Made by a program: the position numbers and the translations under genes | Shown here: one piece after another, positions 1 through 64,000 of the stretch | Layout of the letters: every line of letters starts with the position of its first letter | Numbering within the stretch: the stretch's first letter is position 1 | The notes under the pieces: generated by a model | Databases searched by the model: none | Told to the model about the DNA's origin: nothing | The model's input: the letters and a program-made list of their open reading frames with translations, nothing else | Virus record (IMG/VR): IMGVR_UViG_3300038679_000357 | Span: 64,001-128,000 of that record | DNA length: 64,000 bases | Reading direction: 5' to 3' (one strand) | Source: a virus | Lineage: Duplodnaviria; Caudoviricetes

Positions 1-206
1 AATTCCTTGAACTTTTCTACCGTAGGAGACTCACACATTCCAGGAATTTCAACTTTGACTTCCCGGACGCCGGTTTCTTCATTTCTCCCAGATATGATGT
101 TATAACTATTCAGGTAATTGAAAGCAGCGGCGTGAGAGAACACGGCTGCAAACGACTCTTCAACCTCGAAATCACTGTAATTATCCAACTTCTTATCTCT
201 TGCCAT
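1..206 (-). CDS. Hypothetical protein, N-terminal part only (runs off window start)
   Basis: ATG at 206 preceded by AGGAG; frame open to position 1 (MARDKKLDNYSDFEVEESF...KVEIPGMCESPTVEKFKE). Confidence 0.7.
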   Translation of the reverse strand, partial: MARDKKLDNYSDFEVEESFAAVFSHAAAFNYLNSYNIISGRNEETGVREVKVEIPGMCESPTVEKFKE

Positions 207-282
207 ATGTATATGTCTCCTTTAGTCAATTGTTGATTGACGCTTCACGACACAAGATATAGAGCGTTTAATCTCTTTCAAC

Positions 283-2118
283 TCACAAACCTAAAAGATC
301 TGTAATGGACGGCGCTCCATCATATCCACTTTCATCAACTTTTGAGGCTTTTTTCTCTTTCTTAAATGCAAGGAGATACGCCACCATTTCATCTCGCGAC
401 ATATCAAATATTTTCATCGCGCCTCCATCACTCAATAACTCAATGATTTTCTTGGAGACCTTACTGTTTTTTGTCAAAAATTCTCTAAAATCAGCATATG
501 GCTGATTGTCTATTACCTGCCTTACGGCGATGTCTCCGACGCCTTTTAGGAAAGTTAATGGAGTACGAATTGCGCGACCTTCGATCGTGAATATTTCCTT
601 ACTATGATTGATATCCGGAGCAAGAAGGGGGATTTTTAACACGGTACTCGTTTCAATCATATACCTTTCTAAACTTTTATCACCAATATTGGCAGACATA
701 AGAGCACACATATACTCAATCGTGTAGTATCTCTTCAAGTAGGCGGTTTGATAAACAAGAAACGCATAACATGCAGCATGTGAGCGGTTAAACCCATAAC
801 CACCAAACATTTCTATCTTGTTCCAGGTGTCTAGGGCAACGCTCTCTAAAATTCCATTTGACAAACAGCCAGAAACAAACTTCCCCTTCATTTCAGCCAT
901 CAATTCCATATTCTTTTTACCGATAGCCTTACGTAATTTATCGGCTTCTGACGAGGTAAATCCCGCCATCGATTTCGATAAATTCATAATCTGTTCCTGA
1001 TATACGATCATACTATAAGTCGGACTCAGAACGGCTTTCATGCTGGGGTGAGCATATTCAATTTTCATCTTCCCCAATTTATAGTCGCAATAAAACTCAT
1101 TCACCTTCGCCCTCAATGGTCCTGGGCGGTAAATAGCGTTAGCAGCAACTATATCTTCAAAAGAATCGACATGCATTTGTTTAAGCAACTTCGTCATTCC
1201 GTAACTTTCAACCTGAAAAATACCGTTGGTAATACCGGCATTAAGCATTTTGAAAACTTCTGCGTCATTTGGTTCAAGAGCATCGATATCAAACTTAACG
1301 CCATGACGCTCTTCAATCATTTTCATTGTACGATCAACAACAGAAAGCATCTTTAACGCAAGAATATCAAACTTTAACAACCCGATATATTCAACTTCAT
1401 CCTTATCGAACTGAGAGCAAACAACTCCCTTAGACGCCCTCATCGGAGTTAATTCTTTGACTTTCTTATTACTAACAACAATACCTGCGGCATGAACACC
1501 GCCGCTTGATACCCGTCCTTCAATCTTCTTACACGCCCTTGCATACGCTGGATATTTCTTCATAATGGCAGAAAGCTCGGGAGACGCCTCAATAGCTTCT
1601 TCCAACGTAGCAGCCTTTGAATCTGCCATCTTCGCTATTGCATCAGACATCTCCATTGTGCCCTTGCCAGTTTTATTTCCGGCAATCCAATCATTTGCCA
1701 GATCCATCACCTTGGCAACATGTCTTAGCGCAGCGCGTGACTTCAATACATTGTACGTACCGATATTACACGTGTATTCAGCTCCATACGTCTGAATCAA
1801 GTAGTTATACACTTCATCGCGACGGAAATAATCAAAATCCATATCGACATCAGGAGGAGAGACACGAGCTGGAGCCATAGTTTCACTTGGGCGGAAATTG
1901 CCTATCGGCTTGGCTCCAGTCATTCCTGTCCAATACGCTATGTAGGAGTTACATTTATTTCGAGTACCCTTCTTCAACTTACCAGAAAGAAAGTCTTCAT
2001 ACGTTTTTACGAAGTTATCGTAAACTTTGGTGTCTCTCATCCTGCGTTCTTCAATCAAAAATACACTCTCATTGTACTCCGAATGACTTTCACACGCAGT
2101 CTTCAAATCCACGCTCAT
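283..2118 (-). CDS. dnaE: DNA polymerase III alpha, C-terminal (palm/thumb/fingers/HhH) polypeptide of a split DnaE
   Basis: RVSPPDVDMDF palm motif, GVHAAGIV, GLLKFDILAL, GIFQVES, ANAIYRPGP, IVYQEQIM, YGFNRSHA, PDINHS, LKGVG; own SD (GGAGGT) and ATGA overlap with upstream fragment. Confidence 0.95.
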   Translation of the reverse strand: MSVDLKTACESHSEYNESVFLIEERRMRDTKVYDNFVKTYEDFLSGKLKKGTRNKCNSYIAYWTGMTGAKPIGNFRPSETMAPARVSPPDVDMDFDYFRRDEVYNYLIQTYGAEYTCNIGTYNVLKSRAALRHVAKVMDLANDWIAGNKTGKGTMEMSDAIAKMADSKAATLEEAIEASPELSAIMKKYPAYARACKKIEGRVSSGGVHAAGIVVSNKKVKELTPMRASKGVVCSQFDKDEVEYIGLLKFDILALKMLSVVDRTMKMIEERHGVKFDIDALEPNDAEVFKMLNAGITNGIFQVESYGMTKLLKQMHVDSFEDIVAANAIYRPGPLRAKVNEFYCDYKLGKMKIEYAHPSMKAVLSPTYSMIVYQEQIMNLSKSMAGFTSSEADKLRKAIGKKNMELMAEMKGKFVSGCLSNGILESVALDTWNKIEMFGGYGFNRSHAACYAFLVYQTAYLKRYYTIEYMCALMSANIGDKSLERYMIETSTVLKIPLLAPDINHSKEIFTIEGRAIRTPLTFLKGVGDIAVRQVIDNQPYADFREFLTKNSKVSKKIIELLSDGGAMKIFDMSRDEMVAYLLAFKKEKKASKVDESGYDGAPSITDLLGL

Positions 2119-3335
2119 ATAACCACCTCCATTCCGAAATCACTCGCATCAATCTTATAGTCAGTTTTCACGGACAGAAATCGCTCAAGCAACAAATCAT
2201 ATTTAATAGGGTCCAGCTTGGTGATTCCAAGAACATAAAGTGCGAGTGAGCCAGCAGCGCTACCACGCCCTGGACCGACACGAATTCCACGCGACTTAGC
2301 ATTTGCGACGAAATCCCATAGAACAAGAAAATACAGAATGTAATCACAAGCCTCAAACACACGCAATTCATATTCCAGACGATCAACATATCGTTCGTCT
2401 TTATCTAGCCCTTTTTCGCGCAATCCGGCAAATACAAGTTGACGGAAAAATTCATTAGGCGGTTGCTTACCGCTGATGTGGGAGCCTGGAATGTAATTGC
2501 CCTTTGTTTTCATTGTGTCAGAATCAATCGACTCTGCGATCTCGACTGTATTTCGTAAATATTCCGGTTTATCCTTAAACAACTCGCACATTTCACTTTC
2601 CGACTTCAAGTAATATTCTGGTTGTTTGAGTCTAAACCTAGATTGATCCTTAACGCACTTTGCCCCCTCAAGACACGTAAAAATATCATGAACGTCAGCA
2701 TCCTCGCGCACTAAGTATCTAACATCGTTTGCGGCGACGCATTTTATTCCCTGAGCCTGGGCAATATCCTCCATTTTTGCCATTACTTCTGCTTCAGCCG
2801 TATCCCCAGGATGTCGAAGAATTTCAAAATATAAATTATCACCAAACAACGATCGATATTTTTTTATTGCTTTCCGAGCTTTATCATATTCATTCATCCA
2901 CACCATTCTTGGTATGTGACTATACATGTTCCCCGTCAAGCAAATCAAACCTTCCGTTCTTCCTTCCAGATACTGGAAGTCAATTCGAGGTTTTCCATAA
3001 AATCCAGTCACAAACGATTCCGTGGATATGTCTAGTAAATTTTTATACCCAACATTGTTCTTTGCCAAAACAACAATCGTCCTTCTTCTCTGTCCATCAC
3101 CTTTTTCCTTAACATTACGATCAGCAACGACCATCAATTCTAAACCAAGAATTGGTTTTATCCCGGCTTTCTCGCAACCAGTAACAAATTTAGGGAATCC
3201 GGCACACGACCCAAGATCGGTTATTGCAATAGCCTTAAACTCCTTGGACTTTGCGGCAGCAACAATTTCTTTGGGCGTTGGCATTGCATGTAGCATACTA
3301 TAATGAGACTTGACGTGTAGGTGTACGAAATCCAT
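2115..3335 (-). CDS. dnaE: DNA polymerase III alpha, N-terminal PHP-containing polypeptide of a split DnaE
   Basis: FVHLHVKSHYS, AIAITDLG, GIKPILGLE, LAKNNVGYKNL, KPRID, ANDVRY, GPGRGSAAGSL, DPIKYDLLLERFL. Confidence 0.95.
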   Translation of the reverse strand: MDFVHLHVKSHYSMLHAMPTPKEIVAAAKSKEFKAIAITDLGSCAGFPKFVTGCEKAGIKPILGLELMVVADRNVKEKGDGQRRRTIVVLAKNNVGYKNLLDISTESFVTGFYGKPRIDFQYLEGRTEGLICLTGNMYSHIPRMVWMNEYDKARKAIKKYRSLFGDNLYFEILRHPGDTAEAEVMAKMEDIAQAQGIKCVAANDVRYLVREDADVHDIFTCLEGAKCVKDQSRFRLKQPEYYLKSESEMCELFKDKPEYLRNTVEIAESIDSDTMKTKGNYIPGSHISGKQPPNEFFRQLVFAGLREKGLDKDERYVDRLEYELRVFEACDYILYFLVLWDFVANAKSRGIRVGPGRGSAAGSLALYVLGITKLDPIKYDLLLERFLSVKTDYKIDASDFGMEVVI

Positions 3336-3355
3336 AAGACGACCTCTCTTTCAAT

Positions 3356-3381
3356 AGGACAAACAGAGAACATTTTAGAAT
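3356..3381 (+). promoter_or_regulatory. Putative SigH-type promoter (AGGA-N18-GAAT)
   Basis: AGGAcaaacagagaacattttaGAAT, 35 nt upstream of ATG 3417, in the divergent gap next to dnaE. Confidence 0.6.
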
Positions 3382-3416
3382 ACATCATCAGGAAGCTTTT
3401 TCAAGGAAGAAACGAT

Positions 3417-3902
3417 ATGATCCCAGACGACACCGGTAAACCATTTTCCACAATATCTGTCGACATTGCTACGTATGACGGTGGCTATAATACCGGCTAT
3501 AAACATTCAAGGTCAGTCAATCTTAAAAAAGCAAATCCTGGGCAACCGACTGAGCCAGTAGTTATACGCATGTTCGTAAATAATGCCAGAGCAATCAAGA
3601 ATATAAAAATAGCCGTAGTTGAGTCCAATAATATAACCGTTTCATCATCTGGAACGCAAAATCCAGATGGCAGTATGACCGGCGGCAATGCGGGCATTTC
3701 CCACTCAGTGACGCCGTCTATTCCCATAACATCATATTTCAAAGGATACAACACTACTGGAACTCCAACCGACCCGAACAATGTTTCCGTCGAAAATGGT
3801 ACAAAAAACAGCTCTGAATACATCGCACTGAACGTAACAACCCCTAATTTCATCTGCGAAGGATATCTATCCTACAGGTGGTTCTTTGACTTGGTGGAAT
3901 AA
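3417..3902 (+). CDS. Hypothetical protein, beta-rich, probably virion-associated
   Basis: ORF track starts at 3321 overlapping the dnaE start; ATG 3417 (MIPDDTGK) has an AGGAAG SD and is more likely; Gly/Ser/Thr/Asn-rich composition. Confidence 0.65.
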   Translation: MIPDDTGKPFSTISVDIATYDGGYNTGYKHSRSVNLKKANPGQPTEPVVIRMFVNNARAIKNIKIAVVESNNITVSSSGTQNPDGSMTGGNAGISHSVTPSIPITSYFKGYNTTGTPTDPNNVSVENGTKNSSEYIALNVTTPNFICEGYLSYRWFFDLVE

Positions 3903-4631
3903 ATGTCAATCGATATAAAGACAATACATAGTCTACCCGTTACGTCAGCAGTTTTTCAGCATCTTGGATACGTTTCGTTTTCAGCCGTCAAGCGAGAGAT
4001 GCTATATGCGGTATGGGAATCAGCTCCACTCGATGGAACGGAAGGGCTAATATCTTGGACGTCGTTCAATTTCTCGATCTTGAAAAACTCAAATGCAGAT
4101 ATGATCTACGTATACTGGAAAACATCCGACACAGAAGATATGTCGGCGGAAAAATGGTCAGCTCCAACATCAAATAACTCCGGATCAATCAAGTCAACAA
4201 AAAGATACCTGGCGCTCAGGATCGTCATTAAAACGCCAATTTCCATTCCATATAACTACTATGGCTCCACAATAGGTCCGGTTATAAGCAATCTTACGAT
4301 AGCGGGAGTCGCAACAGAAAACGCCTCGCTGCTCTTTACAAAGACATACGACCTTGGCTTCTTCCCAAAATCAATCGTCACCACAGCAATTGCTGACGTC
4401 CCTGATGGATCTACATTGGATATCGGCATAACAAGTCTCGACAGTATTGATCCAGACGACTATCAATTCATTCCTACAGGATCTGTTGTCAAACTGAATG
4501 AACTGGCAATCACAGGGACCAAACTAAAATTGATGCTGCGAATGTCTGGCAGTGGAGATTCAAAAGTAGTTGTTCATGAATTCGCTGCCATGTTCTCTGG
4601 GGAAGGTCAAATACGACTTAATCAATCCTGA
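3903..4631 (+). CDS. Hypothetical protein, probably virion structural
   Basis: 242-aa ORF abutting the previous gene; W-x-S-F...YWKTSD...W...KRYLALRIVI...PVISNLTI resembles the post-vWA module of the 37405-44589 protein. Confidence 0.65.
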   Translation: MSIDIKTIHSLPVTSAVFQHLGYVSFSAVKREMLYAVWESAPLDGTEGLISWTSFNFSILKNSNADMIYVYWKTSDTEDMSAEKWSAPTSNNSGSIKSTKRYLALRIVIKTPISIPYNYYGSTIGPVISNLTIAGVATENASLLFTKTYDLGFFPKSIVTTAIADVPDGSTLDIGITSLDSIDPDDYQFIPTGSVVKLNELAITGTKLKLMLRMSGSGDSKVVVHEFAAMFSGEGQIRLNQS

Positions 4632-7051
4632 TCAGCACAACTGCAAAGGTGAAGATTTCTAACCACCATATCTGGAATAACCAAATTTCCCGTGCCAATC
4701 ATAATCATTTCCTTGGTATGAGTGCTTCTGGCTCGAATTAAACTTAACTTTGACGCATTATGAATCAACCTAGCATTACCAACGACATGAAGCATTGAAG
4801 CCGCTCTTGTCATAGCGGTGTAAACAAGTTCTTTCTTCATCATAATAGTGTGTGAGTTTGGGGCTACAAACACAATGGTATTTGCCTGCGAACCTTGAAA
4901 TTTATGAACAGTGCAACACCAACACACCATAACGTCGTCAATTTGCCGTTTAACATACTTACAAATCTCTGGATGCATCTCAATGCCATTCACTGGCGGC
5001 GAATCATAACGAACAACAATAAACTTCTCCTTGCGCCCCTGCTGACTGATTTCTTCACCACAATCAATTACAGTCCCGATGTTACCATTGAAAACGTCCT
5101 TCTCATAATCGTTGACGATCTGCATAACGCGATCCCCAACATAGAACTTACGCTGGTTGTAGTTGATGGATTTATCCCTTGAATCATCAAATAAAATAGC
5201 TTGTATCGCATCATTCATCTCATTTACGCAAACTGCACCACGTTTCTTCATGGATGCGATAACCTGAAAGCCATCCATTGTATTATTATTGCGGATGTAA
5301 TCGCGCATTATACTTAATACACGCTGTCGAATCATCTCTTCGTTTTGAGACTCATAAAATGAGATATCAGTGGCGTCATCCGGGAATGAGTCGAACACTC
5401 CCTTTGCCATCTCATCCGCAACTTGCGGGATATAGCTCGTTTCACTTTGACGATGCACGATATTAAGTTTGATTACATTCGCCGCTTGAGAGTCAATAAT
5501 GTCTGATAGAAAATTCCCTGGAGAAACACTAGGCAATTGTTGAGGATCTCCAACAAACACAACATTCATATTCGAACAATCGCTTATCGCCTTAATGACC
5601 GCAACCATAGTATCCAATCCAACCATGGAAAATTCATCAATAACCAAAATATTACACTTCAAAACGGGATCTTCTCCCTTCCCCTTCACACCTGGGAAAA
5701 TTCTCAAGGCGCGATGAATTGTCATTGCATCACAGCCGGTTTTATTAGAAAGAACCTTAGCTGCCGCTCCGGTTGGAGCCAAGAAGGTCACAGTCAGGTA
5801 TTTTTTCGATGCAATTGTCTTAATACATTGGCAGATAGTGCTCTTACCTGTGCCACCACCACCAGTAATAACCGTTAACCTATTGACAAAAGAGCTGAGA
5901 ATGGCATCTCTTTGACACCTATCAAGCGTAATATCCTTTCCCGTCCACCTCGAAACATGTTCCTGGGCAAGATCAACGTCATCTTCATCAGCCGTGACGT
6001 ACGACTCCGACCGAGAAATATCAACAATACCCTTGGCTATAAACCGCTCTGCCTCAAAAATCTTTGGAAGATATACAAAAGTACGATTGAATAGTTTAAG
6101 CGTAACAAATGAAGTCTTTATACTGTCTGAGAAGACCTTCGCAAACGTCCCGTTTTCTTGAAAGTCGCTCAAAAACTTTCCGCACTCACGCGCAAGCCTA
6201 TCGATTTCCATGCACAAATTACCTTCCCGCACCCATGCATTCATGACATGCGCAACACAAGCGGAAGTACGATGAACCGAGTCAACATTTCCTATTCTGT
6301 GGGCGAAATTGTCAGCAATGTGAAAGCCCACCTCATGAACTTCTGCCACGAGATAGGGGTTTCGCTCTAACTTGCGTCTTAAATCCTTGCCAAAAGCTTG
6401 AAAAACAACCCCAATCTTATTCATCGGAAAGTCATTTGCGACTAACCACATATATGTATCGCGCATGGCTATATCACGGTTCCACGCGACAGCAATATGC
6501 CTTGCGCGATCTTCCGTAATCCCACTAATCTGAGTCAACGCCACTGCGTCGTTACTCATCGCCTCGGCTATACTTTCTAGCCCATTCCCGCCAAACATAC
6601 TGATAATCTTATTGGATCTGATAGGTCCAACATGCGGCAACTTATCAAGATACTTCCTTAACCCAAAAGCATCCGCCAAGCCTTCTATGTAGTAAAAATC
6701 GACATCAAATTGCTTTCCATATTTCGGATTTTCAACAACCCTTCCGGAGAACATATATGTAACCAAAGGGTTTATCACATCGATTTCGATGCGGATAATT
6801 ACACAGAATTTCCTTTTCAACCATTCGTTCGGGAACCCCATATCATCTGGCATGAGTTCATCTGACTTTGACGCATCAAGCCAGGCGTCTACGACAAGAT
6901 AATCCCCCTCGCCGCCGTCAAAAATTGGTTTCTCAGAGATTCTGCATGGAAGAAGTATCCTTTTTGAACGATCAACAGCAGCATCGACACTTCCAGTGGT
7001 GTCTGTATCAATCAGATCGTGCTCCAGAAAACCTTTCTCTTCCTGTTCCAT
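4622..7051 (-). CDS. recD2: RecD2-like SF1B DNA helicase
   Basis: N-terminal OB/HhH region (KYGKQF, LPHVGP, NPY), TGGGGTGKST, APTGAAAK, TIHRAL, IDEFSM, VGDPQQLPSV, GDRVMQIVNDY, TVHKFQGSQ, YTAMTRA. Confidence 0.92.
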   Translation of the reverse strand: MEQEEKGFLEHDLIDTDTTGSVDAAVDRSKRILLPCRISEKPIFDGGEGDYLVVDAWLDASKSDELMPDDMGFPNEWLKRKFCVIIRIEIDVINPLVTYMFSGRVVENPKYGKQFDVDFYYIEGLADAFGLRKYLDKLPHVGPIRSNKIISMFGGNGLESIAEAMSNDAVALTQISGITEDRARHIAVAWNRDIAMRDTYMWLVANDFPMNKIGVVFQAFGKDLRRKLERNPYLVAEVHEVGFHIADNFAHRIGNVDSVHRTSACVAHVMNAWVREGNLCMEIDRLARECGKFLSDFQENGTFAKVFSDSIKTSFVTLKLFNRTFVYLPKIFEAERFIAKGIVDISRSESYVTADEDDVDLAQEHVSRWTGKDITLDRCQRDAILSSFVNRLTVITGGGGTGKSTICQCIKTIASKKYLTVTFLAPTGAAAKVLSNKTGCDAMTIHRALRIFPGVKGKGEDPVLKCNILVIDEFSMVGLDTMVAVIKAISDCSNMNVVFVGDPQQLPSVSPGNFLSDIIDSQAANVIKLNIVHRQSETSYIPQVADEMAKGVFDSFPDDATDISFYESQNEEMIRQRVLSIMRDYIRNNNTMDGFQVIASMKKRGAVCVNEMNDAIQAILFDDSRDKSINYNQRKFYVGDRVMQIVNDYEKDVFNGNIGTVIDCGEEISQQGRKEKFIVVRYDSPPVNGIEMHPEICKYVKRQIDDVMVCWCCTVHKFQGSQANTIVFVAPNSHTIMMKKELVYTAMTRAASMLHVVGNARLIHNASKLSLIRARSTHTKEMIMIGTGNLVIPDMVVRNLHLCSCADQD

Positions 7052-7080
7052 TCGTTTCTCTCTTGGTTGAAAAATAGAAT

Positions 7081-7100
7081 GTCCGGGATTTCTCCCGGAC
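7081..7100 (-). terminator. Putative intrinsic terminator / RNA hairpin
   Basis: Perfect 8-bp stem GTCCGGGA-GAAA-TCCCGGAC (GNRA loop on minus strand) followed by ATTCTATTTTT, between 7141-8118 and recD2. Confidence 0.65.
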
Positions 7101-7140
7101 TAAAATATCTTCAAAAAAAGAAGATTCAAGCACTATCTGT

Positions 7141-8118
7141 CTAAGCTTTTTCTCGAATCATTTTTTTGACCTGGGAAATTTTATTAGAAGTAATTTTAAA
7201 AGTCGCTTGCGTTGATACCTGCGCTCCACCGTCAATTAACTCTGATATAGCAGAAGAATCAACAACCTCAATTTTGGCATGTTCATCTAATTGCGATAAT
7301 TTTTCTTGCATTTTTGCAGTCAATGACGCCATGTACTCTTCTTTTTTTGATACAAGATCCATTGCCTGAACTTTAGTCTCATTATAAATTGCATCAAGAA
7401 TAATGCTTTCCACCAAAATAGATGATTCAGCAACGGTTTCGCGTCCACCATACGGATCGTAAGTTAACACTTTTAGAGAAGTGGTTGGAATTTTCTTTTG
7501 TTCCAGAACTGGATTGCCAGAAGAATCAAAAAGAGGTTGTTTGGTGACTTTATCTACTGCTTGCTTCATTAATGGAAGACCATTACTATCAACGCCTGGC
7601 TTGCTAACAATCCTTCCATTTTTATCAACAGATATAGTCGATAACACTATTGTGTTTTGTGCAAGCATTGTTTGAATATATGGATACCCCCCTTTCTTCA
7701 ATTTCTCAATAATCTCTGGATAAAACTTAACCAATTCACGGTTGGGGATAACTGCTTCTACATTAATTATTCGTTCGTGATTTTCCCCCTCTTTTTTCTT
7801 TCTATTAACCACGGCATCATATATTGTGATGTCTTTATTTACATTTAATGGATTTACACTCGCTGGATAATATCCAAGACCTTTTGCAGCAGCATGATCT
7901 TTATCTAATTTTGGGTTGTATACCCCTGGAGTATGCATTTGCGGATTAATAAAATTTTTCCCCGTCTTAGTGGCCAAGGCAACAAGATAATCTTTCATAC
8001 TCATATTTTTCTCTTCGCCATCAATCGTAACACTAGCCATTTTCTCAGATATACTCTTAATCAAACTTTTAGCAAAATTTGCCTCAAGCCCAAGAGAAAT
8101 GCACTTCATTCCCGACAT
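7141..8118 (-). CDS. Hypothetical Lys-rich protein
   Basis: 325-aa ORF with GAGGT SD; no recognised motif. Confidence 0.75.
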   Translation of the reverse strand: MSGMKCISLGLEANFAKSLIKSISEKMASVTIDGEEKNMSMKDYLVALATKTGKNFINPQMHTPGVYNPKLDKDHAAAKGLGYYPASVNPLNVNKDITIYDAVVNRKKKEGENHERIINVEAVIPNRELVKFYPEIIEKLKKGGYPYIQTMLAQNTIVLSTISVDKNGRIVSKPGVDSNGLPLMKQAVDKVTKQPLFDSSGNPVLEQKKIPTTSLKVLTYDPYGGRETVAESSILVESIILDAIYNETKVQAMDLVSKKEEYMASLTAKMQEKLSQLDEHAKIEVVDSSAISELIDGGAQVSTQATFKITSNKISQVKKMIREKA

Positions 8119-8156
8119 ACAATATACCTCATCTATGATTTTATCATTTAAGGCTT

Positions 8157-8182
8157 ATTCAAAACCGACAATGCTCTTTCCT
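8157..8182 (-). promoter_or_regulatory. Putative SigH-type promoter (AGGA-N18-GAAT)
   Basis: Minus strand AGGAaagagcattgtcggttttGAATaa; GAAT ends 38 nt before the A of the ATG at 8118. Confidence 0.6.
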
Positions 8183-8417
8183 ATTCGGCAACATGGCTTG
8201 ATATCAATGTAACGTGCCGAGGACGCCATCCAATCAAAGTACAGGCATGAATAAAAGATGTGGCTCGTATTTCAGCTACTTTATTGTCGAACCTGGTATT
8301 ACGAATGACGTAAACCGTCTTCCAATCCTTCAACTTTTCCGAATAGCTATTGGAGCGCAGTTTTGATTGATCGATCTTATCTACTCCATCAGAAGATCTC
8401 TGTTTATTCTTTGACAT
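8181..8417 (-). CDS. Hypothetical protein
   Basis: 78-aa ORF in gene-sized gap, coupled to 8419. Confidence 0.65.
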   Translation of the reverse strand: MSKNKQRSSDGVDKIDQSKLRSNSYSEKLKDWKTVYVIRNTRFDNKVAEIRATSFIHACTLIGWRPRHVTLISSHVAE

Positions 8418-8418
8418 T

Positions 8419-9105
8419 TCAATATTCCTTGCTGATTGATTGTAATTTTGAAAAAATACGGTTTACGAAAGCCTTCTCATTTTCCGTACTACACTCCCCC
8501 ATTAGACTCTCAAACAAATTGATATATGCACTTTTCGCTATAGTAAACACTTCACCATGCGCTTTCATTTCTCCAAGCATGTCTGCACGAAAGCGTAGCA
8601 GCTTTTCCATGGTTGCAGTAATTTTACACGTAGAATCTGTTTTAAGCTTCTCTACGGTAGCTGCTGGGACTTCTGGGTCTTCCAGAGCATTGATCGACAC
8701 AAGTCTTTCATTCAATGCTGTCAAAGTCATTTCCAACTTATCAAGAGTTGACAACCCAGATGAATTCAAGAGAGAGATTCTATGGATATATTCTCTTTTC
8801 CGTAATTCTTCACCACTGGAGCCAAGATGATGTTCCATATGATGCTTGATGACTGGAATGGTATATTTTTCTCCAGCGTCGGTAAAAATATGACTAACGG
8901 TATCGGCGTTACGACTGTCAGTCCATTCCTTCTCAGCTCTTTTTCTCACTGGGCTGCAGCATAGGGGGCAATTCTGATCATGGAAAATGCCATCACCAGA
9001 AAGATTGATCATTCTCATGAGATAGGCTTCTACATCTTCCTGCCCGCTAAGAATGCTCTTGATGCCTCGGTTATTCATCCCGACCATATCAAATCCGTTG
9101 GACAT
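8419..9105 (-). CDS. C2H2-type Zn-binding protein, possibly terminase small subunit-like
   Basis: CPLCCSPVR...IKHHMEHH followed by helical/coiled-coil region; similar layout to putative TerS N-termini (inference). Confidence 0.4.
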   Translation of the reverse strand: MSNGFDMVGMNNRGIKSILSGQEDVEAYLMRMINLSGDGIFHDQNCPLCCSPVRKRAEKEWTDSRNADTVSHIFTDAGEKYTIPVIKHHMEHHLGSSGEELRKREYIHRISLLNSSGLSTLDKLEMTLTALNERLVSINALEDPEVPAATVEKLKTDSTCKITATMEKLLRFRADMLGEMKAHGEVFTIAKSAYINLFESLMGECSTENEKAFVNRIFSKLQSISKEY

Positions 9106-9142
9106 AACAAATTCCTTTGAGCAACCATTTTTCGTTGCTTAA

Positions 9143-9152
9143 ATTATACAAC
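9143..9152 (-). promoter_or_regulatory. Putative class II promoter -10 (GTTGTATAAT)
   Basis: Intergenic, 37 nt upstream of ATG 9105; same 10-mer recurs at 16086. Confidence 0.55.
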
Positions 9153-9164
9153 GGAGTAGTGGAT

Positions 9165-9470
9165 TCAGCTCTTCTTTTTGTTTTTTGGACTATTGAGGAT
9201 TTGAATCGCTCGATCAACATCGGCGCGAAACACGTAGAAGGGCTTGGATTTAACGGATTCGATCAATGAATCATACATTTCATCATTAGGTAGCCCTAAC
9301 GACTCAGCAATTTTTTTAGTGGCACGCAATACAGCAACCACATCCCCTATGCGTTGATGCATGGCTAGTTCCCGGCAATTTCCGAGAAAAGCAGTTATCT
9401 CCTCTGCCGGAGATATTGAGAGCTTATCAGATGGAGATTCTTTCGGCATCGACGACGGTCTCCATGTCAT
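9165..9470 (-). CDS. Hypothetical protein
   Basis: 101-aa ORF; true start may be internal (MPKESPS). Confidence 0.6.
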   Translation of the reverse strand: MTWRPSSMPKESPSDKLSISPAEEITAFLGNCRELAMHQRIGDVVAVLRATKKIAESLGLPNDEMYDSLIESVKSKPFYVFRADVDRAIQILNSPKNKKKS

Positions 9471-9864
9471 CGGCAGACAAGATTTTTCTCAGGGATCTAG
9501 CCGCAATTTCGATTGCATCCTCGCGAGTTGCGGCTGTTACTGGAGATAGACCATATGTGGACGCACTCCATTTCTTCCCTCTGCCGTCACGGATTGTAAA
9601 ATCCCAACGGTACATCTCATCCACTTCCGTACCAGCAAAGACATCAACAAAGGCATCTACAGCCTGGGGATCAACAGAATGGCTATCAATCGACACCAAT
9701 TCTTTAATCTCATCAGTTGACAATCCCATCTCCCGATACGAACTTGCCATTTTCTCCAGCTTGGCTCTATTGGATGCCGCCTTCGACTCCATTGCGTCCA
9801 TCTGCTTTCGCAGACTATCCGCGAAGAGAAAACTTTGCATCACCCTATTGCTCAAACTGCTCAT
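9427..9864 (-). CDS. Hypothetical protein
   Basis: 145-aa ORF in co-oriented run. Confidence 0.7.
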   Translation of the reverse strand: MSSLSNRVMQSFLFADSLRKQMDAMESKAASNRAKLEKMASSYREMGLSTDEIKELVSIDSHSVDPQAVDAFVDVFAGTEVDEMYRWDFTIRDGRGKKWSASTYGLSPVTAATREDAIEIAARSLRKILSADDMETVVDAERISI

Positions 9865-9881
9865 GTTTTCTTCTCTCTATT

Positions 9882-10898
9882 CTATTTCCGACCTTTTACT
9901 CGTATCAATTCTTTGATTCTTTCAGCATCAGCTATATTCCTGCAAAAAGCTTGACACCGTCCGAATCTCACATCGTTATTATTCAAATTCAAGCTAGAAG
10001 TGATAATTTCCTTTGAAGATCCTGCTATTTTTTCTCCAACGAATACAGAATGTTTCATTTCATCGGTTGGACGCTCCAATTCATAGGTGAATGGCTTCCC
10101 GTCAATAACGAACTTATCACTGACGTCAAACCATCTTCCAGCACGAAATGCCTTAACAGTAAATACGCCGCCAGCTTCTGGAACGAAATCAATCGCCTCA
10201 TTCCCATTAAAGTCACTTTTAGCCGTAACAGAGACTTTGGCAACAAAGCCTCGCTTGTCAGCCTCACCAATAAAAACGGCGCGAATGCATGGTTTACCGT
10301 TATTTGCCACAGTCTCGATCGCGTTAACAACATGCATTTTATATTTTGCGACAGTGTTGGACATAACAGAATTAGCATTCGACAATAAATCCGCCTCACT
10401 TACGTCCAATCCGCTAAGATACTTTTCTTTCTCAAACGGCTCCACCATAAACCCCAGCATAGATTGTACTTCTTCAATGCCGCGAATCATCCTGCATAAC
10501 ATTTTTTGATCGTCGTCAGAGGCGGATTGAAACAATGCAATTGCATCATTTTTTATACTTTCAAGAATACGAGAAATCTTACCATCATGCGCATTAAGCT
10601 TAGAATTATCTGTCGACTCCTTTCCGGAACCACTTACTTCATTCTCACCATTCCCTTTCGCCGCACGCTTTCGACGCATTTTACGAATAGCCTCAGCGGG
10701 AGACATAAAAGCGAACTCTTGTTCGCCATCATTGCCAGCAGACTCTGAATTCATGTCAGATGGAATAACTCCAGCCATACGTTGCATAAACCCGTCAATA
10801 AGCAACTTCTCGGTATTAATTTCTTCATTATGATTTGGGTCTACGCCACGAATGTTATTGATAAGTTCTCCGTCTTCTCTAGCTACCCGATTTGCCAT
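9882..10898 (-). CDS. Hypothetical protein
   Basis: 338-aa ORF with GAGGT SD. Confidence 0.75.
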   Translation of the reverse strand: MANRVAREDGELINNIRGVDPNHNEEINTEKLLIDGFMQRMAGVIPSDMNSESAGNDGEQEFAFMSPAEAIRKMRRKRAAKGNGENEVSGSGKESTDNSKLNAHDGKISRILESIKNDAIALFQSASDDDQKMLCRMIRGIEEVQSMLGFMVEPFEKEKYLSGLDVSEADLLSNANSVMSNTVAKYKMHVVNAIETVANNGKPCIRAVFIGEADKRGFVAKVSVTAKSDFNGNEAIDFVPEAGGVFTVKAFRAGRWFDVSDKFVIDGKPFTYELERPTDEMKHSVFVGEKIAGSSKEIITSSLNLNNNDVRFGRCQAFCRNIADAERIKELIRVKGRK

Positions 10899-10900
10899 TT

Positions 10901-11125
10901 TTACCTCAATGATTTCTTTGTTTTTTCACGGGAGTTGCAATTCGGACACCCGTTAATAAAAGTTTTCTCAGACGCAACAAAAGAGCAATTACGGCACTCC
11001 GCATATCCACGAGACGGATCATGTGGAGTCTCAAGGGTAGATAATGCTTCCTTTCTCAACACGCGCCCTGTATGAGTACGCCCCATTACAGACTGCAGGT
11101 CGATGATACGTTGCCAATCGCGCAT
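10901..11125 (-). CDS. Small Zn-ribbon protein
   Basis: CRNC-x11-CPNC. Confidence 0.6.
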   Translation of the reverse strand: MRDWQRIIDLQSVMGRTHTGRVLRKEALSTLETPHDPSRGYAECRNCSFVASEKTFINGCPNCNSREKTKKSLR

Positions 11126-11799
11126 TCAAACACCATATAGGTTTTTATTGTAGCCGCACGGACAGTTTCAGAGAACTGAGACTGAGTCATCTGTCTTATC
11201 TTCCCTGGAGTCAGTCCGTTATCCTTCATAAACTTTGGCGGAATCAAAGCCTCTTTTGATGTACTGGACAATGACCCAAACAATGCGCTATCGGTTTGAA
11301 TGGTCAACATTCCAAGAAGAGTTCTTGCCAACATATAGGAATCGCCAACATTGTCATCGTCGAAATTCTCTCCAGTATGTTGCTTAATTAAATCAAGATA
11401 TAATCTCTTTTCGGCTTTTTTCGTACCCTTTACCGCCGCGCCATTCTGTATGCAAAATTTCTTATGGGTATTTGGCGGAATTTTGTGATACGAAGCAATC
11501 CTTCCCGATTCCACAGCTTTTCTGAACAGCATCAAATCCACACAGCCGCCAAGGGCTCCCAGGTCAAAAATAGATCTCCCCTTGGACGAAAACGAGAATT
11601 CTTCCCTGGTGATTTTCATAACTCCATCAAATTTATCAATAAATAGAGATATTCTCTTACAGATTTCATCCAATCTTTCCACCCCAGTCAACTTAGTTTT
11701 AACCAACTCAGTCGACAAAACCTTACATTCAGGAGTTAGGGCGCACATCGCCGTCCCCGTCAATGATTGGTCGATTCCAATGTAATATATCGAAGCCAT
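11086..11799 (-). CDS. ruvC: RuvC-like Holliday junction resolvase
   Basis: YIGIDQSLTGTA, REEFSF, DLGALGG, IPPNTHKK, DDDNVGDSYMLA; start moved to ATG 11799 (AGGAG SD). Confidence 0.8.
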   Translation of the reverse strand: MASIYYIGIDQSLTGTAMCALTPECKVLSTELVKTKLTGVERLDEICKRISLFIDKFDGVMKITREEFSFSSKGRSIFDLGALGGCVDLMLFRKAVESGRIASYHKIPPNTHKKFCIQNGAAVKGTKKAEKRLYLDLIKQHTGENFDDDNVGDSYMLARTLLGMLTIQTDSALFGSLSSTSKEALIPPKFMKDNGLTPGKIRQMTQSQFSETVRAATIKTYMVFECAIGNVSSTCSL

Positions 11800-12778
11800 C
11801 TTTTCTCCTACCATAGCAAATAGCTGCGGCTTTTAAGTACAATCTATCTATCGAGTATGGCAACTTGCCATTTCGATGAAGGAGAAAATCAGATGAAGAC
11901 TCCTTCAATAATGATTGTACACCGTCGCCAATCCTATTTACGATCTTCATGGCACAATCGACCATAAATTTCGTTGGACGAGCTTTTACTTTGGTGGGGG
12001 GCTCATCCCACCAGTGTTCGTTGAATTTGTCAATATGAACTTCCTCAAACTCCCCATCAAAAGAATTCACTGATCGACACCCTACAGATAACAATTTACT
12101 AATAGCCATGTCAACAGATTCTATCCCCTTAGTAGCCCAATGCTCATTGATTTCTCGAATGGAGGAAGAAAAGTCGCCATTGGCTAACGCGGTGTAAAGA
12201 CTGAAAAATCTAAACGAACTATCTCCAACTACACATAGATTGACATCTCCCTCAGTAATATGACCGTTTGAAACGACCAGTAACTTGTCCACTTCGCAAA
12301 TCAACATTGAAACATCTTCATGACCAACAATTGAAACAAGCATGTTAGCAGCCTTAACGTCAATCTTTCCTCCGGTAGAGATCGCTCGATCAATTACTAA
12401 ATCAACCGCGCTTTCAAACCCATTTAATAATCCAAGACGAATAATCCTTACTGCATTTTCCGGCATTGACTTAATTATGGACATGCACTTTGCGGAAATT
12501 GAATCAACCCGGCAAATCAACATACATTGCGAAGAAACGTTTTCGATCAATAACTTCAACCGATTGCAAAGACTCTCAGAAAACAACGACTCTGGGACAA
12601 TAATGATTTTATTTCCAAAAAAAATGGATGGGATGCACAATTCGTCATCAACACTTTCTATAGAGTCAATCTCAATGCAGCAACCAGAATCGCCAAGAAA
12701 CATTTTCTTAACGTTTTCCATGGGACTATGAGTGAGTCTATGATCGCCTACGAAAATAGCCGCAATTGTTCGAGCCAT
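11729..12778 (-). CDS. holA: DNA polymerase III delta subunit (clamp loader)-like
   Basis: IDVKAANMLVSIVG..VSMLICEVDKLL...ITEGDV..CV.....FSLYTALANGD matches delta domains II-III; directly downstream of dnaN. Confidence 0.7.
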   Translation of the reverse strand: MARTIAAIFVGDHRLTHSPMENVKKMFLGDSGCCIEIDSIESVDDELCIPSIFFGNKIIIVPESLFSESLCNRLKLLIENVSSQCMLICRVDSISAKCMSIIKSMPENAVRIIRLGLLNGFESAVDLVIDRAISTGGKIDVKAANMLVSIVGHEDVSMLICEVDKLLVVSNGHITEGDVNLCVVGDSSFRFFSLYTALANGDFSSSIREINEHWATKGIESVDMAISKLLSVGCRSVNSFDGEFEEVHIDKFNEHWWDEPPTKVKARPTKFMVDCAMKIVNRIGDGVQSLLKESSSDFLLHRNGKLPYSIDRLYLKAAAICYGRRKDGFDILHWNRPIIDGDGDVRPNS

Positions 12779-12779
12779 A

Positions 12780-13940
12780 TCAAATTCCGTATTCTTGTTG
12801 GATAACAACAGAAGTCTGTATGATGGCATTAAATCCATCGCTCGACAATATTATGCCAATTGGCCAATTGGATTTTTTCTCGTTTTTCTGTATGGAAAAT
12901 TCCATTTTCACATCAGAGATACTCCTCCTTACAAAATCCACCATCAACACAGGCGGAATGGCAAAATCATAAGGCGGAATATCAGGCTTTGTCGGCGTAG
13001 CGTATTCGACGGCGCTATGATATTTAGTCCCCCTGGAAGAAACCGACATGAAATTTATCGCTCCATCGCGCACTCTAACGTACATTTCCGTTGAATTAAT
13101 TCTGTTACACGCACCTATGGATTCCAGAAGTTTTTCCGAAGACAAAATGAATCCTGAATCTGTAGCAACACCAATCAATCTAAGAAAATCTGGAGATTTC
13201 TTTTCAAGTCCTTCAGGAAGGCACATTCTAATGCAGGAAGAAGTATTACGTACGTAAACCTTTGTGCCGCTCATTCCCACACTAATCAAACCATCATCGA
13301 ACACTTTTCCAATATATTTGACCATCATTGCCGGTATGAAAAATGGTTTAATCGGGGCGTGATCGCGGATATAAGTGTAGCTAAACGCCCGACCAGTCCC
13401 GCCTCCAACAAATAACCGTTTACCGTCACATCGGAAAGAAAAGTTATTTTTCACTTCTTCTGCATCAAACGCAGTGAACGGTGCAACGCGCTGCATTGCC
13501 GCAACCAAACCTTTATAATCCATTTCACACCATTCAATGTCACTACCAGGAAATTCAAAGTCACTGTACATCTTGCGATTAATACACTGTAAAGATAACC
13601 TTACCTTACCGCTACATAAAACAATCGAGCCATTCTGATCGGCGTCAGTAACAACATGCTCGACAAGGATTTCTTCCTCTTTTGGAAAGAATCTCATAAC
13701 ATCCTGCATCTCTTCAAGAGACAATGACGCCGACCCTTCAACTGCCTGCATGTCAGATATTGGAATAAATGACATTGACGCCATGGATGGTCCGCTTGTC
13801 AGTACCTTCAGCTTACCTTCAGAAAGAGCAATATGCCCATAACCACGGAATGTTGACTTCAACATAGGGTCAGCTTTCAACGACACTCCGCCACGCGCCA
13901 TAACAGCTAAAAGGTCTTCCTTAATCACCCTGAATTTCAC
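12780..13940 (-). CDS. dnaN: DNA polymerase III beta sliding clamp-like
   Basis: ~386 aa three-domain length; GKLKVLTS, YSDFEFP, LVAAMQRV.PF, pattern of beta clamp; GTG 13940 has GAGGAG SD; context with holA/dnaX. Confidence 0.7.
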   Translation of the reverse strand: MKFRVIKEDLLAVMARGGVSLKADPMLKSTFRGYGHIALSEGKLKVLTSGPSMASMSFIPISDMQAVEGSASLSLEEMQDVMRFFPKEEEILVEHVVTDADQNGSIVLCSGKVRLSLQCINRKMYSDFEFPGSDIEWCEMDYKGLVAAMQRVAPFTAFDAEEVKNNFSFRCDGKRLFVGGGTGRAFSYTYIRDHAPIKPFFIPAMMVKYIGKVFDDGLISVGMSGTKVYVRNTSSCIRMCLPEGLEKKSPDFLRLIGVATDSGFILSSEKLLESIGACNRINSTEMYVRVRDGAINFMSVSSRGTKYHSAVEYATPTKPDIPPYDFAIPPVLMVDFVRRSISDVKMEFSIQKNEKKSNWPIGIILSSDGFNAIIQTSVVIQQEYGI

Positions 13941-13950
13941 GATAAACTCC

Positions 13951-14922
13951 TCAGTCTTCGTCAAACAGGGGAATTTTCACATCGCATTGTGTTCTCAGCG
14001 AAGTAGCCTTAGCCCTCACCCTGATGAGAGCATTATCAACTGACTTTTCGTTATACCGCCGCTGATATTTTCTTGACACTTCTTTTGCGATGTCCCTGTA
14101 TGACCTCTTCTCAAGATGCATGATGAATACATCATATTCAAGCGGGCTTAACGTTTTTCCAAGTAGTTCCTTGGTCATTCGAACATCTTCATTACAGCAC
14201 ATATCCTTCAAAAAATCAAACTCATCCCCAAGGACATTCATTAAACAACCATTATCTTCTGATTCATCCTCTGACGGAAACGCTTGTTCAAGTGGAATTG
14301 ATCGATTCAACGGTTGATCACGACGTCGATTTTTAGCTGTATTCAATAAGGTAATAATATACCTTTTCATGCACATCTTAGAAAAATTCACAAAACTCAT
14401 GTTTTTATCTGGATTGAACTTGTTTATTGCCCGGCGACACAGTGCAATACAGGCTTCTTGATAAACATCCTTACCTTCCATTCCTGGGATAATAAACTTT
14501 CTATAGGCGGTGGCGAACACAAATTTATGCATATACGCCAAAATGCGGTTAAAAATCACATCATCTTCACCATATTTTTGTATATACATGGCGAATGCAT
14601 TCATCATTGGTTTCACCTCGACTGGCGGCATATCTCTGAAATCTTTCTCTGGAATATCAAGATATGCATACACTACGTCTTTGGTGATTTTACTCCCCTC
14701 AGACTTGTTTTTTTTCTCTCTTTTAGCCTGCTTTTTTAAAAGCTTCTTTTCTACCTTCTTTTCCGCCTTTTTCCCAGCCTTCTTTCTCTGCCTCTTCTCC
14801 GGCTTCGCGGGCTCTCTTTTTGCTGTTTTTTTTATCTCTCTTTTTTTGCGCTCTTTAATGACCTTTTTTCCCGACTTCTTAGATATCTTGGATTTATTTC
14901 CAGAACCCTTTTTTCTAGGCAT
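13951..14922 (-). CDS. sigH: SigH (Spo0H)-like sigma-70 family factor with Lys-rich N-terminal extension
   Basis: IPGMEGKDVYQEACIAL, FNPDKNMSFVNFSKMCMKRYIITLL, PLNRSIPLE, LSPLEYDVF..HLEKRSYRDIA, KSVDNALIRVR parallel B. subtilis sigma-H regions 2-4. Confidence 0.88.
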   Translation of the reverse strand: MPRKKGSGNKSKISKKSGKKVIKERKKREIKKTAKREPAKPEKRQRKKAGKKAEKKVEKKLLKKQAKREKKNKSEGSKITKDVVYAYLDIPEKDFRDMPPVEVKPMMNAFAMYIQKYGEDDVIFNRILAYMHKFVFATAYRKFIIPGMEGKDVYQEACIALCRRAINKFNPDKNMSFVNFSKMCMKRYIITLLNTAKNRRRDQPLNRSIPLEQAFPSEDESEDNGCLMNVLGDEFDFLKDMCCNEDVRMTKELLGKTLSPLEYDVFIMHLEKRSYRDIAKEVSRKYQRRYNEKSVDNALIRVRAKATSLRTQCDVKIPLFDED

Positions 14923-14933
14923 CTCCTATAACT

Positions 14934-14954
14934 CCGCTCTTGAATATCGAGCGG
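14934..14954. other. Inverted repeat / hairpin in the sigH leader
   Basis: CCGCTC-N9-GAGCGG between the TATAAT box (14968) and the SD of sigH. Confidence 0.45.
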
Positions 14955-14967
14955 GCGTTGAAATTTT

Positions 14968-14977
14968 ATTATACGAT
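14968..14977 (-). promoter_or_regulatory. Putative class II promoter -10 (ATCGTATAAT)
   Basis: Intergenic, upstream of sigH. Confidence 0.5.
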
Positions 14978-14980
14978 GAC

Positions 14981-16066
14981 TTATGCCTTACTGCATAAGC
15001 TTGCTACGAGTGTCTCAAGCACCCACTTTTTGTTATGGTTAACTGTCATTGAGTATTCACATTCTGTAAACCTGGCGGAAAAGCAAAGTAAACGCTTCAG
15101 TCCGCATGATGAAGCAATATTAGATACCAGATCCTTTTCCGAATCAGCCATTGTATATCCAGTTTTCGCCTCAGCAGCCATAAGCATTGCATTCCTAAAA
15201 ACCTCAGACAAGCCACTTACAAGCATCTGCACATTTATTCCGGTTGACACCACTGTCTCGACAGCATCCAGCGCGGCTCCGGCGCTATTTCCAGCAATAT
15301 GCCCTGCAATTTTGTACAAATCATCACGACCAACCAGTCCAAGCATTTGCCTGGCGGCGTCGGCAGTCAATTTACCGTCCGACTGAACAAGAAGGCTCTG
15401 GAAAAAGTTTAAGGCAATACGCATATTGCCTCCACTAATCGCAGACACTTGACGACAAACATCAGGCTCAACATTAGCATTGATGTGAACGGCGAGTTTC
15501 TTCAAATAGTCAGCTACAATACTGTCGCTGATCGGAGCGAAGGGAACTAAAACAAATCTGGACGCAAGGGTTGACGGAATCTTTTGATATTCCGAAGTAC
15601 AAAGAATATACATCACATTGCTGTTTGGCTCCTCGGTAGGCTTGAGGAGAGAACTTATAGCGTCTTTTGTTAAAGAATGGGCTTCATCAATGATAAATAC
15701 CTTTTTTCTTAACGAAGCTGGGCTATATAAACTGGACTCTATAATTCTTTTTATTTCCTCCTTACCTCCATCTGATGCACCGTCCAATTCACGGACGTCC
15801 ATTGCCATATCCATTTTTATTGACTGACACGAAGTACACTCACCACATGGATTGGCTTCCCCATCCTTTCGATTCAAACAATTAACAGACATAGCAAGAA
15901 TACGAGCAGCAGTAGTTTTCCCAGATCCAGAATGACCGACAAGCAAATAAGCATGGTGAAAGGCGTTCTTTTTCGCATATTGCGAAAGAATCTTCACGGC
16001 AGCTTTTTGCCCGACCATCTTTTCGAACTTATTTGGGCGGAATTTACGGTAAAAAACTTCTGACAT
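14981..16066 (-). CDS. dnaX: DNA polymerase III gamma/tau (clamp loader ATPase), gamma-length
   Basis: YRKFRP..F..MVGQ, HAYLLVGHSGSGKTT, NC...CGECTSC Zn module, IIDEAHSL, LLKPTEEP, KIPSTLASR, GGNMRIAL. Confidence 0.93.
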   Translation of the reverse strand: MSEVFYRKFRPNKFEKMVGQKAAVKILSQYAKKNAFHHAYLLVGHSGSGKTTAARILAMSVNCLNRKDGEANPCGECTSCQSIKMDMAMDVRELDGASDGGKEEIKRIIESSLYSPASLRKKVFIIDEAHSLTKDAISSLLKPTEEPNSNVMYILCTSEYQKIPSTLASRFVLVPFAPISDSIVADYLKKLAVHINANVEPDVCRQVSAISGGNMRIALNFFQSLLVQSDGKLTADAARQMLGLVGRDDLYKIAGHIAGNSAGAALDAVETVVSTGINVQMLVSGLSEVFRNAMLMAAEAKTGYTMADSEKDLVSNIASSCGLKRLLCFSARFTECEYSMTVNHNKKWVLETLVASLCSKA

Positions 16067-16085
16067 ACTGACTCCTTCTTCGGCA

Positions 16086-16095
16086 ATTATACAAC
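16086..16095 (-). promoter_or_regulatory. Putative class II promoter -10 (GTTGTATAAT)
   Basis: Intergenic, 19 nt upstream of dnaX ATG. Confidence 0.55.
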
Positions 16096-16129
16096 ACTGT
16101 CGAAGAAGATATATCGCACATATGGAAAT

Positions 16130-16921
16130 TCAACCGTAATAACTGTCAGCGCGTGTCCATGACACATTTGACATGACAAGACCTGGATTCAACTGTATAT
16201 TTTCAGCAGGATGGAAAACAATATCATGAGTGACGTCTATATCGCCAATGACAAACCTGGTGTTATTGAAAGATAACCCATACTGCCCGTCAGTTACCGG
16301 AACAATCAAATCGCCATCGTTTAAGAACGAAATCTGTCCAGAAATATCCTGAATTGCATTTCCGAGGATAGTAACGCCAAGTGATTCTCCGGTCTTCACC
16401 GCCTTATAACCATTAGTAATCGTGTAGGTAAAACTTGGTATTTTAGCTCCAGAGTAAATACCACTCGAAAATTCAATAAAGCATTTATCATGAGTATATA
16501 TCTTCTCACCCTTAGTATACTCTAATGAAATCGTCCGTTTCATAACCGTGTCTTTCGCCACAATGTTAGCGGAAAAATTAACCAACTCCCCCGCTGTCGC
16601 TGAGAGAGAGAGTGAATCTATCTTACAACCAAGCAAACGTCTTGTTTGATTGTCGTAATGATTGAGATCCATCATGAATTCACTTTGCTGCGCCGCCAGG
16701 TTGTAAAGAAACGCCCCCTTTTCATCCGTCAATGGTCCTGATACCGTCCCCGTAATATCCTTTGTTCCACGACTAAAAATGGTTTTCAACCCGGTTCCGC
16801 CATAAGCTGGCAGAAAAGCATTGGGCTCCTGCTTGACACTTATATCAAATGACGCAAAACGAAGGTATGTGTCGCCTATTTTTGCTATCCCTCTAAATCC
16901 TACTTTCCCAGCGAACGGCAT
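16130..16921 (-). CDS. Tail-tube-like protein
   Basis: GFRGIAKIG..RFASFDISVKQE...RGTKDITGTVSG...GCKIDSLSLSATAGELVNFSANIVA, tube-like beta pattern repeated in second half; ATG 16921 has AAGGAG SD. Confidence 0.5.
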   Translation of the reverse strand: MPFAGKVGFRGIAKIGDTYLRFASFDISVKQEPNAFLPAYGGTGLKTIFSRGTKDITGTVSGPLTDEKGAFLYNLAAQQSEFMMDLNHYDNQTRRLLGCKIDSLSLSATAGELVNFSANIVAKDTVMKRTISLEYTKGEKIYTHDKCFIEFSSGIYSGAKIPSFTYTITNGYKAVKTGESLGVTILGNAIQDISGQISFLNDGDLIVPVTDGQYGLSFNNTRFVIGDIDVTHDIVFHPAENIQLNPGLVMSNVSWTRADSYYG

Positions 16922-16923
16922 GC

Positions 16924-17217
16924 TCACTCCTTGCCGGAAGTTTTCTCATCCGGAACAACCCAAAAAGAGATAAATGAATCAATCTCATTAATCATAGCAC
17001 CAACGGCAAAACGATCAGGATCATTCCTTTCACACATTCCACGCCAAACAGCAGCGACGAGAGGACGCATAGCGTTTACTGAGTTAAAGCTCCTGATCCC
17101 AAGTTCTGATGACTCCAACAACCTTTTCGCTAACTCAAGGTCATTTCCTTGTAATTTTGGCAAAACATCCCTACGAAAGTTCTCTATATCGAATTCTGTA
17201 GCATTCAACCTTGCCAT
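16924..17217 (-). CDS. Hypothetical protein
   Basis: 97-aa ORF in coupled run. Confidence 0.65.
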   Translation of the reverse strand: MARLNATEFDIENFRRDVLPKLQGNDLELAKRLLESSELGIRSFNSVNAMRPLVAAVWRGMCERNDPDRFAVGAMINEIDSFISFWVVPDEKTSGKE

Positions 17218-17465
17218 TATGACACCATATATTGAAATTTAGATGTCGATCCGCGAACGTATCCATTTGCAAATCTAATCCTAAATCCGTTTCCTTCCAC
17301 CTTCTCTAAACTCACTTGAGTCCCTTCAATTAACGTAATTAATGCCGTCGTTAGCGGAAACCCGCATGGAACAAACATGGTATCTGACATGCATGTCACA
17401 AACATAATCCCAGACACTGGGAAATTGTCAGACCTTCGCATGTCGTAACGCCTAATCACGATCAA
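17217..17465 (-). CDS. Hypothetical protein
   Basis: 82-aa ORF, 1-nt overlap with next gene. Confidence 0.6.
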   Translation of the reverse strand: MIVIRRYDMRRSDNFPVSGIMFVTCMSDTMFVPCGFPLTTALITLIEGTQVSLEKVEGNGFRIRFANGYVRGSTSKFQYMVS

Positions 17466-18522
17466 TCTCCGAGCAAGAAAAAAGCTGAGCTAAATCATCA
17501 ATATTTTGCAACTCCCAGCCAGCACACACCGACTTAAATTGCGCATCATTCCATCTATTGAATAACTTTGGTTCTGGCAGTTTTAAGCCGCAATACATCT
17601 TTTTTAATGCATATGCTAGTTTTATCCGATCGCGATGAAGAGCGATAATAAGCTCTACCAGCTTGGCTGGATTCCTAACCTTTTTCTGCTCAATTGCCAA
17701 GGCGACTCCTGTGTATGGCATCATCGCACTGCATCTCGTATACGGACTACGATTATCCCCCCTACACGAGATCAATTTATTAATCTCATCTTTATTCAAA
17801 TCTGGATATTCTTTCCTTAACCCATCATAAATCGACATGCAGTGGTCAACAACTGCAGAGTATGACCCATACTGCTTAATCAATTTAACGGCTGTTACCT
17901 CACCGCAGGAAGGAACACCAAATATATTATCGCCATCATCGCCACACAACGCCCCCACATCAACCCATTGACCAGGCTCAATACCATATTCCGCAATGAA
18001 TTTACTTTTTGTTGTAACTGTTTGCTCCCCCTTCATCCTGGTGACGCGGACAACGTTATCGTCGAGTAGTTGAAAATAATCGTCATCATGAGTGAACGCA
18101 ATAACAGGAAACTTACTCTTTAGCATTGCGCAGTACGAACCGATAACATCATCGGCTTCATACCCTTCTTTTACCACTTGTGGGATATCGGTACATGACA
18201 ATATCGATTTTAATGCGGGAACTTGATCGTGTACGGATTGCTTAAATGGATCGATGGCTTCACGATTTTGCTTGTATCGCTCAGGAACAATTCCAAGTTC
18301 GACCGCTCCAGATGATAATTTCGTTCTTTTTACATGTCCGCTATCCCATACAACAACTGGTAAATAACGCTGAAATATCGACCGGACACTGGCTATCTGC
18401 TGTAAAACACCATGAATAACGGACGAGTCCTTTCCAGATGACGTTTTCATTCCATCATGGATGTGGACAGCCTTAAACGCCATGTTATAGGCGTCTATCA
18501 ATAAATACCCAATCTTCTCCAT
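17452..18522 (-). CDS. Stand-alone 5'-3' exonuclease / flap endonuclease (PolA N-terminal domain family)
   Basis: LLIDAYNMAFKA, GYEADDVIGS, HDDDYFQL, ALCGDDGDNIFGVPSCGEVTAVKLIKQYGS; start at 18522 by TAATG overlap. Confidence 0.9.
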   Translation of the reverse strand: MEKIGYLLIDAYNMAFKAVHIHDGMKTSSGKDSSVIHGVLQQIASVRSIFQRYLPVVVWDSGHVKRTKLSSGAVELGIVPERYKQNREAIDPFKQSVHDQVPALKSILSCTDIPQVVKEGYEADDVIGSYCAMLKSKFPVIAFTHDDDYFQLLDDNVVRVTRMKGEQTVTTKSKFIAEYGIEPGQWVDVGALCGDDGDNIFGVPSCGEVTAVKLIKQYGSYSAVVDHCMSIYDGLRKEYPDLNKDEINKLISCRGDNRSPYTRCSAMMPYTGVALAIEQKKVRNPAKLVELIIALHRDRIKLAYALKKMYCGLKLPEPKLFNRWNDAQFKSVCAGWELQNIDDLAQLFSCSEIDRD

Positions 18523-19157
18523 TAAAAAAGCCCTGTTTCCTGCTTCTTTTCCCAATGGTTAATTTTAAACTCAGCAACAAACGCAGCCCCAGCATTAAAT
18601 GATGTGGCTGATTCATCCTGCTCTTCTGAAGACAATTCTCTTTTACCGTCACTTATCGTGGTGACAATAATATCCATGGAGTTGGAATCAAAATCAACTC
18701 CTGAAAAACTGAGATATCCATCAAGTTCCTTAACCACCGCTACTCCACGATTAAAGCCACAAACTTCATAATAGAACTTCATCCGGTTAAATGCTGGCGC
18801 TGAAATATTCCTATCGTTTTTTAGAAGTTCCGTCGTTTCCGACATCACCCTCGAAACACCCTCAAACATTTCTATTTCTACTCTTTCACCTTCCGCCGCC
18901 AAGGCATAGTCGCTTTTATCAAAAGATTCCGTTTTAGATAGAATACTCATTACTGTACTTTCCACCATATACATGGACGGGTACTTTGTTTTATCGACGT
19001 TGCCAAAACTAATTGAATATTTATCCTCATGGTTGTCGATAAATTTTTCGACATTTTCACACATCCAAGCAATTAATTCATTGGCGATATTCGCCGCGAC
19101 AATACCATTCAGCTTAGATATTTCTTCTTCAATCTTTTCAATGCATTCGTTCAACAT
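18522..19157 (-). CDS. Hypothetical protein
   Basis: 211-aa acidic ORF in coupled run. Confidence 0.7.
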   Translation of the reverse strand: MLNECIEKIEEEISKLNGIVAANIANELIAWMCENVEKFIDNHEDKYSISFGNVDKTKYPSMYMVESTVMSILSKTESFDKSDYALAAEGERVEIEMFEGVSRVMSETTELLKNDRNISAPAFNRMKFYYEVCGFNRGVAVVKELDGYLSFSGVDFDSNSMDIIVTTISDGKRELSSEEQDESATSFNAGAAFVAEFKINHWEKKQETGLF

Positions 19158-19393
19158 ATAATTTTCGCCTTATGTATTCGTTTGTCGTTTCTTACTAAAA
19201 TCAACTTTTCCGACGCCTTATTCTCGTCCCATGGAACATAAATCCTCAGTTCTGGCTTGCCATCCAACACAGATTCGGACACAATATCGATCTTCCTTCC
19301 GAACAGCTCCGAATGGCGTGACAATATTTTAAACACCGCCGAACTATCGTCAGAGTTTACTTCTTTCAGTTGAATTTGAATTAAACACCCCAT
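19151..19393 (-). CDS. Hypothetical protein
   Basis: 80-aa ORF in coupled run. Confidence 0.6.
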   Translation of the reverse strand: MGCLIQIQLKEVNSDDSSAVFKILSRHSELFGRKIDIVSESVLDGKPELRIYVPWDENKASEKLILVRNDKRIHKAKIIC

Positions 19394-19656
19394 CAGGACA
19401 ATAACATTTTCCTTGTTACGTAAAATGATTTTTGCTGTTCTGTCATCCCTGTCATCTCCGACTCGCTTCCTTGGCGTATGTTAATATATTTTTCAATGAA
19501 TTTCGCAACATCCTCTCCAGACAACTCAATCCTAATATCATTCAATACAATGCACTTAGCGCCTTTCATTAACTCAACATTTTCTTTGGTTAAATCAGTA
19601 AATTGTAGCTCCAACCAAGCGCCATCAACTTCAGGTTTCTTTTGCATATTATTCAC
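19393..19656 (-). CDS. Hypothetical protein
   Basis: 87-aa ORF with AGGAG SD. Confidence 0.6.
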   Translation of the reverse strand: MNNMQKKPEVDGAWLELQFTDLTKENVELMKGAKCIVLNDIRIELSGEDVAKFIEKYINIRQGSESEMTGMTEQQKSFYVTRKMLLS

Positions 19657-20161
19657 TCCTATTAATAAACAATTCTAGTTCAGACATATTGCGTCCCATT
19701 AACGCGACGACATCATTTCCGGTAACTATTTGCAATTGTTCTCCGGTGAGAATCGGCATAATGAGACCATACAAAAGAGGGATCTCCAGTCTGTAGACTT
19801 TTTTCCCTACTTCTGAATTATAGTACGAAATCATATGAGCTGTATATATTGCCTTGCGCCGGTCATATCCAATATCAATAAAAACCGATCCTATATCGAC
19901 CTGTTCCATGGCACTGAGAAGTACACTCGCCCCCATAGCATAAGGATTGGCAAAGTCACCATGTAGAGTATTATGCACCATCATTCCATCCTCCCCATTT
20001 ATCATGATGGGGAGAAAAAAATCTCCATTGGGAGTTGCTCCCGTAAACACCACGCAATAACTAGTGGCATCGATCTTCATTGACGGTTGACGAGTTAATA
20101 TAACCATAGCCCTTCTCTTTATAAACTCTTCATGTGGTTGAGTAAGAAACCATCTTATCAA
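19649..20161 (-). CDS. Hypothetical protein
   Basis: 170-aa ORF in coupled run. Confidence 0.65.
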   Translation of the reverse strand: MIRWFLTQPHEEFIKRRAMVILTRQPSMKIDATSYCVVFTGATPNGDFFLPIMINGEDGMMVHNTLHGDFANPYAMGASVLLSAMEQVDIGSVFIDIGYDRRKAIYTAHMISYYNSEVGKKVYRLEIPLLYGLIMPILTGEQLQIVTGNDVVALMGRNMSELELFINRSE

Positions 20162-22283
20162 GATCAGTACGCATAAGGCGTCTTATTTCTGACGGCGTAG
20201 AAGCGTGTTTACACCTTTCGTACGTCTCAGATATTAACGCTTCACCGACATCGATACTCAATCCCAGTTCAGAAATATCATCTGCAAATGCAGATGCTTC
20301 CAACCATGCGATCTTTTTCATGTCAGGCGCTGAAACTGAATTAAAAACAACTTCACCATCTATTTCCTCCAATATACCAGACCACACCCCTCTTTCAAGA
20401 TGATAATCACCCTCAGATTTTGAGAATCCCATACTTCCAGATGTTTTCTTATCATCCTGGGAAAAAACGATAATCGTGTTTCTAAAATCAACTGGCAACC
20501 CCCTGGAGTCGTCAATCAATCCGGCGCGAATTGTTCTAATGATAATTGACTTAACTGCATGATGCATTGCATCAAAATTAGTAAAAAGGATAACGCAATA
20601 TGGCTTTTTCCTAACGCCGCTATACAATCTCCCCTCATCCTCATATCCAATATAACCAGGAGAAGTGCCAACAATGCTATTAACAGAGGAACTTTTTCTA
20701 TAGTCATTTCCGTCGATTTCAAGAAGCGAGTTGAAGCCGTACAGTATTTCAGACAGCTTACGAATTATCGATTTTTTCCCAACCCCTTTCGGTCCATGGA
20801 CTACAATCGTGCTTATTGGACGATTACGCTTAATCGTACGAGACAAACCAGAAGACACAATACTGCAAAGCTTATTTATCGCCGCATCATTCCCAATAAT
20901 CTCCAGCGGAAGAGAATCTTTAACCTCAGAGAGCCGATCAGATTCCCTTGACCGAATTATATCTATTGGAATCGACGAAAGAGAACTAACAGACTCTTCT
21001 ACAATCGATGGTTCAACCATACAATCATAGATTGACGCCCTGGCGCAAGCATCATCAATGCAGTCAAAAGCCTTATCTGGATATCTCCGATCTACGATAT
21101 ATCGTCCAGATAATAAAACCGCTTTGTCAATCGCTTCCGACGTTATTGATACGCCATGAAAATCCTCGTATGATTCTCGACATTTTTCAAGAATTCCAGA
21201 AGTTTGTTCTGGCGTCATTTCATCCACATTTATTCTTTGAAAACGACGACATAGCGCAGCGTCTCGCCTCATGTGGCGATTGAAATCTCCTATTGTCGTT
21301 GCGCCAATACATCGCACTTCACCCCTAGCTAAATAAGGTTTGAGCATATTCCCCAAATCCGCAGATCCATTATGATCGCCAGTTCCCATCAACATGTGGA
21401 TTTCGTCAATAAACAGAATAACATCAGGTCTACTGACAACGCTCCGCATAAAGAGATTTAACTTTTCTTCTAGCATTCCTCTAAGGTTCGTGCCTGCGAC
21501 CAACGCCGCAACGTCAATAGAATAAATTGTGCAATCCGCAATCCTAGACGGAACTTCATTCTTTGCAATCATCATTGCAAGACGTTCAACGATCGCTGTT
21601 TTACCGACTCCAGCCTCTCCAATCAACAACGGATTCCCCTTGACCTTACGAAGAAGAGTTAAAATAACTCTGCTGGTCTCTGTTTCTCTACCATATGCTT
21701 CTGAAAGTTGATTATTTTTAGCTAATTCAGTAAGATTGGTATAAAATGTTGGCTCCACGTTTGAAGGCGTTGGCTTACTGGATGGGTTCTTGGGACGAGA
21801 CTTTGGAGGAAGTGACGAAGCAGGCGGCGCTGCAGATTCGTTTTCTTTTGCCTCAGCAGAATCTCTTCTTAATTCCTCAGACACACCATTTTGTACTATT
21901 GTTAAGTCTAACCCACACGCAATAAGCGTGTCGTGAATCTCCTTGTCCGCAAGCATGGCGTCGAACAAACATGACATCGCGCCACCACTAACTTTTTTAG
22001 ACCGAATAATATCAGACACGCGCTTGTCGTATACTAAGTCAAACAGTTTAACTGGATCACTAGATGTGTTGGTGTCCGGTAATCTACTAGAAAACATAGA
22101 CAAAATGTTATTGACTGTAGCATGATCTATGTACGATTCTATATATTCTCTACAAGTGATGAATAAAGAGTAGGTAAACAGGTCAAGATCAATGCGTTTC
22201 ATACCTCGATTCATGGCAGCGCTCTGCATATACAATAACGACGCCATCACATTTTTGTCGATGTATTTTCCGCGAATAGTCAT
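20130..22283 (-). CDS. ClpA/ClpC-like HSP100 AAA+ ATPase with degenerate second nucleotide-binding domain
   Basis: NBD1: GRETE, KGNPLLIGEAGVGKTAIVE, FIDEIH, LKPYLARGEVRCIGATT, DAALCRRFQ, RRYPDKAFD; NBD2: GPKGVGKKS, GTSPGYIGY, KKPYCVILFTNFD, VDFRNTIIV. Confidence 0.9.
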   Translation of the reverse strand: MTIRGKYIDKNVMASLLYMQSAAMNRGMKRIDLDLFTYSLFITCREYIESYIDHATVNNILSMFSSRLPDTNTSSDPVKLFDLVYDKRVSDIIRSKKVSGGAMSCLFDAMLADKEIHDTLIACGLDLTIVQNGVSEELRRDSAEAKENESAAPPASSLPPKSRPKNPSSKPTPSNVEPTFYTNLTELAKNNQLSEAYGRETETSRVILTLLRKVKGNPLLIGEAGVGKTAIVERLAMMIAKNEVPSRIADCTIYSIDVAALVAGTNLRGMLEEKLNLFMRSVVSRPDVILFIDEIHMLMGTGDHNGSADLGNMLKPYLARGEVRCIGATTIGDFNRHMRRDAALCRRFQRINVDEMTPEQTSGILEKCRESYEDFHGVSITSEAIDKAVLLSGRYIVDRRYPDKAFDCIDDACARASIYDCMVEPSIVEESVSSLSSIPIDIIRSRESDRLSEVKDSLPLEIIGNDAAINKLCSIVSSGLSRTIKRNRPISTIVVHGPKGVGKKSIIRKLSEILYGFNSLLEIDGNDYRKSSSVNSIVGTSPGYIGYEDEGRLYSGVRKKPYCVILFTNFDAMHHAVKSIIIRTIRAGLIDDSRGLPVDFRNTIIVFSQDDKKTSGSMGFSKSEGDYHLERGVWSGILEEIDGEVVFNSVSAPDMKKIAWLEASAFADDISELGLSIDVGEALISETYERCKHASTPSEIRRLMRTDLDKMVSYSTT

Positions 22284-22528
22284 GCGCAGTATATATCTCC
22301 ATCGGATTGATACGATAAAGCTTTCAACATAGACTCAACGTCTGCTCCAATAATGTTTTCGGAGTAAAATTTTGTTATAAACGCTCTCTCTTCTTCACTC
22401 ATTCTCTTTGATCGAAAAACAGAAAAAGAACATGAAACGATATTAAGCCGAAAGAGAACCCGACCATCGATGTTTTTAGCAACGACAATAGGGGCGTCAA
22501 TCTCTACAGTTATGCCAAAATCGCTCAT
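22280..22528 (-). CDS. Hypothetical protein
   Basis: 82-aa ORF, ATGA overlaps on both sides. Confidence 0.65.
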   Translation of the reverse strand: MSDFGITVEIDAPIVVAKNIDGRVLFRLNIVSCSFSVFRSKRMSEEERAFITKFYSENIIGADVESMLKALSYQSDGDIYCA

Positions 22529-23451
22529 AATTTCTTTAAGTGCCTAATCATATACAAATTGCTATCGTAAAGATATTTTTCAAGAGATGCAAGCATAGAT
22601 AAAATCTTTGTTACGTCTCTTGTATCTTCCACCATGAGATGATCCATCAACTGCTGACAAATGTCATCAATGAACTTATCATTATAAAAATTCTGACGCA
22701 AAACCGATCTGATTTTCAACATTGTTACCCGTAGTATATTCCTTAACTTCACCCATCTTTTAGGCTGATCGGCGATCGCCTCAATTTTTTTCATCATTGC
22801 AAGGATGAGCTTGAATGTTATAAATCTCTTCGTTACAATGCCATTATGTAACGCCAAAGCGACTTGGTCATTCATATCGCTCCCAAAAGCGCTTTCATAT
22901 CTCGACCCAGGCAGACATACTGGGTTACAAGGAATAATATCAAGACGGAACTTTCGACGCAAATCCTCGCCTTCTGGAAATGAAAGGGCATGTCTTCTTG
23001 AGATATCGGCTGCAAACGCAACCGGAGGATCTCCTTCATATCTATAACAATAATTCCACACCCTTTTTGCGTAATCGTCCGAATTTTCGCAAAGATATTT
23101 TAGTATCCTTGGACGATCATCACTGAGAAGCTTAACGAGATCCGTGAGTTTCCCACGCAATCTGTTTATCTCATTGAAAAATGGAGTAATGGACCTTTCG
23201 GGAATAAAAATTCCAAAAAACGTTCTGTAAGCATAATCGTCAAAACACTGAACAATTTCATGACTAATCTTAATGGATGTTCTAAATTCCGGGATATTAT
23301 ACTTTCGCATCCGTTTTCTGGAACCGTCAGAATTATCATCAACCCATTGCATGGACCCCTTCCAGACAAACATTTTGCGGTTGACAAATATACCAGTATC
23401 CAACGCTGGTCTTACAACCGCTTCCTGTTCTGGAGTGAGTGATTTTAACAT
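22525..23451 (-). CDS. Hypothetical protein
   Basis: 308-aa ORF in coupled run. Confidence 0.75.
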   Translation of the reverse strand: MLKSLTPEQEAVVRPALDTGIFVNRKMFVWKGSMQWVDDNSDGSRKRMRKYNIPEFRTSIKISHEIVQCFDDYAYRTFFGIFIPERSITPFFNEINRLRGKLTDLVKLLSDDRPRILKYLCENSDDYAKRVWNYCYRYEGDPPVAFAADISRRHALSFPEGEDLRRKFRLDIIPCNPVCLPGSRYESAFGSDMNDQVALALHNGIVTKRFITFKLILAMMKKIEAIADQPKRWVKLRNILRVTMLKIRSVLRQNFYNDKFIDDICQQLMDHLMVEDTRDVTKILSMLASLEKYLYDSNLYMIRHLKKL

Positions 23452-24464
23452 TGTTTTCTCTCAATATCGTAATCGTTTTTTACCATCAAAGAAACCATTG
23501 AGTCAAAAGTCGTCTCCGGCTTCCATCCAAGAAGATTCATTATCTTCGATGCGTCACCGCAAAGGCAATTAACTTCTGCTGGACGATAAAATTTTTCATC
23601 CACACACACGACGGTCTCTCCAGTCTTCTTTGAAATATAACATTCGTGAATTCCATGACCGCCATTCGACTCTATGGGGTAATCAATTTCTGCAAATGCC
23701 TTTTCAAGAAACTCACGAACTGAATACATTTTTCCAGTAGCAACGACAAAATCGGTAGGTGTCGCATGAGATAGGATCAATTGCATTGCCTTAACGTAAT
23801 CTCCAGCGTAACCCCAATCTCGCATTGCATCGAGATTACCCAGCCGAAGCCTTTCATCAACGCCAAGTTTAATCCTAGCTGCCGCCCTTGTAATCTTTCG
23901 AGTGACAAACTCATATCCACGATATTCCGATTCATGATTGAATAAGATGCCGTTTGCGGCATATGTACCATAACTTTCACGAGCGTTCACTACGGACCAA
24001 TAGCCGTGAAGTTTAGCGACCCCATACGGAGAACGAGGATGCATAATTGTCGTCTCATGCTGAGGCGGGGGTGTACTTCCAAACAATTCCGAGGTGCTTG
24101 CCTGGTACACTTTACATCCATTACCTACGGTACGAGCAGCCTCTAAAACATTCAATACACCAGTTCCATTCACCACACTGGTATATACCGGGTTAACAAA
24201 ACTAACAGCAACATGACTTTGCGCCGCTAAATTATAAATTTCATCTGGCTTGTACTGCGAAATAGCAGCAACAATAGAAGCGTAGTCTGACACATCACCC
24301 ATTATCAGTCTTATGTGTGGGCTGGTTCGCTTTTTTAGCCTATCCACAGAATCTGATGTAGACGATTGTCTTATCAAGCCGCATACCTCATACCCCAAAT
24401 TCATCAAATGCGAAGCTAAAAAACCACCATCTTGACCAGTAACACCTGTAATTAACGCCCTCAT
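23445..24464 (-). CDS. gmd: GDP-mannose 4,6-dehydratase
   Basis: ALITGVTGQDG, YNLAAQSHV.VSF, YQASTSELFG, PRSPYGVAK, NGILFNHES, FVTRKIT, LGNLDAMRDWGYAGDYV, RPAEV. Confidence 0.96.
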   Translation of the reverse strand: MRALITGVTGQDGGFLASHLMNLGYEVCGLIRQSSTSDSVDRLKKRTSPHIRLIMGDVSDYASIVAAISQYKPDEIYNLAAQSHVAVSFVNPVYTSVVNGTGVLNVLEAARTVGNGCKVYQASTSELFGSTPPPQHETTIMHPRSPYGVAKLHGYWSVVNARESYGTYAANGILFNHESEYRGYEFVTRKITRAAARIKLGVDERLRLGNLDAMRDWGYAGDYVKAMQLILSHATPTDFVVATGKMYSVREFLEKAFAEIDYPIESNGGHGIHECYISKKTGETVVCVDEKFYRPAEVNCLCGDASKIMNLLGWKPETTFDSMVSLMVKNDYDIERKQC

Positions 24465-25036
24465 AGTTCCCCTTTTTTAGTTAAGTAAATATCACGAGCT
24501 TGATTGTAAATCTCCCTCATCTCATGCTGATTAAAATCTTCAATGCACTCATTCATTCTGGAATAAGCGTTTTTGACCCAGCTTCTAACCTTTTCATCCG
24601 AACTTAACCGAAGAAGCAATCTACATTGCATTGCTGCCATCATGTGCTCCATTGCTAAAAGTCCGCCCTTACCTGAATCCAATGACGAAGAAACGGCAAT
24701 AGTTTTTTCTACAACTGGTCCATCTATATTTATGCCGAATTCTTCGCATATTTTATCAAGAGCCTCTTGATAACTCAAGGTAAAGTAAGTCATAAAGAAT
24801 TGTACAACACTTCCCTTAGCGCCACAGCCAAAACAATGAAACCACCACCCATTATTCCCCTTACTAATACTAAATGATGGATCACTATCGCCATGAAATG
24901 GGCACAAACACTTACACTGTTCACGACACCCTATCCATCGTATAGCAATACCCAATTCCGACTCCATATACGCCGGAAGATCAATACTCGCTGATGCAAG
25001 GCGCTTTGCGTCGGTGAAAAACTTGCCGCCCTTCAT
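24461..25036 (-). CDS. Stand-alone CHC2 zinc-finger (DnaG primase Zn-binding domain) protein
   Basis: CLCPFHGDSDPSF...WFHCFGCGAKGSVVQFFM...YQEALDKI; no TOPRIM domain follows. Confidence 0.82.
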   Translation of the reverse strand: MKGGKFFTDAKRLASASIDLPAYMESELGIAIRWIGCREQCKCLCPFHGDSDPSFSISKGNNGWWFHCFGCGAKGSVVQFFMTYFTLSYQEALDKICEEFGINIDGPVVEKTIAVSSSLDSGKGGLLAMEHMMAAMQCRLLLRLSSDEKVRSWVKNAYSRMNECIEDFNQHEMREIYNQARDIYLTKKGEL

Positions 25037-26736
25037 TTTTCTACCGACAAAGATGCGGACTCAACAGGAAGAAAACTAACTGAAAGTTTTTTATTCACCG
25101 ACTCCTCTCCTCCAAGGGCGAAAAATGACGACAGATACGATGTCGCCAAACTAGATACCCCAGGTCGGCGAAGGCTAGATGCAACCATGCATTTTTCGTC
25201 CATCAACACATGCGTAACGTCCGGCATTGTTGCTTTAACGGAATGCATTTCAAATAGACTAGATTCCATGTCATAGATATCACAGATATCGCGATCCCAT
25301 CCTACAACCCAGCGAAGCCCAGCCGGAGCGTCTAAACGAGCTTTCGTCGCATAAATGATCAGCCCGTTCCGGGGGTGCTGAACAACCGAAAATACATAGT
25401 CTGGATCTCTTGTCAGCGCCTGAGAACCACCAACGTTTTCCACACCAACAAAAATGCTTGATTTTTCACCCTTATCGAGAAATTCTTTTTTACGGAATTC
25501 CTTGATCTTTTCACTGGGGATCGATTGTGCGCTACAAACGAAAACATTATGCTTCTTTCCCCATGCCTGGATCTGCTGACTGATCCAAGCAAGTTCGAGA
25601 TCGCGACGATCCCTAACGTTCGACATCTTTTTCGGGTTGATTCCAAAAACCTCCAAATAATCAAAATATACCGCATCAAAACCGCCCATAACGGCAGCAT
25701 ACTTATCAACCAACGCAAGGATGTCGTCGACCATCATCCCCTGCTCGACCGTGATCGTGAATAGATTACATCCTTCTGTCCGGTCAAACTCTTCTTTTGC
25801 AGTATAAAGACGATTCCATAACTCGTCAGTCATTCCTTCTGGACCGCGAACAAGCTTCATTTTCTTGGATGGAATACGGGACCGACGTGCTAACAGTCGT
25901 TTCGTCACCTCTTTTCCGGTTGATTCGACAGTGACATACCCAACCTTATACCCTGTTCTTGCCATATTGCTGGCAAAATTCAACATCACCGATGTCTTTC
26001 CGCCGTTTGGAAACCCAAGGATGACTGCGTATTTGCCACGAGCGAAACCAAGGAACTCATCATCAATACACGATAATCCACACAGCAGATCACGATCTCT
26101 CAGCTCAACCGTCTTTGCTTTTTCCATATCGGCAATCACCTGATTGGATAAAGAAGAACTGAAATCAGCGGAGAATCTTTTTTCATTCGTCCTTGCGGAA
26201 GTCATGATTATATCATTGATATCATCCCCGAGCTTCTGTATGACCTTATGTTGATCAGTTTTGGTCGTTTTGAAGATATCGTCAAGCAACGCTCCACCGC
26301 GAATCAACTGGTATAATTTATTTTGCGTACAACGAGATATGAGCGCCTCCTTCAGTCGAGGGTAATCTTCTGAGGACACCTTCTGCGTGTCGTACGTCGA
26401 ATACCGTGCAATCCATCGGGGAACTTCAAGAGAGGGTACGTGTGCCTCTGCAATGCTACGGAAAGACAAATCAGTCAACTGCGCCCCGCCGTACCTCATA
26501 TAATAAATCATGAGATACAGGTAAAATTCTGCATGCTCAGTCCACATAAAATGATCGCATGTGATGCCGCTATGCTCTATCGCATCAACAAGCAAATCCT
26601 TATGGTGAATCATCAAGGCTATAAAAAATGATTCATCGGTTTTTGCCGCATTGTAGAATGCAAGATTTTCAATTCTTTTCCTGTTTTTCAACTCGGCAAT
26701 TTTTTTCGCTACGTCAATTTTATCGATTGGAATCAT
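25033..26736 (-). CDS. dnaB: DnaB-like replicative helicase (SF4)
   Basis: LCGLSCID, LGFPNGGKTSVMLNFA, YVTVES, VYFDYLEV, CSAQ, ATKAR. Confidence 0.85.
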   Translation of the reverse strand: MIPIDKIDVAKKIAELKNRKRIENLAFYNAAKTDESFFIALMIHHKDLLVDAIEHSGITCDHFMWTEHAEFYLYLMIYYMRYGGAQLTDLSFRSIAEAHVPSLEVPRWIARYSTYDTQKVSSEDYPRLKEALISRCTQNKLYQLIRGGALLDDIFKTTKTDQHKVIQKLGDDINDIIMTSARTNEKRFSADFSSSLSNQVIADMEKAKTVELRDRDLLCGLSCIDDEFLGFARGKYAVILGFPNGGKTSVMLNFASNMARTGYKVGYVTVESTGKEVTKRLLARRSRIPSKKMKLVRGPEGMTDELWNRLYTAKEEFDRTEGCNLFTITVEQGMMVDDILALVDKYAAVMGGFDAVYFDYLEVFGINPKKMSNVRDRRDLELAWISQQIQAWGKKHNVFVCSAQSIPSEKIKEFRKKEFLDKGEKSSIFVGVENVGGSQALTRDPDYVFSVVQHPRNGLIIYATKARLDAPAGLRWVVGWDRDICDIYDMESSLFEMHSVKATMPDVTHVLMDEKCMVASSLRRPGVSSLATSYLSSFFALGGEESVNKKLSVSFLPVESASLSVEK

Positions 26737-26740
26737 ATCT

Positions 26741-27580
26741 TTATGCCTCGCCCTTCATTATATTTGATGATTCATTATTATTTGAAACAGTACCGCCCAT
26801 CTGATCTGATGTTTTATCTCCTTTTGGGCGAGTAGTAAGTCTAACAATACGCCGATCATAATCAATCGATGATTGAAGCATATGTGAAGTCTTCAAAATA
26901 TTATCCAGCTCCACGCCAATTCCCCGCCTCAAACATGCGGAGCAACCATCACGAAACGAGATAATTGTAGTTTTACCGCCATCTATCCTACTTCTCATAA
27001 TTTCATCAATTCTGGATAACGCATACACCAATGCTTTTTGATGGAGAGCCCATTCGCTTTTCATCTCAGAAATGAAAAGAAAATCAGCACTACAAACCAT
27101 ATCGCAAAATTCATCACGTCTTATCTTATCGTAATCAAGAATGGCGTTCAAAAATTTCGAAAAGTCAAAATGCCTAGCCAACAAATTAGATGAAAAATCG
27201 TTACACAATGAGGCGTACGAAACGGCTGACACGAGCACAGACATTCCGATCAGTCTTCTAACCTCATCTTGAGGAGTTTTTTGAGACTCCGAAAAGCCAT
27301 CAATCAATATGAAATATTTCTTAGTCCAAATGTCTGGTCTGTTGTAAATAAAATCGATCGCCACCTTATCGCCAATCAACGAATTTTTCACAGCAATATG
27401 CGGGATATTCCAGTAACCTTCGTCTACACCAGCCTCATTCAACGACTTCGTCCAATACCTATATGCCGACAATACAGCAGCTTTAACTCCATCATTGCCA
27501 ATTTCACTCACGTCAAACCTCCGAGACGTTGTAGCTAGAAATAACCCGTATGAAATCAGCCAAACCGTCGTCCCATTCAC
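26741..27580 (-). CDS. Degenerate DnaC/IstB-like helicase-loader protein
   Basis: C-half DMVCSADFLFISEM...IDEIMRSRIDGGKTTIISF parallels DnaC DLLILDDLG...R....KPTIIT; no Walker A; directly upstream of dnaB. Confidence 0.45.
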   Translation of the reverse strand: MNGTTVWLISYGLFLATTSRRFDVSEIGNDGVKAAVLSAYRYWTKSLNEAGVDEGYWNIPHIAVKNSLIGDKVAIDFIYNRPDIWTKKYFILIDGFSESQKTPQDEVRRLIGMSVLVSAVSYASLCNDFSSNLLARHFDFSKFLNAILDYDKIRRDEFCDMVCSADFLFISEMKSEWALHQKALVYALSRIDEIMRSRIDGGKTTIISFRDGCSACLRRGIGVELDNILKTSHMLQSSIDYDRRIVRLTTRPKGDKTSDQMGGTVSNNNESSNIMKGEA

Positions 27581-29012
27581 TTTTATTTTTCACCGGAAAA
27601 TTGGAACCATACAGTTTAGCAATCATCGCCTCAGACCGCAGCATCGAACTTACTCCAGTGACATTTTTCTCCGTAACCTTTCGAATCATTTTATACGAAG
27701 TGGAGTTAATGTCGAGTTTTCTGATACGGGCTAAGCCAATTTCGACTTCATTAGGATCTTCTCTCTTGTTTACTCGCTGTCGATATTCTTGAATGTAAGC
27801 GCACACCACAGATATTCCATAGATACACGACAGAAAAATAAATCGTCTATCGCCAGGTTCTGTGCTCCATATTTGTTCAAGGTGGTCAAAAATATGGAAT
27901 CTCGCCCTCATTAAACTCCCTGGATCTGTGCCGGAGGCAGCAAACTCCGACTCTTTTGAGAGTAATAATTTTGTTATGTCAAATTTACCATGAGAAGTAG
28001 TAGTTAAAGATTCACGGGTAACATTATGCGCGAGCCAGCGACAATATATCCACGTTCGCCCATAAGATGTGGCTTCCAGCCTTTTTACCACATTCATGAC
28101 GTCCTGCTTACATGCCACATTAATGAAAAATGGGTAATCATGTTGTAACGCGCATCGGCGACGGATCTCTCGTGATAAATATTCAACCACATGACTATAC
28201 GCCTTATGAGGGACTAACTCACAGTCATTCATTTCCGCCAACTTATCTCTCCACCCATCCTTATCAACAATGGATGGTTTCACCCATACTTTCTCTTCTG
28301 ACTTTTTGAAAACAGAGGAAATTGGAACAATGCCCATTTCCCCTTCATCAATGCCAACAAAACCCTTATCAAGAATCGATCTATGAATCAAATCAACCTT
28401 TAATCTCGCCCTATCAATACAGGAAAATGAATCAATTGACTTCAAATACGAAATAATTTCGTCCATCGTATTTTTGTCGGAAAATCGATCTCCAGCGAAA
28501 GAGCGAACAAGAGGATGTAGCGATGCTAACTTTTTCCTGATCAACTTATCATATGATGATGTCGTAAACGGGCAATCCGCGTCGCATCTCGGACCAACAG
28601 AATGAAGTCGCAATATCAATGACGGATAAAGGGCAACAATTGCCGTGTTCATCGATTTCCACGACAGAAAAAACAACTCTGGAGAAAGAGAGATTTCATC
28701 GTCATTTGTTAAAATCCCATAAACCATATTGGCAGCCGACATTGATGCAATTTCTTCAAGAAAAGCAATCTTCCTCGCGTTAATATCACATCGCTTTCCG
28801 TAAATTGCCTGTACCACTTCATTGACTGGCTTTTTTTTAGTCCACACCGACCGCCAGCCGGTTGTAAATCCAGAAGAGGAGATCTCATCCACAATATAAG
28901 AAAACACCTTAAAATGCTTCGCTGTAGCAACTCGCTCAGCTACCACTATTGACGTCACACTCGGGTTTTCAATACAAGCTGCATACAGCTTGCTGTAATC
29001 ATAACTTACCAT
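27513..29012 (-). CDS. Hypothetical protein
   Basis: 499-aa ORF between SF2 helicase and DnaC-like gene. Confidence 0.75.
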   Translation of the reverse strand: MVSYDYSKLYAACIENPSVTSIVVAERVATAKHFKVFSYIVDEISSSGFTTGWRSVWTKKKPVNEVVQAIYGKRCDINARKIAFLEEIASMSAANMVYGILTNDDEISLSPELFFLSWKSMNTAIVALYPSLILRLHSVGPRCDADCPFTTSSYDKLIRKKLASLHPLVRSFAGDRFSDKNTMDEIISYLKSIDSFSCIDRARLKVDLIHRSILDKGFVGIDEGEMGIVPISSVFKKSEEKVWVKPSIVDKDGWRDKLAEMNDCELVPHKAYSHVVEYLSREIRRRCALQHDYPFFINVACKQDVMNVVKRLEATSYGRTWIYCRWLAHNVTRESLTTTSHGKFDITKLLLSKESEFAASGTDPGSLMRARFHIFDHLEQIWSTEPGDRRFIFLSCIYGISVVCAYIQEYRQRVNKREDPNEVEIGLARIRKLDINSTSYKMIRKVTEKNVTGVSSMLRSEAMIAKLYGSNFPVKNKSEWDDGLADFIRVISSYNVSEV

Positions 29013-30559
29013 TGTTTAATATCCTGCTCATTAATAAAATCACACATAGCTGACTTTAAGTCACCAAGTTTGCCAACCTCATGGATCTTAAAGCATGGTT
29101 CTTGCTCAATAATTTCTCTTACCTTAATCCCTTGCTCGAAAAGATTTTTGACAGTATGGCGAAAATAAACAAAAACTCCATACTTTTTCGACTGATACTT
29201 GCGGATGCACCTACCAATACGTTGAGGGATACGGGTAACACTCGATCCGCCAGACAACATCAATACCGCCTGCAATGGTTTTATGTCCAACCCCTCGTCA
29301 GCCAATGACGTGGCGATAAGCACCTTCAATTCACTTCGGCGCATAGAGCTAATCACTTCTGAGCGTTTCTTCCGTTTCTCCCTTCCACTCAGAAATTCAG
29401 AGCCTGGAATTAACTTTTGCAATGCCTTCCCATGCTTTACTCTATGAACCAAAACTAGGGTTAAAATATCGTTTGTCGACAAAAATTTAACAACATCAAT
29501 TACAGCGTTATTGAAGTCAACGTTGTCAACAACCACTGCCTCGTATCGCTTGGCGTAATTCTCAATATCTCCATCGACCTTCGCCGCCACCCTTGTATAA
29601 AAAATGTGCCCAGGAACAAGGTAGCCTCTTTCAGTTAAATATGTCGCTGAAATCTCCACGATTTTTCTACCAAATAACCCCTGTATGATCAACTCCTTTC
29701 CATCTTCACGCACGGGAGTGGCTGAACCGCCAAATTTATAATAGGCATTGCTCGCTGCAAAAATCACCTCTTTGCAAGTATCGGCAGCAGCGTGGTGGAC
29801 TTCATCAAAATACAAGCCAATACAATCGGCAATATGCTTCTTAATCCGGTCGGCGTTGTTAAGGATAAATGCCTCATCCTCATCCCACACACAATCTGAA
29901 TCAATTTTATGCTTCTTGATGTCAAATTTGACGTCATTAGCATGGAGGCACATGATAGCGGTCTGCACCATACAAACCGTTACATCCTTCAAAATACATT
30001 TTCCATCTCCAATAATCCCGACTTCTACCCCCAAAAAACTTTCCAAGGTGTCGACAGCCTGCTCCATTAAGTCAATCGACATTACAAAATATATAAACGG
30101 TTTAACCTTCAATGCAGCAATCAACTCGGTAACAATCAATGTTTTTCCACCACCCGTAGCAATCTGCATGATCCCTCTGGTATATTGAACGCACCTGGAA
30201 ACTGTCGATTTTGCATATGGTCGTTCTTCATACGGGAAACTTGAAGGGGGAGTAAACGAAACTGAAAAATTTTGAAGAGGTGCAATTCTTTTGTCTTTTA
30301 TATTGATGACATAGCCATACGCGATCAAAGAATCTCTGACGATCGATAGCAGTCCGGTCATAAATGAATTGCCGTCTTCAAGAAGCTTTATCATGCCGTC
30401 CCACTTACCATCAGCATACGCCTGCGTAAATTCACACCCCTGGATTCGATAAGACATAGCCTGCTTGAGATTACGGACGACATCGTCCGGCAATTCAGTA
30501 ACTATGTGAGAATATTGATTAGCGACAATAATCGTCGCGTTTTTTGATTCCTGGGTCAA
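29006..30559 (-). CDS. uvsW: UvsW-like SF2 DNA helicase
   Basis: N-terminal KWDGMIKLL..FMTGLL (T4 UvsW-like), ATGGGKT, DEVHH, SAT, LIATSLADEGLDI, QRIGRCIR. Confidence 0.78.
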   Translation of the reverse strand: MTQESKNATIIVANQYSHIVTELPDDVVRNLKQAMSYRIQGCEFTQAYADGKWDGMIKLLEDGNSFMTGLLSIVRDSLIAYGYVINIKDKRIAPLQNFSVSFTPPSSFPYEERPYAKSTVSRCVQYTRGIMQIATGGGKTLIVTELIAALKVKPFIYFVMSIDLMEQAVDTLESFLGVEVGIIGDGKCILKDVTVCMVQTAIMCLHANDVKFDIKKHKIDSDCVWDEDEAFILNNADRIKKHIADCIGLYFDEVHHAAADTCKEVIFAASNAYYKFGGSATPVREDGKELIIQGLFGRKIVEISATYLTERGYLVPGHIFYTRVAAKVDGDIENYAKRYEAVVVDNVDFNNAVIDVVKFLSTNDILTLVLVHRVKHGKALQKLIPGSEFLSGREKRKKRSEVISSMRRSELKVLIATSLADEGLDIKPLQAVLMLSGGSSVTRIPQRIGRCIRKYQSKKYGVFVYFRHTVKNLFEQGIKVREIIEQEPCFKIHEVGKLGDLKSAMCDFINEQDIKQW

Positions 30560-30851
30560 CTTTCAAGACTCCTTTATTGATAATCGACTCCCTCGTTACA
30601 GGTTTTTTGTCCGGCGGGATGGCGATATCAGGCATGCTCAATACGGATGATTCAAAGTGCAATTCGCACATGGAATCGCACTTGGGACAGACGTAATCTA
30701 TGTAGAAGTCACCAAAAAATATAGGAGAAAGGCAAACCCCGAAGGAAAAAATGGATGTTTCTGGCAGTTCCGCTTGACAATACGGGCACACTCCTCTCAT
30801 CCATGAAGGAATGCCAAATTCTTTTATGGCGATGTTTCTCTCTTTTTTCAC
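30519..30851 (-). CDS. Small Zn-finger protein
   Basis: CPYC...CPKC. Confidence 0.65.
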   Translation of the reverse strand: MKKERNIAIKEFGIPSWMRGVCPYCQAELPETSIFSFGVCLSPIFFGDFYIDYVCPKCDSMCELHFESSVLSMPDIAIPPDKKPVTRESIINKGVLKVDPGIKKRDDYCR

Positions 30852-30905
30852 GCTCTCTTCTCCGAAGCTCTGTAGCCAAGAACTATACCAATGAGAAGAG
30901 GATTT

Positions 30906-33308
30906 TCAAGCGCGGGAGTTCTTCAACACCATGTCGAAAACACGATTGATGATTTTATAATAACCTTCCTGCTGGGCTGCCCGCATCTCATCCCCCATAT
31001 CATATGGGGCAATCATGTACGCACCATCCGATACAAGATACTCTTTTTCTACCGGCAGTCCAGCTAATGTCGCTGAGTTTGATCGCACAGACTCTATAAT
31101 AACTTGATAGCCGGAATTTTCTTCCGCATCCCTATTTTCCATAACTTTCGCATGCATTCCAACTAAATTAGCTGGAATCAAGCTGTTAAACGTCAAATTA
31201 GACACCCCCTTCTCACGGTCCTTGGATAGAAAATATTTTTTACTTGGGGGAATAAACTGCTCCATCAACTTTTTCATCAAGAAAAAGCGATTCTTTCGAA
31301 CGTATTCAGCGTCCATCTTAGAGAGATGAGTGTAAGACTCCATAGCGTGCGCTGTGGCTTCCGTTGGTGAACTAAGATAATTCTTTGTGTTTTCCAAGAG
31401 CCCGGCAAGTGTCGAGCGATCCACTTGAACTGGTGGTTTCATAGAATCTGGATCTGCTTTACCAGAAATAACCAAAAGATCATCAATATAATGCGATACT
31501 TCATGAATAATTACGTCGCTGACCTTATCCATATTCATACCATGAGACGCCATGTTTATCAAAATCAATGGGGGTTCAATGCCGCCAAAGTTTTTCAATA
31601 ACTCCGCCCTCGATTTATCCGTCAACTGTCTTGGGCTAATATATCCGCCAAGCGTCCCCTTGTCGTTAGGCATAAGCGTCAGAATGATGCTAATGTCTTT
31701 GAAATCCACCCCCCGATCTTCAAACATTTTTTTACATTCTACATAAACTGGAGGGATCGTTTTTATGGAAATTACTTTTCCTGGGTATGCAGACAGATCG
31801 CGAACCTCTTTCCCATGCAGCTTTCGAATTATAAGAATTTCCTTATCATGAATTTCTTTATCGACATTTGTTTTTTTATTATCATTCAATTTTTCATCGA
31901 ACTCAAAGGGAATAAACCCAGTTATGTTATTTGTTGACGGATCAAACTCCTTAACGTCAACCAGTCCATCATAGCCAAAAACGTTAAATGCCTTTTCCGG
32001 CAACCCAAAAAACGACCGAAGAATATGTATTCCTGGAAACGGCTCAGAAACAAAGGTGAATATTTCAACAGCCAATAGTTTGTTTACGACAAGCCCAGAC
32101 TTAGGGGCTTTTACTGCGTAGTAATAAATATGTTTACCATCACCCTTCATGTCAAAGACGTCCCTGACATTCAAAAACGTAGTAAGAAACTTCAATACAT
32201 CATCACCAACCAGCCCCATCGCAGCAACGGCTTTCTTCGCTCGATCAGAAATCGGCATCCACGACTCCCCGTCACCCATCTGATCGTCCATCGTATCATA
32301 CATAATCTCGCCAAAAGTTTTTGTACCAGTGCCAAGCGCTATCTTACACTTATCTTTGAATACTTCCACGCCAATTGTTTTGACAGCCAAATCTTGATCA
32401 ACACCAGACTTAACAAGATCGTAGTATTTTTTTGCACGCCCCTCCATGTCAACAACCAGCGACACCAACACGTGGTACATTATTGAAGTAATACTTTTGC
32501 CAGATGAATTAACAATCATGTACGGAGGAGAAAGTTTAACTCCATGTCGTGAAACATCCTTGCTTGATCCACTCCATTCCCCAATCGTTAATGGCTTATC
32601 CCTAACTATAATAGCCCCTTCATTAACACTCCCTACCTGCGAAGAAACCAACTCTGCCATTCGCTCATTGTCAAAATCAGCCATAAGAACTGGGCGATCT
32701 GCTAAATCTCCCGCATATACGTCAACACCAACTCTGCGAGCCATCGCATACATTCCAGGGAAATCATGTTCACATAAGCTATGAATTTCATAATCCATAA
32801 ATGGGACTGGAGCGTTGGAGTAGGTGGGAGTAGAGTTTAGCTTAAAATTATCAACAATCCATCTAGTCACATCTTTCATTAAGATGTCACTTACGTTTTT
32901 CCCTAATAAATACCCAGATCCTATCCGATAAACAACATTATTTGATCGGTCATAAAGAACTTGAATGGCACCTCGCACTCCACCACGGGCACCGGATTCA
33001 ACCCACATTCCGTTTTCATCCTGTGCATGCGTCTTTTCAACCTCAACAACCTTTTTTCTTGCAAGAGTCTTCACAGAAGGCTCGCGTCGACTTGAAGGAG
33101 GAACGGTTTCAAGTAACTTTTCAATTTCAGCATTAATAAACTTACGAACCACGACAGAAAGAGATAAGTTAGCTACGCGGTCAAGAACTTCTGTATGAGG
33201 AACATCACTGCCTGGATTGGCGTAAGATATTGCATATATATTATGACACGACTGTTTCTCTTTCGGAGAAAACTCGTCATACGTGGCGTTAGTTCTAATG
33301 GAGCCCAT
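30906..33308 (-). CDS. Large protein with C-terminal zincin-like HExxH motif
   Basis: DVIIHEVSHYIDD...YLSSPTEATAH; 800 aa. Confidence 0.6.
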   Translation of the reverse strand: MGSIRTNATYDEFSPKEKQSCHNIYAISYANPGSDVPHTEVLDRVANLSLSVVVRKFINAEIEKLLETVPPSSRREPSVKTLARKKVVEVEKTHAQDENGMWVESGARGGVRGAIQVLYDRSNNVVYRIGSGYLLGKNVSDILMKDVTRWIVDNFKLNSTPTYSNAPVPFMDYEIHSLCEHDFPGMYAMARRVGVDVYAGDLADRPVLMADFDNERMAELVSSQVGSVNEGAIIVRDKPLTIGEWSGSSKDVSRHGVKLSPPYMIVNSSGKSITSIMYHVLVSLVVDMEGRAKKYYDLVKSGVDQDLAVKTIGVEVFKDKCKIALGTGTKTFGEIMYDTMDDQMGDGESWMPISDRAKKAVAAMGLVGDDVLKFLTTFLNVRDVFDMKGDGKHIYYYAVKAPKSGLVVNKLLAVEIFTFVSEPFPGIHILRSFFGLPEKAFNVFGYDGLVDVKEFDPSTNNITGFIPFEFDEKLNDNKKTNVDKEIHDKEILIIRKLHGKEVRDLSAYPGKVISIKTIPPVYVECKKMFEDRGVDFKDISIILTLMPNDKGTLGGYISPRQLTDKSRAELLKNFGGIEPPLILINMASHGMNMDKVSDVIIHEVSHYIDDLLVISGKADPDSMKPPVQVDRSTLAGLLENTKNYLSSPTEATAHAMESYTHLSKMDAEYVRKNRFFLMKKLMEQFIPPSKKYFLSKDREKGVSNLTFNSLIPANLVGMHAKVMENRDAEENSGYQVIIESVRSNSATLAGLPVEKEYLVSDGAYMIAPYDMGDEMRAAQQEGYYKIINRVFDMVLKNSRA

Positions 33309-33345
33309 GATAAATCATTCCAATATATGTCGTTTGATGATATTT

Positions 33346-33370
33346 ATTCAAAACGACCAGGCTCAATCCT
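33346..33370 (-). promoter_or_regulatory. Putative SigH-type promoter (AGGA-N17-GAAT)
   Basis: Minus strand AGGAttgagcctggtcgttttGAATaa; GAAT ends 37 nt before the A of the ATG at 33308. Confidence 0.6.
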
Positions 33371-35261
33371 TCTCTCGATATACCACATCAATGTCGAAAT
33401 CTGGTGGATTCCATCGGCTACATCCGCCATCGCCACACAGCTCCCTATCCAAGAATAAAAGACTGGCATTCTCAAATCCAACTGTAGTCATGAATACTTC
33501 ACCGCCATAATGAGTAACCAGACCAAATCCATGCATCCAGTTACTCATTTCGACTTCATTATACCCTTGATCAAGATCGCCGAGCATTCCAATAAAATAT
33601 ACGCCCCTGCGAATTGATGGATTATGACAGTGCCCGACCATCGTATCACGTTCCATAGTCGAACTGATCTTATTGTGTCGATCGCTGCCAACAGCACCGT
33701 ATATTTTAGCGTCACCATGGATGTATTTCGCTCTACCGACCTCAAGGACCCCCTTTAGCCCAACCACTTCATAACCAGCCTTTGACGCTCCAAGCATTGA
33801 GTCGATGTCCAAGAGCTTCTTCAACGATGGAAATTTACCATGAAAATCCTGTAAGAAGCGACTATGATTTCCGATAAGATAATACCTTTTTTTAGACCAT
33901 TTGGCCATCTCTTGAAGAATACTGCTTGCCTTGCCGAATTCATTGACGATATCTTCATCAATGATTGGCTCATTACGATCCATTTTATGATGATTGAGAG
34001 AGGCGCAATTAACGTGATCTCCAAGATTTACAAGATAATCCGGCGACAGTAACGTGGAAACTCGGTCAACAACATCCAAGGCGGCAGGATCATGTGAAGA
34101 AACATGCGCATCTCCGACAACAAGACCAGCGGTTTCACAGTTGTCGATATCAGTTTCAGTAAACACAAACCTACCATATGCCGAACAGAATCCACGTGAA
34201 GTTTTTTTAATCCTCAAGGGATAAATAGATGACTTTAAGTCTTTCGAAACATGCACGACAATCATACCATGTTCCCATAATTCAGCCACTTCCCCCTGAC
34301 GACGTCCACAACGATTATGGTCGAGAGCCCTTGTCTCCACGTCTTCCATTGATGGATTTGACGGGATCGTCTTCAATGGACGACGACGCATGTGATTTTC
34401 GCATAGGCATCCGGGAGAGACTATTCGACAGATATGATCGTTTTTAGTAAGCGTATGCATTTCATGAGAGTGACGACCTACAATAACTGCTGCACAATCC
34501 TGTTCAAGAGACAGTATATTCTTCGTACTGCCGACCGTATAATCATCACGAACAGCTTGATTCCTCACTACCACATCTCCGAGAATCACATCTTTGCGAA
34601 CGATTTTCACCGTTCGCCTTATCGCGTTTTCGGCAGATAATTCACGAATCTCTTCTGGAAGAGCAAGGACTACAACTCCATCCTTCCTAGCAATCGAAGA
34701 GATGTTGCCAAAATTATCCATTGCGTGTCCGATATGAATAATCTTCGCTCCAAGATATTCTGCCGCCACGCCGACAACATTCGATACCTTTTCATTCTCA
34801 TATGCCCCATGACTATCGCCAACAATAATATACGTGCCCTCGCCGTACACTTCGTCTTTAATAAAATGAACTCCCTTCACGCCTGTAATTATCTCAGCAG
34901 CCCGGTTCCTTATCGTTAAAAAATCATCCTGCGAAAGATCGCCTTTATATTTCTCCATGAATTTATGATAGCTCATCTTAGAGACGATTCTGACCTCAGA
35001 CTGACACATAATAGCTAAAGAAATGGCGGCGGTTTCAATTACGTCATCATCTGCAATAGATTTACTGTCGCCGCAATCGGTATTAGAGTCATTGCTTGAT
35101 TGACGAGCAGATTTATCGAGACTGGAAACTTTCTTGACAGAAGAAATCTTACAGTCAATGCAAACGTCATCGACAGAAAATTGCTCTGTGTCATTATCAA
35201 AATCTACGATAGGAAACTGCATGTGGTTTTTCTCTAAACCGCAACTCACGCACTTTTTCAC
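33363..35261 (-). CDS. Tandem calcineurin-like metallophosphoesterase with N-terminal Cys motif
   Basis: Domain 1 IIVGDSHG..HIGH..GRHSH..WEHGMIVV; domain 2 VGDAH..NLGDH..IGNH..IHGD..GHCH..WMHGFGLV; N-terminal CVSC...CIDC. Confidence 0.8.
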   Translation of the reverse strand: MKKCVSCGLEKNHMQFPIVDFDNDTEQFSVDDVCIDCKISSVKKVSSLDKSARQSSNDSNTDCGDSKSIADDDVIETAAISLAIMCQSEVRIVSKMSYHKFMEKYKGDLSQDDFLTIRNRAAEIITGVKGVHFIKDEVYGEGTYIIVGDSHGAYENEKVSNVVGVAAEYLGAKIIHIGHAMDNFGNISSIARKDGVVVLALPEEIRELSAENAIRRTVKIVRKDVILGDVVVRNQAVRDDYTVGSTKNILSLEQDCAAVIVGRHSHEMHTLTKNDHICRIVSPGCLCENHMRRRPLKTIPSNPSMEDVETRALDHNRCGRRQGEVAELWEHGMIVVHVSKDLKSSIYPLRIKKTSRGFCSAYGRFVFTETDIDNCETAGLVVGDAHVSSHDPAALDVVDRVSTLLSPDYLVNLGDHVNCASLNHHKMDRNEPIIDEDIVNEFGKASSILQEMAKWSKKRYYLIGNHSRFLQDFHGKFPSLKKLLDIDSMLGASKAGYEVVGLKGVLEVGRAKYIHGDAKIYGAVGSDRHNKISSTMERDTMVGHCHNPSIRRGVYFIGMLGDLDQGYNEVEMSNWMHGFGLVTHYGGEVFMTTVGFENASLLFLDRELCGDGGCSRWNPPDFDIDVVYREKD

Positions 35262-35879
35262 TTAGTCCTCCATTGACTTTGACAACTTGTCGTAATACGC
35301 CTGCTTGTCTTTTTCATACCGTTCCTGATCTCCGCGAAACATATGGTGGTGAATGCATACCGGAATCCTGCCAATTCCGCCAACACCAGACAATTCGATG
35401 GATTGTACAACGCCTTCGTGTACTCGACCAGAAAAGAAGATTTGCTCCATCCGCTTAAACATTCTCGTCTGCATATCTGGATAGAACGGAGAAGTAAAAT
35501 ATGGGGAGTCATGATCATGGGATGGATAATGGTTCTTCCGGATCATCTGATAAGCCACTACGCCAGACTCATCAGCCATATCCATAGCCCTTCTTATAGC
35601 ATCTGTCTTTTCGCCCTCTAAGTGTTCGTCGGCGTCAAGCATCAAGATCCAAGACCTATTGCATTTGGCGATTAGGAAATTTCTAGCTGCTGAAAAATCA
35701 TCAATCCACTTGAAGTCGTATATCTCGGCACCCATTCTCTCGCAAATTTGCTTCGTGGAATCTGTAGATCCAGTATCCACTACGATCAGTTCATCGACCA
35801 CCCTACATACGGAAAGTATGCTGCGTTCGATATATTTTTCTTCATTCTTGAGTATATAAGCCAATGATATTCCACTCAT
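35262..35879 (-). CDS. Glycosyltransferase family 2 (GT-A)
   Basis: ISLAYILKNEEKYI, VVDTGSTDST, WIDDFSAARN, LMLDADE, FSGRVHE. Confidence 0.92.
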   Translation of the reverse strand: MSGISLAYILKNEEKYIERSILSVCRVVDELIVVDTGSTDSTKQICERMGAEIYDFKWIDDFSAARNFLIAKCNRSWILMLDADEHLEGEKTDAIRRAMDMADESGVVAYQMIRKNHYPSHDHDSPYFTSPFYPDMQTRMFKRMEQIFFSGRVHEGVVQSIELSGVGGIGRIPVCIHHHMFRGDQERYEKDKQAYYDKLSKSMED

Positions 35880-37396
35880 TGCAGAAGTCCTACAACTCTA
35901 TTGACAGCGCTTTTCCAAGTATATCTATCAAGAACCTCTTTACGAAGACGATTAGCCCGTTCCGCGACAACTTCATTTCCAGATACGACCATCTTCATGT
36001 GCGCAGATGCCTGCTCTACCTGCTCCATTCCAACTCGCCATAACTTCTGACCTTGATAAAAATACGAAATTGCAGACAATTCCTGTGGGCAATCCTCAGT
36101 TCCAGTACACTCTACCACAAACGAATTATCACGCCTAAGATACTCCGACATACCTGAATGAAGGCATGATATTACAGGCAATCCACGGGCAGCAGCCTCA
36201 ATCTGCGTTAAACTAAACCCCTCTCCTCTCGAAAGGTGAACGTAACAATCACAGGAGTCATATAACGATGGCATATCATCGATAGGAATGACGTTGTTAC
36301 ACAGCAATACTTGCGGAAGATCAGTTTTTCTATCCAAGTAGCGATCGAGAGTACCCTTAACAGTGTCAATGGAATACTGCGTCGAAATCACGAGACATAC
36401 ATCGTCTTCTTCATGAAATGACCTTACGAACGATTTAATGATAGCGTCGTATCCTTTTCTTAAATTCCACTGAATCACCGTCAAAAACTTAAATTTACCA
36501 ATACCATCAGTTGGTGGGCGACCATAAACACTTTTACATGTCGATAGATCATAGGATCTTTTTGATGACGAATATAATTTTTCATCAATCCCCAAGGGGA
36601 CTACTTTAATTGGTTTTCTAACACCTCCATTCCGAAATAATTCAGCGTTAGCTACAGACGGAACCCATACCTCATCACTATATGTATTGCAATAACGAGA
36701 AAAATCACCATGCAGCGTCGATGTCTCCATCATTGTAAAAAATATTGATTTTCCGCCATGGCGTCCATGCGGCATTGGAGTAAATGCATAAACTTTCGGA
36801 TATCGACTATCATGTGGGCGTAATATAGATAGCGAGCGAAGAAGTTTTTCCGTTTTCTTATCAACCTGCGCTACAGTAGGGTAAATATCTGGTATTGGAA
36901 CAAAACCACGACAAAAAAGACGTGACACAATCTCGCGGTTCATATTGGCGTATCCACCTGCATCAAGAAAAGAGCCCCACCATCCAACTGGTTTAGCAGA
37001 AGAAAAAAAGCGTCCATCGCGCATTTCTTCTAAGGTAGAAGCGTCAATCTGCCTGATGCTAGGAACCATCTCCTCAAACAAACGATGAAAATTACCATCA
37101 ACTCGAAACTTTGCTTGCCCCATTCTTTTTTGCCGAATAATATTACGAGATTTATCAACTTCACTTTTCGGCAATAAAAACAGGCGACCATCAGTAGATT
37201 CAGTTCCTATTGGAATATCATCCTCAAATATAATTTTATAGCCTGGATGAGCTTCAGGAAAATCAGCAGTAATGGAAGAAATTGATACCCCAGGATACAT
37301 CAGAGAAACGTCAGTAGTCGAAAAAACAGTCCCTCTTGCATTATCGTTGGAAACAGCTAATATCCGCAAGGAATCAATTTCATATACGACGAACAT
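35876..37396 (-). CDS. Glycosyltransferase family 4 (GT-B) with N-terminal extension
   Basis: GGYANMNR, TMMETS, DEVWVPS, VVPLGID, NLRKGYD, HLSRGEGFSLTQIEAAARGLPVI. Confidence 0.9.
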   Translation of the reverse strand: MFVVYEIDSLRILAVSNDNARGTVFSTTDVSLMYPGVSISSITADFPEAHPGYKIIFEDDIPIGTESTDGRLFLLPKSEVDKSRNIIRQKRMGQAKFRVDGNFHRLFEEMVPSIRQIDASTLEEMRDGRFFSSAKPVGWWGSFLDAGGYANMNREIVSRLFCRGFVPIPDIYPTVAQVDKKTEKLLRSLSILRPHDSRYPKVYAFTPMPHGRHGGKSIFFTMMETSTLHGDFSRYCNTYSDEVWVPSVANAELFRNGGVRKPIKVVPLGIDEKLYSSSKRSYDLSTCKSVYGRPPTDGIGKFKFLTVIQWNLRKGYDAIIKSFVRSFHEEDDVCLVISTQYSIDTVKGTLDRYLDRKTDLPQVLLCNNVIPIDDMPSLYDSCDCYVHLSRGEGFSLTQIEAAARGLPVISCLHSGMSEYLRRDNSFVVECTGTEDCPQELSAISYFYQGQKLWRVGMEQVEQASAHMKMVVSGNEVVAERANRLRKEVLDRYTWKSAVNRVVGLLQ

Positions 37397-37404
37397 CTAT
37401 CCAC

Positions 37405-40400
37405 CTATTTGTATGTGGATACGGAAGCCTTTCGGATAATGGAGACGGTTCCTCCGTCCACGGAAACGTTATCCTCGCTTCCCGCTCTCTCTTCTATAAT
37501 ATACACCGCGTTCAAGTCTCCCTTCATCGAATATTCTGCAACGGCATCTCCATACACAGTCGTAAATACAATGTAATCACCAACATGAAACCTCCCAGAC
37601 ATCTTTGTAGACAAAGAAATTGAGGATATTTCACGGAAGGATCTATTACGTATTGTAATCATATTTCCGTTAGTTGTATACCATAAGTCTACCTTAGCTC
37701 TAATTACCCCAGAATGTTCGAATGCGCTTCCGGCATCAAAGGAATACATGGAAGAATAAGTTGAATCAAGCCTGTGAATTATGTATGAAGATCCATCCAG
37801 CACACAAACATACAATGAATCATCCATGTGATGGAATGATGTTGGCGTTCCAGACACCCCTAAAACAACATTTCTTTCGATCAAAGTAAGATTTTCCCGC
37901 AATGTTGAGATAAAGATCCCAGAAGAAGAGTAGCCTAGAACATAAATAACGGTATTATGGACGGTTTGATCGACGAGAACGTCTTCCGCTGTGCCAATCA
38001 AATTATTATAAACCACAGATTGCTTTGCAAGAGTTTTTGATGGCTCCATGCCCAATTCTGAAAAATCAGTTTCCAAAGCCGAATAAACTGGTCTTCTGTC
38101 ATTATCATACATGTATGATCGGTCTACGGGACGATACATTGTTCCAATATAATCCAGAGACGCCGATGAGGGACCTTTGTTCACGATATCTACTGCGATA
38201 CGGAATAACGGTCGCATAGATAGCGTAACGGTAAATACGTCGGACAAAGGTTGCGCCTGTCCAAATACGAACGTTCCAGAATTACTGTCATAAGTGTATT
38301 CTCGATCTGAAACAATACTGCCGTATTTATCAGATTCCGTCACCCGGTACATTTCTACAACGTAATCCTGAGACCAACCGCCATACGCGGTGATATAGGT
38401 CGCTGCATCTTTCCTTACGAGCAATTCATTAACTCTACTTAGAACGATGCCACCATAGCCATCCTTCATTGCTGGTTGCTGATCTGACCAATACCATTCC
38501 CGTCCAACGTCGTCTGAATGTTTCACTCCATATGATACAGATGATGTAACTGGAACATTTCCATGGTGAGAAAAGATAATCTCGCCAACGTATCCATCCT
38601 TCCCATCATTTACTGGTATAGGCTGGAACATCAAAGTATAACGACGTGGTTCGTAATATTCGTACGCGGCAGAAACAAATGATGGCGACTCGAACGTATC
38701 TGGATCTCCACGGAAAGAAACGCGATACTCCATATACCTATTCACCATTCCGTATGATGACAAATCAAAATCTGTTCCAACTCCAATATCAATCCATTCT
38801 CCGAAATTCACCCCATCAGAACTAAAGCGGATTGAAAAGGTCAACCCCGAAACCCCAGGTGTCGTAACCATAAACGAAAGACGATCAAACAACTTTTCCT
38901 CACCAAGATCAATGATATTTGAATACCACCCAGTGACTAAATCAAAAGAGGGAGAATTAACAATAGAATCAACAACATATCCTGGAATAGAAACTGCATC
39001 CTCCACGTCTGAGACTTCCACTGGAAATCCGCCAAGAGAAGATGTAAATTTACGTACAACAAGATCATCATACGGTTCAGTGCGTTCAAGTTTCACAAAA
39101 ACCAATTCAACTGGATCTTCTGCATCTACCGATTTCAACTCAGACACAGCTTGATCATATGATAAATCTGAGTTGGATTCACCTCCGTCAGAAACAACAA
39201 CAACAACTTTCTTTGACGATGATAAATCCTGAGAAAAAGTGACCATTCTGCGAGCTGCTAATGCCAACGCATCATTCAACCTACTTGGTCCGATTTCAGA
39301 GAAGCTTTCAAGAACCTTATTGAAAATCAGCTCGTCAGTCTCTGGTTTAACGATCAATGATGGCGACGAAACAGAAGGGAACCAATGCATATCGCTTGTT
39401 ACAAGTGATTTATCTATGGCTTTCAATTCTTCCGGAAGACCTGGAATGAATGCTTCAGTCTTCAACACGGCTATAGTGCGAGGAGCATTATCATTACCGA
39501 CGACAACAATCCCATTATCATCTTTCTCTGTTTTAGATTCAATATCGTTATACTCATAAAAGCCAAAGTCTGCAAAAATACGAGTTCCATCCTCTACCGG
39601 TATATCGCCACCAGAAGTTCTAATGTAAGCATGAAATAGCATTGTATATCCTGGATCATATCCATGCATTCTGGCAGAAAATCCTGAAACAATCTTCCCG
39701 TCAACATATTGTGAAGTTGTCGGAATAATCTCTAATACATATCCCGAATCTCCTCCGGTGGTAGCAACTCCAGGGTAGCTAAATGCATAGTTATCCAACG
39801 ACCTGGATATACGAGAACCATCAGGTAAAGTTTTTCCATCGTCGTAATTAGCTTGAGCCTTGACTGCAAAAGCAACCGTTTTATTGGAAATTGGACCAAT
39901 ACCGATCACGGCAACCGACTTTACTATATGTGAATGAAGATTTGACACCCCGCCAGAAAGATCATATACCTCTTCAGACATCGGTGAAGTGGCATAAATA
40001 TTAACGGAATGAACGTGGTCCGGTATAGAGACGCCTTTTGAGTAGGTTACTGTACTTGTGGTAACTCCCTTTCCATTATCATCCACCGACATTTCATGAT
40101 AATGATCAAAATCAAATGAAGTTCGAAGATAATGCGTAGCAGCCTCATCAAAATCAAGAGAACATACAGTCCTATCCTCAAATCGTGAAAACTCAACGCC
40201 TTCCTTCGTTATCTTAACTGATCCAACGTCAAAAGAAACCATCGGTAAAGGATTATCGGAACGACCAACAATAAAGGTATCATGCCAAGTGAGTTCAGCT
40301 ACTGCAACATAACGACTTACCCCATCTCGCTTTAATGGATGGCTATAGGTATCATATCCTGAAGACTTGGGAGACTCTCCATTCGGCTGTTTTCGCCAAT

Positions 40401-43400
40401 CATTCTGCTGATACTCAGACTTATCTACTGGCTCAATATACACAGTAACGCCAAATGGCTCTACAAGATTGACTCTCGGTTTAGGTATTTTTGCCTGACC
40501 GCCACTTATTGTTTCAGTCAAGAACGATACGGTGTCGCTCTCTATTCCTATTCCAGACAAACCATATTTGCGAGATTTAGTGAATAAAGAAATAAATGCA
40601 CATTCCGGAGAATTACACGGATTTGGATCGTCTGGATCTGATTCACGATATGGCGGACGACCGATAAACATGTTAGAGTATAAGCGGTTGCTAACCCAAC
40701 CATAGGGAACGTCAGTATCGTGCTCAACTGGACCTTCAGAAGGCTCTCTACTTGACCATTTTGGCAAGCGTGTACCAACAGTCAATCCAGAACCACTATA
40801 AACCACGCCCATTGCAGACTGAATCAAGTCATCAGCAACTGTGTCAATATAAGGGAAATCTCTAAAAGATGACGCGGGAAGGTCTCCATTTATCGTAACA
40901 TAATCTATTCCGTCTGCCCATATCCTTTTCTGTCCGTGATAAACAGAGGATGGATTTGTATTGTAGCCAGAAGCGTAAAAATAGAAGTTCCCGCCAGACT
41001 GAGCTTGTTCACGCATCCATTCTACTTGACCTTCTTTCTTGGCGGTGAAGCCACGATATGTGCAAATAGCAGTTATCCCCTCAAACTCCCCCCTACCATT
41101 ATCTTCTAATGCGGCAAGACCGGTTGGCGCAGGTATCGGCTCATGAGGACCGAGAAGAACACCGTCAGCCACGCCTGACTCAGTTTGACTGACGGAAGGG
41201 GACATTTGCGTGCTTGTTGCCTCAAAATTAACCATAGTGCCATCAGAAACTGGCTCCACAGCCTTCCACGATACGTAAGCGCCTATATTATGCCTCGTTT
41301 CACCATCCGCCACGGATGGACCCATACCAGACATAGTTATAACAACTGGATTCCTATAATAAATTTTCTGCTTATTAACGACCTTAGATATACCATCATC
41401 CATTTCGAAAGATGCGTGGATATCAAGCAATGCAACTCTATTGAGAGGAGGTAGAGTAATTGTTGCAATTCCAGAAACAACTTTAACGGTATACTGCACA
41501 ACGTCAAGAAGATCATTGGCGAGAAGTGACTGTTCAGTAGAAATAGTGTACGGATCATCGTCATTAACTGTGCTAAAAACATTCTCTCCACCACCCATTG
41601 CCTCATTATCTCCGCACCCATCCAAGTCTGGAAGATCGTCATCTGCAGCTAATCTAGTATCTATTGTTCTTCGCGCATCATAAATTGCTACTCTCAATAC
41701 ACCATTTGCCGGGAAGCCCTTGTCTGTAATATTGTATGTAATGTTTATGTCATATGGATCTGTGGCGTAAGTCCCAGGAACAATTTGATCGTAAGTTGAT
41801 ACAGCTCCATCTTCATCGACTGATTGACACTGCTGAAAAACTGTTGTTCTATCCACGGCATTGGTGATATATATCGGACAGGCGAAATAAATATCAGTAC
41901 CCTTAACAAGGATAACTGCATTCCGATTACCAGAATCATCAAACATTGTAACCACTGGATTGACAGTATATTTTTTAGCGAGATACCTTACAGTTGATAA
42001 ACTTCCTATTTGCTGCTCTGTCAATTCAGTTGCGAATGACTTCATTTGAGTTGATGCGTACCCACCAATCGATTCCACCTTATGATCCATGGTGAAATCA
42101 GGAATGCCGTCATAATATACTGGCTCTTCAACAACCTCGTTTGACGTCGAAGATGACTGTACATAATCGGAGTCATCCACTCCCTCTTTCATCTCCCCCT
42201 TTTCCATATCTTCAATCGCCTTGGCGCGAACTTGATCTCGTTCACTTGGGTTGAACATCGACTTAGCCAAAGCATCTCGAACTGATGAATTTTCAAACCT
42301 ATCTTCTGTTATCGGACAGACTCTAACGGCGGACCATCCATTTTTGGTCATAATCTCTACTGACGAACGCTTCACTCTTGTTGGATCTGTATTGTAAAAA
42401 TCAGGATTTGCAGATGGATCTACCTGGGGTGGATCTAATGGGTCCAACAACGAAGGATCGTGAAGTGCGTGCGTGAAAATCGGTGTGATATCAACAAGGT
42501 TTACCGTCATCGGAAGTTTTTCCGACACATTGACATCTACTTTAGCGCCAATTTCCGTAGATGGAGTTACAATAGCTGCATGTTTTGACATCAAAAAAGA
42601 CGACGGCATCGCATCCGCGATTCCGACCACTCCAGATTGATCGATAGATGATACCGTTGTTGCATGATAGGCTACAGTCTCTCCTTCAGCAACTTTGTAG
42701 GCGTTCCGGTCATCATCAATAATATCAATGGAATCACCACGCTTTATAGATGAAGCATCCTGCGGAGATATATATATGATTGTTGCCCCAGATGAAGCAT
42801 CTGAAATTAAATAAATTGTTTTCTGTTTGGCTGCATCGCTATTCATCTCTTCAGTTGGCTCTTTATCAACATAAAACTCTACTATTGTTCCGTCTGGAAG
42901 CGGCTCTCCTTCTGCATCAACTGTATCAATTTCCAGGAGTGCGGTTTCATCCATGAAGTACAATTGATAGAATTCCCACGATGACATCGGCTTAAACACC
43001 CACTCTATATGAGCGCCATTTGCAGTCTGAACAAAAAATACAATATCAGATCCATTAAGTGGATCGACTACATAAAATTCAAACGCATCAGTTTTATCCC
43101 ATCCAGTAAGTGATTGAGCAGTATACCTTTCGATCATCGCCCCATTAGAAAGTGATGTCCCGATATATACTTCAGGATCAATTACTATTGCAATCGAAGA
43201 AACATAAGTGATATTTTTCGGCTGCTCAATAGAAGAAATAGAAGATATTCGAACTTGATCATCAACAATAAACGTATGCTCACCAACAACTATAGAGGTA
43301 TCACCTGGCTGAATATCTGATTCTGGTCGAGAAACAGTATAATCGTTAGAAAATCCGTAAACATACCTAATAGCATCCCTTCCAGATGAAGTTGAAACGG

Positions 43401-44589
43401 ACAAACACGCTTCTCCATTTGGTCCTTCGTCTGCAGTAGATATTGACGGAGAGTCAGATTGCCATACTGGTTTCCACCCATCATCTACTGTTTGAGTGCG
43501 AAATTCCGACCAACCGGTATCAAATCCATACACAAGATACTTTGATGAGGATAAACTCCTGAATCCGTACGCGACAACTCCTGTTCCCATATGAGCACGG
43601 ACGTCTCCTGATAACGGATTCCCAAAGGCATCCACTCCTGTTAATGCAGTGTAGTCGTCAACACTTACTGTTACTCCTCTCAACTTACCACTCATAGATA
43701 ATGATAACGGAGATAATGGTCTAGCTCCAAATTGTACAAAATCATACGTTACGTTACGAGGAAACTTAGACTTGAAAGACGACATAATTCCATTGACAAT
43801 CTCTTTTCTAAGAGAGAAGCGATCATTCCACCCCATACTTCCAGACGAATCAACTACATAAGATAAATGCAAATCCATTGGAATTAATCTAATTGAGTCA
43901 ACGGATGGTGATGGATAATATGGACCAGGACCAGAAACGATCATCGTATTGTAAAATGTTCCAGAAGACAAAACGCTTTTTCCAGATTGACTGCCAGACG
44001 AAAGTATTGCTGGCGGGGTAACAATCATGTGTCCAGGCATTGGTCCAATTATTTCGGAATAAGCGTCAAAATCTGAAGCAGCACGAACAGTGCGATGAGC
44101 CCCTAAAATATCCTCCCATGTAGAGCCTCCGTCAGAACTCATGGAGCAACCGTTATCTCCGTCAACTATAGCATAAGCCCAAGCGGCATAGTTGTTTTCA
44201 TCACCACCAGACTGCCACACAGTAAGACACAATCCATTTTCAGGAGTAGTCATCTCTGGTATGGATAAGTTAAATTTATACCAGTCATTTTGCTGTATCG
44301 CTGAAGATAAAATAGAAGCAGAAGATAAAATTGAACCAGTTGGATGTCCGTTTTCGTCAGACTCCCGCAATTCCGCCCACATCGTAAAAGAAAGATCATT
44401 ATCTGATCTAGCTCTGATGAGATATATGGCTACCCACCCGACAGATATCAACTTCTGCACAAATGACAATTTCTGAGATAAAATTCTTGGAGTAGATGGG
44501 TTAAAATTGACAGCAGAGTGACTTGTCGCAACGAATTTTGTTGCGGACCAGCCCGATACACCGTATTTTCCTAAAACTTCGTTGGACAT
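37405..44589 (-). CDS. Giant virion-like adhesin: interrupted vWA domain, Big_1/Ig-like repeats, HxH module
   Basis: 2394 aa; YVVDSSGSM MIDAS near aa 245; GPSRLNDAL and VVVVSDG near aa 1770-1800; DAEGEPLPDGTIVEF and PVSDGTMVNF Ig-like motifs. Confidence 0.7.
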   Translation of the reverse strand: MSNEVLGKYGVSGWSATKFVATSHSAVNFNPSTPRILSQKLSFVQKLISVGWVAIYLIRARSDNDLSFTMWAELRESDENGHPTGSILSSASILSSAIQQNDWYKFNLSIPEMTTPENGLCLTVWQSGGDENNYAAWAYAIVDGDNGCSMSSDGGSTWEDILGAHRTVRAASDFDAYSEIIGPMPGHMIVTPPAILSSGSQSGKSVLSSGTFYNTMIVSGPGPYYPSPSVDSIRLIPMDLHLSYVVDSSGSMGWNDRFSLRKEIVNGIMSSFKSKFPRNVTYDFVQFGARPLSPLSLSMSGKLRGVTVSVDDYTALTGVDAFGNPLSGDVRAHMGTGVVAYGFRSLSSSKYLVYGFDTGWSEFRTQTVDDGWKPVWQSDSPSISTADEGPNGEACLSVSTSSGRDAIRYVYGFSNDYTVSRPESDIQPGDTSIVVGEHTFIVDDQVRISSISSIEQPKNITYVSSIAIVIDPEVYIGTSLSNGAMIERYTAQSLTGWDKTDAFEFYVVDPLNGSDIVFFVQTANGAHIEWVFKPMSSWEFYQLYFMDETALLEIDTVDAEGEPLPDGTIVEFYVDKEPTEEMNSDAAKQKTIYLISDASSGATIIYISPQDASSIKRGDSIDIIDDDRNAYKVAEGETVAYHATTVSSIDQSGVVGIADAMPSSFLMSKHAAIVTPSTEIGAKVDVNVSEKLPMTVNLVDITPIFTHALHDPSLLDPLDPPQVDPSANPDFYNTDPTRVKRSSVEIMTKNGWSAVRVCPITEDRFENSSVRDALAKSMFNPSERDQVRAKAIEDMEKGEMKEGVDDSDYVQSSSTSNEVVEEPVYYDGIPDFTMDHKVESIGGYASTQMKSFATELTEQQIGSLSTVRYLAKKYTVNPVVTMFDDSGNRNAVILVKGTDIYFACPIYITNAVDRTTVFQQCQSVDEDGAVSTYDQIVPGTYATDPYDINITYNITDKGFPANGVLRVAIYDARRTIDTRLAADDDLPDLDGCGDNEAMGGGENVFSTVNDDDPYTISTEQSLLANDLLDVVQYTVKVVSGIATITLPPLNRVALLDIHASFEMDDGISKVVNKQKIYYRNPVVITMSGMGPSVADGETRHNIGAYVSWKAVEPVSDGTMVNFEATSTQMSPSVSQTESGVADGVLLGPHEPIPAPTGLAALEDNGRGEFEGITAICTYRGFTAKKEGQVEWMREQAQSGGNFYFYASGYNTNPSSVYHGQKRIWADGIDYVTINGDLPASSFRDFPYIDTVADDLIQSAMGVVYSGSGLTVGTRLPKWSSREPSEGPVEHDTDVPYGWVSNRLYSNMFIGRPPYRESDPDDPNPCNSPECAFISLFTKSRKYGLSGIGIESDTVSFLTETISGGQAKIPKPRVNLVEPFGVTVYIEPVDKSEYQQNDWRKQPNGESPKSSGYDTYSHPLKRDGVSRYVAVAELTWHDTFIVGRSDNPLPMVSFDVGSVKITKEGVEFSRFEDRTVCSLDFDEAATHYLRTSFDFDHYHEMSVDDNGKGVTTSTVTYSKGVSIPDHVHSVNIYATSPMSEEVYDLSGGVSNLHSHIVKSVAVIGIGPISNKTVAFAVKAQANYDDGKTLPDGSRISRSLDNYAFSYPGVATTGGDSGYVLEIIPTTSQYVDGKIVSGFSARMHGYDPGYTMLFHAYIRTSGGDIPVEDGTRIFADFGFYEYNDIESKTEKDDNGIVVVGNDNAPRTIAVLKTEAFIPGLPEELKAIDKSLVTSDMHWFPSVSSPSLIVKPETDELIFNKVLESFSEIGPSRLNDALALAARRMVTFSQDLSSSKKVVVVVSDGGESNSDLSYDQAVSELKSVDAEDPVELVFVKLERTEPYDDLVVRKFTSSLGGFPVEVSDVEDAVSIPGYVVDSIVNSPSFDLVTGWYSNIIDLGEEKLFDRLSFMVTTPGVSGLTFSIRFSSDGVNFGEWIDIGVGTDFDLSSYGMVNRYMEYRVSFRGDPDTFESPSFVSAAYEYYEPRRYTLMFQPIPVNDGKDGYVGEIIFSHHGNVPVTSSVSYGVKHSDDVGREWYWSDQQPAMKDGYGGIVLSRVNELLVRKDAATYITAYGGWSQDYVVEMYRVTESDKYGSIVSDREYTYDSNSGTFVFGQAQPLSDVFTVTLSMRPLFRIAVDIVNKGPSSASLDYIGTMYRPVDRSYMYDNDRRPVYSALETDFSELGMEPSKTLAKQSVVYNNLIGTAEDVLVDQTVHNTVIYVLGYSSSGIFISTLRENLTLIERNVVLGVSGTPTSFHHMDDSLYVCVLDGSSYIIHRLDSTYSSMYSFDAGSAFEHSGVIRAKVDLWYTTNGNMITIRNRSFREISSISLSTKMSGRFHVGDYIVFTTVYGDAVAEYSMKGDLNAVYIIEERAGSEDNVSVDGGTVSIIRKASVSTYK

Positions 44590-44612
44590 TAGATCATTCT
44601 TTCCGATAGAAT

Positions 44613-44622
44613 ATTGTACAAC
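44613..44622 (-). promoter_or_regulatory. Putative class II promoter -10 variant (GTTGTACAAT)
   Basis: Intergenic, 23 nt upstream of ATG 44589. Confidence 0.4.
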
Positions 44623-45161
44623 TACGCCGGAAGTAGTGAAATTTCAGCGACAACATCTCCAATATGGGTAGTCGATCCACTACTGGTTGTTACGCCAAAT
44701 TGAAACTCTGTACCAGCGGGATAAGCTAGATTACCAAGATCAAAGTTAGAAACGTTATTTACAGCAGAAACAGATAGCGTAACCCCAGAAAACATAACAT
44801 TCGGATCAGAAGATGTACCAAGTCTTACTACCGGAGAAGCCAATAGTGGATCAGATACTGTTTTATGGCGTACAAATAATTTTGATAGGATTGCTACGGC
44901 TCCGGATGGAACTATATAAATCGACGTCTGCGCCGCAACTGTCATATCAACAGATAGTATGTTTTGACTAGAAACATTTCCATGATACGGAAGTAAATTC
45001 CATTCAGTTGAATCATCCCCAATCTTAATTCGATAAAACATCGGTCCAAAGCCATTGTCCTCAATACCAACTTCTCCAAACAAGAGAATAGGATTTGTCG
45101 AGGTCCACTGTGCCGACGTTCCACGCCTTACTTTAATTCTTGCAATTTTGGTCTCTGACAC
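44622..45161 (-). CDS. Small fibre-associated protein with Mtd/hyaluronidase-type N-terminal domain
   Basis: RIKVRRGTSAQWTSTNPILLFGEVGIE...KIGDDSTEWNLLPY. Confidence 0.8.
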   Translation of the reverse strand: MSETKIARIKVRRGTSAQWTSTNPILLFGEVGIEDNGFGPMFYRIKIGDDSTEWNLLPYHGNVSSQNILSVDMTVAAQTSIYIVPSGAVAILSKLFVRHKTVSDPLLASPVVRLGTSSDPNVMFSGVTLSVSAVNNVSNFDLGNLAYPAGTEFQFGVTTSSGSTTHIGDVVAEISLLPA

Positions 45162-45175
45162 GTACGCACCATATG

Positions 45176-48100
45176 TTATGGATTTCCACCGTCTATCTCA
45201 ATATCCCAGATAACCGTATCTGGAAATCCTCCGTCAAACACATCTTCCAATACGGAAGTCGGCAATCCTCCATCAAGAATATCCCACGGCTCTTCCGAAT
45301 TACTAGATGAACTAGACGAAGAACTGAATGAACTACTGCTCGAAAGACTTGAACTACTACTCGAAAGACTTGAACTTACACTGGATGAACCAATCTGTCT
45401 GCTATATTTGTCAGATTGATATACATAATACCCAGAAGAAGTAGAAAAAGCCACTTCAGACGAAGAAAGGACGTAAACTCCACCAAGATATGAAGGAAGA
45501 GGGTTATATTGTTTTGAGTCTTCAAGATCAATAGCCTCTGTCCAAGTATCTCCGTTATCAAATGATGAATATATTCGATGACCAGAGCCAACGGCGTATT
45601 CCATTCCACCAACAAATCCGATACCATTAACTTCCTCAATTAACGGAGAAAGGTAATGTCCATGCGTTAAGCTGTCACCTACCGCATCCCTAGACTCAGA
45701 CGAAACAATTGAAAATTCTCCAGCCTTAATAGAATGAGTATGACTCCACTCCGCGTTTTTCCTAATAAACACAACGTTCGATACCGAAGGAGCGCTTATC
45801 ACTTGAGTGGATGGAGGAACTTGAATGATCCCAGGAAATACCGCAAGGACATCAAACTTATACGAGAGACCATCAGTACAGTCAATTTTCATTACATCCC
45901 CGGAAGAAGCCATAGAGCTGTCACTCACACCCACTAAGGTGTCACCATAGGCAATCCCTGACGTAACTGTTGTACTTCCGGCTTCATACTCAAAATAATA
46001 CGCTCTTGCGTACGAACCATTATCAATGGTAAAATCACATGGAAGAGGCGAGGATAACCCGACGATAGATCCTGAAACGGAGACAACTTCTGATAAAAAT
46101 GACGTGCGATTAGAAACAACTTCCAATTTACACCCGACAACAACACCAAATACGGATACTAATTCTAATTCATTTGCCCCCTTCAACGCATCGTATGATA
46201 AAAGAGAGTTAGATGAAATGAACTTACTGTCATATTCCATGGCGACCGTCTTTCCAAAACCAACTGTAGACAAATGGATTCGGAAACCTACACCAACCTT
46301 ATTCCCATCATTTCCTGAGATATCAATTTTCCCATCCTCTCGTGCCACGAAAATAGACGAAGAACTATGACGAACAACTCTCAGCCGATAGCGCACAAGA
46401 GGTTGTTTTGGATCGTATGCCGTCAGCCAAAATCCTGTAAATAAATCAGTCTCTGATGACAGCCATGGATCAACCAACTGCCATGCTCCAGAAAGCAATA
46501 GTTCTACCTCAAACGAGGTGGAAGATGGTATCGCTGTTATATCACCGATAATTGGTCCTGAAATAGGAGTGACTTGATGCCGATGTCCATTGTTCCAAGA
46601 CGAAAAAACATTCGAAAAAGAAGGTATTGACGACAAGGGGACTATAGAAAGACTAAAGTCAATTCCAGAGTACAGAGTGTTAAAAACAGAATACGACGTT
46701 AACTCTCCGTCAACTCCAATTGCCTCATACGATTCTCTAACGCTAATGATTGTTTCATCATTTGATACAATCTGTAATTTTCCTCCATCGGGAATAGAAT
46801 CTACGCCGTTGAACGACAATTGATTTCCAGACAACTCATTAACCTGTCTCTGAGAATCAAAATCAACCACAATTGGTATATTTCCAACAGAGTTAGTGCA
46901 ATAAACTGTCGCTCCGACACGAAGAGTGGAAATCGTATCGTATCCTTCGGGAGCTACTACTTCAGATGATAACTCAATAAAATTGGCGGTATTTTTAACG
47001 ATCTTGTAAACGGCTATATCAGATCTTGGCAATCCATATTCAGACTCCTGTGGTTCAACAACAAGGGAACCTCCATTAAGTAGGGACGGCTGCATCGTTC
47101 CCACATAATCAACATACAGCCTGATTCCAGATCCAGACAAGCGAAATCCGTATCCATTAACGGCTGATGACGCATCTCCAGAAACAACCATGTCAACAGT
47201 GCCATCAGGTTTGGACGCCGAATTTGAGACGACTGTAAGAGGTGGTATAGACGCAATAAACGATATTTTCCATTCCACAACCTCATTTACTACAACCGCC
47301 TTAGACAATTTAGCAGACAACCTATAGGAAGAACTTAACCCTGGCGACGGAACGACATACTCGACTACACCAGAAATACCAACGCTCTCTATAACGGCTG
47401 CATTTCCAATCGCCGAGATCCTACCATCCCTACGCCTGTCATAAGAAAATGTGCCACCTGAATCCCATTTCAAACCGTCAGAAGTTCCAACATGGATTCT
47501 TCTTTGACGATCCTCTCTAATGCAGTTCATCCTATATGGCAGAACGGTAAACGTTCCACCAGACGATGACATCATGGATTCCCCAAATACGACAATTGTT
47601 GACCCGCTATTTGAGACAACTCTCGCTTCACTCCCGCCGACTGCCATCATCCTTCCAACAAGACTTCCGTCCGGAGGCGGTCCAAGATTAAAATCAACCG
47701 CAACAGATACATTCAAAGCGTCAGTAATCGACATTGAAAGAATGTTCCCGGTCAGTGAAACTGAAGAGAATAATTCGTTCCACCGATTTCCAGTCCCAGT
47801 ACACACATAAACTCCAGAACGATTTCCGTCAGCAGATTTGGCACACGCTGCGATAGATCCGTTCATAAGCAATCCGTATGAAACTACAGTCATATCGGAA
47901 AGTTTATCGCTAGTTGAGTACAAGCTTCCCTTCAGCCATGACACCCCCTTATCATCACTATACGACAAGAATCCATCACCAGATACAATCAGTGTATTTA
48001 CAAATGAAGGATTTGACGGATTGACTACACCGTCCCATTTGTTCCACCAATATGATGTCCCATCATCAGACCTTATTGCTCCCCACCTGGCAGCAATCAC

Positions 48101-51100
48101 AGTAGGAATTCCACCTACTGAATTAACTGATACTTCACTCCACAAAACAAGATTAACATCAGTCGTTTTATACAGCCCAGTTGATGACGCTACGTATAAT
48201 GTGGTCGCATCAAACTGAAGAACATCATATACTTTTTCAAATTCAGGAACCCTTATCCAGTTTGACTCCAACGAAACAAAATCAAGAACATACAGTCCTG
48301 AATCGGAGGCTGAGAAGCACATATTAGAAAAAATGCCAAAACCAGGAAGAATGGTTGATAACCTTGACGATCCAGCGCGTGGACCGTCAACATCATATAT
48401 TGCTAAACTAGCCATGTCGCCAGCATTCCTGTCGATGTAACGATCTATGTTCATTGGATCGCCAGGAATGTCATTGTAATTAAAACGAGTGAGGAAAGTG
48501 TCTATAAAATTGGACGCGACTCCAGGAAACATATAATCTGCAGCAACAGAAAGATGCATAAGATTAGCCAGATAAACATCTGACATTCTCCATCCGAGAC
48601 CTGTATTTTTTGTAGATAGAGCATCTTCCACTTCTTCATGAACGAGAACGCCTACATTTGTCAATTTCCCATCATACACGGTAATCCGAACATCATCAGA
48701 TGACATAACCTGTGGAACCAAGTCTACATCAGCCTGAGACGGAACGTAGTAAGCTGACATTTCATCTAGTGTTACGCTGGAGTTAGACTTCGAAGAATAA
48801 GACAAAAAGACAGTTTTTGTTATCGTTCCATCCACCCACATAAGCCTCAATCTTCCTGATGCAGGTAGATTAGAAAGCAGCGATAGCTCAACAGTTAATG
48901 TGGTATCTCCAACTTGCAGATCTGAGGCAGTTTTTCCAGAGACCGAGAAAATAATATACCCGGCGTTGTCTACCTCTACGTATCCAGTCCTCCTGTCAAT
49001 ACCGCTCCTAGTGGAAAGAACCAAACGATCAGCAATATATAGGTCATACCCAATGCCATCCTTCCATCCACCCTGTTCTGGTCTATAAGAAGATCTGTCA
49101 TACACGCCGTAAACATTGCTTCCGAGATGTATATCTCCACCAAAGTCAACAGACGATCCAGGATAACTTACGTACGTGTTTATCCTCGATGGAATATAGT
49201 CTACCGTGAATGACGACGGCTGTCCAACTCCAAATAACATAGTTTGCGTATATTCGCTTCCGTCAAACGATCCAAAAGAGTTATCGTATCCGACATGGAC
49301 TGAAAACCCATCATATGATGGAGTTGAAGAAACAGCCATCGGAGGAAAAGATCTTGAATCAGACCAAACCCCAAGAGAAAAAACAGATACGATGTCAACA
49401 GTAGATACATACAACTTACCAAATGCAGCAAACACAGTTGTCCATGAAGATCTTGGCTTTTCAACTGTCGTTAATGCAGCCCATGAAACAGCATTAACGC
49501 TTCTAGCAACAGATCCATTTGAGCAAAAGACAGTAATCGTCCTATCAAACTCGTGAGAGTGTCCTAAATATTCTTGAATAACCCCGCCAACCACATCGTG
49601 TGAATGACCAGCATCATGAGATGTCCACCCGTTCAAATCTCCATCAACTGAAATTGAATGAGAATGCCCAGAAACGATCGACGTAGCATCTAAACTCCGA
49701 TCAATCGATACCGAAACTACTTTAGACGGAAGAATCGTGCTGACCCAAGTTTTTCCATAATCAGAAGAAATAGATGAATATTCATCAGAAAAGGCAACGA
49801 TCATCCCGTTCGGGAGGATTTCTATAAAAGATGATCGCTTCCCAGAAACAGGGCGAGCAACCTTACGGAATCCACGTGCAGAACCATGAAGAGAAACATA
49901 AAACCCTGAATCAGACGACAAAGCTGCAAGACCGGACGGAGCACGTTTCATAGCATATACGTACCCAGAAATTGAAGATTCATCAATCGATTCCCATTTC
50001 ACATCTGCGTCATCCGACCAAAACACTCCAGACGAAGATACGGCAAAATACCTATTTGCTGACGATGCATATCCAGATGGCACATTACGTTGTAGGGAAA
50101 TGTCTTTTACAGCATATCGGCTAAAGTCATTGACAACCCGGTAAAAAGTTTCCGGTTCCTCTTCTGACCCCTCTTCTTTTTCTTGAGGTATTTCTGCAAC
50201 AACCACTTCGCCTGGCTTAATATCAGATGCAGTTCTGATGGCTGTATACCCATATTTAGTCAACTTATACGTAGATACATACCTTAAAAGTATTCTATCT
50301 ACACCTCCTGGAACTGCCGGATTACGAAGCCCAACAAAAAGATAAGTATCACCTGGCGCAGATACCATCATTGTCGCTTCAGCTATCTGTTTGCTGTACG
50401 CAGAGTTAATATCAACAGCAATACCAGTCTCTCTCCCATAAGTAGTTACAGCCTCAGACAGAGCCGAATAAATATCTCCAGGATTCGTCTTAACTTGAAC
50501 TCCGTTAACAGAGAACAAATACGCCCCACCAGAAGGAATCATCCATAAGCCATCAGACGTAGAAACCAAAACGTTTCCTAACCCATCATCACACACGTGG
50601 TAAACCGATCTGGCGTCAGTAGCCATTCCACTAGATGGAATCTGATATATCATACCGTCATACGACTGAAGTAGTGACGGAATAGGCTCAGCTATTTCTG
50701 CAAATCGCCCCATGTGATCAATGACAGGAATGCGTTCTGGATCGAACTTACCGGCTGCGATCTTTGACGCTGGGATGTATAAAATATTATCCTGTGGCAA
50801 TCTCCCTTGAACCTCAGAATTGGTCAGAACCTCGACCTCAACAACATCAACATGTGCTTCAGACGACAAGGTAACAACGATATCAGAAGCGGCTGGAAGG
50901 ACAAACTTAAAGGTATCTCCCTCATGAACGAGGCGATACTCACCCACCATAGCCTGAGTTTTAAGCTCAGACACTGGAGTTGCAACGTCTGGAAGAATGA
51001 TGTTTGTTGAATCTGGATAAGCAGTGTAATAGGCAATCGCCGCCCGAAGCATGAATCGATATAAACTTCCCTCTTCTGAGGTAAACACCCAATCTCCACT

Positions 51101-52225
51101 GGAAATCGTATATTCTCTTGCCTTTACAGTAACTCCACCAGTAAAAGTTACAGTTTTAGCCAATGCGTCAATGGAAAAGTCAGTATCAGTGTACTCCTTG
51201 CCGTTAACGTATATCTGCACCGCATCAGACTGATCCCATCCATCATTATTCCCATTTCGCAAGGAAATGTCATGAATATGTCCGACAACCTCTACATCAG
51301 ACACTGGATCTCCAACAATCGCAGACGTTACAATATGGTAGTGGAATGGTCCATTCCCATAAACTGCCACCGTAATTCCATTCCCGTCGTCATCAACCCA
51401 ATAAGTATGGTCATGCCCCTCAGACTCTGAGGTATGATCGCTATTTATGGCAGTAAACTCATATCTGGCGTCATACGACGAGGTAAGCACCATAGATCGA
51501 CGATCGACGTCAAGTCTAATAGGCTGCGGGTCATAATAGTTACTTCCTCCATGACGATGACCATGCAATATGTATCTGGCGAAATCTTTAATTGGAGCGT
51601 CCATGTCGCCGAGGTAAGCCACAGATGATGTGTCTACAAACGAAACAGTACCGGACCTAGTTATAACAAGACCGATTAGAACGCGACCAGAAGAAGAAGC
51701 CTGTCTAAGAGATGACGCATAGGAGAATGCAACAGCGGAATGAGACGGATTCAAAGTAGATGAAGTCTCTGGTACTGGATTTTCATTATCCGGAAGGAGA
51801 AATGGGACTTCTTGGATGTAGTTGGAGTTTCGATAAGCATAAAGATAACACTCCGAATCATTCGGAAGTGTAACTGACGCAGAAACAAGAATTTTGTCGT
51901 AGACCACCCCAGACGGAGATGTGTAATACGACGCTTCGATAATAACATCTCCAGGAAGAACAGACGTGTGGGGGATGATATTCCATCCTGATTCAGAGAA
52001 ATACCCATTAATTATACCTGTTCCTTGACCGATGGAAACTGATAAACCTGTTGTTGGAACTGGAATCCACCCAGAGATGACACCAACTCCTATAATACCT
52101 ACATAAGAAGACAAATGACGGTCAACAGTAATAAACCGTTCATAATCGGCGCGGGCGCTGTAGAGATGCCCAGCTCCGAAAAACGGCATCCTGTAGTGGT
52201 TCGTATAGAATGAATTGTATGCCAT
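45176..52225 (-). CDS. Giant virion-like (baseplate/fibre) protein with Asp-box repeats, HxH modules, poly-Ser and DGG tail
   Basis: 2349 aa; SSDYGKTW, SDDKGVSW, SFDNGDTW Asp-boxes; repeated HxH; Ser tract then three DGG motifs. Confidence 0.7.
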   Translation of the reverse strand: MAYNSFYTNHYRMPFFGAGHLYSARADYERFITVDRHLSSYVGIIGVGVISGWIPVPTTGLSVSIGQGTGIINGYFSESGWNIIPHTSVLPGDVIIEASYYTSPSGVVYDKILVSASVTLPNDSECYLYAYRNSNYIQEVPFLLPDNENPVPETSSTLNPSHSAVAFSYASSLRQASSSGRVLIGLVITRSGTVSFVDTSSVAYLGDMDAPIKDFARYILHGHRHGGSNYYDPQPIRLDVDRRSMVLTSSYDARYEFTAINSDHTSESEGHDHTYWVDDDGNGITVAVYGNGPFHYHIVTSAIVGDPVSDVEVVGHIHDISLRNGNNDGWDQSDAVQIYVNGKEYTDTDFSIDALAKTVTFTGGVTVKAREYTISSGDWVFTSEEGSLYRFMLRAAIAYYTAYPDSTNIILPDVATPVSELKTQAMVGEYRLVHEGDTFKFVLPAASDIVVTLSSEAHVDVVEVEVLTNSEVQGRLPQDNILYIPASKIAAGKFDPERIPVIDHMGRFAEIAEPIPSLLQSYDGMIYQIPSSGMATDARSVYHVCDDGLGNVLVSTSDGLWMIPSGGAYLFSVNGVQVKTNPGDIYSALSEAVTTYGRETGIAVDINSAYSKQIAEATMMVSAPGDTYLFVGLRNPAVPGGVDRILLRYVSTYKLTKYGYTAIRTASDIKPGEVVVAEIPQEKEEGSEEEPETFYRVVNDFSRYAVKDISLQRNVPSGYASSANRYFAVSSSGVFWSDDADVKWESIDESSISGYVYAMKRAPSGLAALSSDSGFYVSLHGSARGFRKVARPVSGKRSSFIEILPNGMIVAFSDEYSSISSDYGKTWVSTILPSKVVSVSIDRSLDATSIVSGHSHSISVDGDLNGWTSHDAGHSHDVVGGVIQEYLGHSHEFDRTITVFCSNGSVARSVNAVSWAALTTVEKPRSSWTTVFAAFGKLYVSTVDIVSVFSLGVWSDSRSFPPMAVSSTPSYDGFSVHVGYDNSFGSFDGSEYTQTMLFGVGQPSSFTVDYIPSRINTYVSYPGSSVDFGGDIHLGSNVYGVYDRSSYRPEQGGWKDGIGYDLYIADRLVLSTRSGIDRRTGYVEVDNAGYIIFSVSGKTASDLQVGDTTLTVELSLLSNLPASGRLRLMWVDGTITKTVFLSYSSKSNSSVTLDEMSAYYVPSQADVDLVPQVMSSDDVRITVYDGKLTNVGVLVHEEVEDALSTKNTGLGWRMSDVYLANLMHLSVAADYMFPGVASNFIDTFLTRFNYNDIPGDPMNIDRYIDRNAGDMASLAIYDVDGPRAGSSRLSTILPGFGIFSNMCFSASDSGLYVLDFVSLESNWIRVPEFEKVYDVLQFDATTLYVASSTGLYKTTDVNLVLWSEVSVNSVGGIPTVIAARWGAIRSDDGTSYWWNKWDGVVNPSNPSFVNTLIVSGDGFLSYSDDKGVSWLKGSLYSTSDKLSDMTVVSYGLLMNGSIAACAKSADGNRSGVYVCTGTGNRWNELFSSVSLTGNILSMSITDALNVSVAVDFNLGPPPDGSLVGRMMAVGGSEARVVSNSGSTIVVFGESMMSSSGGTFTVLPYRMNCIREDRQRRIHVGTSDGLKWDSGGTFSYDRRRDGRISAIGNAAVIESVGISGVVEYVVPSPGLSSSYRLSAKLSKAVVVNEVVEWKISFIASIPPLTVVSNSASKPDGTVDMVVSGDASSAVNGYGFRLSGSGIRLYVDYVGTMQPSLLNGGSLVVEPQESEYGLPRSDIAVYKIVKNTANFIELSSEVVAPEGYDTISTLRVGATVYCTNSVGNIPIVVDFDSQRQVNELSGNQLSFNGVDSIPDGGKLQIVSNDETIISVRESYEAIGVDGELTSYSVFNTLYSGIDFSLSIVPLSSIPSFSNVFSSWNNGHRHQVTPISGPIIGDITAIPSSTSFEVELLLSGAWQLVDPWLSSETDLFTGFWLTAYDPKQPLVRYRLRVVRHSSSSIFVAREDGKIDISGNDGNKVGVGFRIHLSTVGFGKTVAMEYDSKFISSNSLLSYDALKGANELELVSVFGVVVGCKLEVVSNRTSFLSEVVSVSGSIVGLSSPLPCDFTIDNGSYARAYYFEYEAGSTTVTSGIAYGDTLVGVSDSSMASSGDVMKIDCTDGLSYKFDVLAVFPGIIQVPPSTQVISAPSVSNVVFIRKNAEWSHTHSIKAGEFSIVSSESRDAVGDSLTHGHYLSPLIEEVNGIGFVGGMEYAVGSGHRIYSSFDNGDTWTEAIDLEDSKQYNPLPSYLGGVYVLSSSEVAFSTSSGYYVYQSDKYSRQIGSSSVSSSLSSSSSSLSSSSSFSSSSSSSSNSEEPWDILDGGLPTSVLEDVFDGGFPDTVIWDIEIDGGNP
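45296..45389 (-). repeat. Poly-serine coding tract
   Basis: GSSSVSSSLSSSSSSLSSSSSFSSSSSSSSNS, mixed TCN/AGY codons. Confidence 0.95.
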
Positions 52226-52287
52226 CCGATGGACCGTTTAGGATGCGACAAACCGCATAGGCTTGCGCAAAGTTGATGTCTTCCTTC

Positions 52288-52297
52288 ATTATACGAC
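52288..52297 (-). promoter_or_regulatory. Putative class II promoter -10 (GTCGTATAAT)
   Basis: Intergenic, 62 nt upstream of ATG 52225. Confidence 0.5.
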
Positions 52298-52318
52298 AAA
52301 TAGAGGCGGATGACCTAC

Positions 52319-52352
52319 GGGAAGCCCAATCAAAAGATCAATCAAACTTCCC
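52319..52352 (-). other. G-U-rich RNA hairpin at 3' end of the 52342-52764 gene
   Basis: Minus strand GGGAAGUUUGAUUGA-UCUU-UUGAUUGGGCUUCCC can form 15 bp only with G-U pairs; no U-tract follows. Confidence 0.45.
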
Positions 52353-52764
52353 TTACCTGCCAGAAATTCCACGGAAGAGGGGCGATACTTGCAGGATTAA
52401 AATCTTCCGAAAAATCATTAGCTGAGTATTTTGCCCTGATTCTAGCATATTCCGTCCATACATTGTCAGACCAATTTTCAAGGTCAGTTATCCTCGAAAG
52501 CCTGGTGACTGAACTTGATGAATCGGACTTCCAAGCAATGCACCTTTTTTGAAACTTGTCGTCAAAACCAGACTCTTCATCAATCCAATCATTGACAGTT
52601 GCGTACAGAATCTCAATCGCTGCACTCTTAGCATTCTGCTGTGCTTGCTCAAGGCTATCGGCAACCACCTGAATTAACTCTGAATTCAATCCTGATACTT
52701 TGTCGTCATTAGATAAAGAATCAACCAATGATAAATCAGACTTTTTCAAAATAAACATACTCAT
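52342..52764 (-). CDS. Hypothetical protein (possible fibre assembly chaperone)
   Basis: 140-aa acidic ORF with AGGAG SD directly downstream of a fibre gene; chaperone role is positional inference. Confidence 0.6.
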   Translation of the reverse strand: MSMFILKKSDLSLVDSLSNDDKVSGLNSELIQVVADSLEQAQQNAKSAAIEILYATVNDWIDEESGFDDKFQKRCIAWKSDSSSSVTRLSRITDLENWSDNVWTEYARIRAKYSANDFSEDFNPASIAPLPWNFWQVREV

Positions 52765-52789
52765 ACTTTATCTCCTACTAACTTTTTTG

Positions 52790-55700
52790 TTAAGCCAATA
52801 TCGACCCGCCAGTAGCTGTCAACTCATTAGCTGTAGTTCCAGTTGGTTGAGTGCTACTCTTTCCTATTGTAGATCCTTGCGTTGCGTATAGTCCATAAGT
52901 TGGATTCGTTCCAGTTGATGGATTTGATCCGGAAACCACCACGCAAGTATCTGCATATATTCCGCGATAAAGATTTGATACATAGTTGTTATTTATATTT
53001 GAATTACATCTATTGGCTCGGATACCAACATTCGTATTAGTCTTTGCAGCAGCAAGAATATAGTTTGCAGACACGGTTGCAACCATACCTAGCGACATAT
53101 AAACTCCAGAACAATCATTTACATTTGGGACTCTGATTTTTAAATTTCGAACAATAACAAAGCAGGCACATCGTTCAAACCAAAGCACGCCATTGGCTGC
53201 TCCAGCCCATGTATTAGCATCGATATATACCGCTTGAGTTGTATACGCGGCTGTTCCTTCAGTAGTATCACCCTGAAAGTATAAAAACCCTCCACTAAAA
53301 TCTCTGACAGCCACATTGGAATTCCAAGTGTGAGTACCATTAGCAAACTGGAATGTAAGTGAATAACCATCTAATTCATTTGGGCAATTTGATACTATAG
53401 TTTGAACTTGAGCAGCAGTCATAGATGTTGGTATATTAATCGTAACTCCGGCTCTCAATCTAATGAAACCACCATTTGTTCGTAAGAACGGGGATACAGA
53501 CCAGGACGGAACATCTCCTCCGCTAATTGACAATAATCCGGCTGTAGTTACTGAAAGCCCATAATTACATGCGGTACCAGTCCCTCTATTATCGTTGGAA
53601 TTTGCTAACGACCTATCGATATGGATTGCACGGTCCATATTGCTTAAATAGTTTCGTGATAGATCACCTGGTCCGACTGCAAAAAATCTTATTCCAAAAT
53701 TGGTGTTTGTTTTACCAGAACCTAAGATATAATTATCAGCAACAGTAATGTAACCTGAATGATTCGCAGCATATACCCCATTAGTGTTCGCTACATCTGG
53801 AACAGTTATCTTTAAATTTTTAAGATTAATTTGAACACTATTCCTAAGAAGTTGAATAACACCTGCTGTGCCACCAGTTCCACCCCACGATCCAGCATTC
53901 AAATGAACAGCTTGAGATGTGTATGGTCCACTTCCTTCTGAAATATTTCCTTGAATATTTAATGTTCCATTTGAAAAATTAATAAACTGTAATTGACCGT
54001 TCAATGTATATGCGCCATCGGAAAATTGAAAACTTACCGTAGATGACTTTAAGTCTCTTTGCTGTAAATTAATTGTATTCTGCATTATAGCAGCGGTCAT
54101 AGAGTTGTCAAAAGTAATAGTGTGGTTTGGCACGTTGTATATAGTCCCAGATCGACCGTCATACCCAACTGCAAACGGACAATAATAACCGTTTAAAAAC
54201 GTAGTCACATCGGTTATGCTAATTATTCCGCCATTAATAACATAATGACCATACAATGGCGCAGTTCCTGTACTTGAATTTGCGTTGCACCTTAATTGAG
54301 CACATGAACTAACGATACCATTTTTAACATTACTGACGTAATTCTCCGTGCAAGACCCCTTAGAGAACATCCAATACAATCCAGAACATTCAGTTGTATT
54401 ACCAACTCCAAGAGAATAGCAAAATGACACTTCACAATATAAAGTTCCATAAATAAATGCACCCATACAATTCAAAAGATCTGGATGCGTAAACTTCATC
54501 CACTTAACATAGCATAGGCAAGCGCAATTATTGACGTTTATATTTCTTACGCCCGCGCTCAGTCCAGACCCATTGAGATGAACCGCTTGATTGGTATGCA
54601 TTGTTGTCGCTTCGGAAGAATTACCCTGGATTATTAATGATCCACCATAAAAATCATCATAATTATGCCCAGAAGTAAGTGTATATGTTCCGTCGGCATA
54701 CTGGAATGTTAAAGTGTAAGAATTTAGATTTTTTGGCTGAGAGTTAATGATATCTTGAATCTGAGTATCAGACATTGAGTTGTCAAAATTTACAGTAATA
54801 TCTTCCGTCAACTTAACATCACCAACAACCGATCCAGAAAGCTCCTCAGTTACCTGAAGAAATGTTTTTGACACCCCTCCATATATCTTTGTTCCACCAG
54901 ATCTCCATCCTACAACATGTATGGTGTCTCCATAAACCAAGTCCAATGTTTTATCCAAGTTAACAAAAGAATTTCCAACAGATATGACAGCGCCAGATTC
55001 AATAACTGCGGTTGAAGTATTTTTGTATACGATCCCATACCCAGATGTCGTATCAAACATCAATTGCGCAACAATCCTATATTTTGCATCTTTCGGGCAA
55101 GTCCATATTCCGGTTGTATTATTATAAGCGGAGTCTATATCAATAGGCTCCGAGTCAAATATCACAGTTGTTTCAGTTTCATTGGAGATAGTTTGATCAG
55201 TTGACCGATAACCATCGACACGCAATATTTCACGACTGAAAGATCCGCCAGAATTCACCCCGTAGCCACGACAAATTAACTTACCAGAAGTGAAATCGGA
55301 AGAACTAAGAGAATATATCGTAACCGAAGCAATCGCGCTAGTGCTCTTCCAGAACCCACCAACCTTATAATTAACGACACCAGCATTTTCCGAGGTCGAA
55401 GATTCATAATCCTGACCATCACCAACATACGCTTTATAGTAAGACGTTTCCTTGAATGATGGAACTATTAACTTCAATGCCCCGCCATAGTTCGCTGATG
55501 CCGTCGACCCAGGGATAGCTCCTATAACCCCATACGACAAGCCAGCTCCATCATTGGATAAACCACCTTCAGTATTGTCAGCGGTGGCATACCGACCAAC
55601 TGAATCATAATTACTGCCAGTATCTCCATTGAATCTGATACCAATATAATCCTGATCAGCAGAAACGTCAGATCTTCCATAAATTAATATTTCTAAATCA

Positions 55701-56080
55701 TCTCCAGAGATATTATTCACAGGAATTGTTATCGAATTTACACCCGTTAAATCAGCTTCAAATTTCTGCTGAAAATTGAATCCAGACTCAGCAATCTGAG
55801 TCAATGCAGATTTTCGTATAAGCCCATCGCTAGTTTTTGAAGAATCGTAGTAATTATCTATGATGGACGGAATTTCAGTATCAACCCTCGACATTGCCGC
55901 TTGAAGATCGGCGTCAGACGCTAATATCCCAGTGAATGACGTGTTATCCACTGATATATCTTCGGCATTAGCGTTTGTCTCATCAAGAACCTTATTCCCA
56001 TCACGAGTCAATCCATCAACGTCGGACGATAATCCCTTACCGTTGACGTTGGCATCAAGAAAACCTACATGTTTTACCAT
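52790..56080 (-). CDS. Tail fibre / receptor-binding protein: C1q-like domain plus three beta-helix repeats
   Basis: IRFNGDTGSNY..WKSTSAIASVTI module, QTISNETETTVIFD..NTTGIWTCPKDAKY C1q-like, three (FD/IP)xSM..Q..I..P..L....TFQ(F/Y)ADG modules with parallel-beta-helix Asn/Gly/Cys ladders. Confidence 0.75.
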   Translation of the reverse strand: MVKHVGFLDANVNGKGLSSDVDGLTRDGNKVLDETNANAEDISVDNTSFTGILASDADLQAAMSRVDTEIPSIIDNYYDSSKTSDGLIRKSALTQIAESGFNFQQKFEADLTGVNSITIPVNNISGDDLEILIYGRSDVSADQDYIGIRFNGDTGSNYDSVGRYATADNTEGGLSNDGAGLSYGVIGAIPGSTASANYGGALKLIVPSFKETSYYKAYVGDGQDYESSTSENAGVVNYKVGGFWKSTSAIASVTIYSLSSSDFTSGKLICRGYGVNSGGSFSREILRVDGYRSTDQTISNETETTVIFDSEPIDIDSAYNNTTGIWTCPKDAKYRIVAQLMFDTTSGYGIVYKNTSTAVIESGAVISVGNSFVNLDKTLDLVYGDTIHVVGWRSGGTKIYGGVSKTFLQVTEELSGSVVGDVKLTEDITVNFDNSMSDTQIQDIINSQPKNLNSYTLTFQYADGTYTLTSGHNYDDFYGGSLIIQGNSSEATTMHTNQAVHLNGSGLSAGVRNINVNNCACLCYVKWMKFTHPDLLNCMGAFIYGTLYCEVSFCYSLGVGNTTECSGLYWMFSKGSCTENYVSNVKNGIVSSCAQLRCNANSSTGTAPLYGHYVINGGIISITDVTTFLNGYYCPFAVGYDGRSGTIYNVPNHTITFDNSMTAAIMQNTINLQQRDLKSSTVSFQFSDGAYTLNGQLQFINFSNGTLNIQGNISEGSGPYTSQAVHLNAGSWGGTGGTAGVIQLLRNSVQINLKNLKITVPDVANTNGVYAANHSGYITVADNYILGSGKTNTNFGIRFFAVGPGDLSRNYLSNMDRAIHIDRSLANSNDNRGTGTACNYGLSVTTAGLLSISGGDVPSWSVSPFLRTNGGFIRLRAGVTINIPTSMTAAQVQTIVSNCPNELDGYSLTFQFANGTHTWNSNVAVRDFSGGFLYFQGDTTEGTAAYTTQAVYIDANTWAGAANGVLWFERCACFVIVRNLKIRVPNVNDCSGVYMSLGMVATVSANYILAAAKTNTNVGIRANRCNSNINNNYVSNLYRGIYADTCVVVSGSNPSTGTNPTYGLYATQGSTIGKSSTQPTGTTANELTATGGSILA

Positions 56081-56111
56081 TGACTAACCCCGCATAAAAT
56101 CTAATAGAATC

Positions 56112-56137
56112 ATTCAAAAAACTATATTAAAAATCCT
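56112..56137 (-). promoter_or_regulatory. Putative SigH-type promoter (AGGA-N18-GAAT)
   Basis: Minus strand AGGAtttttaatatagttttttGAAT, 31 nt upstream of ATG 56080. Confidence 0.58.
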
Positions 56138-57681
56138 CGCAAAATAGCCGTCGCAGAATGTGTCGTGCTACCTCCCGCTACGGTAACAGTCATCTGAATC
56201 ACAGATCCAGATGAAATAACCGTAGAAAGAAGTGCTCCTGCATCCCATGTTTCACGCGCATTGGCTACATTCATTATTTCCGACAACTCTACTGGAGCAA
56301 GGATAAAATCAAGATCGTCACTAACACCCAACTCAATCGTAGGCATTGTTGATGCCCCGGAAATAGAATTTACGACAATATCAAAATATTCAATAACAAA
56401 CCTTCTCCCTGATGGTACGGTAAAAATTGTTGACGAAGCTGCTGACGTCAGTGATACTGAATCATTGTAAAACACTACAGTTTTCGAACTTAATGTATTA
56501 AGCGCCAATTGAACATTTGTATCAGCGGACGTTAACCCGGCGGTAAATAACGTTGTGTCGGTGTTGATCTGCGATGCAATTGGCGTAACTGGATTGGACC
56601 CAACAGAAGAGGTAGTATTGCGTCTCCAATCAACATATGTTCCACCCGTATCTGTCGAGACAATACGTGCTTTAACTGTATTTGAGTAAACTGTGCTGGT
56701 TTGAAATATAACCGTTCCGATGAATATGTATTCTTTAGCAGCTAAACCAGCCGTGTAAATACTAGTTATTTCATTTTTCGCCCCAATTCTAGCATTGGCG
56801 ATTGTTGTGTATTGAGATTGACCTTGAATAGCGTAAATCTGTCTTATTATATCATTCGTCGCAACAAGATGACATAAAACGAAATTCCCTTGTCCTACTT
56901 CAGTTTGCTGCCAGGTCGAACCAGTCCATTGATTATAAGCAAGACGACCGTTTCCTCCGACAAACGATTTTACAGGAAAGTTTGTAGCAGTATCAAGATT
57001 AACCACTCCAGATGCACCGCTGTAATATATAATAGGTATATTTGCTGGAGCAGATTTAGCAGAAATCGAAAGCTGAATATCTTCATCGTTGATTATACCA
57101 GATTGCACACCTAACTGAGCGTGCGTATCAAGACTACCACTTTGGTCTACGAGAATATCAGTTACGCCAAGACCAGACACATATAGCGTCCCGATGCCCT
57201 GATGTAATCGTAAATGAGTTACTCCATCCATAAGGCATGTATGTCGTTCATCCCCAATGACGATACTCTTATCGTTTATAGCGTCCCAAAAAATATTGGC
57301 AACATATACGTGCTTTAATATGAGATCATCAGAAAACGTCGTTGTCTCTGTCAAATTTCCAGTAGAATAATCAAAATATACAAAATGATACCCAGTTACA
57401 TCTGATATTTCTATTGACTGTGTACCTGTTTTCGTATATTTCACCCCCTTCATGTAAAACATAAAAGAGGAAGAAGTAGGAGAAATAGAAAAAATCCTCG
57501 TGCCATCAACAAACGAAATCGTCGTCTCAGGCACGAGGGGGAAACCAGTTGGATCATTGGTTGTTGTGGCAATGGCGAGAGGACCGTCCTGCCATGTGAC
57601 AGAGCCGTCACCAGAGGACGTTGGAACTCGACCGAGCACTTGCCCGGTCGATTGTAGCCATTTTACTTCCTGTTTTGCCAT
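56122..57681 (-). CDS. Fibre-associated virion protein
   Basis: 519 aa beta-rich; C-terminal module shared with 44622-45161. Confidence 0.65.
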   Translation of the reverse strand: MAKQEVKWLQSTGQVLGRVPTSSGDGSVTWQDGPLAIATTTNDPTGFPLVPETTISFVDGTRIFSISPTSSSFMFYMKGVKYTKTGTQSIEISDVTGYHFVYFDYSTGNLTETTTFSDDLILKHVYVANIFWDAINDKSIVIGDERHTCLMDGVTHLRLHQGIGTLYVSGLGVTDILVDQSGSLDTHAQLGVQSGIINDEDIQLSISAKSAPANIPIIYYSGASGVVNLDTATNFPVKSFVGGNGRLAYNQWTGSTWQQTEVGQGNFVLCHLVATNDIIRQIYAIQGQSQYTTIANARIGAKNEITSIYTAGLAAKEYIFIGTVIFQTSTVYSNTVKARIVSTDTGGTYVDWRRNTTSSVGSNPVTPIASQINTDTTLFTAGLTSADTNVQLALNTLSSKTVVFYNDSVSLTSAASSTIFTVPSGRRFVIEYFDIVVNSISGASTMPTIELGVSDDLDFILAPVELSEIMNVANARETWDAGALLSTVISSGSVIQMTVTVAGGSTTHSATAILRGFLI

Positions 57682-57714
57682 TACCTACCTATCCAATGAT
57701 TCTACAACCATTCA

Positions 57715-59091
57715 TTAGGGAGTAGAACTGCTGGAACTGCTAGAGCTACTTGAGCTACTAGAAGGAACTGCTGTGCCAGAATACAACACAGTCAATTTAT
57801 CTCCTTCCTCAAGCAATCCATCAAGACCAAGAGATGTCCACTTCAGCCTATCAGTAACTACACCGTCCATAGTATAGTCATCGCTGTAATATTGTGCAGG
57901 AGCACCTTTGACAAGAAGTATGACATCCTCAGCGGCAGACGGAACAATCGACAAGGTAATGTATTTATTAGAGATGTCGGTTGCCGTAAGAACAAACTGC
58001 TCAACAACCGTCCCAGTAAGTCCAGCGACCGCACTGTCGATGTAGTCCTTGTTTGCCGCATCTGTCGCAGCCAACGGAGTTCCAACCTTGATAGTACCAC
58101 TGGCTGTAGCAAAGTCATAAGTCTCAGATAGATCCAACTCAGTTGCGCCAACTCCGTCAGCCTTAATTCTGAGGCGACCACCGTTACCAGTATCACCTTC
58201 GATTGAAGTGTCATCTACTTTAACCGCAACGCCATTTGCAGAAACATTAATAGCGGTAGCGAGATTTGCACCACCAGTCGAATCAGCAACAACAGATACG
58301 ACATAGCTGGTAATATCAATACCATTTCCTTCGGTATACGGAACAGTCTGACTGAACTGAGTAAATACAATCGGATCGGTATCAACAGATATATCACCGG
58401 CTGCTACTACAACAAAACCACGACCAGCGTTGAAAGTGCCCTGCTCAACAAACGTAAAGTTTCCACCAGATACCTCACTGGACGGAGAACCATCAAAGTC
58501 AGTTGCACGGGTCAAAACGGTAGCGCCAACACCACCGACTGTCGTAACAGTATAAATACCATTATGAACGTTTGATCCGTCTACACCATTTTTGATCAAA
58601 ACGCGCATCGTCGTTGCATCAAGATCAACTCCGTCAATCGTGGTAAGACCAACAGCAGGAGCGGTAAGAGTTTTTCCTATGCCACTTCCAGAAGGTGTCC
58701 ATGCACCAAGGTCAGATACCGTTGCTACCCTAACCGACTTTTTAGGATCAAGACCTGCCGCAATACCATCAGCATACGCCTTGTTGACAAAATCACTTGC
58801 ATTAGTTGGAACAACTGAAGATTGCGGCAATGTTGTGGAGAATGTCCACAACTGGGTGATGGTCTCAGTTTGGTCCAATCTGGCAATATAAGCGCTATCA
58901 GCCAGTTTCGAAAAACTTATGCTTCCCGCCAACTGCCCGTCAGTAACGCCAAGTAGCTTAATATTCAAACCATCATTAGTCCTTTCGAGAGAGCCACCAG
59001 TCGAAACAACTTTTACTCGCAGCGCGCCAGACCCATTATCTTCCAACGACTGTGAATCTTTGTTGATCCATTTAGAGTTCATCAACGCCAT
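57715..59091 (-). CDS. Tail-fibre-like protein ending in poly-Ser
   Basis: DFVNKAYADGIAAGLDPKKSVRVAT, RVLIKNG..NGIYTV, LTRATDFD, DAANKDYID fibre motifs; 13 terminal Ser. Confidence 0.75.
   Translation of the reverse strand: MALMNSKWINKDSQSLEDNGSGALRVKVVSTGGSLERTNDGLNIKLLGVTDGQLAGSISFSKLADSAYIARLDQTETITQLWTFSTTLPQSSVVPTNASDFVNKAYADGIAAGLDPKKSVRVATVSDLGAWTPSGSGIGKTLTAPAVGLTTIDGVDLDATTMRVLIKNGVDGSNVHNGIYTVTTVGGVGATVLTRATDFDGSPSSEVSGGNFTFVEQGTFNAGRGFVVVAAGDISVDTDPIVFTQFSQTVPYTEGNGIDITSYVVSVVADSTGGANLATAINVSANGVAVKVDDTSIEGDTGNGGRLRIKADGVGATELDLSETYDFATASGTIKVGTPLAATDAANKDYIDSAVAGLTGTVVEQFVLTATDISNKYITLSIVPSAAEDVILLVKGAPAQYYSDDYTMDGVVTDRLKWTSLGLDGLLEEGDKLTVLYSGTAVPSSSSSSSSSSSSSTP
57724..57762 (-). 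repeat. Poly-serine coding tract (13 Ser)
   Basis: TCT AGT AGC TCA AGT AGC TCT AGC AGT TCC AGC AGT TCT, then TP-stop. Confidence 0.95.
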
Positions 59092-59116
59092 AATTTACCT
59101 CATCCTTGTTTTATTT

Positions 59117-60124
59117 TCAGAATACATACCTAACAATCATGGTATCTCCTTCAGATAGCACTCCGTCTAACGTTAACCCATTCCAAGAAATTCTTGGAGG
59201 AGATAACAAAACAGTGAAATCATTTGAAGAAACCAAAGAAAATGACCCTGCCACCGCAACTTCAACCAATGATAACGGGTTTGGAGTATTCGAAAGTTCA
59301 ACATATTTGTTTGATATATCCGTGGCTGTAAGAGTAAAAGTTTGAGCTACATGAACATGGTTTGGTATAACCACACCACCATTTACCACAAGATCAGATA
59401 TGGCACCTGTAATTGTCATGCCGCCTTCGTAATATATAACTCCGCTACCAACAGTTATGGCATAATCTGGAAGAGTGCTGTAATCATCGTTTTCATAGCA
59501 CTGTATCTTTGCTCCATCAGAAGACATGATTCCGTAGGTTGTTCCAGAAAATACGCAAAAACTTACCGAAGCATCAACTCCTAATAAAAACAAACCTATA
59601 TTTCCATTTAACTTTGAAGAGGCATGAAAATAACATCCTGACACATACACTGGAGTGCTTGAACCAGACGCGGTAACGCAAGAATAATACATACTATCTT
59701 CAGCTATAATGGATAAGTTATATATCCTTGTCACACACCTGATGTCAGAAATATCCAATCCAACTGGTAAAATCACAGATTGGTTAGTATGTCTATCGCT
59801 CTTGTCCTCCAGCATATTACCGACGATTTCAACTGTGCCGTTCATAAAGCCAGAGAAAGTAAGGCGATCCACCATTGACGAATACGTTCCATCAGCAAAT
59901 TGAAACGTCAATGTGTGTCCACCGAGGTCAACGAGTATGGCGTCAATCAAAGCTTGAGCGGCAGCAGACGTCATTGACGAATTAAAGTTCACGACTGTAT
60001 CAGACGTAAGAGAAAATAGACCAATAATGCCTGATGGAGTGGTAAAACCACCATTGGCGAACACCTCCGTACTTGCTGTCGGAGTTATCGGAAGATAATC
60101 ATTTGGAAATATTTTACTAGCCAT
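59117..60124 (-). CDS. Fibre-associated protein with one beta-helix module
   Basis: NFNSSMTSAAAQ..DLGGHTLTFQFADGTY module shared with 52790-56080; C-terminal module shared with 57715-59091. Confidence 0.7.
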   Translation of the reverse strand: MASKIFPNDYLPITPTASTEVFANGGFTTPSGIIGLFSLTSDTVVNFNSSMTSAAAQALIDAILVDLGGHTLTFQFADGTYSSMVDRLTFSGFMNGTVEIVGNMLEDKSDRHTNQSVILPVGLDISDIRCVTRIYNLSIIAEDSMYYSCVTASGSSTPVYVSGCYFHASSKLNGNIGLFLLGVDASVSFCVFSGTTYGIMSSDGAKIQCYENDDYSTLPDYAITVGSGVIYYEGGMTITGAISDLVVNGGVVIPNHVHVAQTFTLTATDISNKYVELSNTPNPLSLVEVAVAGSFSLVSSNDFTVLLSPPRISWNGLTLDGVLSEGDTMIVRYVF

Positions 60125-60134
60125 TCTTCACCCA

Positions 60135-63100
60135 TCAATATTCCGTATAGATATTATTCCCATTCCAGTCAAGAATATCATTTCCATCCCAATCCTGTAA
60201 GAAAAATAATCCAGCATTCTCAGACGAACTGCTGCTTGAACTGCTACTTGATGAGCTATTACTTAAACTACTACTTGATGAACTATTGCTTGAGCTACTA
60301 CTTGAACAACTACTCGAAAAACTTGATGAACTTGATGAACTACAGCTTGACGAAGAACTAAATGACTGTGACGAGCTGCAACTTGACGAACTGCAACTTG
60401 ACGATGAACTAAAAGATTGAGAGCTACTACTCAATGAGCTTGACGAACTACTACTACTCGATGAGCTTGCAGATGATGACGATGGAGCAATAATCCTCAT
60501 GATTGCCCGAGACTGAAGCGAAGCTACATCTGCCACATTGTCTTGATCGCTCCATGACGGGTTCGTCCTCAACCAATCTGTCGTCCATCCATGAACACTT
60601 CCTCCGCTATGGATAACTCCCTCGTTGCGGATATTTTCTTCATCAACCCATTTAGGACGTTTAACATCGGAAACAACAGGAACAGCAAAGGCATCTACGT
60701 TGAATGGTTTTTCAATAAAACGCGATCCTCTAAGATAAAATGGATATTCAGACCCGCTTCCAGCAACTGGAGCAACTGACGAAGCAGATACTGTCAACAC
60801 GCTCCTGGAATACATCATCGTTCTAGTAAATGAATAATAACTAAACGACGCCTTTTTTGCCGGACCAGAATAAACTACGCCAACATCGCCGGTAAACCCA
60901 TCGAGAACCTGTCCATCAACGTCCAATGAAAAATTAACGTCAATCGGCATGTATGGATAATGAGAATCAAGATCATAAACAACATGTATCGTTTTTGCTG
61001 GACGGTCATCATAAATTCGAACGCCTGAAATAGAAATTCCAAGCCACGAATCAGAAACAGAAAATCTAGCTGTATGCTCGGAATAATTACCATCAGAATC
61101 GAATAATCCAAGCCTATACCTAATCACAGATGATGGTGATAAAATTGACGAAGATGGGAATTTATATTCCCTAGCATTTCCTGACTCATCGACAAATGTC
61201 GTCCAGGTCCCGCCGTCAACAGATGCTGACATTGACACAATAAATGGAGAAGGAGATGGAGATGAAAATTCAACAATAAAATCAGTATCACCAGATCGTG
61301 GCGGTCTGGTTTTTCCATCATCTCCATAAAAAACTATTTCATCAACGGTAAATAACGGAGCATCAAGATACAATGTTATTTCAGCTCCAGAAGCGACAGA
61401 AACAGACGAAAAAGAAACAGTCCCGATAGACGGAAGATTGTACGCTCCGGCGTCATTTCCGCTAGAATCAAAAAATAGCACAAGAGGTGTATCGGTAATA
61501 AATTGTGACTGACTTGGCATTACTCCAGGATAATCGCTCAAAACCCCTGAAGACTGAAACGCAGCAAGCATTCCATACATAGGAGATTGTGGGGCGGAAT
61601 ACTGTTGACTGCGACCAACAACAACGGTCCCAGTTTTTCCAGCATCACTACCGAACGAAGATGGAGAAAGACCAAACGCAGGAGTAACTGGAGAATCTCC
61701 TGGACACATTCCAGTAGTTAAAGTAGATAGTCCGTAGGCAGCCTCAAATACAAGAATTTCTTTCTGCTCTGTCGTTAAGGGGATCGGCGTACCGCCAACT
61801 ACATTGTAAAAATTAGGATATACCGTCCATAAATCAAAAAATTCAGCGGGAGTTTGGAGATAATCATCAAGAGAGAAATCATAAGATGATACTGGAGAAA
61901 GCGAAGATACACACTCTTTTAGAACCTGACGCCACCACATCGACACAATTAACACATGCGATTTATGTGTCCTCGTAACCCCATTACACACCTCGCTGGT
62001 AATAAACTCCAGCGAATACGCACCATGAACGCCGTAATCAATACTTTTTAAATAGCTATCCTGGGTTGCCGCAGGAACATTGAATGAAATAGCGCCTTCA
62101 TTAGTTAAATTACCAAGTGAATATCTTATGCCAGAGAATAAATCGCGAACAAATAATTCAGTAGAAGATGAAGATCCCACCGCCGTTATCTTACCATTAT
62201 CTATGACGTATCCATAACTCAATGATGGAATATCACTGTGAATGACGATTGATTGTCCAGTCATGGAAACAAGAGACTGAAGTCCAGATCCCTCCACCCA
62301 CGTATCGCGGAAACCAACAATTGGAATGTCCCTTCCAATCATCCCCCTTGGAGGACGCCTACCGTAAGATGAAATAAATGAGGAACCGTAAATACGCGAG
62401 TCCGATTCAGCAGACTTTATTAACTCTTTATCATTAACAATAGATGCAATCAATGGATGGCGCGGCGGAACTGGAGCGAACGACAAATTAGAAAATGAAT
62501 GATGCAATCCAGAAATCGACGATCCAAGAGACCGCCTCAAAGTTACATTGGATAGCCTATTGGAAGAAAAAACAACCTCTCTCATGCCATCCATTACTGC
62601 CGCAATCATTCCATCGGCATATTCGGTAGCCCATATCACATTAGAAAATAGCAAGGTATATGGAGAAGATGTACCCTTTTCTGAAGCATACTGTATGCCT
62701 TCGATCGACAATACTGGAAAATCATTTGGAAATTGATAAACCTTCACGGAATCGGTATCGGCAACGCATACTCTCGTAGAATTCGTAAATGTAGCTGATT
62801 TTGGAGAAGATAAGGAGAATAACTGAGTTTCATAAACAATCGTTCCAACGGATGGTTTTATTGCTCCGTCTATTGGATCTAGCCACTCTATGATATTTAC
62901 TTGATTAATAGCGGAAAGAGTAATACACAAGTTTCCAGTTGAAGGATCATAATCACAATGAACTGGTTCCACGCCAGGATCGTAAGAATACATCTCCGTT
63001 CCGTCAGACAAAATATCGGCAACAACTGTGTATGGAACAGTGTTATCGTAATCAGTCAGGAATATTCTAACCAATCCAGCCACCATGCGAGCGACTGCAT

Positions 63101-63554
63101 GAACATTCTTTGAGACTGCTCTGATCGGATTCCCATCCCACCACAAATATCCTTCGGAATATGATACCCCACCGCCAAACAACTTTCCAGGAACCGATGT
63201 GGTTGACGCTATGCCGGATGAAAAAACGTCAAATACCGTCGACACACCATCGGCGTAAGACGAAACAAGAAGAGTATTCGCTGGAGATATCTTTACCGAA
63301 ACATGCTCAGACTTTGATATGCCATTTGATTCCTGTCTCCATCTGACCACACATGGTCCAGAAATGACGGAAACAACCCCATCATCCACAGAATATGCCT
63401 CGGCGCAGGAAATGTCGGCGTCAGTCCTATAATCGCTCTCAGACGGTCTACGGTAAGAAAAAACAAAAGAATATGGCAGTGCTGAAGAGGGGGTTACGAC
63501 AAGATCGACGTACCCGTCCCCGATCGTAGATACGGCGATTGAGTATGTTGACAT
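60135..63554 (-). CDS. Large virion-like protein with 87-aa poly-Ser tract and acidic C-terminal peptide
   Basis: 1139 aa Ser/Val/beta-rich; tail LQDWDGNDILDWNGNNIYTEY. Confidence 0.7.
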   Translation of the reverse strand: MSTYSIAVSTIGDGYVDLVVTPSSALPYSFVFSYRRPSESDYRTDADISCAEAYSVDDGVVSVISGPCVVRWRQESNGISKSEHVSVKISPANTLLVSSYADGVSTVFDVFSSGIASTTSVPGKLFGGGVSYSEGYLWWDGNPIRAVSKNVHAVARMVAGLVRIFLTDYDNTVPYTVVADILSDGTEMYSYDPGVEPVHCDYDPSTGNLCITLSAINQVNIIEWLDPIDGAIKPSVGTIVYETQLFSLSSPKSATFTNSTRVCVADTDSVKVYQFPNDFPVLSIEGIQYASEKGTSSPYTLLFSNVIWATEYADGMIAAVMDGMREVVFSSNRLSNVTLRRSLGSSISGLHHSFSNLSFAPVPPRHPLIASIVNDKELIKSAESDSRIYGSSFISSYGRRPPRGMIGRDIPIVGFRDTWVEGSGLQSLVSMTGQSIVIHSDIPSLSYGYVIDNGKITAVGSSSSTELFVRDLFSGIRYSLGNLTNEGAISFNVPAATQDSYLKSIDYGVHGAYSLEFITSEVCNGVTRTHKSHVLIVSMWWRQVLKECVSSLSPVSSYDFSLDDYLQTPAEFFDLWTVYPNFYNVVGGTPIPLTTEQKEILVFEAAYGLSTLTTGMCPGDSPVTPAFGLSPSSFGSDAGKTGTVVVGRSQQYSAPQSPMYGMLAAFQSSGVLSDYPGVMPSQSQFITDTPLVLFFDSSGNDAGAYNLPSIGTVSFSSVSVASGAEITLYLDAPLFTVDEIVFYGDDGKTRPPRSGDTDFIVEFSSPSPSPFIVSMSASVDGGTWTTFVDESGNAREYKFPSSSILSPSSVIRYRLGLFDSDGNYSEHTARFSVSDSWLGISISGVRIYDDRPAKTIHVVYDLDSHYPYMPIDVNFSLDVDGQVLDGFTGDVGVVYSGPAKKASFSYYSFTRTMMYSRSVLTVSASSVAPVAGSGSEYPFYLRGSRFIEKPFNVDAFAVPVVSDVKRPKWVDEENIRNEGVIHSGGSVHGWTTDWLRTNPSWSDQDNVADVASLQSRAIMRIIAPSSSSASSSSSSSSSSSLSSSSQSFSSSSSCSSSSCSSSQSFSSSSSCSSSSSSSFSSSCSSSSSSNSSSSSSLSNSSSSSSSSSSSSENAGLFFLQDWDGNDILDWNGNNIYTEY
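60222..60482 (-). repeat. Poly-serine coding tract (73 Ser of 87 codons, 4 Cys)
   Basis: Counted from the translation; synonymous codons mixed. Confidence 0.95.
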
Positions 63555-63564
63555 TCCCGACGAC

Positions 63565-64000
63565 CTACACGGTAATTGTTATTCCGGACTCGCCGGATGG
63601 ACGCGCATCCTTTATCCTCCTGACAATTGAATCGCCGAAAGACCATTCGACGTTGCCCCAGGAATCAATGATGGCAACCCGGCTCGAATAAGACGAGGAT
63701 ACAGGATCATTCTCCACAATAACAAATTTATCCTGTGAGGAAACAGGATAGTCAGATATGGAAATGCACCCAGTGTCAATGGCTGGCCAAACAAAGTAGT
63801 CATACGTTCCATACTCAAGAAACACGTGTGAGAATGAAGAGCCAGGAGGAAGAACGCCAGAATCAAACTCGTCTCCGAAAAGAGACAAATCTGGATCGGC
63901 TTGGAATTGTATCAAATTAGTTGATCCAGACATAATTCTGATATTTAATGAACTGTTGTTAGTCCATGTAACACTAGTTCCAGACGGCATCGATGAATCA
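63565..64000 (-). CDS. Cupredoxin-fold-containing protein, C-terminal part (5' end outside window)
   Basis: GTSVTWTNNS...FDSGVLPPGSSFSHVF..YGTYDYF; frame stays open upstream of ATG 63990 to the window edge. Confidence 0.6.
   Translation of the reverse strand, partial: DSSMPSGTSVTWTNNSSLNIRIMSGSTNLIQFQADPDLSLFGDEFDSGVLPPGSSFSHVFLEYGTYDYFVWPAIDTGCISISDYPVSSQDKFVIVENDPVSSSYSSRVAIIDSWGNVEWSFGDSIVRRIKDARPSGESGITITV

Follow-up and report, generated by a model that had tools for sequence, protein, structure and literature searches.

The stretch of DNA analyzed here (the window, 64,000 nucleotides) belongs to an uncultured huge phage with a 255-kb genome from a groundwater metagenome. Every sequencing run containing the phage DNA is a DNA metagenome from groundwater, the record carries a provirus classification, and no close DNA match to the phage was found among GenBank phages. 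The window holds a gene for a SigH-like sigma factor, promoters of the AGGA/GAAT type and a second class of boxes, GTTGTAnAAT. The sigma gene and its leader are organized as follows:

13951 to 14922, minus strand: phage SigH-like sigma factor gene, 323 aa, assigned by profile, PDB and SigH alignments
Protein residues ∼5–75: Lys-rich N-terminal extension; residues ∼132–197: sigma-2 region
Protein residues ∼290–306: region 4.2 helix NEKSVDNALIRVRAKA
14934 to 14955, minus strand: leader hairpin CCCGCTC-N9-GAGCGG of the sigma gene, immediately ahead of the ribosome-binding site
14968 to 14977, minus strand: ATCGTATAAT, a GTTGTAnAAT-class variant box that lies 45 nt ahead of the sigma gene

The original prediction held that the phage encodes a SigH-like sigma factor that keeps the segment KSxDNALxR, and both points are borne out: KSVDNALIR is present in the 323-aa open reading frame, and SigH models and PDB entry 3MZY are its best matches. 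Pfam Sigma70_r2 (PF04542) scores 26.7 bits on the protein, against a cut-off of 24, over residues 132–197, and a search of the genome with this model returned the sigma gene (29.8 bits, over the cut-off) as the sole match in 255 kb. The top NCBIfam matches are SigH models at E ∼1e-24, spanning model positions 25–196 of 201, and SigH is by far the nearest family, the next being SigK at 27 bits. The PDB search gave a single match, 3MZY (‘RNA polymerase sigma-H factor’, E 6e-7), and identity to Listeria-type SigH is 31%, with the recognition helix conserved. Pfam region 4 models found no match on the sigma gene; the SigH model alignments extend through the region 4 helix–turn–helix to residue 306, and the helix KSVDNALIRVR, which is nearly identical to that of bacterial SigH, is covered by the 3MZY and Listeria-type SigH alignments alike.

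The score of 86 bits is nevertheless far below the cut-offs of 208–414 that define SigH equivalogs, as seen with TIGR02859 (86.4 bits, cut-off 294.8) and NF006145 (86.5 bits, cut-off 212). Where SigH is compact (∼200–220 aa) and has no N-terminal extension, the phage sigma is 323 aa long, and SigH models align to it from residue 118 or later, mostly from ∼121–125; its Lys-rich tract at ∼5–75 occurs only in the phage sigma and in P0002. Judged by its sequence, the phage sigma is a diverged member of the SigH lineage and not a SigH equivalog, and because its N-terminal region of ∼120 aa is absent from SigH and its SigH score is low, its specificity may have drifted. No relatives of the sigma were found among 185,579 species genomes, and tblastn against phages returned only ∼30% identical SigH-like genes on unverified Listeria and faecal contigs. 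Neither a second sigma gene nor a phage RNA polymerase was detected in the 255-kb genome; a weak r4_2 match at genome 28.6 kb was rejected as another sigma, being the helix–turn–helix of an HNH endonuclease. The sequence of the leader hairpin is kept in the relatives L003 and L016, with covariation absent.

Four AGGA-N17/18-GAAT sites had been predicted in the window, each with a T-run before GAAT. All are present at the positions and on the strands predicted, 31–38 nt upstream of start codons, and the T-run is found at 4/4 sites. They are given here with the genes that they precede:

3356 to 3381, plus strand: SigH-type promoter AGGA-N18-GAAT, with the ATG at 3417 lying 35 nt downstream, T-run TTTTAGAAT
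3417 to 4631, plus strand: target unit of a 161-aa gene (3417–3902) and a 242-aa gene (3903–4631)
8157 to 8182, minus strand: AGGA-N18-GAAT promoter of SigH type for the 325-aa gene, whose ATG at 8118 lies 38 nt downstream, T-run GTTTTGAAT
7141 to 8118, minus strand: 325-aa target gene, within the replication module
7081 to 7100, minus strand: intrinsic-terminator-like hairpin GTCCGGGAGAAATCCCGGAC with a T-rich tail, directly after the 325-aa gene
33346 to 33370, minus strand: AGGA-N17-GAAT promoter of SigH type for the 800-aa gene, whose ATG at 33308 lies 37 nt downstream, T-run GTTTTGAAT
30906 to 33308, minus strand: 800-aa target gene, with a 703-aa ortholog in the relative G001
56112 to 56137, minus strand: AGGA-N18-GAAT promoter of SigH type for the 1096-aa gene, whose ATG at 56080 lies 31 nt downstream, T-run TTTTTTGAAT
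52790 to 56080, minus strand: 1096-aa target gene, with a weak C1q domain match (E 8e-4, below cut-off)

Across the window as a whole the motif is not enriched, and its enrichment is positional only. AGGA-N17/18-GAAT occurs 12 times against 7.25 expected, a count of at least 12 being reached in 6 of 100 shuffles, and AGGR-N18-GAAT occurs 6 times against 5.83 expected; a whole-window count that does not exceed shuffles is in line with the view that the four sites are chance matches to a short degenerate pattern. The position of the sites argues against this. With a promoter position defined as 15–70 nt upstream of a same-strand start called by a crude in-house ORF caller, and with the roughly 45 starts of the window, ∼0.14 sites are expected by chance (well under one, as had been estimated beforehand), and four are present (P ∼1.5e-5). 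The enrichment at upstream regions also holds across the 255-kb genome: AGGR-N18-GAAT is found at 13 promoter positions against a mean of 0.68 at 19 other spacings (Poisson P ∼6e-13), and AGGA-N18-GAAT at 9 against a mean of 0.47 (Poisson P 2e-9), whereas counts away from promoter positions are flat across spacings at ∼12–20. In an unbiased scan of all 65,536 4-mer dyads, AGGA..GAAT ranked second at spacing 17/18. Nine sites lie outside the window against ∼1 expected (P 1.4e-6), which means that the motif was not merely chosen from the window. With the pattern repeated there and in G001, and conserved at orthologous genes, chance is an exceedingly improbable source of the four sites.

The genome consensus is R-n-AGGR-(17 or 18 nt, with a T-rich 3′ end)-GAAT-A, represented by ∼14 sites, four of them in the window, each 22–59 nt upstream of a start codon and in sense orientation. 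Those elsewhere in the genome include sites at 171585, 193310 and 220181. Published SigH promoters have AGGA and GAAT separated by 17–18 nt (PMC12456013), with the consensus RNAGGAWWW / RNNGAATWW (PMC8510167), and the phage sites resemble them in the AGGA −35, the GAAT −10, the spacer (an N18 peak and a conserved N17 site at 33346), the R two bases before AGGA and the A/T after GAAT. Two of these features were not used in the search: R precedes AGGA by two bases at 12/13 sites, and A follows GAAT at 10/13. Unlike sigma-H promoters, the phage sites have a T-run in place of R three bases before GAAT (T in 9/13, against the R of the Bacillus consensus), and AGGG is accepted at −35; among one-mismatch variants of AGGA/GAAT, an N18-specific signal is seen only for AGGG and, weakly, GAAA. 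A generic sigma-70 consensus scan of window positions 1–20000 stayed at chance level (45 found, 47 expected).

Three further candidates in the window are ambiguous or rejected:

9916 to 9941, minus strand: internal AGGA-N18-GAAT, ambiguous, in the 3′-terminal part of the 338-aa gene, ahead of the 145-aa gene
9987 to 10012, minus strand: second internal AGGA-N18-GAAT, ambiguous, at the same 3′ end of the 338-aa gene
59126 to 59150, minus strand: AGGA-N17-GTAT, rejected as a promoter, within the 3′-terminal part of the 335-aa gene and lacking spacing support

The first and the last of these had been named as weaker candidates. The 9916 site is indeed an exact match, 51 nt before the next ATG and inside the 338-aa gene, and it is present in L003 and L016 and absent in G001, but it falls within the conserved peptide FCRN..ADxxRIK, so that coding constraint can explain its conservation. 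The conservation of the 9987 site is explained in the same way by the conserved peptide GKEI..LNLN that it encodes, and in G001 it has GAAG in place of GAAT. The GTAT variant at 59126 also exists, 34 nt upstream of a start, but the AGGA..GTAT class has no N17/18-specific excess.

AGGA/GAAT is kept upstream of orthologous genes in relatives whose intergenic DNA is unalignable. The promoter of the 161-aa gene has N18 spacing in this phage (G000), G001 and L037, and N19 in L034 through a 1-nt insertion, and that of the 800-aa gene has the same unusual AGGA-N17-GAAT spacing in G000 and G001. For the 325-aa gene, AGGA-N18-GAAT recurs at the corresponding place in L016, L017 and L034, where the spacer sequence is unrelated, and L003 and L037 have AGGA-N18-GAAA; one HNH gene and one operon start also share the motif between G000 and G001. 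In G001, whose sigma is 46% identical, the genome has its own N18 peak (7 against 1.1, P 1.5e-4), and five more distant loci carry canonical-looking AGGA/GAAT sites too, with sigma and motif found together in every relative examined. The SigH-type promoter class is real: it is position-specific, spacing-specific and conserved at orthologs.

The plus-strand unit of the 161-aa and 242-aa genes is the only one of its strand in the window; it is antisense to the flanking replication genes, lies beside DNA polymerase and has orthologs in G001, L034 and L037. An AlphaFold model of the 161-aa protein is a low-confidence beta-sandwich (pLDDT 55), for which a PDB fold search gave no match at E≤0.001. 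The 325-aa gene is probably monocistronic, with the hairpin at 7081–7100 separating it from a RecD-like helicase gene. The promoter at 33346 and the 3′ end of the 632-aa gene upstream of it overlap, and the 800-aa gene that this promoter precedes sits at the junction of a fibre/glycosyltransferase block and a replication block. The 1096-aa gene, for which no ortholog was found in G001, possibly encodes a fibre or adhesin, as suggested by the C1q match and by an adjoining 458-aa gene that matches a tail-fibre PHROG. Pfam, PHROGs and the ESM Atlas yielded nothing informative for the 161-, 242-, 325-, 800-, 317-, 225-, 115-, 445- and 272-aa products.

This content departs from the original prediction of a late sigma whose regulon consists mostly of virion-type genes. 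Such a role is favoured by the large 1096-aa and 800-aa genes, which lie within or next to the fibre-like block and stand behind two of the four sites in the window, but the ∼14 targets are found in every module of the genome and include two HNH endonuclease genes, one unit of the replication module, many proteins without a family and, as the only fibre-like target, the 1096-aa gene. The sites are dispersed, where a late sigma would have them precede the structural and lysis blocks: the 325-aa target belongs to the replication module and is bounded by a terminator-like hairpin, the 161-aa/242-aa cassette is antisense beside DNA polymerase, and the 47 kb at the left end of the genome contain four sites, in surroundings of short genes and genes for HNH endonucleases. 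No AGGA/GAAT site was shown to precede a capsid, portal, terminase or tail gene, and the 2394-aa, 2349-aa and 519-aa genes have GTTGTAnAAT boxes instead. A regulon made up mainly of virion genes is therefore improbable, and equating a phage sigma with late virion genes does not hold for this phage.

The second motif, GTTGTAnAAT, is commoner than AGGA/GAAT and is carried by giant tail-fibre-like genes, dnaX and the sigma gene. In addition to the variant before the sigma gene, its boxes include:

9143 to 9152, minus strand: GTTGTATAAT box before the 228-aa gene, also kept in L003 and L016
16086 to 16095, minus strand: GTTGTATAAT box upstream of the clamp-loader (dnaX-like) gene, which precedes the sigma gene
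44613 to 44622, minus strand: GTTGTACAAT box, with the 2394-aa gene 23 nt downstream
52288 to 52297, minus strand: GTCGTATAAT box, with the 2349-aa gene 62 nt downstream
57699 to 57708, minus strand: GTTGTAGAAT box, with the 519-aa gene 17 nt downstream

It is the most over-represented motif, with 22 copies genome-wide, 15 of them upstream of starts, and 7 in the window against 1.12 expected. This abundance, together with its conservation in L003 and L016, where the box upstream of the dnaX-like gene reads GTTGTACAAT at the same place, could be taken to mean that GTTGTAnAAT, which has no −35, is what the phage sigma reads and that AGGA/GAAT belongs to another factor. We regard this as very unlikely. 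G001 has the sigma and is essentially without the 10-mer (5 copies, 1 upstream of a start), and farther relatives have at these positions, including that of the dnaX-like box, TG(n)TATAAT-type boxes typical of primary sigmas. The sigma gene itself stands behind such a box, and a sigma with a SigH-like region 4.2 helix would be expected to depend on a −35 element, which the boxes lack. GTTGTAnAAT probably is a −35-less extended −10 box of the host sigma-A type.

Taken together, we consider it probable that the phage sigma, acting on the host core polymerase, reads the ∼14 SigH-type promoters as a small dispersed set and not as a virion regulon. In a first step, host RNA polymerase with its primary sigma would transcribe most phage genes from GTTGTAnAAT boxes, among them the dnaX–sigma region. 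The phage sigma would then bind the host core polymerase, with its region 4.2 helix reading AGGR at −35 and its region 2 reading GAAT at −10. In a third step, a small, dispersed and delayed set of units would be switched on, namely the antisense two-gene cassette and the 325-aa, 800-aa, fibre-like 1096-aa and HNH endonuclease genes. The link from sigma to promoters is drawn from homology and co-occurrence, and we infer from these that the phage sigma rather than host SigH is the reader of the sites, as we do the timing and the transcription starts.

The same AGGA-N18-GAAT sites could be genuine promoters that are read by host SigH, tying the phage genes to the transition or stationary state of the host, with the phage sigma doing something else, such as reprogramming host SigH-dependent genes. 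The motif is the bacterial SigH consensus (PMC12456013, PMC8510167), sigma-H of S. aureus controls prophage int genes (PMC2869324), and phage sigF/sigG homologs alter host sporulation programmes according to work cited in PMC10294663; the provirus class of the record and a tandem SpoVS-domain gene in the phage point in the same direction. Still, the simplest view of a phage that has both a SigH-type sigma and conserved SigH-type promoters is that the two form a cognate pair, the SigH recognition helix is retained so that the phage sigma should read the same −35, and sigma and motif co-occur throughout the relatives. We consider host SigH an unlikely reader on these grounds, although reading by host SigH and by the phage sigma are not exclusive.

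A low probability is given to a phage sigma that keeps the ancestral SigH specificity and both runs a small conserved phage regulon and fires the host SigH regulon. Such a sigma could have been captured by a clade of huge environmental phages (contigs of 90–500 kb), and its Lys-rich extension and conserved leader hairpin would be phage-specific control features. If the phage sigma does read host SigH promoters, this would give the phage a handle on the developmental decision of its host (stationary phase, competence or sporulation entry) and a new route to interfere with stationary-phase and sporulation decisions.

Among bacterial sigmas, the closest family is sigma-H (SigH/Spo0H) of Bacillus and Clostridia, which shares the region 4.2 helix K-S-V/I-D-N-A-L-x-R-V. 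The phage sigma differs from it in being phage-encoded, in its ∼120 extra N-terminal residues with the Lys-rich tract, in its score of only 86 bits, and in having phage genes, not transition-state or sporulation genes, as predicted targets. Like the middle and late sigmas of SPO1, T4 gp55, the sigma of phiEco32/7-11 and jumbo phages without an RNA polymerase (PMC7824862, PMC13401047, PMC8948821), the phage has a sigma and no detected polymerase of its own, with a phage-specific promoter class spread over the genome. Unlike SPO1/T4/phiEco32-type sigmas, it descends from the SigH lineage and has apparently kept an ancestral bacterial promoter specificity, and its few sites (∼14) mark no clear temporal or structural module. 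Sigmas of Firmicute developmental families do occur in phages, as with the sigF/sigG-like genes (viral matches to KEGG K03091) described in PMC10294663, citing Schwartz et al. 2022 (PMC9429907, in which sigH is not mentioned); those were studied for effects on host sporulation, whereas here a cognate promoter set lies in the phage genome. The control of staphylococcal prophage int by host sigma-H likewise places a SigH-type promoter on phage DNA (PMC2869324), but there a host sigma acts at one conserved region upstream of int, and here the sigma is encoded by the phage, which has many sites.

Next to nothing is known of how uncultured huge phages organize their transcription. For this phage, a sigma and a predicted promoter class could be matched from sequence alone, with a statistically sharp motif, kept across relatives, that agrees with the specificity of the bacterial ancestor of the sigma, and a second promoter class, probably of the host sigma-A type, was obtained as well. 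A home-made hairpin scan additionally placed terminator–promoter junctions at genome 193.3 kb and 243.3 kb; apart from these two junctions and the 325-aa unit, its terminators are too sparse to delimit operons. Past the left end of the record, the sequence still looks phage-like.

The SigH-type motif, a -35 box AGGA or AGGR followed after 17 or 18 nt by a -10 box GAAT, is a real motif class in the genome of this phage (G000). The virus record is 255,142 bp long, with the window at its bases 64001–128000, and is classed by IMG/VR as a provirus with a CheckV completeness estimate of 97%; GC content is ~42%, and almost all genes are on the minus strand. We predicted genes with a simple ORF caller, counted box1-Nx-box2 for x = 8–28, and compared matches lying 15–70 nt upstream of a same-strand start with all others. 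Promoter-positioned AGGA-N18-GAAT occurs 9 times versus a mean of 0.47 over 19 other spacings (Poisson P 2e-9), and AGGR-N18-GAAT 13 times versus 0.68 (P 6e-13). Matches away from promoter positions are flat at ~12–20 per spacing, and the share at promoter positions is 52% for N18 versus 3.6% for other spacings. Control scans with reverse-complement and swapped boxes gave no peak. When every one of the 65,536 4-mer pairs was scanned without bias, only a sigma-A-like CTTG..ATAT dyad ranked above AGGA..GAAT at spacing 17/18. Outside the window there are nine promoter-positioned sites versus ~1 expected (P 1.4e-6), and the signal is therefore independent of the sites from which the prediction started. 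The N18 signature is confined, among variants with one mismatch, to AGGG (4 at N18, none at other spacings) and, in weak form, GAAA; the GTAT form, put forward earlier as a weaker candidate, lacks it.

Within the window, the four predicted sites are found exactly where they had been placed, 31–38 nt before start codons, each with a T-run ahead of GAAT:

3356–3381 (+), SigH-type site 35 nt before the ATG at 3417
8157–8182 (-), SigH-type site 38 nt before the ATG at 8118
33346–33370 (-), SigH-type site 37 nt before the ATG at 33308
56112–56137 (-), SigH-type site 31 nt before the ATG at 56080

The motif is not enriched over the whole window (12 matches versus 7.25 expected, with at least 12 in 6 of 100 shuffles). 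Only ~0.14 site is expected by chance 15–70 nt upstream of a start, and the four found there correspond to P ~1.5e-5. Two internal sites, at 9916 (an earlier weaker candidate) and 9987, recur in the related loci L003 and L016; both are ambiguous, since the sequence of each codes for a conserved peptide and is changed in G001, a related viral contig. A further exact AGGA-N18-GAAT at 63709–63734 (-) falls within a 141-aa ORF. Its distance of 154 nt to the start of the 1139-aa gene downstream exceeds that of the pattern elsewhere, and it was left uncounted.

The phage DNA is present in groundwater DNA metagenomes and in no RNA run among the sequencing runs searched, and we found no close DNA relative among GenBank phages. 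Relatives were compared on a 500-kb JGI contig (L003/L037; sigma 67% identical, 54% GC), at L016–L019 and L034–L036 (66%, 51% GC), on the 235-kb G001 (46%) and on five more distant viral contigs (37–41%). Although intergenic DNA is unalignable between these genomes, the boxes are kept at orthologous genes. Upstream of the 161-aa gene, AGGA-N18-GAAT stands in G000, G001 and L037, and in L034 a 1-nt insertion gives N19; the 800-aa gene has AGGA-N17-GAAT in both G000 and G001, which thus share the unusual 17-nt spacing. The 325-aa gene has N18 in G000 and L016/L034 and GAAA in L003, an HNH endonuclease gene has AGGG in G000 and AGGT in G001, and AGGG-N18-GAAT begins an operon after a terminator hairpin at G000 243300 and G001 127491. 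Taken by itself, G001 shows an AGGN..GAAT peak at N18 (7 versus 1.1, P 1.5e-4), and the five distant loci contribute 4 sites, 3 of them canonical-looking, with T-run-GAAT-A forms among them. On L037, an IS605 OrfB/Cas12f-like TnpB gene (17046–18158) is inserted beside the DNA polymerase III alpha gene.

Alignment of 13 sites extends the consensus to a purine two bases before AGGA (12/13, P 0.002), a T-rich stretch ahead of GAAT and an A directly after it (10/13). Published SigH promoters have AGGA and GAAT with spacers of 17–18 nt (PMC12456013), the consensus being written RNAGGAWWW/RNNGAATWW (PMC8510167); the phage motif agrees, except for T instead of R three bases before GAAT, and judged by sequence the class is of SigH type. 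The main rival reading, that host SigH reads these sites, draws on the same agreement. The phage itself encodes a 323-aa SigH-like sigma:

13951–14922 (-), phage sigma ORF, containing KSVDNALIR

This ORF holds the predicted region-4 KSxDNALxR segment and lies above the Pfam Sigma70_r2 cut-off. Its best NCBIfam matches are SigH models (E ~1e-24, across nearly the full model; next SigK, 27 bits), at scores far below the SigH equivalog cut-offs, and its sole PDB match is 3MZY, "RNA polymerase sigma-H factor". A Listeria-type SigH of 201 aa shares 31% identity with it, both region 2 and the region 4.2 helix being conserved, and the phage protein has ~120 extra N-terminal residues; a Lys-rich low-complexity tract (residues ~5–75; 14710–14910, -) occurs only here and in the closest relative, P0002, and is absent from other homologs. 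Our searches detected no further sigma or phage RNA polymerase. Reading of the AGGA/GAAT sites by the phage sigma would be the most economical interpretation; the phage would then encode an alternative sigma together with its cognate promoters, a combination of a kind already known, and what stands out is the sigma's descent from the SigH lineage with specificity apparently retained.

The proposed role as a late sigma for mostly virion genes is not supported by the targets. The ~14 SigH-type sites are dispersed across the whole genome, and two precede HNH endonucleases. The unit of the 161- and 242-aa genes runs antisense inside the replication module (window 1–30.5 kb), which carries DNA polymerase, a RecD-like helicase/exonuclease V, DnaB-like and other helicases and, by syntenic relatives, clamp loader, 5'-3' exonuclease and AAA protein. 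From 31 kb on lie very large proteins without known family, glycosyltransferases and a tail-fibre-like gene. The 325-aa target is terminator-bounded, the 1096-aa target has only a weak C1q match, and no family was found for most others; a low-confidence beta-sandwich model of the 161-aa protein gave no match in a fold search. HNH genes with their own SigH-type promoter occur in both phages (genome 2307–2873 and 32073–32666, -; G001 113871–114407), the two G000 copies sharing AGGR-(N)TTGTCG just past the -35 box. At L027, outside the window (genome 193310–193383, -), a terminator hairpin, GTTGTACAAT and AGGA-N18-GAAT stand in tandem before a family-less 317-aa gene, an arrangement that suggests strong or double regulation. 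Also outside the window, at L048/L049 (genome 58224–58865, -), one ORF contains a tandem pair of SpoVS domains (E 9e-22 and 5e-17); whereas Bacillus spoVS is sigma-H-dependent (PMC8510167), this ORF is preceded by a GTTGTATAAT box and lacks the AGGA/GAAT motif.

A second putative promoter class, GTTGTAnAAT, numbers 22 copies genome-wide, of which 15 stand upstream of starts; it precedes dnaX and the 228-, 2394-, 2349- and 519-aa genes. The window has 7 matches to the -35-less box GTYGTAnAAT where 1.12 would be expected, and every one of them is on the coding strand:

9143–9152 (-), GTYGTAnAAT box
16086–16095 (-), GTYGTAnAAT box
24799–24808 (-), GTYGTAnAAT box
35402–35411 (-), GTYGTAnAAT box
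44613–44622 (-), GTYGTAnAAT box
52288–52297 (-), GTYGTAnAAT box
57699–57708 (-), GTYGTAnAAT box

The class is conserved in the close relatives L003 and L016. It is probably an extended -10 class of host sigma-A, the primary sigma, because the box is essentially absent from G001 and farther relatives have TG(n)TATAAT-type extended -10 boxes in its place; the phage sigma is disfavoured as its reader, since G001 has the sigma yet essentially lacks the box. The sigma gene itself is preceded by a variant box, ATCGTATAAT. Directly ahead of its ribosome-binding site lies a hairpin, CCCGCTC-N9-GAGCGG (14934–14955, -), whose sequence is kept in L003 and L016 without covariation and which may control sigma expression.

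Follow-up and report, generated by a model that had tools for sequence, protein, structure and literature searches.

The window analyzed here is a 64,000-nucleotide stretch of the genome of a 255-kb groundwater jumbo phage. All genes of the locus lie on the minus (-) strand, and the combination of serine (Ser) tracts and glycosyltransferase (GT) genes reaches outside positions 35262-60482, where it was first annotated. In the direction of transcription, the run includes genes for a 1139-aa protein (60135..63554), a 335-aa fibre-like protein (59117..60124), a 458-aa tail-fibre homologue (57715..59091), a 1096-aa fibre-like protein (52790..56080), a 2349-aa protein (45176..52225), a 179-aa protein (44622..45161) and a 2394-aa giant protein (37405..44589). 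The stop codon of the 2394-aa gene (TAG) is followed after 8 nt by the ATG of a GT4 gene (506 aa; 35876..37396), which overlaps a GT2 gene (205 aa; 35262..35879) by ATGA, as the first-pass annotation had described. The TAA stop of GT2 adjoins, with a gap of 0 nt, the GTG start of a metallophosphoesterase gene (632 aa; 33363..35261). The GT pair closes the fibre gene run, with tight spacing between genes, and borders replication genes, among which lies the gene for GDP-mannose 4,6-dehydratase (Gmd; 23445..24464, - strand). Note that this border falls inside one long same-strand run, so that position alone does not prove a late or structural class for the pair. As in the mycobacteriophage type of virion glycosylation, GT genes of the phage are located within or adjoining structural genes.

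Fibre-region proteins and their Ser tracts

The run had been annotated as encoding virion proteins. This is supported for the 458-aa protein by its match to tail-fibre PHROGs (8e-19) and for the 179-aa protein by a tail-fibre/Mtd-type N-terminal domain; the giant proteins are termed 'virion-like' by gene context only. The 2349-aa protein contains Asp-box (BNR-like) motifs, and the 2394-aa protein has weak VWA-like matches. For the 1139-aa protein, the ESM Atlas gave weak propeller-like look-alikes, each scoring below 0.9, which serve as leads only. The 1096-aa protein gave a weak C1q-like match and, by eye, carries three copies of a module that occurs once in the 335-aa protein. The C-terminal module of the 458-aa protein (aa 362-437) is also shared with the 335-aa protein, where it lacks a Ser tail.

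Three fibre-region proteins upstream of the GT pair contain Ser tracts, in agreement with the first-pass annotation. A tract scan placed the 32-aa tract of the 2349-aa protein at aa 2280-2311 (45293..45388), followed by a 38-aa acidic tail (45179-45292) with two (I/V)(L/F)DGG motifs. The 458-aa protein ends in 13 consecutive Ser residues (57724..57762), after which only TP and the stop codon remain. In the 1139-aa protein, a tract of Ser, with some Cys, that measures some 88-90 aa (aa 1024-1113; 60216..60485) precedes a 26-aa tail. SSSSSC units are recurrent in the phage tracts.

The mixed codon usage reported for the tracts was likewise borne out. All six Ser codons are intermixed, with AGY codons making up 44% of tract Ser codons compared to 22% in the rest of the genome. 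Adjacent identical codons are rarer than in shuffled tracts (42 vs 52.5, P about 0.05). The synonymously diverged duplication noted earlier is present as well: the 12-aa peptide SSSQSFSSSSSC occurs at aa 1043 and aa 1060 of the 1139-aa tract, the two copies differing in 8 of 12 codons, every change being synonymous.

The whole 255-kb genome encodes no fewer than 8 Ser-tract proteins and at least 6 soluble GTs, none of its GTs having a transmembrane segment. A second Ser-tract cluster borders a methyltransferase-GT8-GT block. A 562-aa GT9-like gene outside the window was considered as a TibC/AAH autotransporter heptosyltransferase and rejected, its match to PF01075 (8e-3) being below cut-off; it had no PDB match at E <= 1.

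The GT4 and GT2 enzymes

GT4 matched the profiles PF13692 (1.9e-12, 48.1 bits), PF00534 (3.9e-11, 43.2 bits) and phrog_2170 (2.8e-21), and was also hit by PF20706, 'GT4 in conflict systems'. Its model (pLDDT 91.8) shows a GT-B fold to which ~135 aa are added as an extra domain at the N-terminus. All fold matches were GT4 enzymes, the closest being a chlorovirus GT (3oy2, best), BshA, PimB' and MshA. The genome has two further paralogues of this gene. The pair had originally been likened to GtfA/GtfB, the enzymes that modify serine-rich repeat (SRR) adhesins. GtfA was absent from the sequence matches of GT4 and from its top 50 fold matches, and specific similarity to GtfA, including the inserted beta-sheet domain, was not seen; no GtfB-like partner or accessory Sec system was noticed in scans that were not aimed at these. 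Judged by sequence and model, the enzyme is a generic GT4 and not GtfA-like, and the analogy is not supported. In a tblastn search of 50,697 phage records, GT4 matched Streptomyces and Rhodococcus phages and no mycobacteriophage.

GT2 matched PF00535 (1.1e-16, 61.7 bits, cut-off 23.3) and is a GT-A catalytic domain, whose DADEH motif (DxD) is invariant across 8 orthologues. The closest solved sequences were GmaR (9e-23), a ThuS-like protein (4e-11) and SunS (5e-10). With a profile of the 8 orthologues, these relationships became stronger (GmaR 4e-25, SunS 1e-17, ThuS 8e-16; next match only 3e-8). For the GT2 model, Foldseek placed SunS and ThuS structures (PDB 7msn, 7msp, 7msk; 3e-11 to 6e-10) in all of the first six ranks. 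The gene for SunS (yolJ) is itself located on the SPbeta prophage. In sequence and fold, GT2 is thus nearer to GmaR, SunS and ThuS than to polysaccharide, teichoic-acid or lipid-carrier GT2s. The alignment with GmaR and SunS covers the N-terminal half only (GmaR: aa 4-106), and the model is of low confidence in its acceptor half. Nine of 10 sampled cellular GT2 homologues, the closest ones, were GT2-TPR fusions; the 205 aa of the phage enzyme comprise the GT domain alone, with no TPR, helical or other substrate-binding domain. Searched by tblastn against the same 50,697 records, GT2 matched SPbeta, Listeria and Enterococcus contigs and no mycobacteriophage. By these sequence and model comparisons, GT2 is not a generic enzyme but belongs with GmaR, SunS and ThuS in a clade of cytoplasmic glycosyltransferases that act on Ser, Thr or Cys of proteins and peptides. 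Because of this membership, protein is the best-supported acceptor. If either GT2 or GT4 starts a glycan on Ser, GT2 is the likelier of the two.

We considered it rather improbable that the GTs instead act on a non-protein acceptor, such as host envelope glycan intermediates, phage DNA or a small molecule. If host envelope glycans were the acceptor, the outcome would be an altered receptor or superinfection exclusion. Consistent with a non-protein acceptor, the folds nearest to GT4 are enzymes with small-molecule or lipid-linked acceptors (BshA, PimB', MshA) and a chlorovirus GT of which the acceptor is not known, and the PF20706 match points in the same direction, as do the replication genes and Gmd downstream on the same strand. 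Peripheral-membrane GT4 enzymes work without a transmembrane segment, and phage DNA-glycosylating GTs are reported to be diverse (Pyle 2024, cited in PMC12619734). However, the GT2 clade is directed at proteins and peptides. No thymidylate-synthase/hydroxymethylase homologue for a T4-like DNA route was found in the genome, and a scan of the window ORFs plus ~30 other genes revealed neither a flippase nor a polymerase nor a lipid-carrier enzyme.

Conservation of the enzyme pair and the tracts

Synteny of the GT4-GT2 pair extends to at least 8 relatives, with the metallophosphoesterase following in all of them. The run of 2394-aa gene, GT4, GT2 and phosphoesterase is kept in G001, L109, L110/L111, L112, L113, L114 and L136. 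In G001, the closest complete relative, the only PF00534 gene and the only PF00535 gene are those of the pair. This genome encodes six Ser/Cys-tract proteins, in which Cys accounts for 41 of the 57 non-Ser tract residues. Both complete genomes with the pair are rich in Ser(/Cys) tracts. Gmd has no orthologue in G001, which speaks against the suggestion that a Gmd-derived sugar is used.

In the 1139-aa family, a tract is found at the same position in 4 of 4 visible orthologues (G001, L117, L118, L124; start at aa 1021-1037), with a body identity of merely 27-32%. The 2349-aa protein behaves differently. Its body is kept in relatives, but the tract and acidic tail are confined to this phage and L109; the tract is missing in 6 of 7 visible orthologues from relatives with GT4 (G001, L112, L113, L114, L136, L137), five of which have GT2 beside GT4. 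The idea that the pair is tied to the three tracts of this locus specifically is therefore not supported. Co-occurrence in a broader sense holds within the clade, of which the GT pair and Ser tracts are hallmarks. It does not extend to other huge phages with GT4 homologues, which are not Ser-tract-rich, and in L137 Ser tracts and GT4 occur without a GT2 at the GT4 site. Note that the co-occurrence is seen in one clade only and is thus not phylogenetically independent.

These patterns bear on whether the tracts are modified at all. They could be unmodified flexible linkers and tails, perhaps junctions of fibre-module shuffling, with the GT pair acting elsewhere, a possibility that we regard as unlikely. 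Many tracts do simply connect repeated modules. In G001, L117 and L118 they separate tandem homologous modules: three modules of about 330 aa in one G001 protein (h130), four of about 100 aa in another (h191), and four in a 2054-aa protein of L118. The bodies of L117 and L118 are 99% identical, yet their tracts measure 86 and 141 aa, and what is one fused gene in one of them is split into two genes in the other. Gain or loss of the 2349-aa tract while the pair persists would also fit, and polyserine linkers are documented in bacterial carbohydrate-active enzymes (CAZymes; PMC2386152), where glycosylation is not required. On the other hand, some tracts are terminal tails. Those of the 458-aa protein, of the 1470-aa and 152-aa proteins of the genome and of L121 genes are protein-final and link nothing; at the extreme C-terminus, a linker role is impossible. 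Moreover, glycosylation is compatible with a linker role, and unmodified tracts would leave no substrate for the conserved protein-type GT2.

Such a substrate might lie outside the tracts, in the 2394-aa protein, a capsid or tail protein, or another phage protein. The 2394-aa orthologue is located directly upstream of GT4 in most relatives, with no more than one small ORF intervening (L136, L137), and the pair is kept even where a 10-kb neighbourhood contains no tract. The natural acceptor sites of GmaR in Listeria are Ser/Thr residues on folded flagellin, not homopolymer tracts. We nevertheless consider off-tract modification quite unlikely, given the many Ser(/Cys) tracts in both complete genomes with the pair and the tract of the 1139-aa family kept across the clade. 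Closely spaced acceptor hydroxyls are, moreover, most obviously offered by homopolymeric Ser.

Proposed virion glycosylation and comparison with known systems

We propose that, late in infection, the phage's own GTs add sugars to the fibre proteins within the host cytoplasm, a reading that we hold with about as much belief as doubt. GT2 would be a GmaR/SunS-type protein glycosyltransferase cut down to its catalytic domain, adding the first sugar to the Ser hydroxyl, and possibly the Cys thiol, within the poly-Ser(/Cys) tracts. GT4, probably translationally coupled to GT2, would lengthen the glycan. The two GT4 paralogues, GT8, a second GT2, the methyltransferase and Gmd may contribute further. 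The tracts would both link fibre modules and form free tails at the C-terminus, and once glycosylated would be mucin-like: stiff, hydrated and resistant to protease. The identities and layout of the genes, the clade of GT2, the solubility of the enzymes and the conservation of the pair in the clade and of the tract in the 1139-aa family are established here, whereas protein as acceptor, the Ser tracts as acceptor sites, the order of the enzymes and the effect on the virion are inferred. Because Ser-only tracts are present on the fibres and the enzyme pair, including a protein-type GT2, is kept, the phage particles are predicted to be probably sugar-coated. A more specific version, in which GT2 resembles SunS and ThuS and adds S-linked sugars to the Cys residues dispersed in the tracts in addition to O-linked ones on Ser, appears very unlikely. 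S-linked glycans would then have their first virion example, and a conserved module of two enzymes would be making mucin-like fibres throughout a groundwater/sediment clade of jumbo phages. What remains of the original proposal of virion glycosylation draws on the GT2 clade, the soluble, closely packed enzymes, the clade hallmarks and the C-terminal tracts, without the GtfA analogy and the Gmd link.

The locus is a candidate virion O-/S-glycosylation system, most likely a variant of the mycobacteriophage type, which is plausible but unproven. Mycobacteriophages are reported to modify capsid and tail-tube proteins at the C-terminus with sugars, using their own GTs (Freeman 2023, Cell Host Microbe 31:1216, cited in PMC12363180, PMC12619734). 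As cited there, Che8 (gp110), Corndog (gp38) and Myrna resemble the present phage in having soluble GTs beside structural genes, and the scheme of virion C-termini as acceptors with cytoplasmic modification before assembly is the one proposed here. The difference lies in the candidate substrates, here fibre proteins with Ser(/Cys) homopolymers of up to about 90 aa rather than capsid or tail-tube proteins. The present phage is, in addition, a jumbo phage that has not been cultured.

Among individual enzymes, the best sequence match of GT2, including the nucleotide-binding and DxD regions, is GmaR, the flagellin O-GlcNAc transferase of Listeria monocytogenes (PDB 22ao, PMC9638930), whose N-terminal domain of ~180 aa transfers GlcNAc to flagellin. 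GmaR is a cytoplasmic O-glycosyltransferase modifying Ser/Thr of a surface filament protein, and a similar role is proposed for the phage GT2. Unlike the phage enzyme, which consists of the catalytic domain only and has an unaligned C-terminal half, GmaR (637 aa) contains TPR, linker and anti-repressor domains. SunS and ThuS, the glycocin S-/O-glycosyltransferases, are GT2 enzymes acting on peptide Cys, ThuS also on Ser. They have a C-terminal helical peptide-binding domain and modify short bacteriocin precursors, whereas the phage GT2 lacks this domain and its proposed substrates are structural proteins. The TPR and helical domains of GmaR and SunS are thought to bind substrate.

In the SRR adhesins of streptococci and staphylococci, long Ser-rich regions of surface fibres are densely O-glycosylated in the cytoplasm by GT4 enzymes (GtfA/GtfB) and further GTs. 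Their SxSx dipeptide repeats contrast with the near-pure Ser of the phage tracts, and GtfA works with GtfB, while the partner of the phage GT4 is a GT2. Near-homopolymeric Ser between modules, as found here, is known from the CAZyme linkers of Saccharophagus degradans, Cellvibrio japonicus and Teredinibacter turnerae (PMC2386152, PMC2699552). These are secreted bacterial enzymes without a known dedicated GT, whereas the phage tracts contain Cys and also form free C-terminal tails. Finally, chlorovirus capsids and mimivirus fibrils provide a precedent for particle coating by large viruses with their own GTs and sugar-nucleotide enzymes, including Gmd (PMC4691112). Both kinds of virus infect eukaryotes and lack poly-Ser acceptors, and the glycans of chloroviruses are N-linked; the best fold match of the phage GT4 is itself a chlorovirus enzyme.

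Gene run around the glycosyltransferase pair

Every element that the first-pass annotation had described was found at the locus. On the - strand, genes for 1139-aa, 335-aa, 458-aa, 519-aa, 1096-aa, 140-aa, 2349-aa, 179-aa and 2394-aa proteins are followed by GT4 (506 aa; 35876-37396), GT2 (205 aa; 35262-35879) and a 632-aa metallophosphoesterase. GT4 starts 8 nt past the 2394-aa gene (TAG, 8 nt, GT4 ATG) and GT4 and GT2 overlap by ATGA, both as annotated; the GT2 stop codon TAA in turn abuts the GTG start of the metallophosphoesterase gene. GT4 and GT2 both scored above curated Pfam cut-offs and matched PHROG glycosyltransferase families. The virion status assigned to the upstream genes was upheld in part: the 458-aa protein (57715-59091) is homologous to tail fibres and a tail-fibre/Mtd N-terminal domain is present in the 179-aa protein, while for the giant proteins only the gene context suggests a virion role. 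ESM Atlas look-alikes of the 1139-aa protein (60135-63554) all scored below 0.9 and serve as leads only. A homologue search with this protein returned no match, probably because it was swamped by Ser-rich candidates.

A ~60-aa module with the motif T(F/L)QF(A/S)DG(T/A)YT occurs three times in the 1096-aa protein (52790-56080) and once in the 335-aa protein (59117-60124). Fibre genes with this module are absent between the 1139-aa and 2349-aa orthologues in G001, the closest complete relative, and at L124, another relative's locus, and therefore constitute an inserted cassette. Sigma-70 and terminator scans gave nothing informative. The window shows no enrichment of the AGGA-N17/18-GAAT promoter motif (12 matches versus 7.25 expected; 6 of 100 shuffles reached 12). 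One AGGA-N17-GAAT match (33346-33370, - strand), in the 54-nt stretch that separates the metallophosphoesterase gene from the next gene, is a hint that the fibre-GT transcription unit may end there.

A narrower clade keeps the whole arrangement of a ~2300-aa protein, a ~2400-2760-aa protein, GT4, GT2 and metallophosphoesterase, with a UvsW-like helicase and DnaB a few genes downstream. It includes G001 (a 235.6-kb IMG/VR record) and the relatives' loci L109, L110/L111, L112, L113, L114 and L136. The pair is represented in the G001 genome by its sole PF00534 and its sole PF00535 gene. In a more distant relative, seen at locus L137, GT4 is kept and there is no GT2 at the site.

The phage is a jumbo phage, with a source record of 255,142 bp that is estimated to be 97% complete (IMG/VR) and is held in runs labelled groundwater metagenome. 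It encodes a DNA polymerase III alpha in split form, helicases (RecD-like and DnaB-like), a primase and a clamp loader; a sigma factor, a ClpB-like ATPase and the large terminase are also encoded, and ~83% of the genes are on the - strand. The polymerase is made up of two overlapping ORFs (283-2118 and 2115-3335), the first with the PHP and the start of the NTPase domain, the second with the remaining NTPase, finger and HhH domains; the gene is either naturally split or carries a frameshift, be it programmed or accidental. The sole + strand gene among the 46 tRNA genes (genome positions 18373-18447) has the anticodon CUA of an amber suppressor (tRNA-Pyl according to ARAGORN). Four tRNA-Ser genes jointly cover all six Ser codons, but because the tRNA set is near-complete they are no specific support. 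IMG/VR flags the 255-kb record as a provirus; neither an integrase nor a host flank was seen in the parts of it that the analysis covered, so the flag may be a contig-trimming artefact.

GT2, GT4 and other sugar enzymes

Sequence, profile and fold matches to GmaR (the Listeria flagellin O-GlcNAc transferase) and SunS/ThuS (glycocin S-/O-glycosyltransferases), together with GT2-TPR cellular homologues, place GT2 in a clade in which every characterised enzyme has a protein or peptide acceptor and works in the cytoplasm. The best sequence match among solved structures was GmaR, at 9e-23 and with roughly 55% of residues identical across aa 4-106, followed by a ThuS-like protein (4e-11) and SunS (5e-10). 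A profile of eight GT2 orthologues matched GmaR at 4e-25, SunS at 1e-17 and ThuS at 8e-16, with the next structure reaching only 3e-8. The AlphaFold model of GT2 is confident in its N-terminal half (overall pLDDT 75), and SunS and ThuS took its six top Foldseek ranks, TarS coming next after a gap. Multi-domain proteins ranked highest among 1.84 billion library representatives, and 9 of 10 sampled were GT2-TPR fusions with the GmaR architecture; yolJ (SunS) of SPbeta was among the tblastn matches in phage records. The ~180-aa N-terminal domain of GmaR transfers GlcNAc to flagellin (PMC9638930), and the acceptors of SunS and ThuS are Cys or Ser of glycocin peptides (PDB titles).

The GT4 model is confident (pLDDT 91.8) and includes an extra N-terminal domain of ~135 aa. 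The annotation had likened GT4 to GtfA of the serine-rich repeat (SRR) adhesin pathway. This analogy was not supported, as the GT4 fold is generic and GtfA was not among the top 50 fold matches, the closest being a chlorovirus GT (3oy2), then BshA and PimB'. Scanning IMG/VR with the single GT4 sequence gave no match, and an alignment query was required. GT4 homologues occur widely among very long contigs (236 matches). By tblastn, GT4 matched GTs of Streptomyces and Rhodococcus phages, and neither GT4 nor GT2 had a mycobacteriophage match among the phage records.

At least six firm GT genes are present in the phage genome, namely the pair, two further GT4 paralogues, a GT8 and a second GT2, these last two having no informative solved relatives. 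No transmembrane segment was found in any of the phage GTs. Further sugar-related genes encode a methyltransferase, weak GT9-like and GT2-like proteins, and Gmd. A methyltransferase-GT8-GT9-like block sits between two Ser-tract genes, beside another gene with a tail-fibre N-terminal domain. For a 562-aa gene, a BAHT/GT9 identity was not confirmed by profile and structure comparison. Gmd, previously put forward as a possible source of the sugar, lies outside the conserved core, because G001 has no orthologue.

The GTs might instead act on a non-protein acceptor. The phage genome contains no thymidylate-synthase or hydroxymethylase homologue, and a T4-like DNA glycosylation route is therefore unsupported by gene content, though other routes may exist. 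We regard a non-protein acceptor as improbable.

Composition and architecture of the Ser tracts

The tracts occupy aa 2280-2311 of the 2349-aa protein (45176-52225), aa 1024-1113 of the 1139-aa protein and the extreme C-terminus of the 458-aa protein (S13-TP). Genome-wide there are at least eight Ser-tract proteins, the five beyond this interval having 422, 300, 540, 1470 and 152 aa. The mixed codon usage reported earlier was borne out, with all six Ser codons interspersed. AGY codons make up 44% of Ser codons in the tracts versus 22% elsewhere (a twofold difference), and adjacent identical codons are slightly rarer than in shuffled tracts (42 versus 52.5, P about 0.05). The duplicated 12-aa peptide SSSQSFSSSSSC is likewise present in two copies that differ at 8 of 12 codons, all synonymously. 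Non-Ser residues in this phage's tracts are mainly Leu and Phe. In the G001 tracts, 41 of the 57 non-Ser residues are Cys, in SSSSC units (for example at G001 genome positions 103505-105175 and 177810-179471), a share that random point mutations in Ser codons do not seem to explain.

Directly after Ser tracts we observed a short motif that reads (I/V)(L/F)DGG and then (G)(L/F)P. The 2349-aa protein has two copies in its tail (45179-45292) and the 1470-aa protein (genome positions 205560-209972) has one; the 5-residue core occurs in only three other proteins of the genome. The motif may serve as a small peptide for docking or binding that the Ser stalk presents.

The tracts could be unmodified linkers, with the GTs acting elsewhere. 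A linker architecture is evident in relatives, where tracts part tandem homologous modules (three of ~330 aa in h130 and four of ~100 aa in h191, both G001 proteins, and four in one protein of locus L118), and Cys-rich domains of 95-136 aa follow several tracts in this genome. Polyserine linkers of this kind are known from bacterial CAZymes (PMC2386152). The 458-aa and 335-aa proteins have their last module in common (43% identity, 2e-13), to which the 458-aa protein appends 21 aa (SGTAVP-S13-TP) that end the chain. The genome's 152-aa and 1470-aa proteins also finish in poly-Ser, as do several genes in relatives. Such a tail links nothing, and flexibility alone therefore does not explain terminal tracts. 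We consider it unlikely that the tracts are unmodified linkers and that the GTs act elsewhere.

At L117 and L118 the bodies of the 1139-aa orthologues are 99% identical, yet the tracts differ in length (86 versus 141 aa), and two fibre genes of L117 (14218-22962) correspond to one fused 2054-aa gene in L118 (14218-24188). The tracts are thus fast-changing, and they look like places in fibre genes where indels and module recombination concentrate; such length change and module rearrangement bears on host-range evolution.

Co-occurrence, proposed mechanism and comparison with known systems

The expected co-occurrence of poly-Ser genes with the pair was seen at the clade level, in both complete genomes, but not as a fixed gene-by-gene pairing. 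It holds within one clade and is not phylogenetically independent; genome-wide tract counts cover this phage and G001 (six Ser/Cys-tract proteins), and L109-L114, L117, L118 and L136-L137 were seen at the locus only. In all 1139-aa orthologues with a visible C-terminus (G001, L117, L118, L124) the tract starts at aa 1021-1037, the bodies being only 27-32% identical to that of this phage. Neighbouring fibre-like genes in L117, L118 and the further locus L121 are extremely Ser-rich, with tracts of up to about 150 aa; L121 has seven Ser-tract genes in about 10 kb, mostly with C-terminal tracts. A degenerate (WSN)12 DNA pattern, a noisy screen of rough density only that includes other frames and Gly or Asp/Glu repeats, returned 33 Ser-type codon runs here, 114 in G001 and 6-14 per roughly 480 kb in three other GT4-bearing huge phages, in which GT2 had weak matches at best.

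Only this phage and L109 have the C-terminal tract and tail on the 2349-aa protein. Orthologues in G001, L112, L113, L114 and L136 stop just short of the tract, and the end of the L137 orthologue has none; GT4 is kept throughout this tract-less set, and GT2 in all but L137. There, some 75 aa of Ser tracts (2898-3130) form the start of the 2394-aa orthologue, with no GT2 adjacent to GT4, the tract having shifted from C-terminal to N-terminal and to a different protein. The GTs could also glycosylate virion proteins at sites other than the tracts, a reading to which we assign a low probability. In the mechanism we propose, GT2 would start O-glycosylation, and possibly also S-glycosylation, of the Ser tracts, and GT4 and further GTs would extend the glycan. 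We rate the chances of this scheme as about even; the candidate system is known here from the genes of an uncultured phage.

To our knowledge, actinobacteriophages are the only phages whose own enzymes have been shown to glycosylate virions, a modification that shields the particles from antibodies. If our proposal is correct, virion glycosylation would extend to an unrelated jumbo-phage clade, to fibres and receptor-binding proteins and to environmental phages, and the acceptors of phage glycosylation would come to include homopolymeric, mucin-like poly-Ser(/Cys). Our literature search turned up no paper that connects poly-Ser tracts with GTs in phages. A recent account of large aquatic phages names four core GT families, with the target left open (PMC12619734). 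Unlike GmaR, SunS and ThuS, the phage GT2 consists of the catalytic domain alone. A compact 205-aa GmaR/SunS-type catalytic domain with a simple peptide substrate would be easy to study in vitro and could find use in glyco-engineering. The closest functional precedent is the virion glycosylation of mycobacteriophages (Freeman 2023, as cited in PMC12363180 and PMC12619734).

What the first reader, a model, noticed from the sequence alone, without database searches (positions are those of the whole stretch)
39181..43860. vWA domain interrupted by a ~1,470-aa insertion
Seen: the first half of a vWA (LSYVVDSSGSMGWND..FKSKFPRNVTYDFVQFG; MIDAS DxSxS at ~43837-43851) lies ~4.4 kb from the second half (GPSRLNDALALAARRM..KKVVVVVSDGG, 39181-39295). 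Between them are intimin/invasin Big_1-like motifs (DAEGEPLPDGTIVEF; PVSDGTMVNF..SPSVSQTESGVA; PVEDGTRIF) and an HxH module. Known: vWA needs DxSxS, a downstream Thr/Ser and the Asp of (T/S)DG in one fold; pilus adhesins such as RrgA have inserted arms, but these are far smaller. Inference: a giant looped-out arm closed by a metal-dependent vWA clasp, an integrin-like adhesin on a phage.
Basis: partly seen in the sequence, partly recalled or inferred. Interest (0 to 1): 0.72.

Follow-up and report, generated by a model that had tools for sequence, protein, structure and literature searches.

The report
Split vWA domain in phage tail giant
A 2,394-residue tail protein of an uncultured 255-kb phage carries one metal-binding vWA domain cut into two pieces by about 1,440 residues of inserted domains; this layout recurs in about 65 related protein clusters, and the size of the insert is far outside the published examples I found.

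Summary
One ORF (37405-44589, minus strand, 2,394 aa) holds vWA beta1-alpha1-beta2 with DxSxS at residues 237-292. The rest of the fold, beta3 to alpha6 with the MIDAS Ser and Asp, lies at residues 1735-1880.

- **Profile matches:** the two pieces hit complementary parts of the Pfam VWA models.
- **Co-folding:** they co-fold with canonical vWA contacts (ipSAE 0.80, best control 0.15).
- **Conservation:** all five MIDAS residues are kept in 60 of 60 divergent relatives.
- **Insert size:** 1,435-1,900 aa in the main clade and up to about 2,400 aa in a second clade.
- **Relatives without the insert:** P0139 and P0117 have the same vWA and following domain uninterrupted.
- **Two-gene relatives:** in at least one contig the N-half and C-half sit in separate ORFs, so the fold must form from two chains.

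The insert leaves the beta2-beta3 loop, near the 38-aa ARM1 of the pilus adhesins RrgA/GBS104. It contains intimin-like Ig domains, other beta-sandwiches and a triple-HxH module.

The gene is the last giant gene downstream of the tape-measure gene, and glycosyltransferase genes follow it in every locus examined.

The "giant insertion in a vWA" reading is supported. The "metal-dependent clasp" and "adhesin" readings are untested.

The scan noted this same stretch once more in an overlapping window of the same genome, not on other DNA.

The parts
37405..44589 (-). Whole ORF, 2,394 aa (P0001), a distal tail protein
   Evidence: Nine close homologues of 2,187-2,726 aa align end to end.
43915..44589 (-). 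N-terminal jelly-roll / lectin-like domain, residues 1-225
   Evidence: AlphaFold2 model of residues 1-1200. VIA-align: phage phi812 baseplate chain 9euf_0 Z 13.9 (rmsd 3.3, 157 aligned) and Bxb1 tail tip 9d93_Pa Z 11.6. Conserved in nearly all full-length family members.
43714..43881 (-). vWA N-half, residues 237-292: beta1 (240-247), alpha1 (260-275), beta2 (280-287)
   Evidence: Pfam VWA_2 positions 3-49 of 107 and PF00092 positions 5-49 of 174. DSSP of the model. Interface residues 237-292 in the co-fold.
43837..43851 (-). MIDAS loop 1, DxSxS (D247, S249, S251)
   Evidence: D247 60/60, S249 60/60, S251 59 Ser plus 1 Thr in the 60-sequence alignment.
39388..43713 (-). Insertion, residues 293-1734, about 1,440 aa of mostly beta-sandwich domains
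   Evidence: Models. Foldseek: strings of macroglobulin/Ig-like domains. Alignment occupancy 0.63-1.0 across the family, so the insert is homologous throughout.
41005..41880 (-). Intimin/invasin-type Ig-like (Big) domains inside the insert, residues 904-1195
   Evidence: VIA-align: intimin 6tqd_A and 6tpl_B Z 10.1, invasin 1cwv_A Z 9.7, intimin 1f02_I Z 9.7 (rmsd 2.3, 93 aligned, 23% identity).
39910..40122 (-). Triple HxH module inside the insert, residues about 1490-1560
   Evidence: H1496, H1498, H1525 and H1527 are invariant, and H1552 and H1554 are kept in at least 90% of 60 sequences. A similar HxH...VDDxGxG...HxH stretch is in the neighbouring giant protein.
38950..39387 (-). vWA C-half, residues 1735-1880: beta3 (about 1735-1743), alpha2, alpha3, beta4 (1795-1800), alpha4, beta5, alpha5, beta6, alpha6
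   Evidence: PF00092 positions 66-130 of 174. PDB profile hits are vWA proteins only. DSSP and pLDDT 85-93. Co-fold interface.
39187..39285 (-). MIDAS loops 2 and 3: S1769 (GPS) and S1800-D1801 (SDG)
   Evidence: S1769 59 Ser plus 1 Thr, D1801 60/60, position 1800 36 Ser and 24 Thr.
38110..38937 (-). Two beta-sandwich domains that always follow the vWA ('postC'), residues 1885-2160
   Evidence: Most conserved block of the family; follows the vWA directly in the uninterrupted relatives too. Weak F5/8 type C (discoidin) Pfam hits on the equivalent part of P0130 and P0115.
37408..38037 (-). C-terminal five-bladed beta-propeller, residues about 2185-2394, present only in a subclade
   Evidence: VIA-align: glutaminyl cyclase 3mbr_X Z 20.0 (rmsd 2.8, 204 aligned); phage phi11 host-recognition device 5efv_A Z 14.2. 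Alignment occupancy only 0.2-0.4 in the family.
35876..37396 (-). GT4 glycosyltransferase gene directly downstream
   Evidence: Pfam Glyco_trans_1_4 E 1.9e-12. Glycosyltransferase genes follow the vWA gene in L002, L005, L006, L007, L009, L011 and L013.
44622..45161 (-). 179-aa gene directly upstream with a tail-fibre-type N-terminus (Mtd_N)
   Evidence: Pfam Mtd_N E 6.6e-6 and several tail-fibre PHROGs. Syntenic in L005.

Best explanation
P0001 is a distal tail (tail-tip or fibre complex) protein of an uncultured jumbo phage. Its conserved core is a single vWA/MIDAS domain that was interrupted long ago, in the beta2-beta3 hairpin on the MIDAS face, by a multi-domain insertion of about 1,440 aa. 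The insert holds Ig-like/intimin-like beta-sandwiches and a triple-HxH module.

After translation, beta1-alpha1-beta2 (residues 237-292) and beta3 to alpha6 (1735-1880) pack into one ordinary six-stranded vWA fold. This brings the N-terminal jelly-roll, the vWA, the two following beta-sandwiches and the C-terminal propeller together into one body, from which the insert projects next to the metal site.

The complete MIDAS (D247, S249, S251 from the first piece; S1769, D1801 from the second) most likely holds Mg2+ or Mn2+ and binds a carboxylate of a ligand. My split of the odds on the ligand is:
- about 45% a host-surface ligand;
- about 35% an acidic residue of another tail protein;
- about 20% no ligand, the metal being only structural.

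The variable propeller is the likelier host-specific receptor binder.

Shown here: the split, its conservation, the uninterrupted and two-gene relatives, and the position in the tail module. Predicted only: the co-fold and the domain folds. Inferred: metal binding, the ligand, and the shape of the insert.
For: 1. Complementary Pfam matches of the two halves, and PDB profile hits that are vWA proteins only.
2. Co-fold of residues 225-315 with 1725-1890: ipSAE 0.80 (three runs 0.83, 0.80, 0.78), best of three controls 0.15. That mark was reached by 58 of 80 solved complexes and 2 of 110 mismatched pairs. Runs agree in at least 67% of contacts, and partner pLDDT is at least 67. The contacts are those of a vWA: beta1 241-246 runs parallel to 1793-1799 (beta4), residue 285 (beta2) touches alpha3 1774-1778, 1735-1743 lie against beta2, and alpha1 lies against alpha6.
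3. In 60 family members of 19-70% identity, all five MIDAS residues are kept.
4. About 65 cluster representatives carry the split, with gaps of 1,435-2,420 aa. The second clade shares collinear parts of the insert.
5. A profile of the joined halves plus postC matches P0139 (634-1089) and P0117 (656-1172) as one continuous domain across the junction. P0139 has Pfam VWA_2 positions 3-106 of 107.
6. Both AlphaFold2 models (pLDDT 82 and 87) show only beta-rich domains around each half.
7. Tail context: tape-measure gene upstream, tail-fibre-like neighbours, and an N-terminal domain like phage baseplate and tail-tip domains.
Against: - The co-fold is a prediction, and a pass can reflect the model's memory of the vWA fold. 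That shows likeness to the fold, not that this protein closes in cis.
- No full-length model could be made; the limit is 1,200 aa.
- Each half alone is below Pfam's gathering score.
- No metal, ligand or virion localisation has been measured, and the phage is uncultured.
- The two-gene relatives show the fold can form in trans, so closure between chains is not excluded here.
- The family has no match in 50,697 deposited phage records, so the tail assignment rests on gene order and fold likeness only.
Confidence: 0.7

Rival explanations
1. Closure between chains: the N-half of one copy pairs with the C-half of another copy. The split vWA then works as an oligomerisation or chain-joining device rather than closing a loop within one chain.
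For: In L009/L010 the N-half (residues 51-115 of a 1,546-aa ORF, E 8e-18) and the C-half (P0112) are in separate ORFs with an ATGA overlap. In L012 the two ORFs are separated by TAA, a GGAG ribosome-binding site and an ATG in another frame. L011 shows the same division. In L011 and L012 the upstream ORF is cut by the contig end, so only insert-homologous sequence, not the N-half, is seen there. Trans assembly therefore appears to be used by relatives. With 1,440 residues between the halves, cis has little entropic advantage.
Against: A single chain supplies all three HxH pairs, which fits a monomeric module. The co-fold test cannot tell cis from trans.
Confidence: 0.2
2. The MIDAS is a docking site inside the virion. 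It binds an acidic residue of a neighbouring tail protein, for example the acidic D-x-x-DGG repeats that end the upstream 2,349-aa protein after its poly-Ser tract, and so fastens this giant protein to the tail.
For: The vWA, the N-terminal domain and postC are the most conserved parts of the family, while the C-terminal propeller is clade-specific. That is the usual pattern of a conserved anchor and a variable receptor binder. The upstream protein ends in poly-Ser followed by three acidic DGG peptides, and its close homologue in L005 does too.
Against: The DGG tail is absent from the upstream proteins in the more distant loci L006 and L007, although the MIDAS is conserved there. No binding test was run.
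Confidence: 0.3
3. The vWA is a cofactor of a MoxR-type AAA+ chaperone used for tail assembly, as proposed for some jumbo phages and for the Acidianus two-tailed virus (PMC7824862).
For: vWA proteins often pair with MoxR ATPases. The jumbo-phage survey reports such pairs.
Against: No AAA_3 (MoxR) match in the 255-kb genome, while the same search matched all 14 control genomes, 10 of them above the cut-off. The gene sits among fibre and adhesin-like genes and carries Ig-like, lectin-like and propeller domains.
Confidence: 0.03
4. Chance, or two decayed remnants: the two stretches are unrelated motif matches or leftovers of two different vWA domains and do not form one fold.
For: Each Pfam match is weak and below the gathering score.
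Against: The profile coverage is complementary and collinear. All MIDAS residues are kept 60/60. Relatives match continuously across the junction. The co-fold stands far above its controls.
Confidence: 0.02

Closest known systems
vWA domains of pilus-tip adhesins with inserted arms: RrgA (S. pneumoniae, PDB 2WW8), GBS104, and P. gingivalis Mfa5
   Same: A bacterial-type vWA with a complete MIDAS and extra segments that leave the fold on the MIDAS face and form a lid or cradle over the site (PMC7835359, PMC7893114). ARM1 of RrgA/GBS104 is inserted within beta-strand C, close to the beta2-beta3 site used here. Both are set among Ig-like domains of adhesin type.
   Different: ARM1 is 38 aa and ARM2 is 98-123 aa (PMC7835359). 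Here the insert is about 1,440 aa (up to about 2,400 aa in relatives) and is itself a chain of some ten domains. There is no ARM2: beta4 (1795-1800) runs into alpha4 (1811-1821) with only a short loop. No sortase or isopeptide features were looked for. This is a phage tail protein, not a pilin.
Integrin beta-subunit I-like domain with its specificity-determining loop
   Same: A MIDAS-bearing vWA fold with an insertion in the betaB-betaC region that shapes the ligand-binding face. The placement of that loop is from my own knowledge of the integrin alphaVbeta3 structure and was not checked here.
   Different: The integrin loop is a few tens of residues. Integrins have additional ADMIDAS and SyMBS metal sites, a hybrid-domain piston and an alpha-subunit partner, none of which was tested or seen here.
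vWA domain in the baseplate/fibre protein gp164 of Bacillus thuringiensis jumbo phage 0305phi8-36
   Same: A vWA domain in the fibre/baseplate region of a large phage, next to a protein with an intimin-type domain (PMC2147016).
   Different: That vWA domain is described as a contiguous central domain. No sequence similarity to P0001 was found in the phage collection.
Large nested insertions in other proteins, such as the SI3 insertion of cyanobacterial RNA polymerase beta'
   Same: A multi-domain insertion inside a host domain that is conserved within a lineage (PMC13114784).
   Different: SI3 is 630-690 aa. In a survey of 48,263 insertion events, inserts have a median of 115 aa against 199 aa for hosts and are smaller than the host in 77% of cases (PMC13114784). 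Here the insert is about 7 to 11 times the size of its roughly 210-aa host.
Uninterrupted relatives found here: P0139 (1,108 aa) and P0117 (1,884 aa)
   Same: The same vWA followed by the same postC beta-sandwiches, with the same gene neighbourhood (large proteins upstream, glycosyltransferases downstream).
   Different: The vWA is contiguous, about 210-280 aa. None of the insert's segments is detectable in them.

Membership tests
vWA / MIDAS domain (Pfam PF00092, PF13519) | DxSxS motif at the end of beta1 | tested here: met
   D247-S249-S251. Kept 60/60, 60/60 and 59 Ser plus 1 Thr.
vWA / MIDAS domain (Pfam PF00092, PF13519) | MIDAS Thr/Ser in the alpha2-alpha3 loop (GGT-type) | tested here: met
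   S1769 in G-P/S-S; 59 Ser plus 1 Thr. Aligns to the GGT of ITIH4.
vWA / MIDAS domain (Pfam PF00092, PF13519) | MIDAS Asp after beta4 ((T/S)DG) | tested here: met
   D1801 60/60; position 1800 is Ser or Thr in all. Aligns to the TDG of ITIH4.
vWA / MIDAS domain (Pfam PF00092, PF13519) | One alpha/beta/alpha sandwich with beta1 next to and parallel to beta4, beta2-beta3 at the edge, and alpha1 beside the last helix | tested here: met
   By prediction only. The co-fold contacts are 241-246 with 1793-1799 in parallel register, 285 with 1774-1778, 1735-1743 against 279-292, and 258-272 against 1865-1877; ipSAE 0.80 against a best control of 0.15. No coordinates could be inspected.
vWA / MIDAS domain (Pfam PF00092, PF13519) | Score above Pfam's curated gathering cut-off | tested here: inconclusive
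   22.6 bits against 27 for VWA_2; 18.2-18.9 against 23.8 for VWA. Each half can match only part of the model. The uninterrupted relative P0139 reaches 25.8 bits over positions 3-106 of 107.
vWA / MIDAS domain (Pfam PF00092, PF13519) | Binds a divalent cation at the MIDAS | not testable with these tools
   Needs protein: ITC, a crystal structure or cryo-EM with Mg2+ or Mn2+.
Pilus-tip vWA adhesins with arms (RrgA / GBS104 / Mfa5) | Insertion at beta-strand C (ARM1) on the MIDAS face | tested here: met
   The junction lies between beta2 (280-287) and beta3 (about 1735-1743). In P0139 the same place is a short beta2-beta3 connection. Only the position matches; the size is about 38 times larger.
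Pilus-tip vWA adhesins with arms (RrgA / GBS104 / Mfa5) | ARM2 insertion between beta4 and alpha4 | tested here: not met
   Only about 10 residues separate beta4 (1795-1800) from alpha4 (1811-1821).
Pilus-tip vWA adhesins with arms (RrgA / GBS104 / Mfa5) | Adhesion to a host ligand through the vWA | not testable with these tools
   No host or ligand is known.
Phage distal tail / receptor-binding proteins | Encoded downstream of the tape-measure gene among fibre genes | tested here: met
   Tape-measure match (phrog_167, E 1.4e-7) at L008 11091-15305. Tail-fibre PHROGs and Mtd_N in neighbouring genes.
Phage distal tail / receptor-binding proteins | Domains of the kind seen in solved phage tail tips or receptor binders | tested here: met
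   Residues 10-176 against the phi812 baseplate chain (Z 13.9) and the Bxb1 tail tip (Z 11.6). The propeller against the phi11 host-recognition device (Z 14.2). This is fold likeness only.
Phage distal tail / receptor-binding proteins | Presence in the virion | not testable with these tools
   The phage is uncultured and no proteome is available.

The most novel reading that the evidence does not exclude
The split vWA is a self-complementing joint. Its two pieces, on one chain here and on two chains in some relatives, snap together only when the giant appendage is assembled. Because the metal is held by residues from both pieces, divalent cations or a ligand carboxylate at the MIDAS would gate assembly, or trigger a conformational change that passes through the 1,440-aa insert to the tail tip. 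This would be an integrin-style switch built into a phage tail.
Probability: 0.12. Interest if true: 0.85.

Novelty: new variant of a known kind. Interest (0 to 1): 0.62.

Why it matters
Domain insertions are common but usually small. A recent survey gives a median insert of 115 aa, smaller than the host domain in 77% of events (PMC13114784). Here a roughly 210-aa metal-binding domain tolerates and conserves an insert 7 to 11 times its own size across a large, deeply diverged family of giant phage tail proteins.

Three natural states are on hand for comparison: uninterrupted, split in one chain, and split across two genes. That is a ready-made natural experiment on how a Rossmann-like fold assembles from distant or separate pieces. 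It also points to a conserved metal site as a handle for studying the tail appendages of uncultured jumbo phages. Those appendages have no matches in the deposited phage records searched here.

Tried and rejected
- **Phage-record and direct family searches:** tblastn of P0001 against 50,697 phage records gave no match. phmmer against PDB sequences gave none. PHROGs gave none.
- **ESM Atlas:** the feature search with the insert gave no usable hit (one search was a size slip).
- **PDB profile search, residues 1-1200:** only a weak KOW-like hit.
- **phmmer of the uninterrupted vWA of P0139 against the PDB:** nothing significant; the best vWA-like row was the S. sanguinis PilB pilin at E 0.29.
- **Foldseek and VIA-align on the two 1,200-residue models:** the lists were filled by the propeller and by Ig-like strings, so the vWA halves themselves were not tested by fold search.
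- **Paralogy with the neighbouring 2,349-aa protein:** rejected. BLASTP found only the short HxH stretch (E 0.49).
- **A conserved acidic DGG tail as MIDAS partner:** found only in the close relative, not in distant loci.
- **MoxR partner:** no AAA_3 in the genome.
- **L013:** the ORF upstream of P0099 gave no match to insert segments, so that contig is not counted as a proven two-gene case.
- **Joined halves:** not submitted for folding, because a joined sequence is not the window's own.
Full report
**Observation**

The span 39181-43860 lies inside a single ORF, 37405-44589 on the minus strand, of 2,394 aa (P0001). The window is bases 64001-128000 of a 255,142-bp virus record that IMG/VR classes as a provirus, 97% complete.

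- Pfam VWA_2 matches residues 244-291 to profile positions 3-49 of 107 (E 1.7e-4).
- Searched as separate pieces, residues 220-420 match PF00092 positions 5-49 of 174, and residues 1720-1900 match positions 66-130 of 174 (E 0.0019 and 0.003).

These are complementary, collinear parts of one domain model, about 1,440 residues apart.

- The second MIDAS loop is G-P-S1769 and the third is S1800-D1801.
- A profile of residues 1201-2394 built from 60 relatives finds only vWA proteins among all PDB sequences: ITIH4 (E 0.0017), alpha2delta-1, complement C2 and VWF A domains. These align GsS to GGT and SDG to TDG.

**Do the halves make one fold?**

Residues 225-315 and 1725-1890 were given as two chains with their family alignments.

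- The co-fold score (ipSAE) was 0.80 (runs 0.83, 0.80, 0.78), against 0.15 for the best of three controls.
- That mark was reached by 58 of 80 solved complexes and 2 of 110 mismatched pairs.
- The runs share at least 67% of contacts, and partner pLDDT is at least 67.

The contacts are those of a vWA domain:

- beta1 (241-246) runs parallel to 1793-1799 (beta4);
- residue 285 in beta2 touches helix 1774-1778;
- 1735-1743 lie against beta2 as beta3;
- alpha1 packs against the last helix.

A pass for a known fold may come from the model's memory of that fold. That suffices for the claim that the pieces are complementary parts of a vWA, but it does not prove closure in this protein.

AlphaFold2 models of residues 1-1200 (pLDDT 82.2) and 1201-2394 (pLDDT 87.1) show that each half is flanked only by beta-rich domains. 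Neither half has local helices and strands that could complete a Rossmann-like fold.

**Family evidence**

A word-based search gave nine full-length homologues of 44-68% identity. An exhaustive profile search gave 211 proteins at E <= 0.001. I built HMMs of the two halves and ran them on the 158 proteins on hand.

- About 65 cluster representatives, each under 50% identical to the others, carry both halves.
- The gap is 1,435-1,900 aa in the main clade and 1,850-2,420 aa in a second clade (P0105, P0108, P0109, P0118, P0128).
- In a 60-sequence alignment, D247, S249 and D1801 are invariant. S251 and S1769 are Ser in 59 and Thr in 1. Position 1800 is always Ser or Thr.
- The insert is homologous along its length (occupancy 0.63-1.0).
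- The second clade shares segments 831-1440 in the same order. This points to one old insertion that later grew.

**Relatives without the insert**

An HMM of the joined halves plus the following domain matches P0139 at 634-1089 and P0117 at 656-1172 as one continuous domain across the junction. P0139 has Pfam VWA_2 positions 3-106 of 107. P0136, P0134 and P0155 look the same, and none contains detectable insert segments. In P0139 the junction falls in the short connection between beta2 and beta3. The insertion site is therefore the beta2-beta3 hairpin, which in the standard vWA topology lies on the MIDAS face.

**Relatives split into two genes**

- In L009, and in the second assembly L010, a 1,546-aa ORF carries the N-half at residues 51-115 (E 8e-18). 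The next ORF, P0112, carries the C-half. The two overlap by ATGA in different frames.
- In L012 the boundary reads TAA, GGAG, then an ATG in another frame, which is an ordinary gene boundary with a ribosome-binding site.
- L011 is divided likewise.
- In L011 and L012 the upstream ORF runs off the contig, so it shows insert-homologous sequence but not the N-half itself.
- About a dozen further cluster representatives of 843-1,651 aa start after the junction. Some may be fragments.
- In the second clade the N-terminal domain also sits at the end of a separate upstream ORF.

In those phages the vWA would have to form from two polypeptides.

**Anatomy of P0001**

| Residues | Domain | Evidence |
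|---|---|---|
| 10-176 | Jelly-roll, like a domain of a phi812 baseplate chain (Z 13.9) and the Bxb1 tail tip (Z 11.6) | |
| 237-292 | vWA N-half | |
| 293-1734 | Insert, mostly beta-sandwiches; Foldseek sees macroglobulin-like strings | |
| 904-1195 | Within the insert: intimin/invasin-like Ig domains (Z about 10; 1f02_I Z 9.7, 23% identity) | |
| about 1490-1560 | Within the insert: three conserved HxH pairs | |
| 1735-1880 | vWA C-half | |
| 1885-2160 | Two beta-sandwiches that always follow the vWA; weak discoidin-type hits in relatives | |
| about 2185-2394 | Five-bladed propeller (glutaminyl cyclase Z 20.0; phi11 host-recognition device Z 14.2), present only in a subclade | |

**Genomic context**

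- A tape-measure gene lies about 25 kb upstream in transcription order (phrog_167).
- Large genes follow it, some of them fibre-like. P0001 is the last giant gene in this series.
- A GT4 glycosyltransferase gene follows directly.
- At least one glycosyltransferase gene follows the vWA gene closely in every relative locus whose downstream flank is present: L002, L005, L006, L007, L009, L011 and L013.
- The genome has no MoxR-type AAA_3 ATPase.

**How it most likely works**

The protein is a distal tail component. The N-terminal jelly-roll, the vWA, the following sandwiches and the propeller come together as one body, because the two vWA pieces must meet. The insert leaves and re-enters at one hairpin beside the metal site.

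The five MIDAS residues are under strict selection, so a functional metal site formed by both pieces is very likely. What it binds is not known. I put a host-surface ligand at about 45%, an acidic residue of another tail protein at about 35%, and a purely structural metal at about 20%. The variable propeller is the better candidate for host-specific binding.

Whether closure is within one chain or between copies cannot be decided here. The two-gene relatives show that assembly in trans occurs.

**Comparison with what is known**

- **Pilus-tip adhesins.** RrgA/GBS104 have a 38-aa ARM1 within strand C and a 123-aa ARM2. Mfa5 has a 98-aa ARM2. These arms form a lid over the MIDAS (PMC7835359, PMC7893114). 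The site here resembles ARM1, there is no ARM2, and the size is about 38 times greater.
- **Phage precedent.** A contiguous vWA domain was noted in the fibre region of jumbo phage 0305phi8-36 (PMC2147016).
- **Insertion survey.** A survey of insertions gives a median insert of 115 aa and cites the 630-690-aa SI3 of cyanobacterial RNA polymerase as a large case (PMC13114784).
- **Literature.** I found no paper describing a vWA domain with an insert of this size. The searches cover open-access text only.

**Verdict**

The structural reading, one vWA split by a giant insertion, is well supported. The functional reading, a metal-dependent clasp or an integrin-like adhesin, is open. I class the feature as a new variant of a known kind: domain insertion into a vWA adhesin-type domain, at an extreme scale, with natural uninterrupted and two-chain forms.

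**Earlier notes**

Other notes on the tail operon, the glycosyltransferases, the HxH modules and the poly-Ser tails gave leads that I checked in part.

Noticed in passing
window 39910-40122 (P0001 residues about 1490-1560) and window 45176-52225: Three HxH pairs about 28 residues apart in one chain. H1496, H1498, H1525 and H1527 are invariant and H1552 and H1554 are kept in at least 90% of 60 relatives. A similar HxH...VDDxGxG...HxH stretch occurs in the neighbouring 2,349-aa protein. Six His from one chain could form one octahedral metal site, as trimeric fibres do with three chains.
   Followed up: partly
window 45176-45475: The upstream 2,349-aa protein ends in a long poly-Ser tract followed by three acidic D-x-x-DGG peptides. 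The close homologue in L005 has the same ending, but the upstream proteins in L006 and L007 do not.
   Followed up: partly
L002, L005, L006, L007, L009, L011, L013 and window 35262-37396: In every locus examined whose downstream flank is present, the vWA-postC gene is followed closely by glycosyltransferase genes (GT2 and/or GT4), sometimes with methyltransferases or UDP-galactopyranose mutase. This holds whether the vWA is split or not. It suggests a conserved link between this protein and glycosylation.
   Followed up: partly
L009 3-1472 and L007 8665-10014: In the second clade, the domain homologous to P0001's N-terminal jelly-roll sits at the end of a separate upstream ORF (449-489 aa). 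The vWA N-half starts about 50 residues into the next ORF. The single P0001-type protein is thus divided into two or three genes there.
   Followed up: partly
G000:C1:245664-245954 (outside the window; locus L003): A second gene with a vWA_2 match lies elsewhere in the same phage genome: E 9.5e-6, profile positions 2-93 of 107, in an 813-aa open frame.
   Followed up: no
window 37408-38037: The C-terminal five-bladed propeller is present only in the P0001 subclade (alignment occupancy 0.2-0.4). It resembles bacterial and plant glutaminyl cyclases (Z 20.0) and the propeller of the phage phi11 receptor-binding protein (Z 14.2).
   Followed up: partly
L005 (JGI 3300071653, contig of 500,031 bp): The closest homologue (68% identity) lies in the same gene order on a 500-kb contig, twice the length of this 255-kb record. 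That relative is either a much larger phage or a prophage within host DNA.
   Followed up: no
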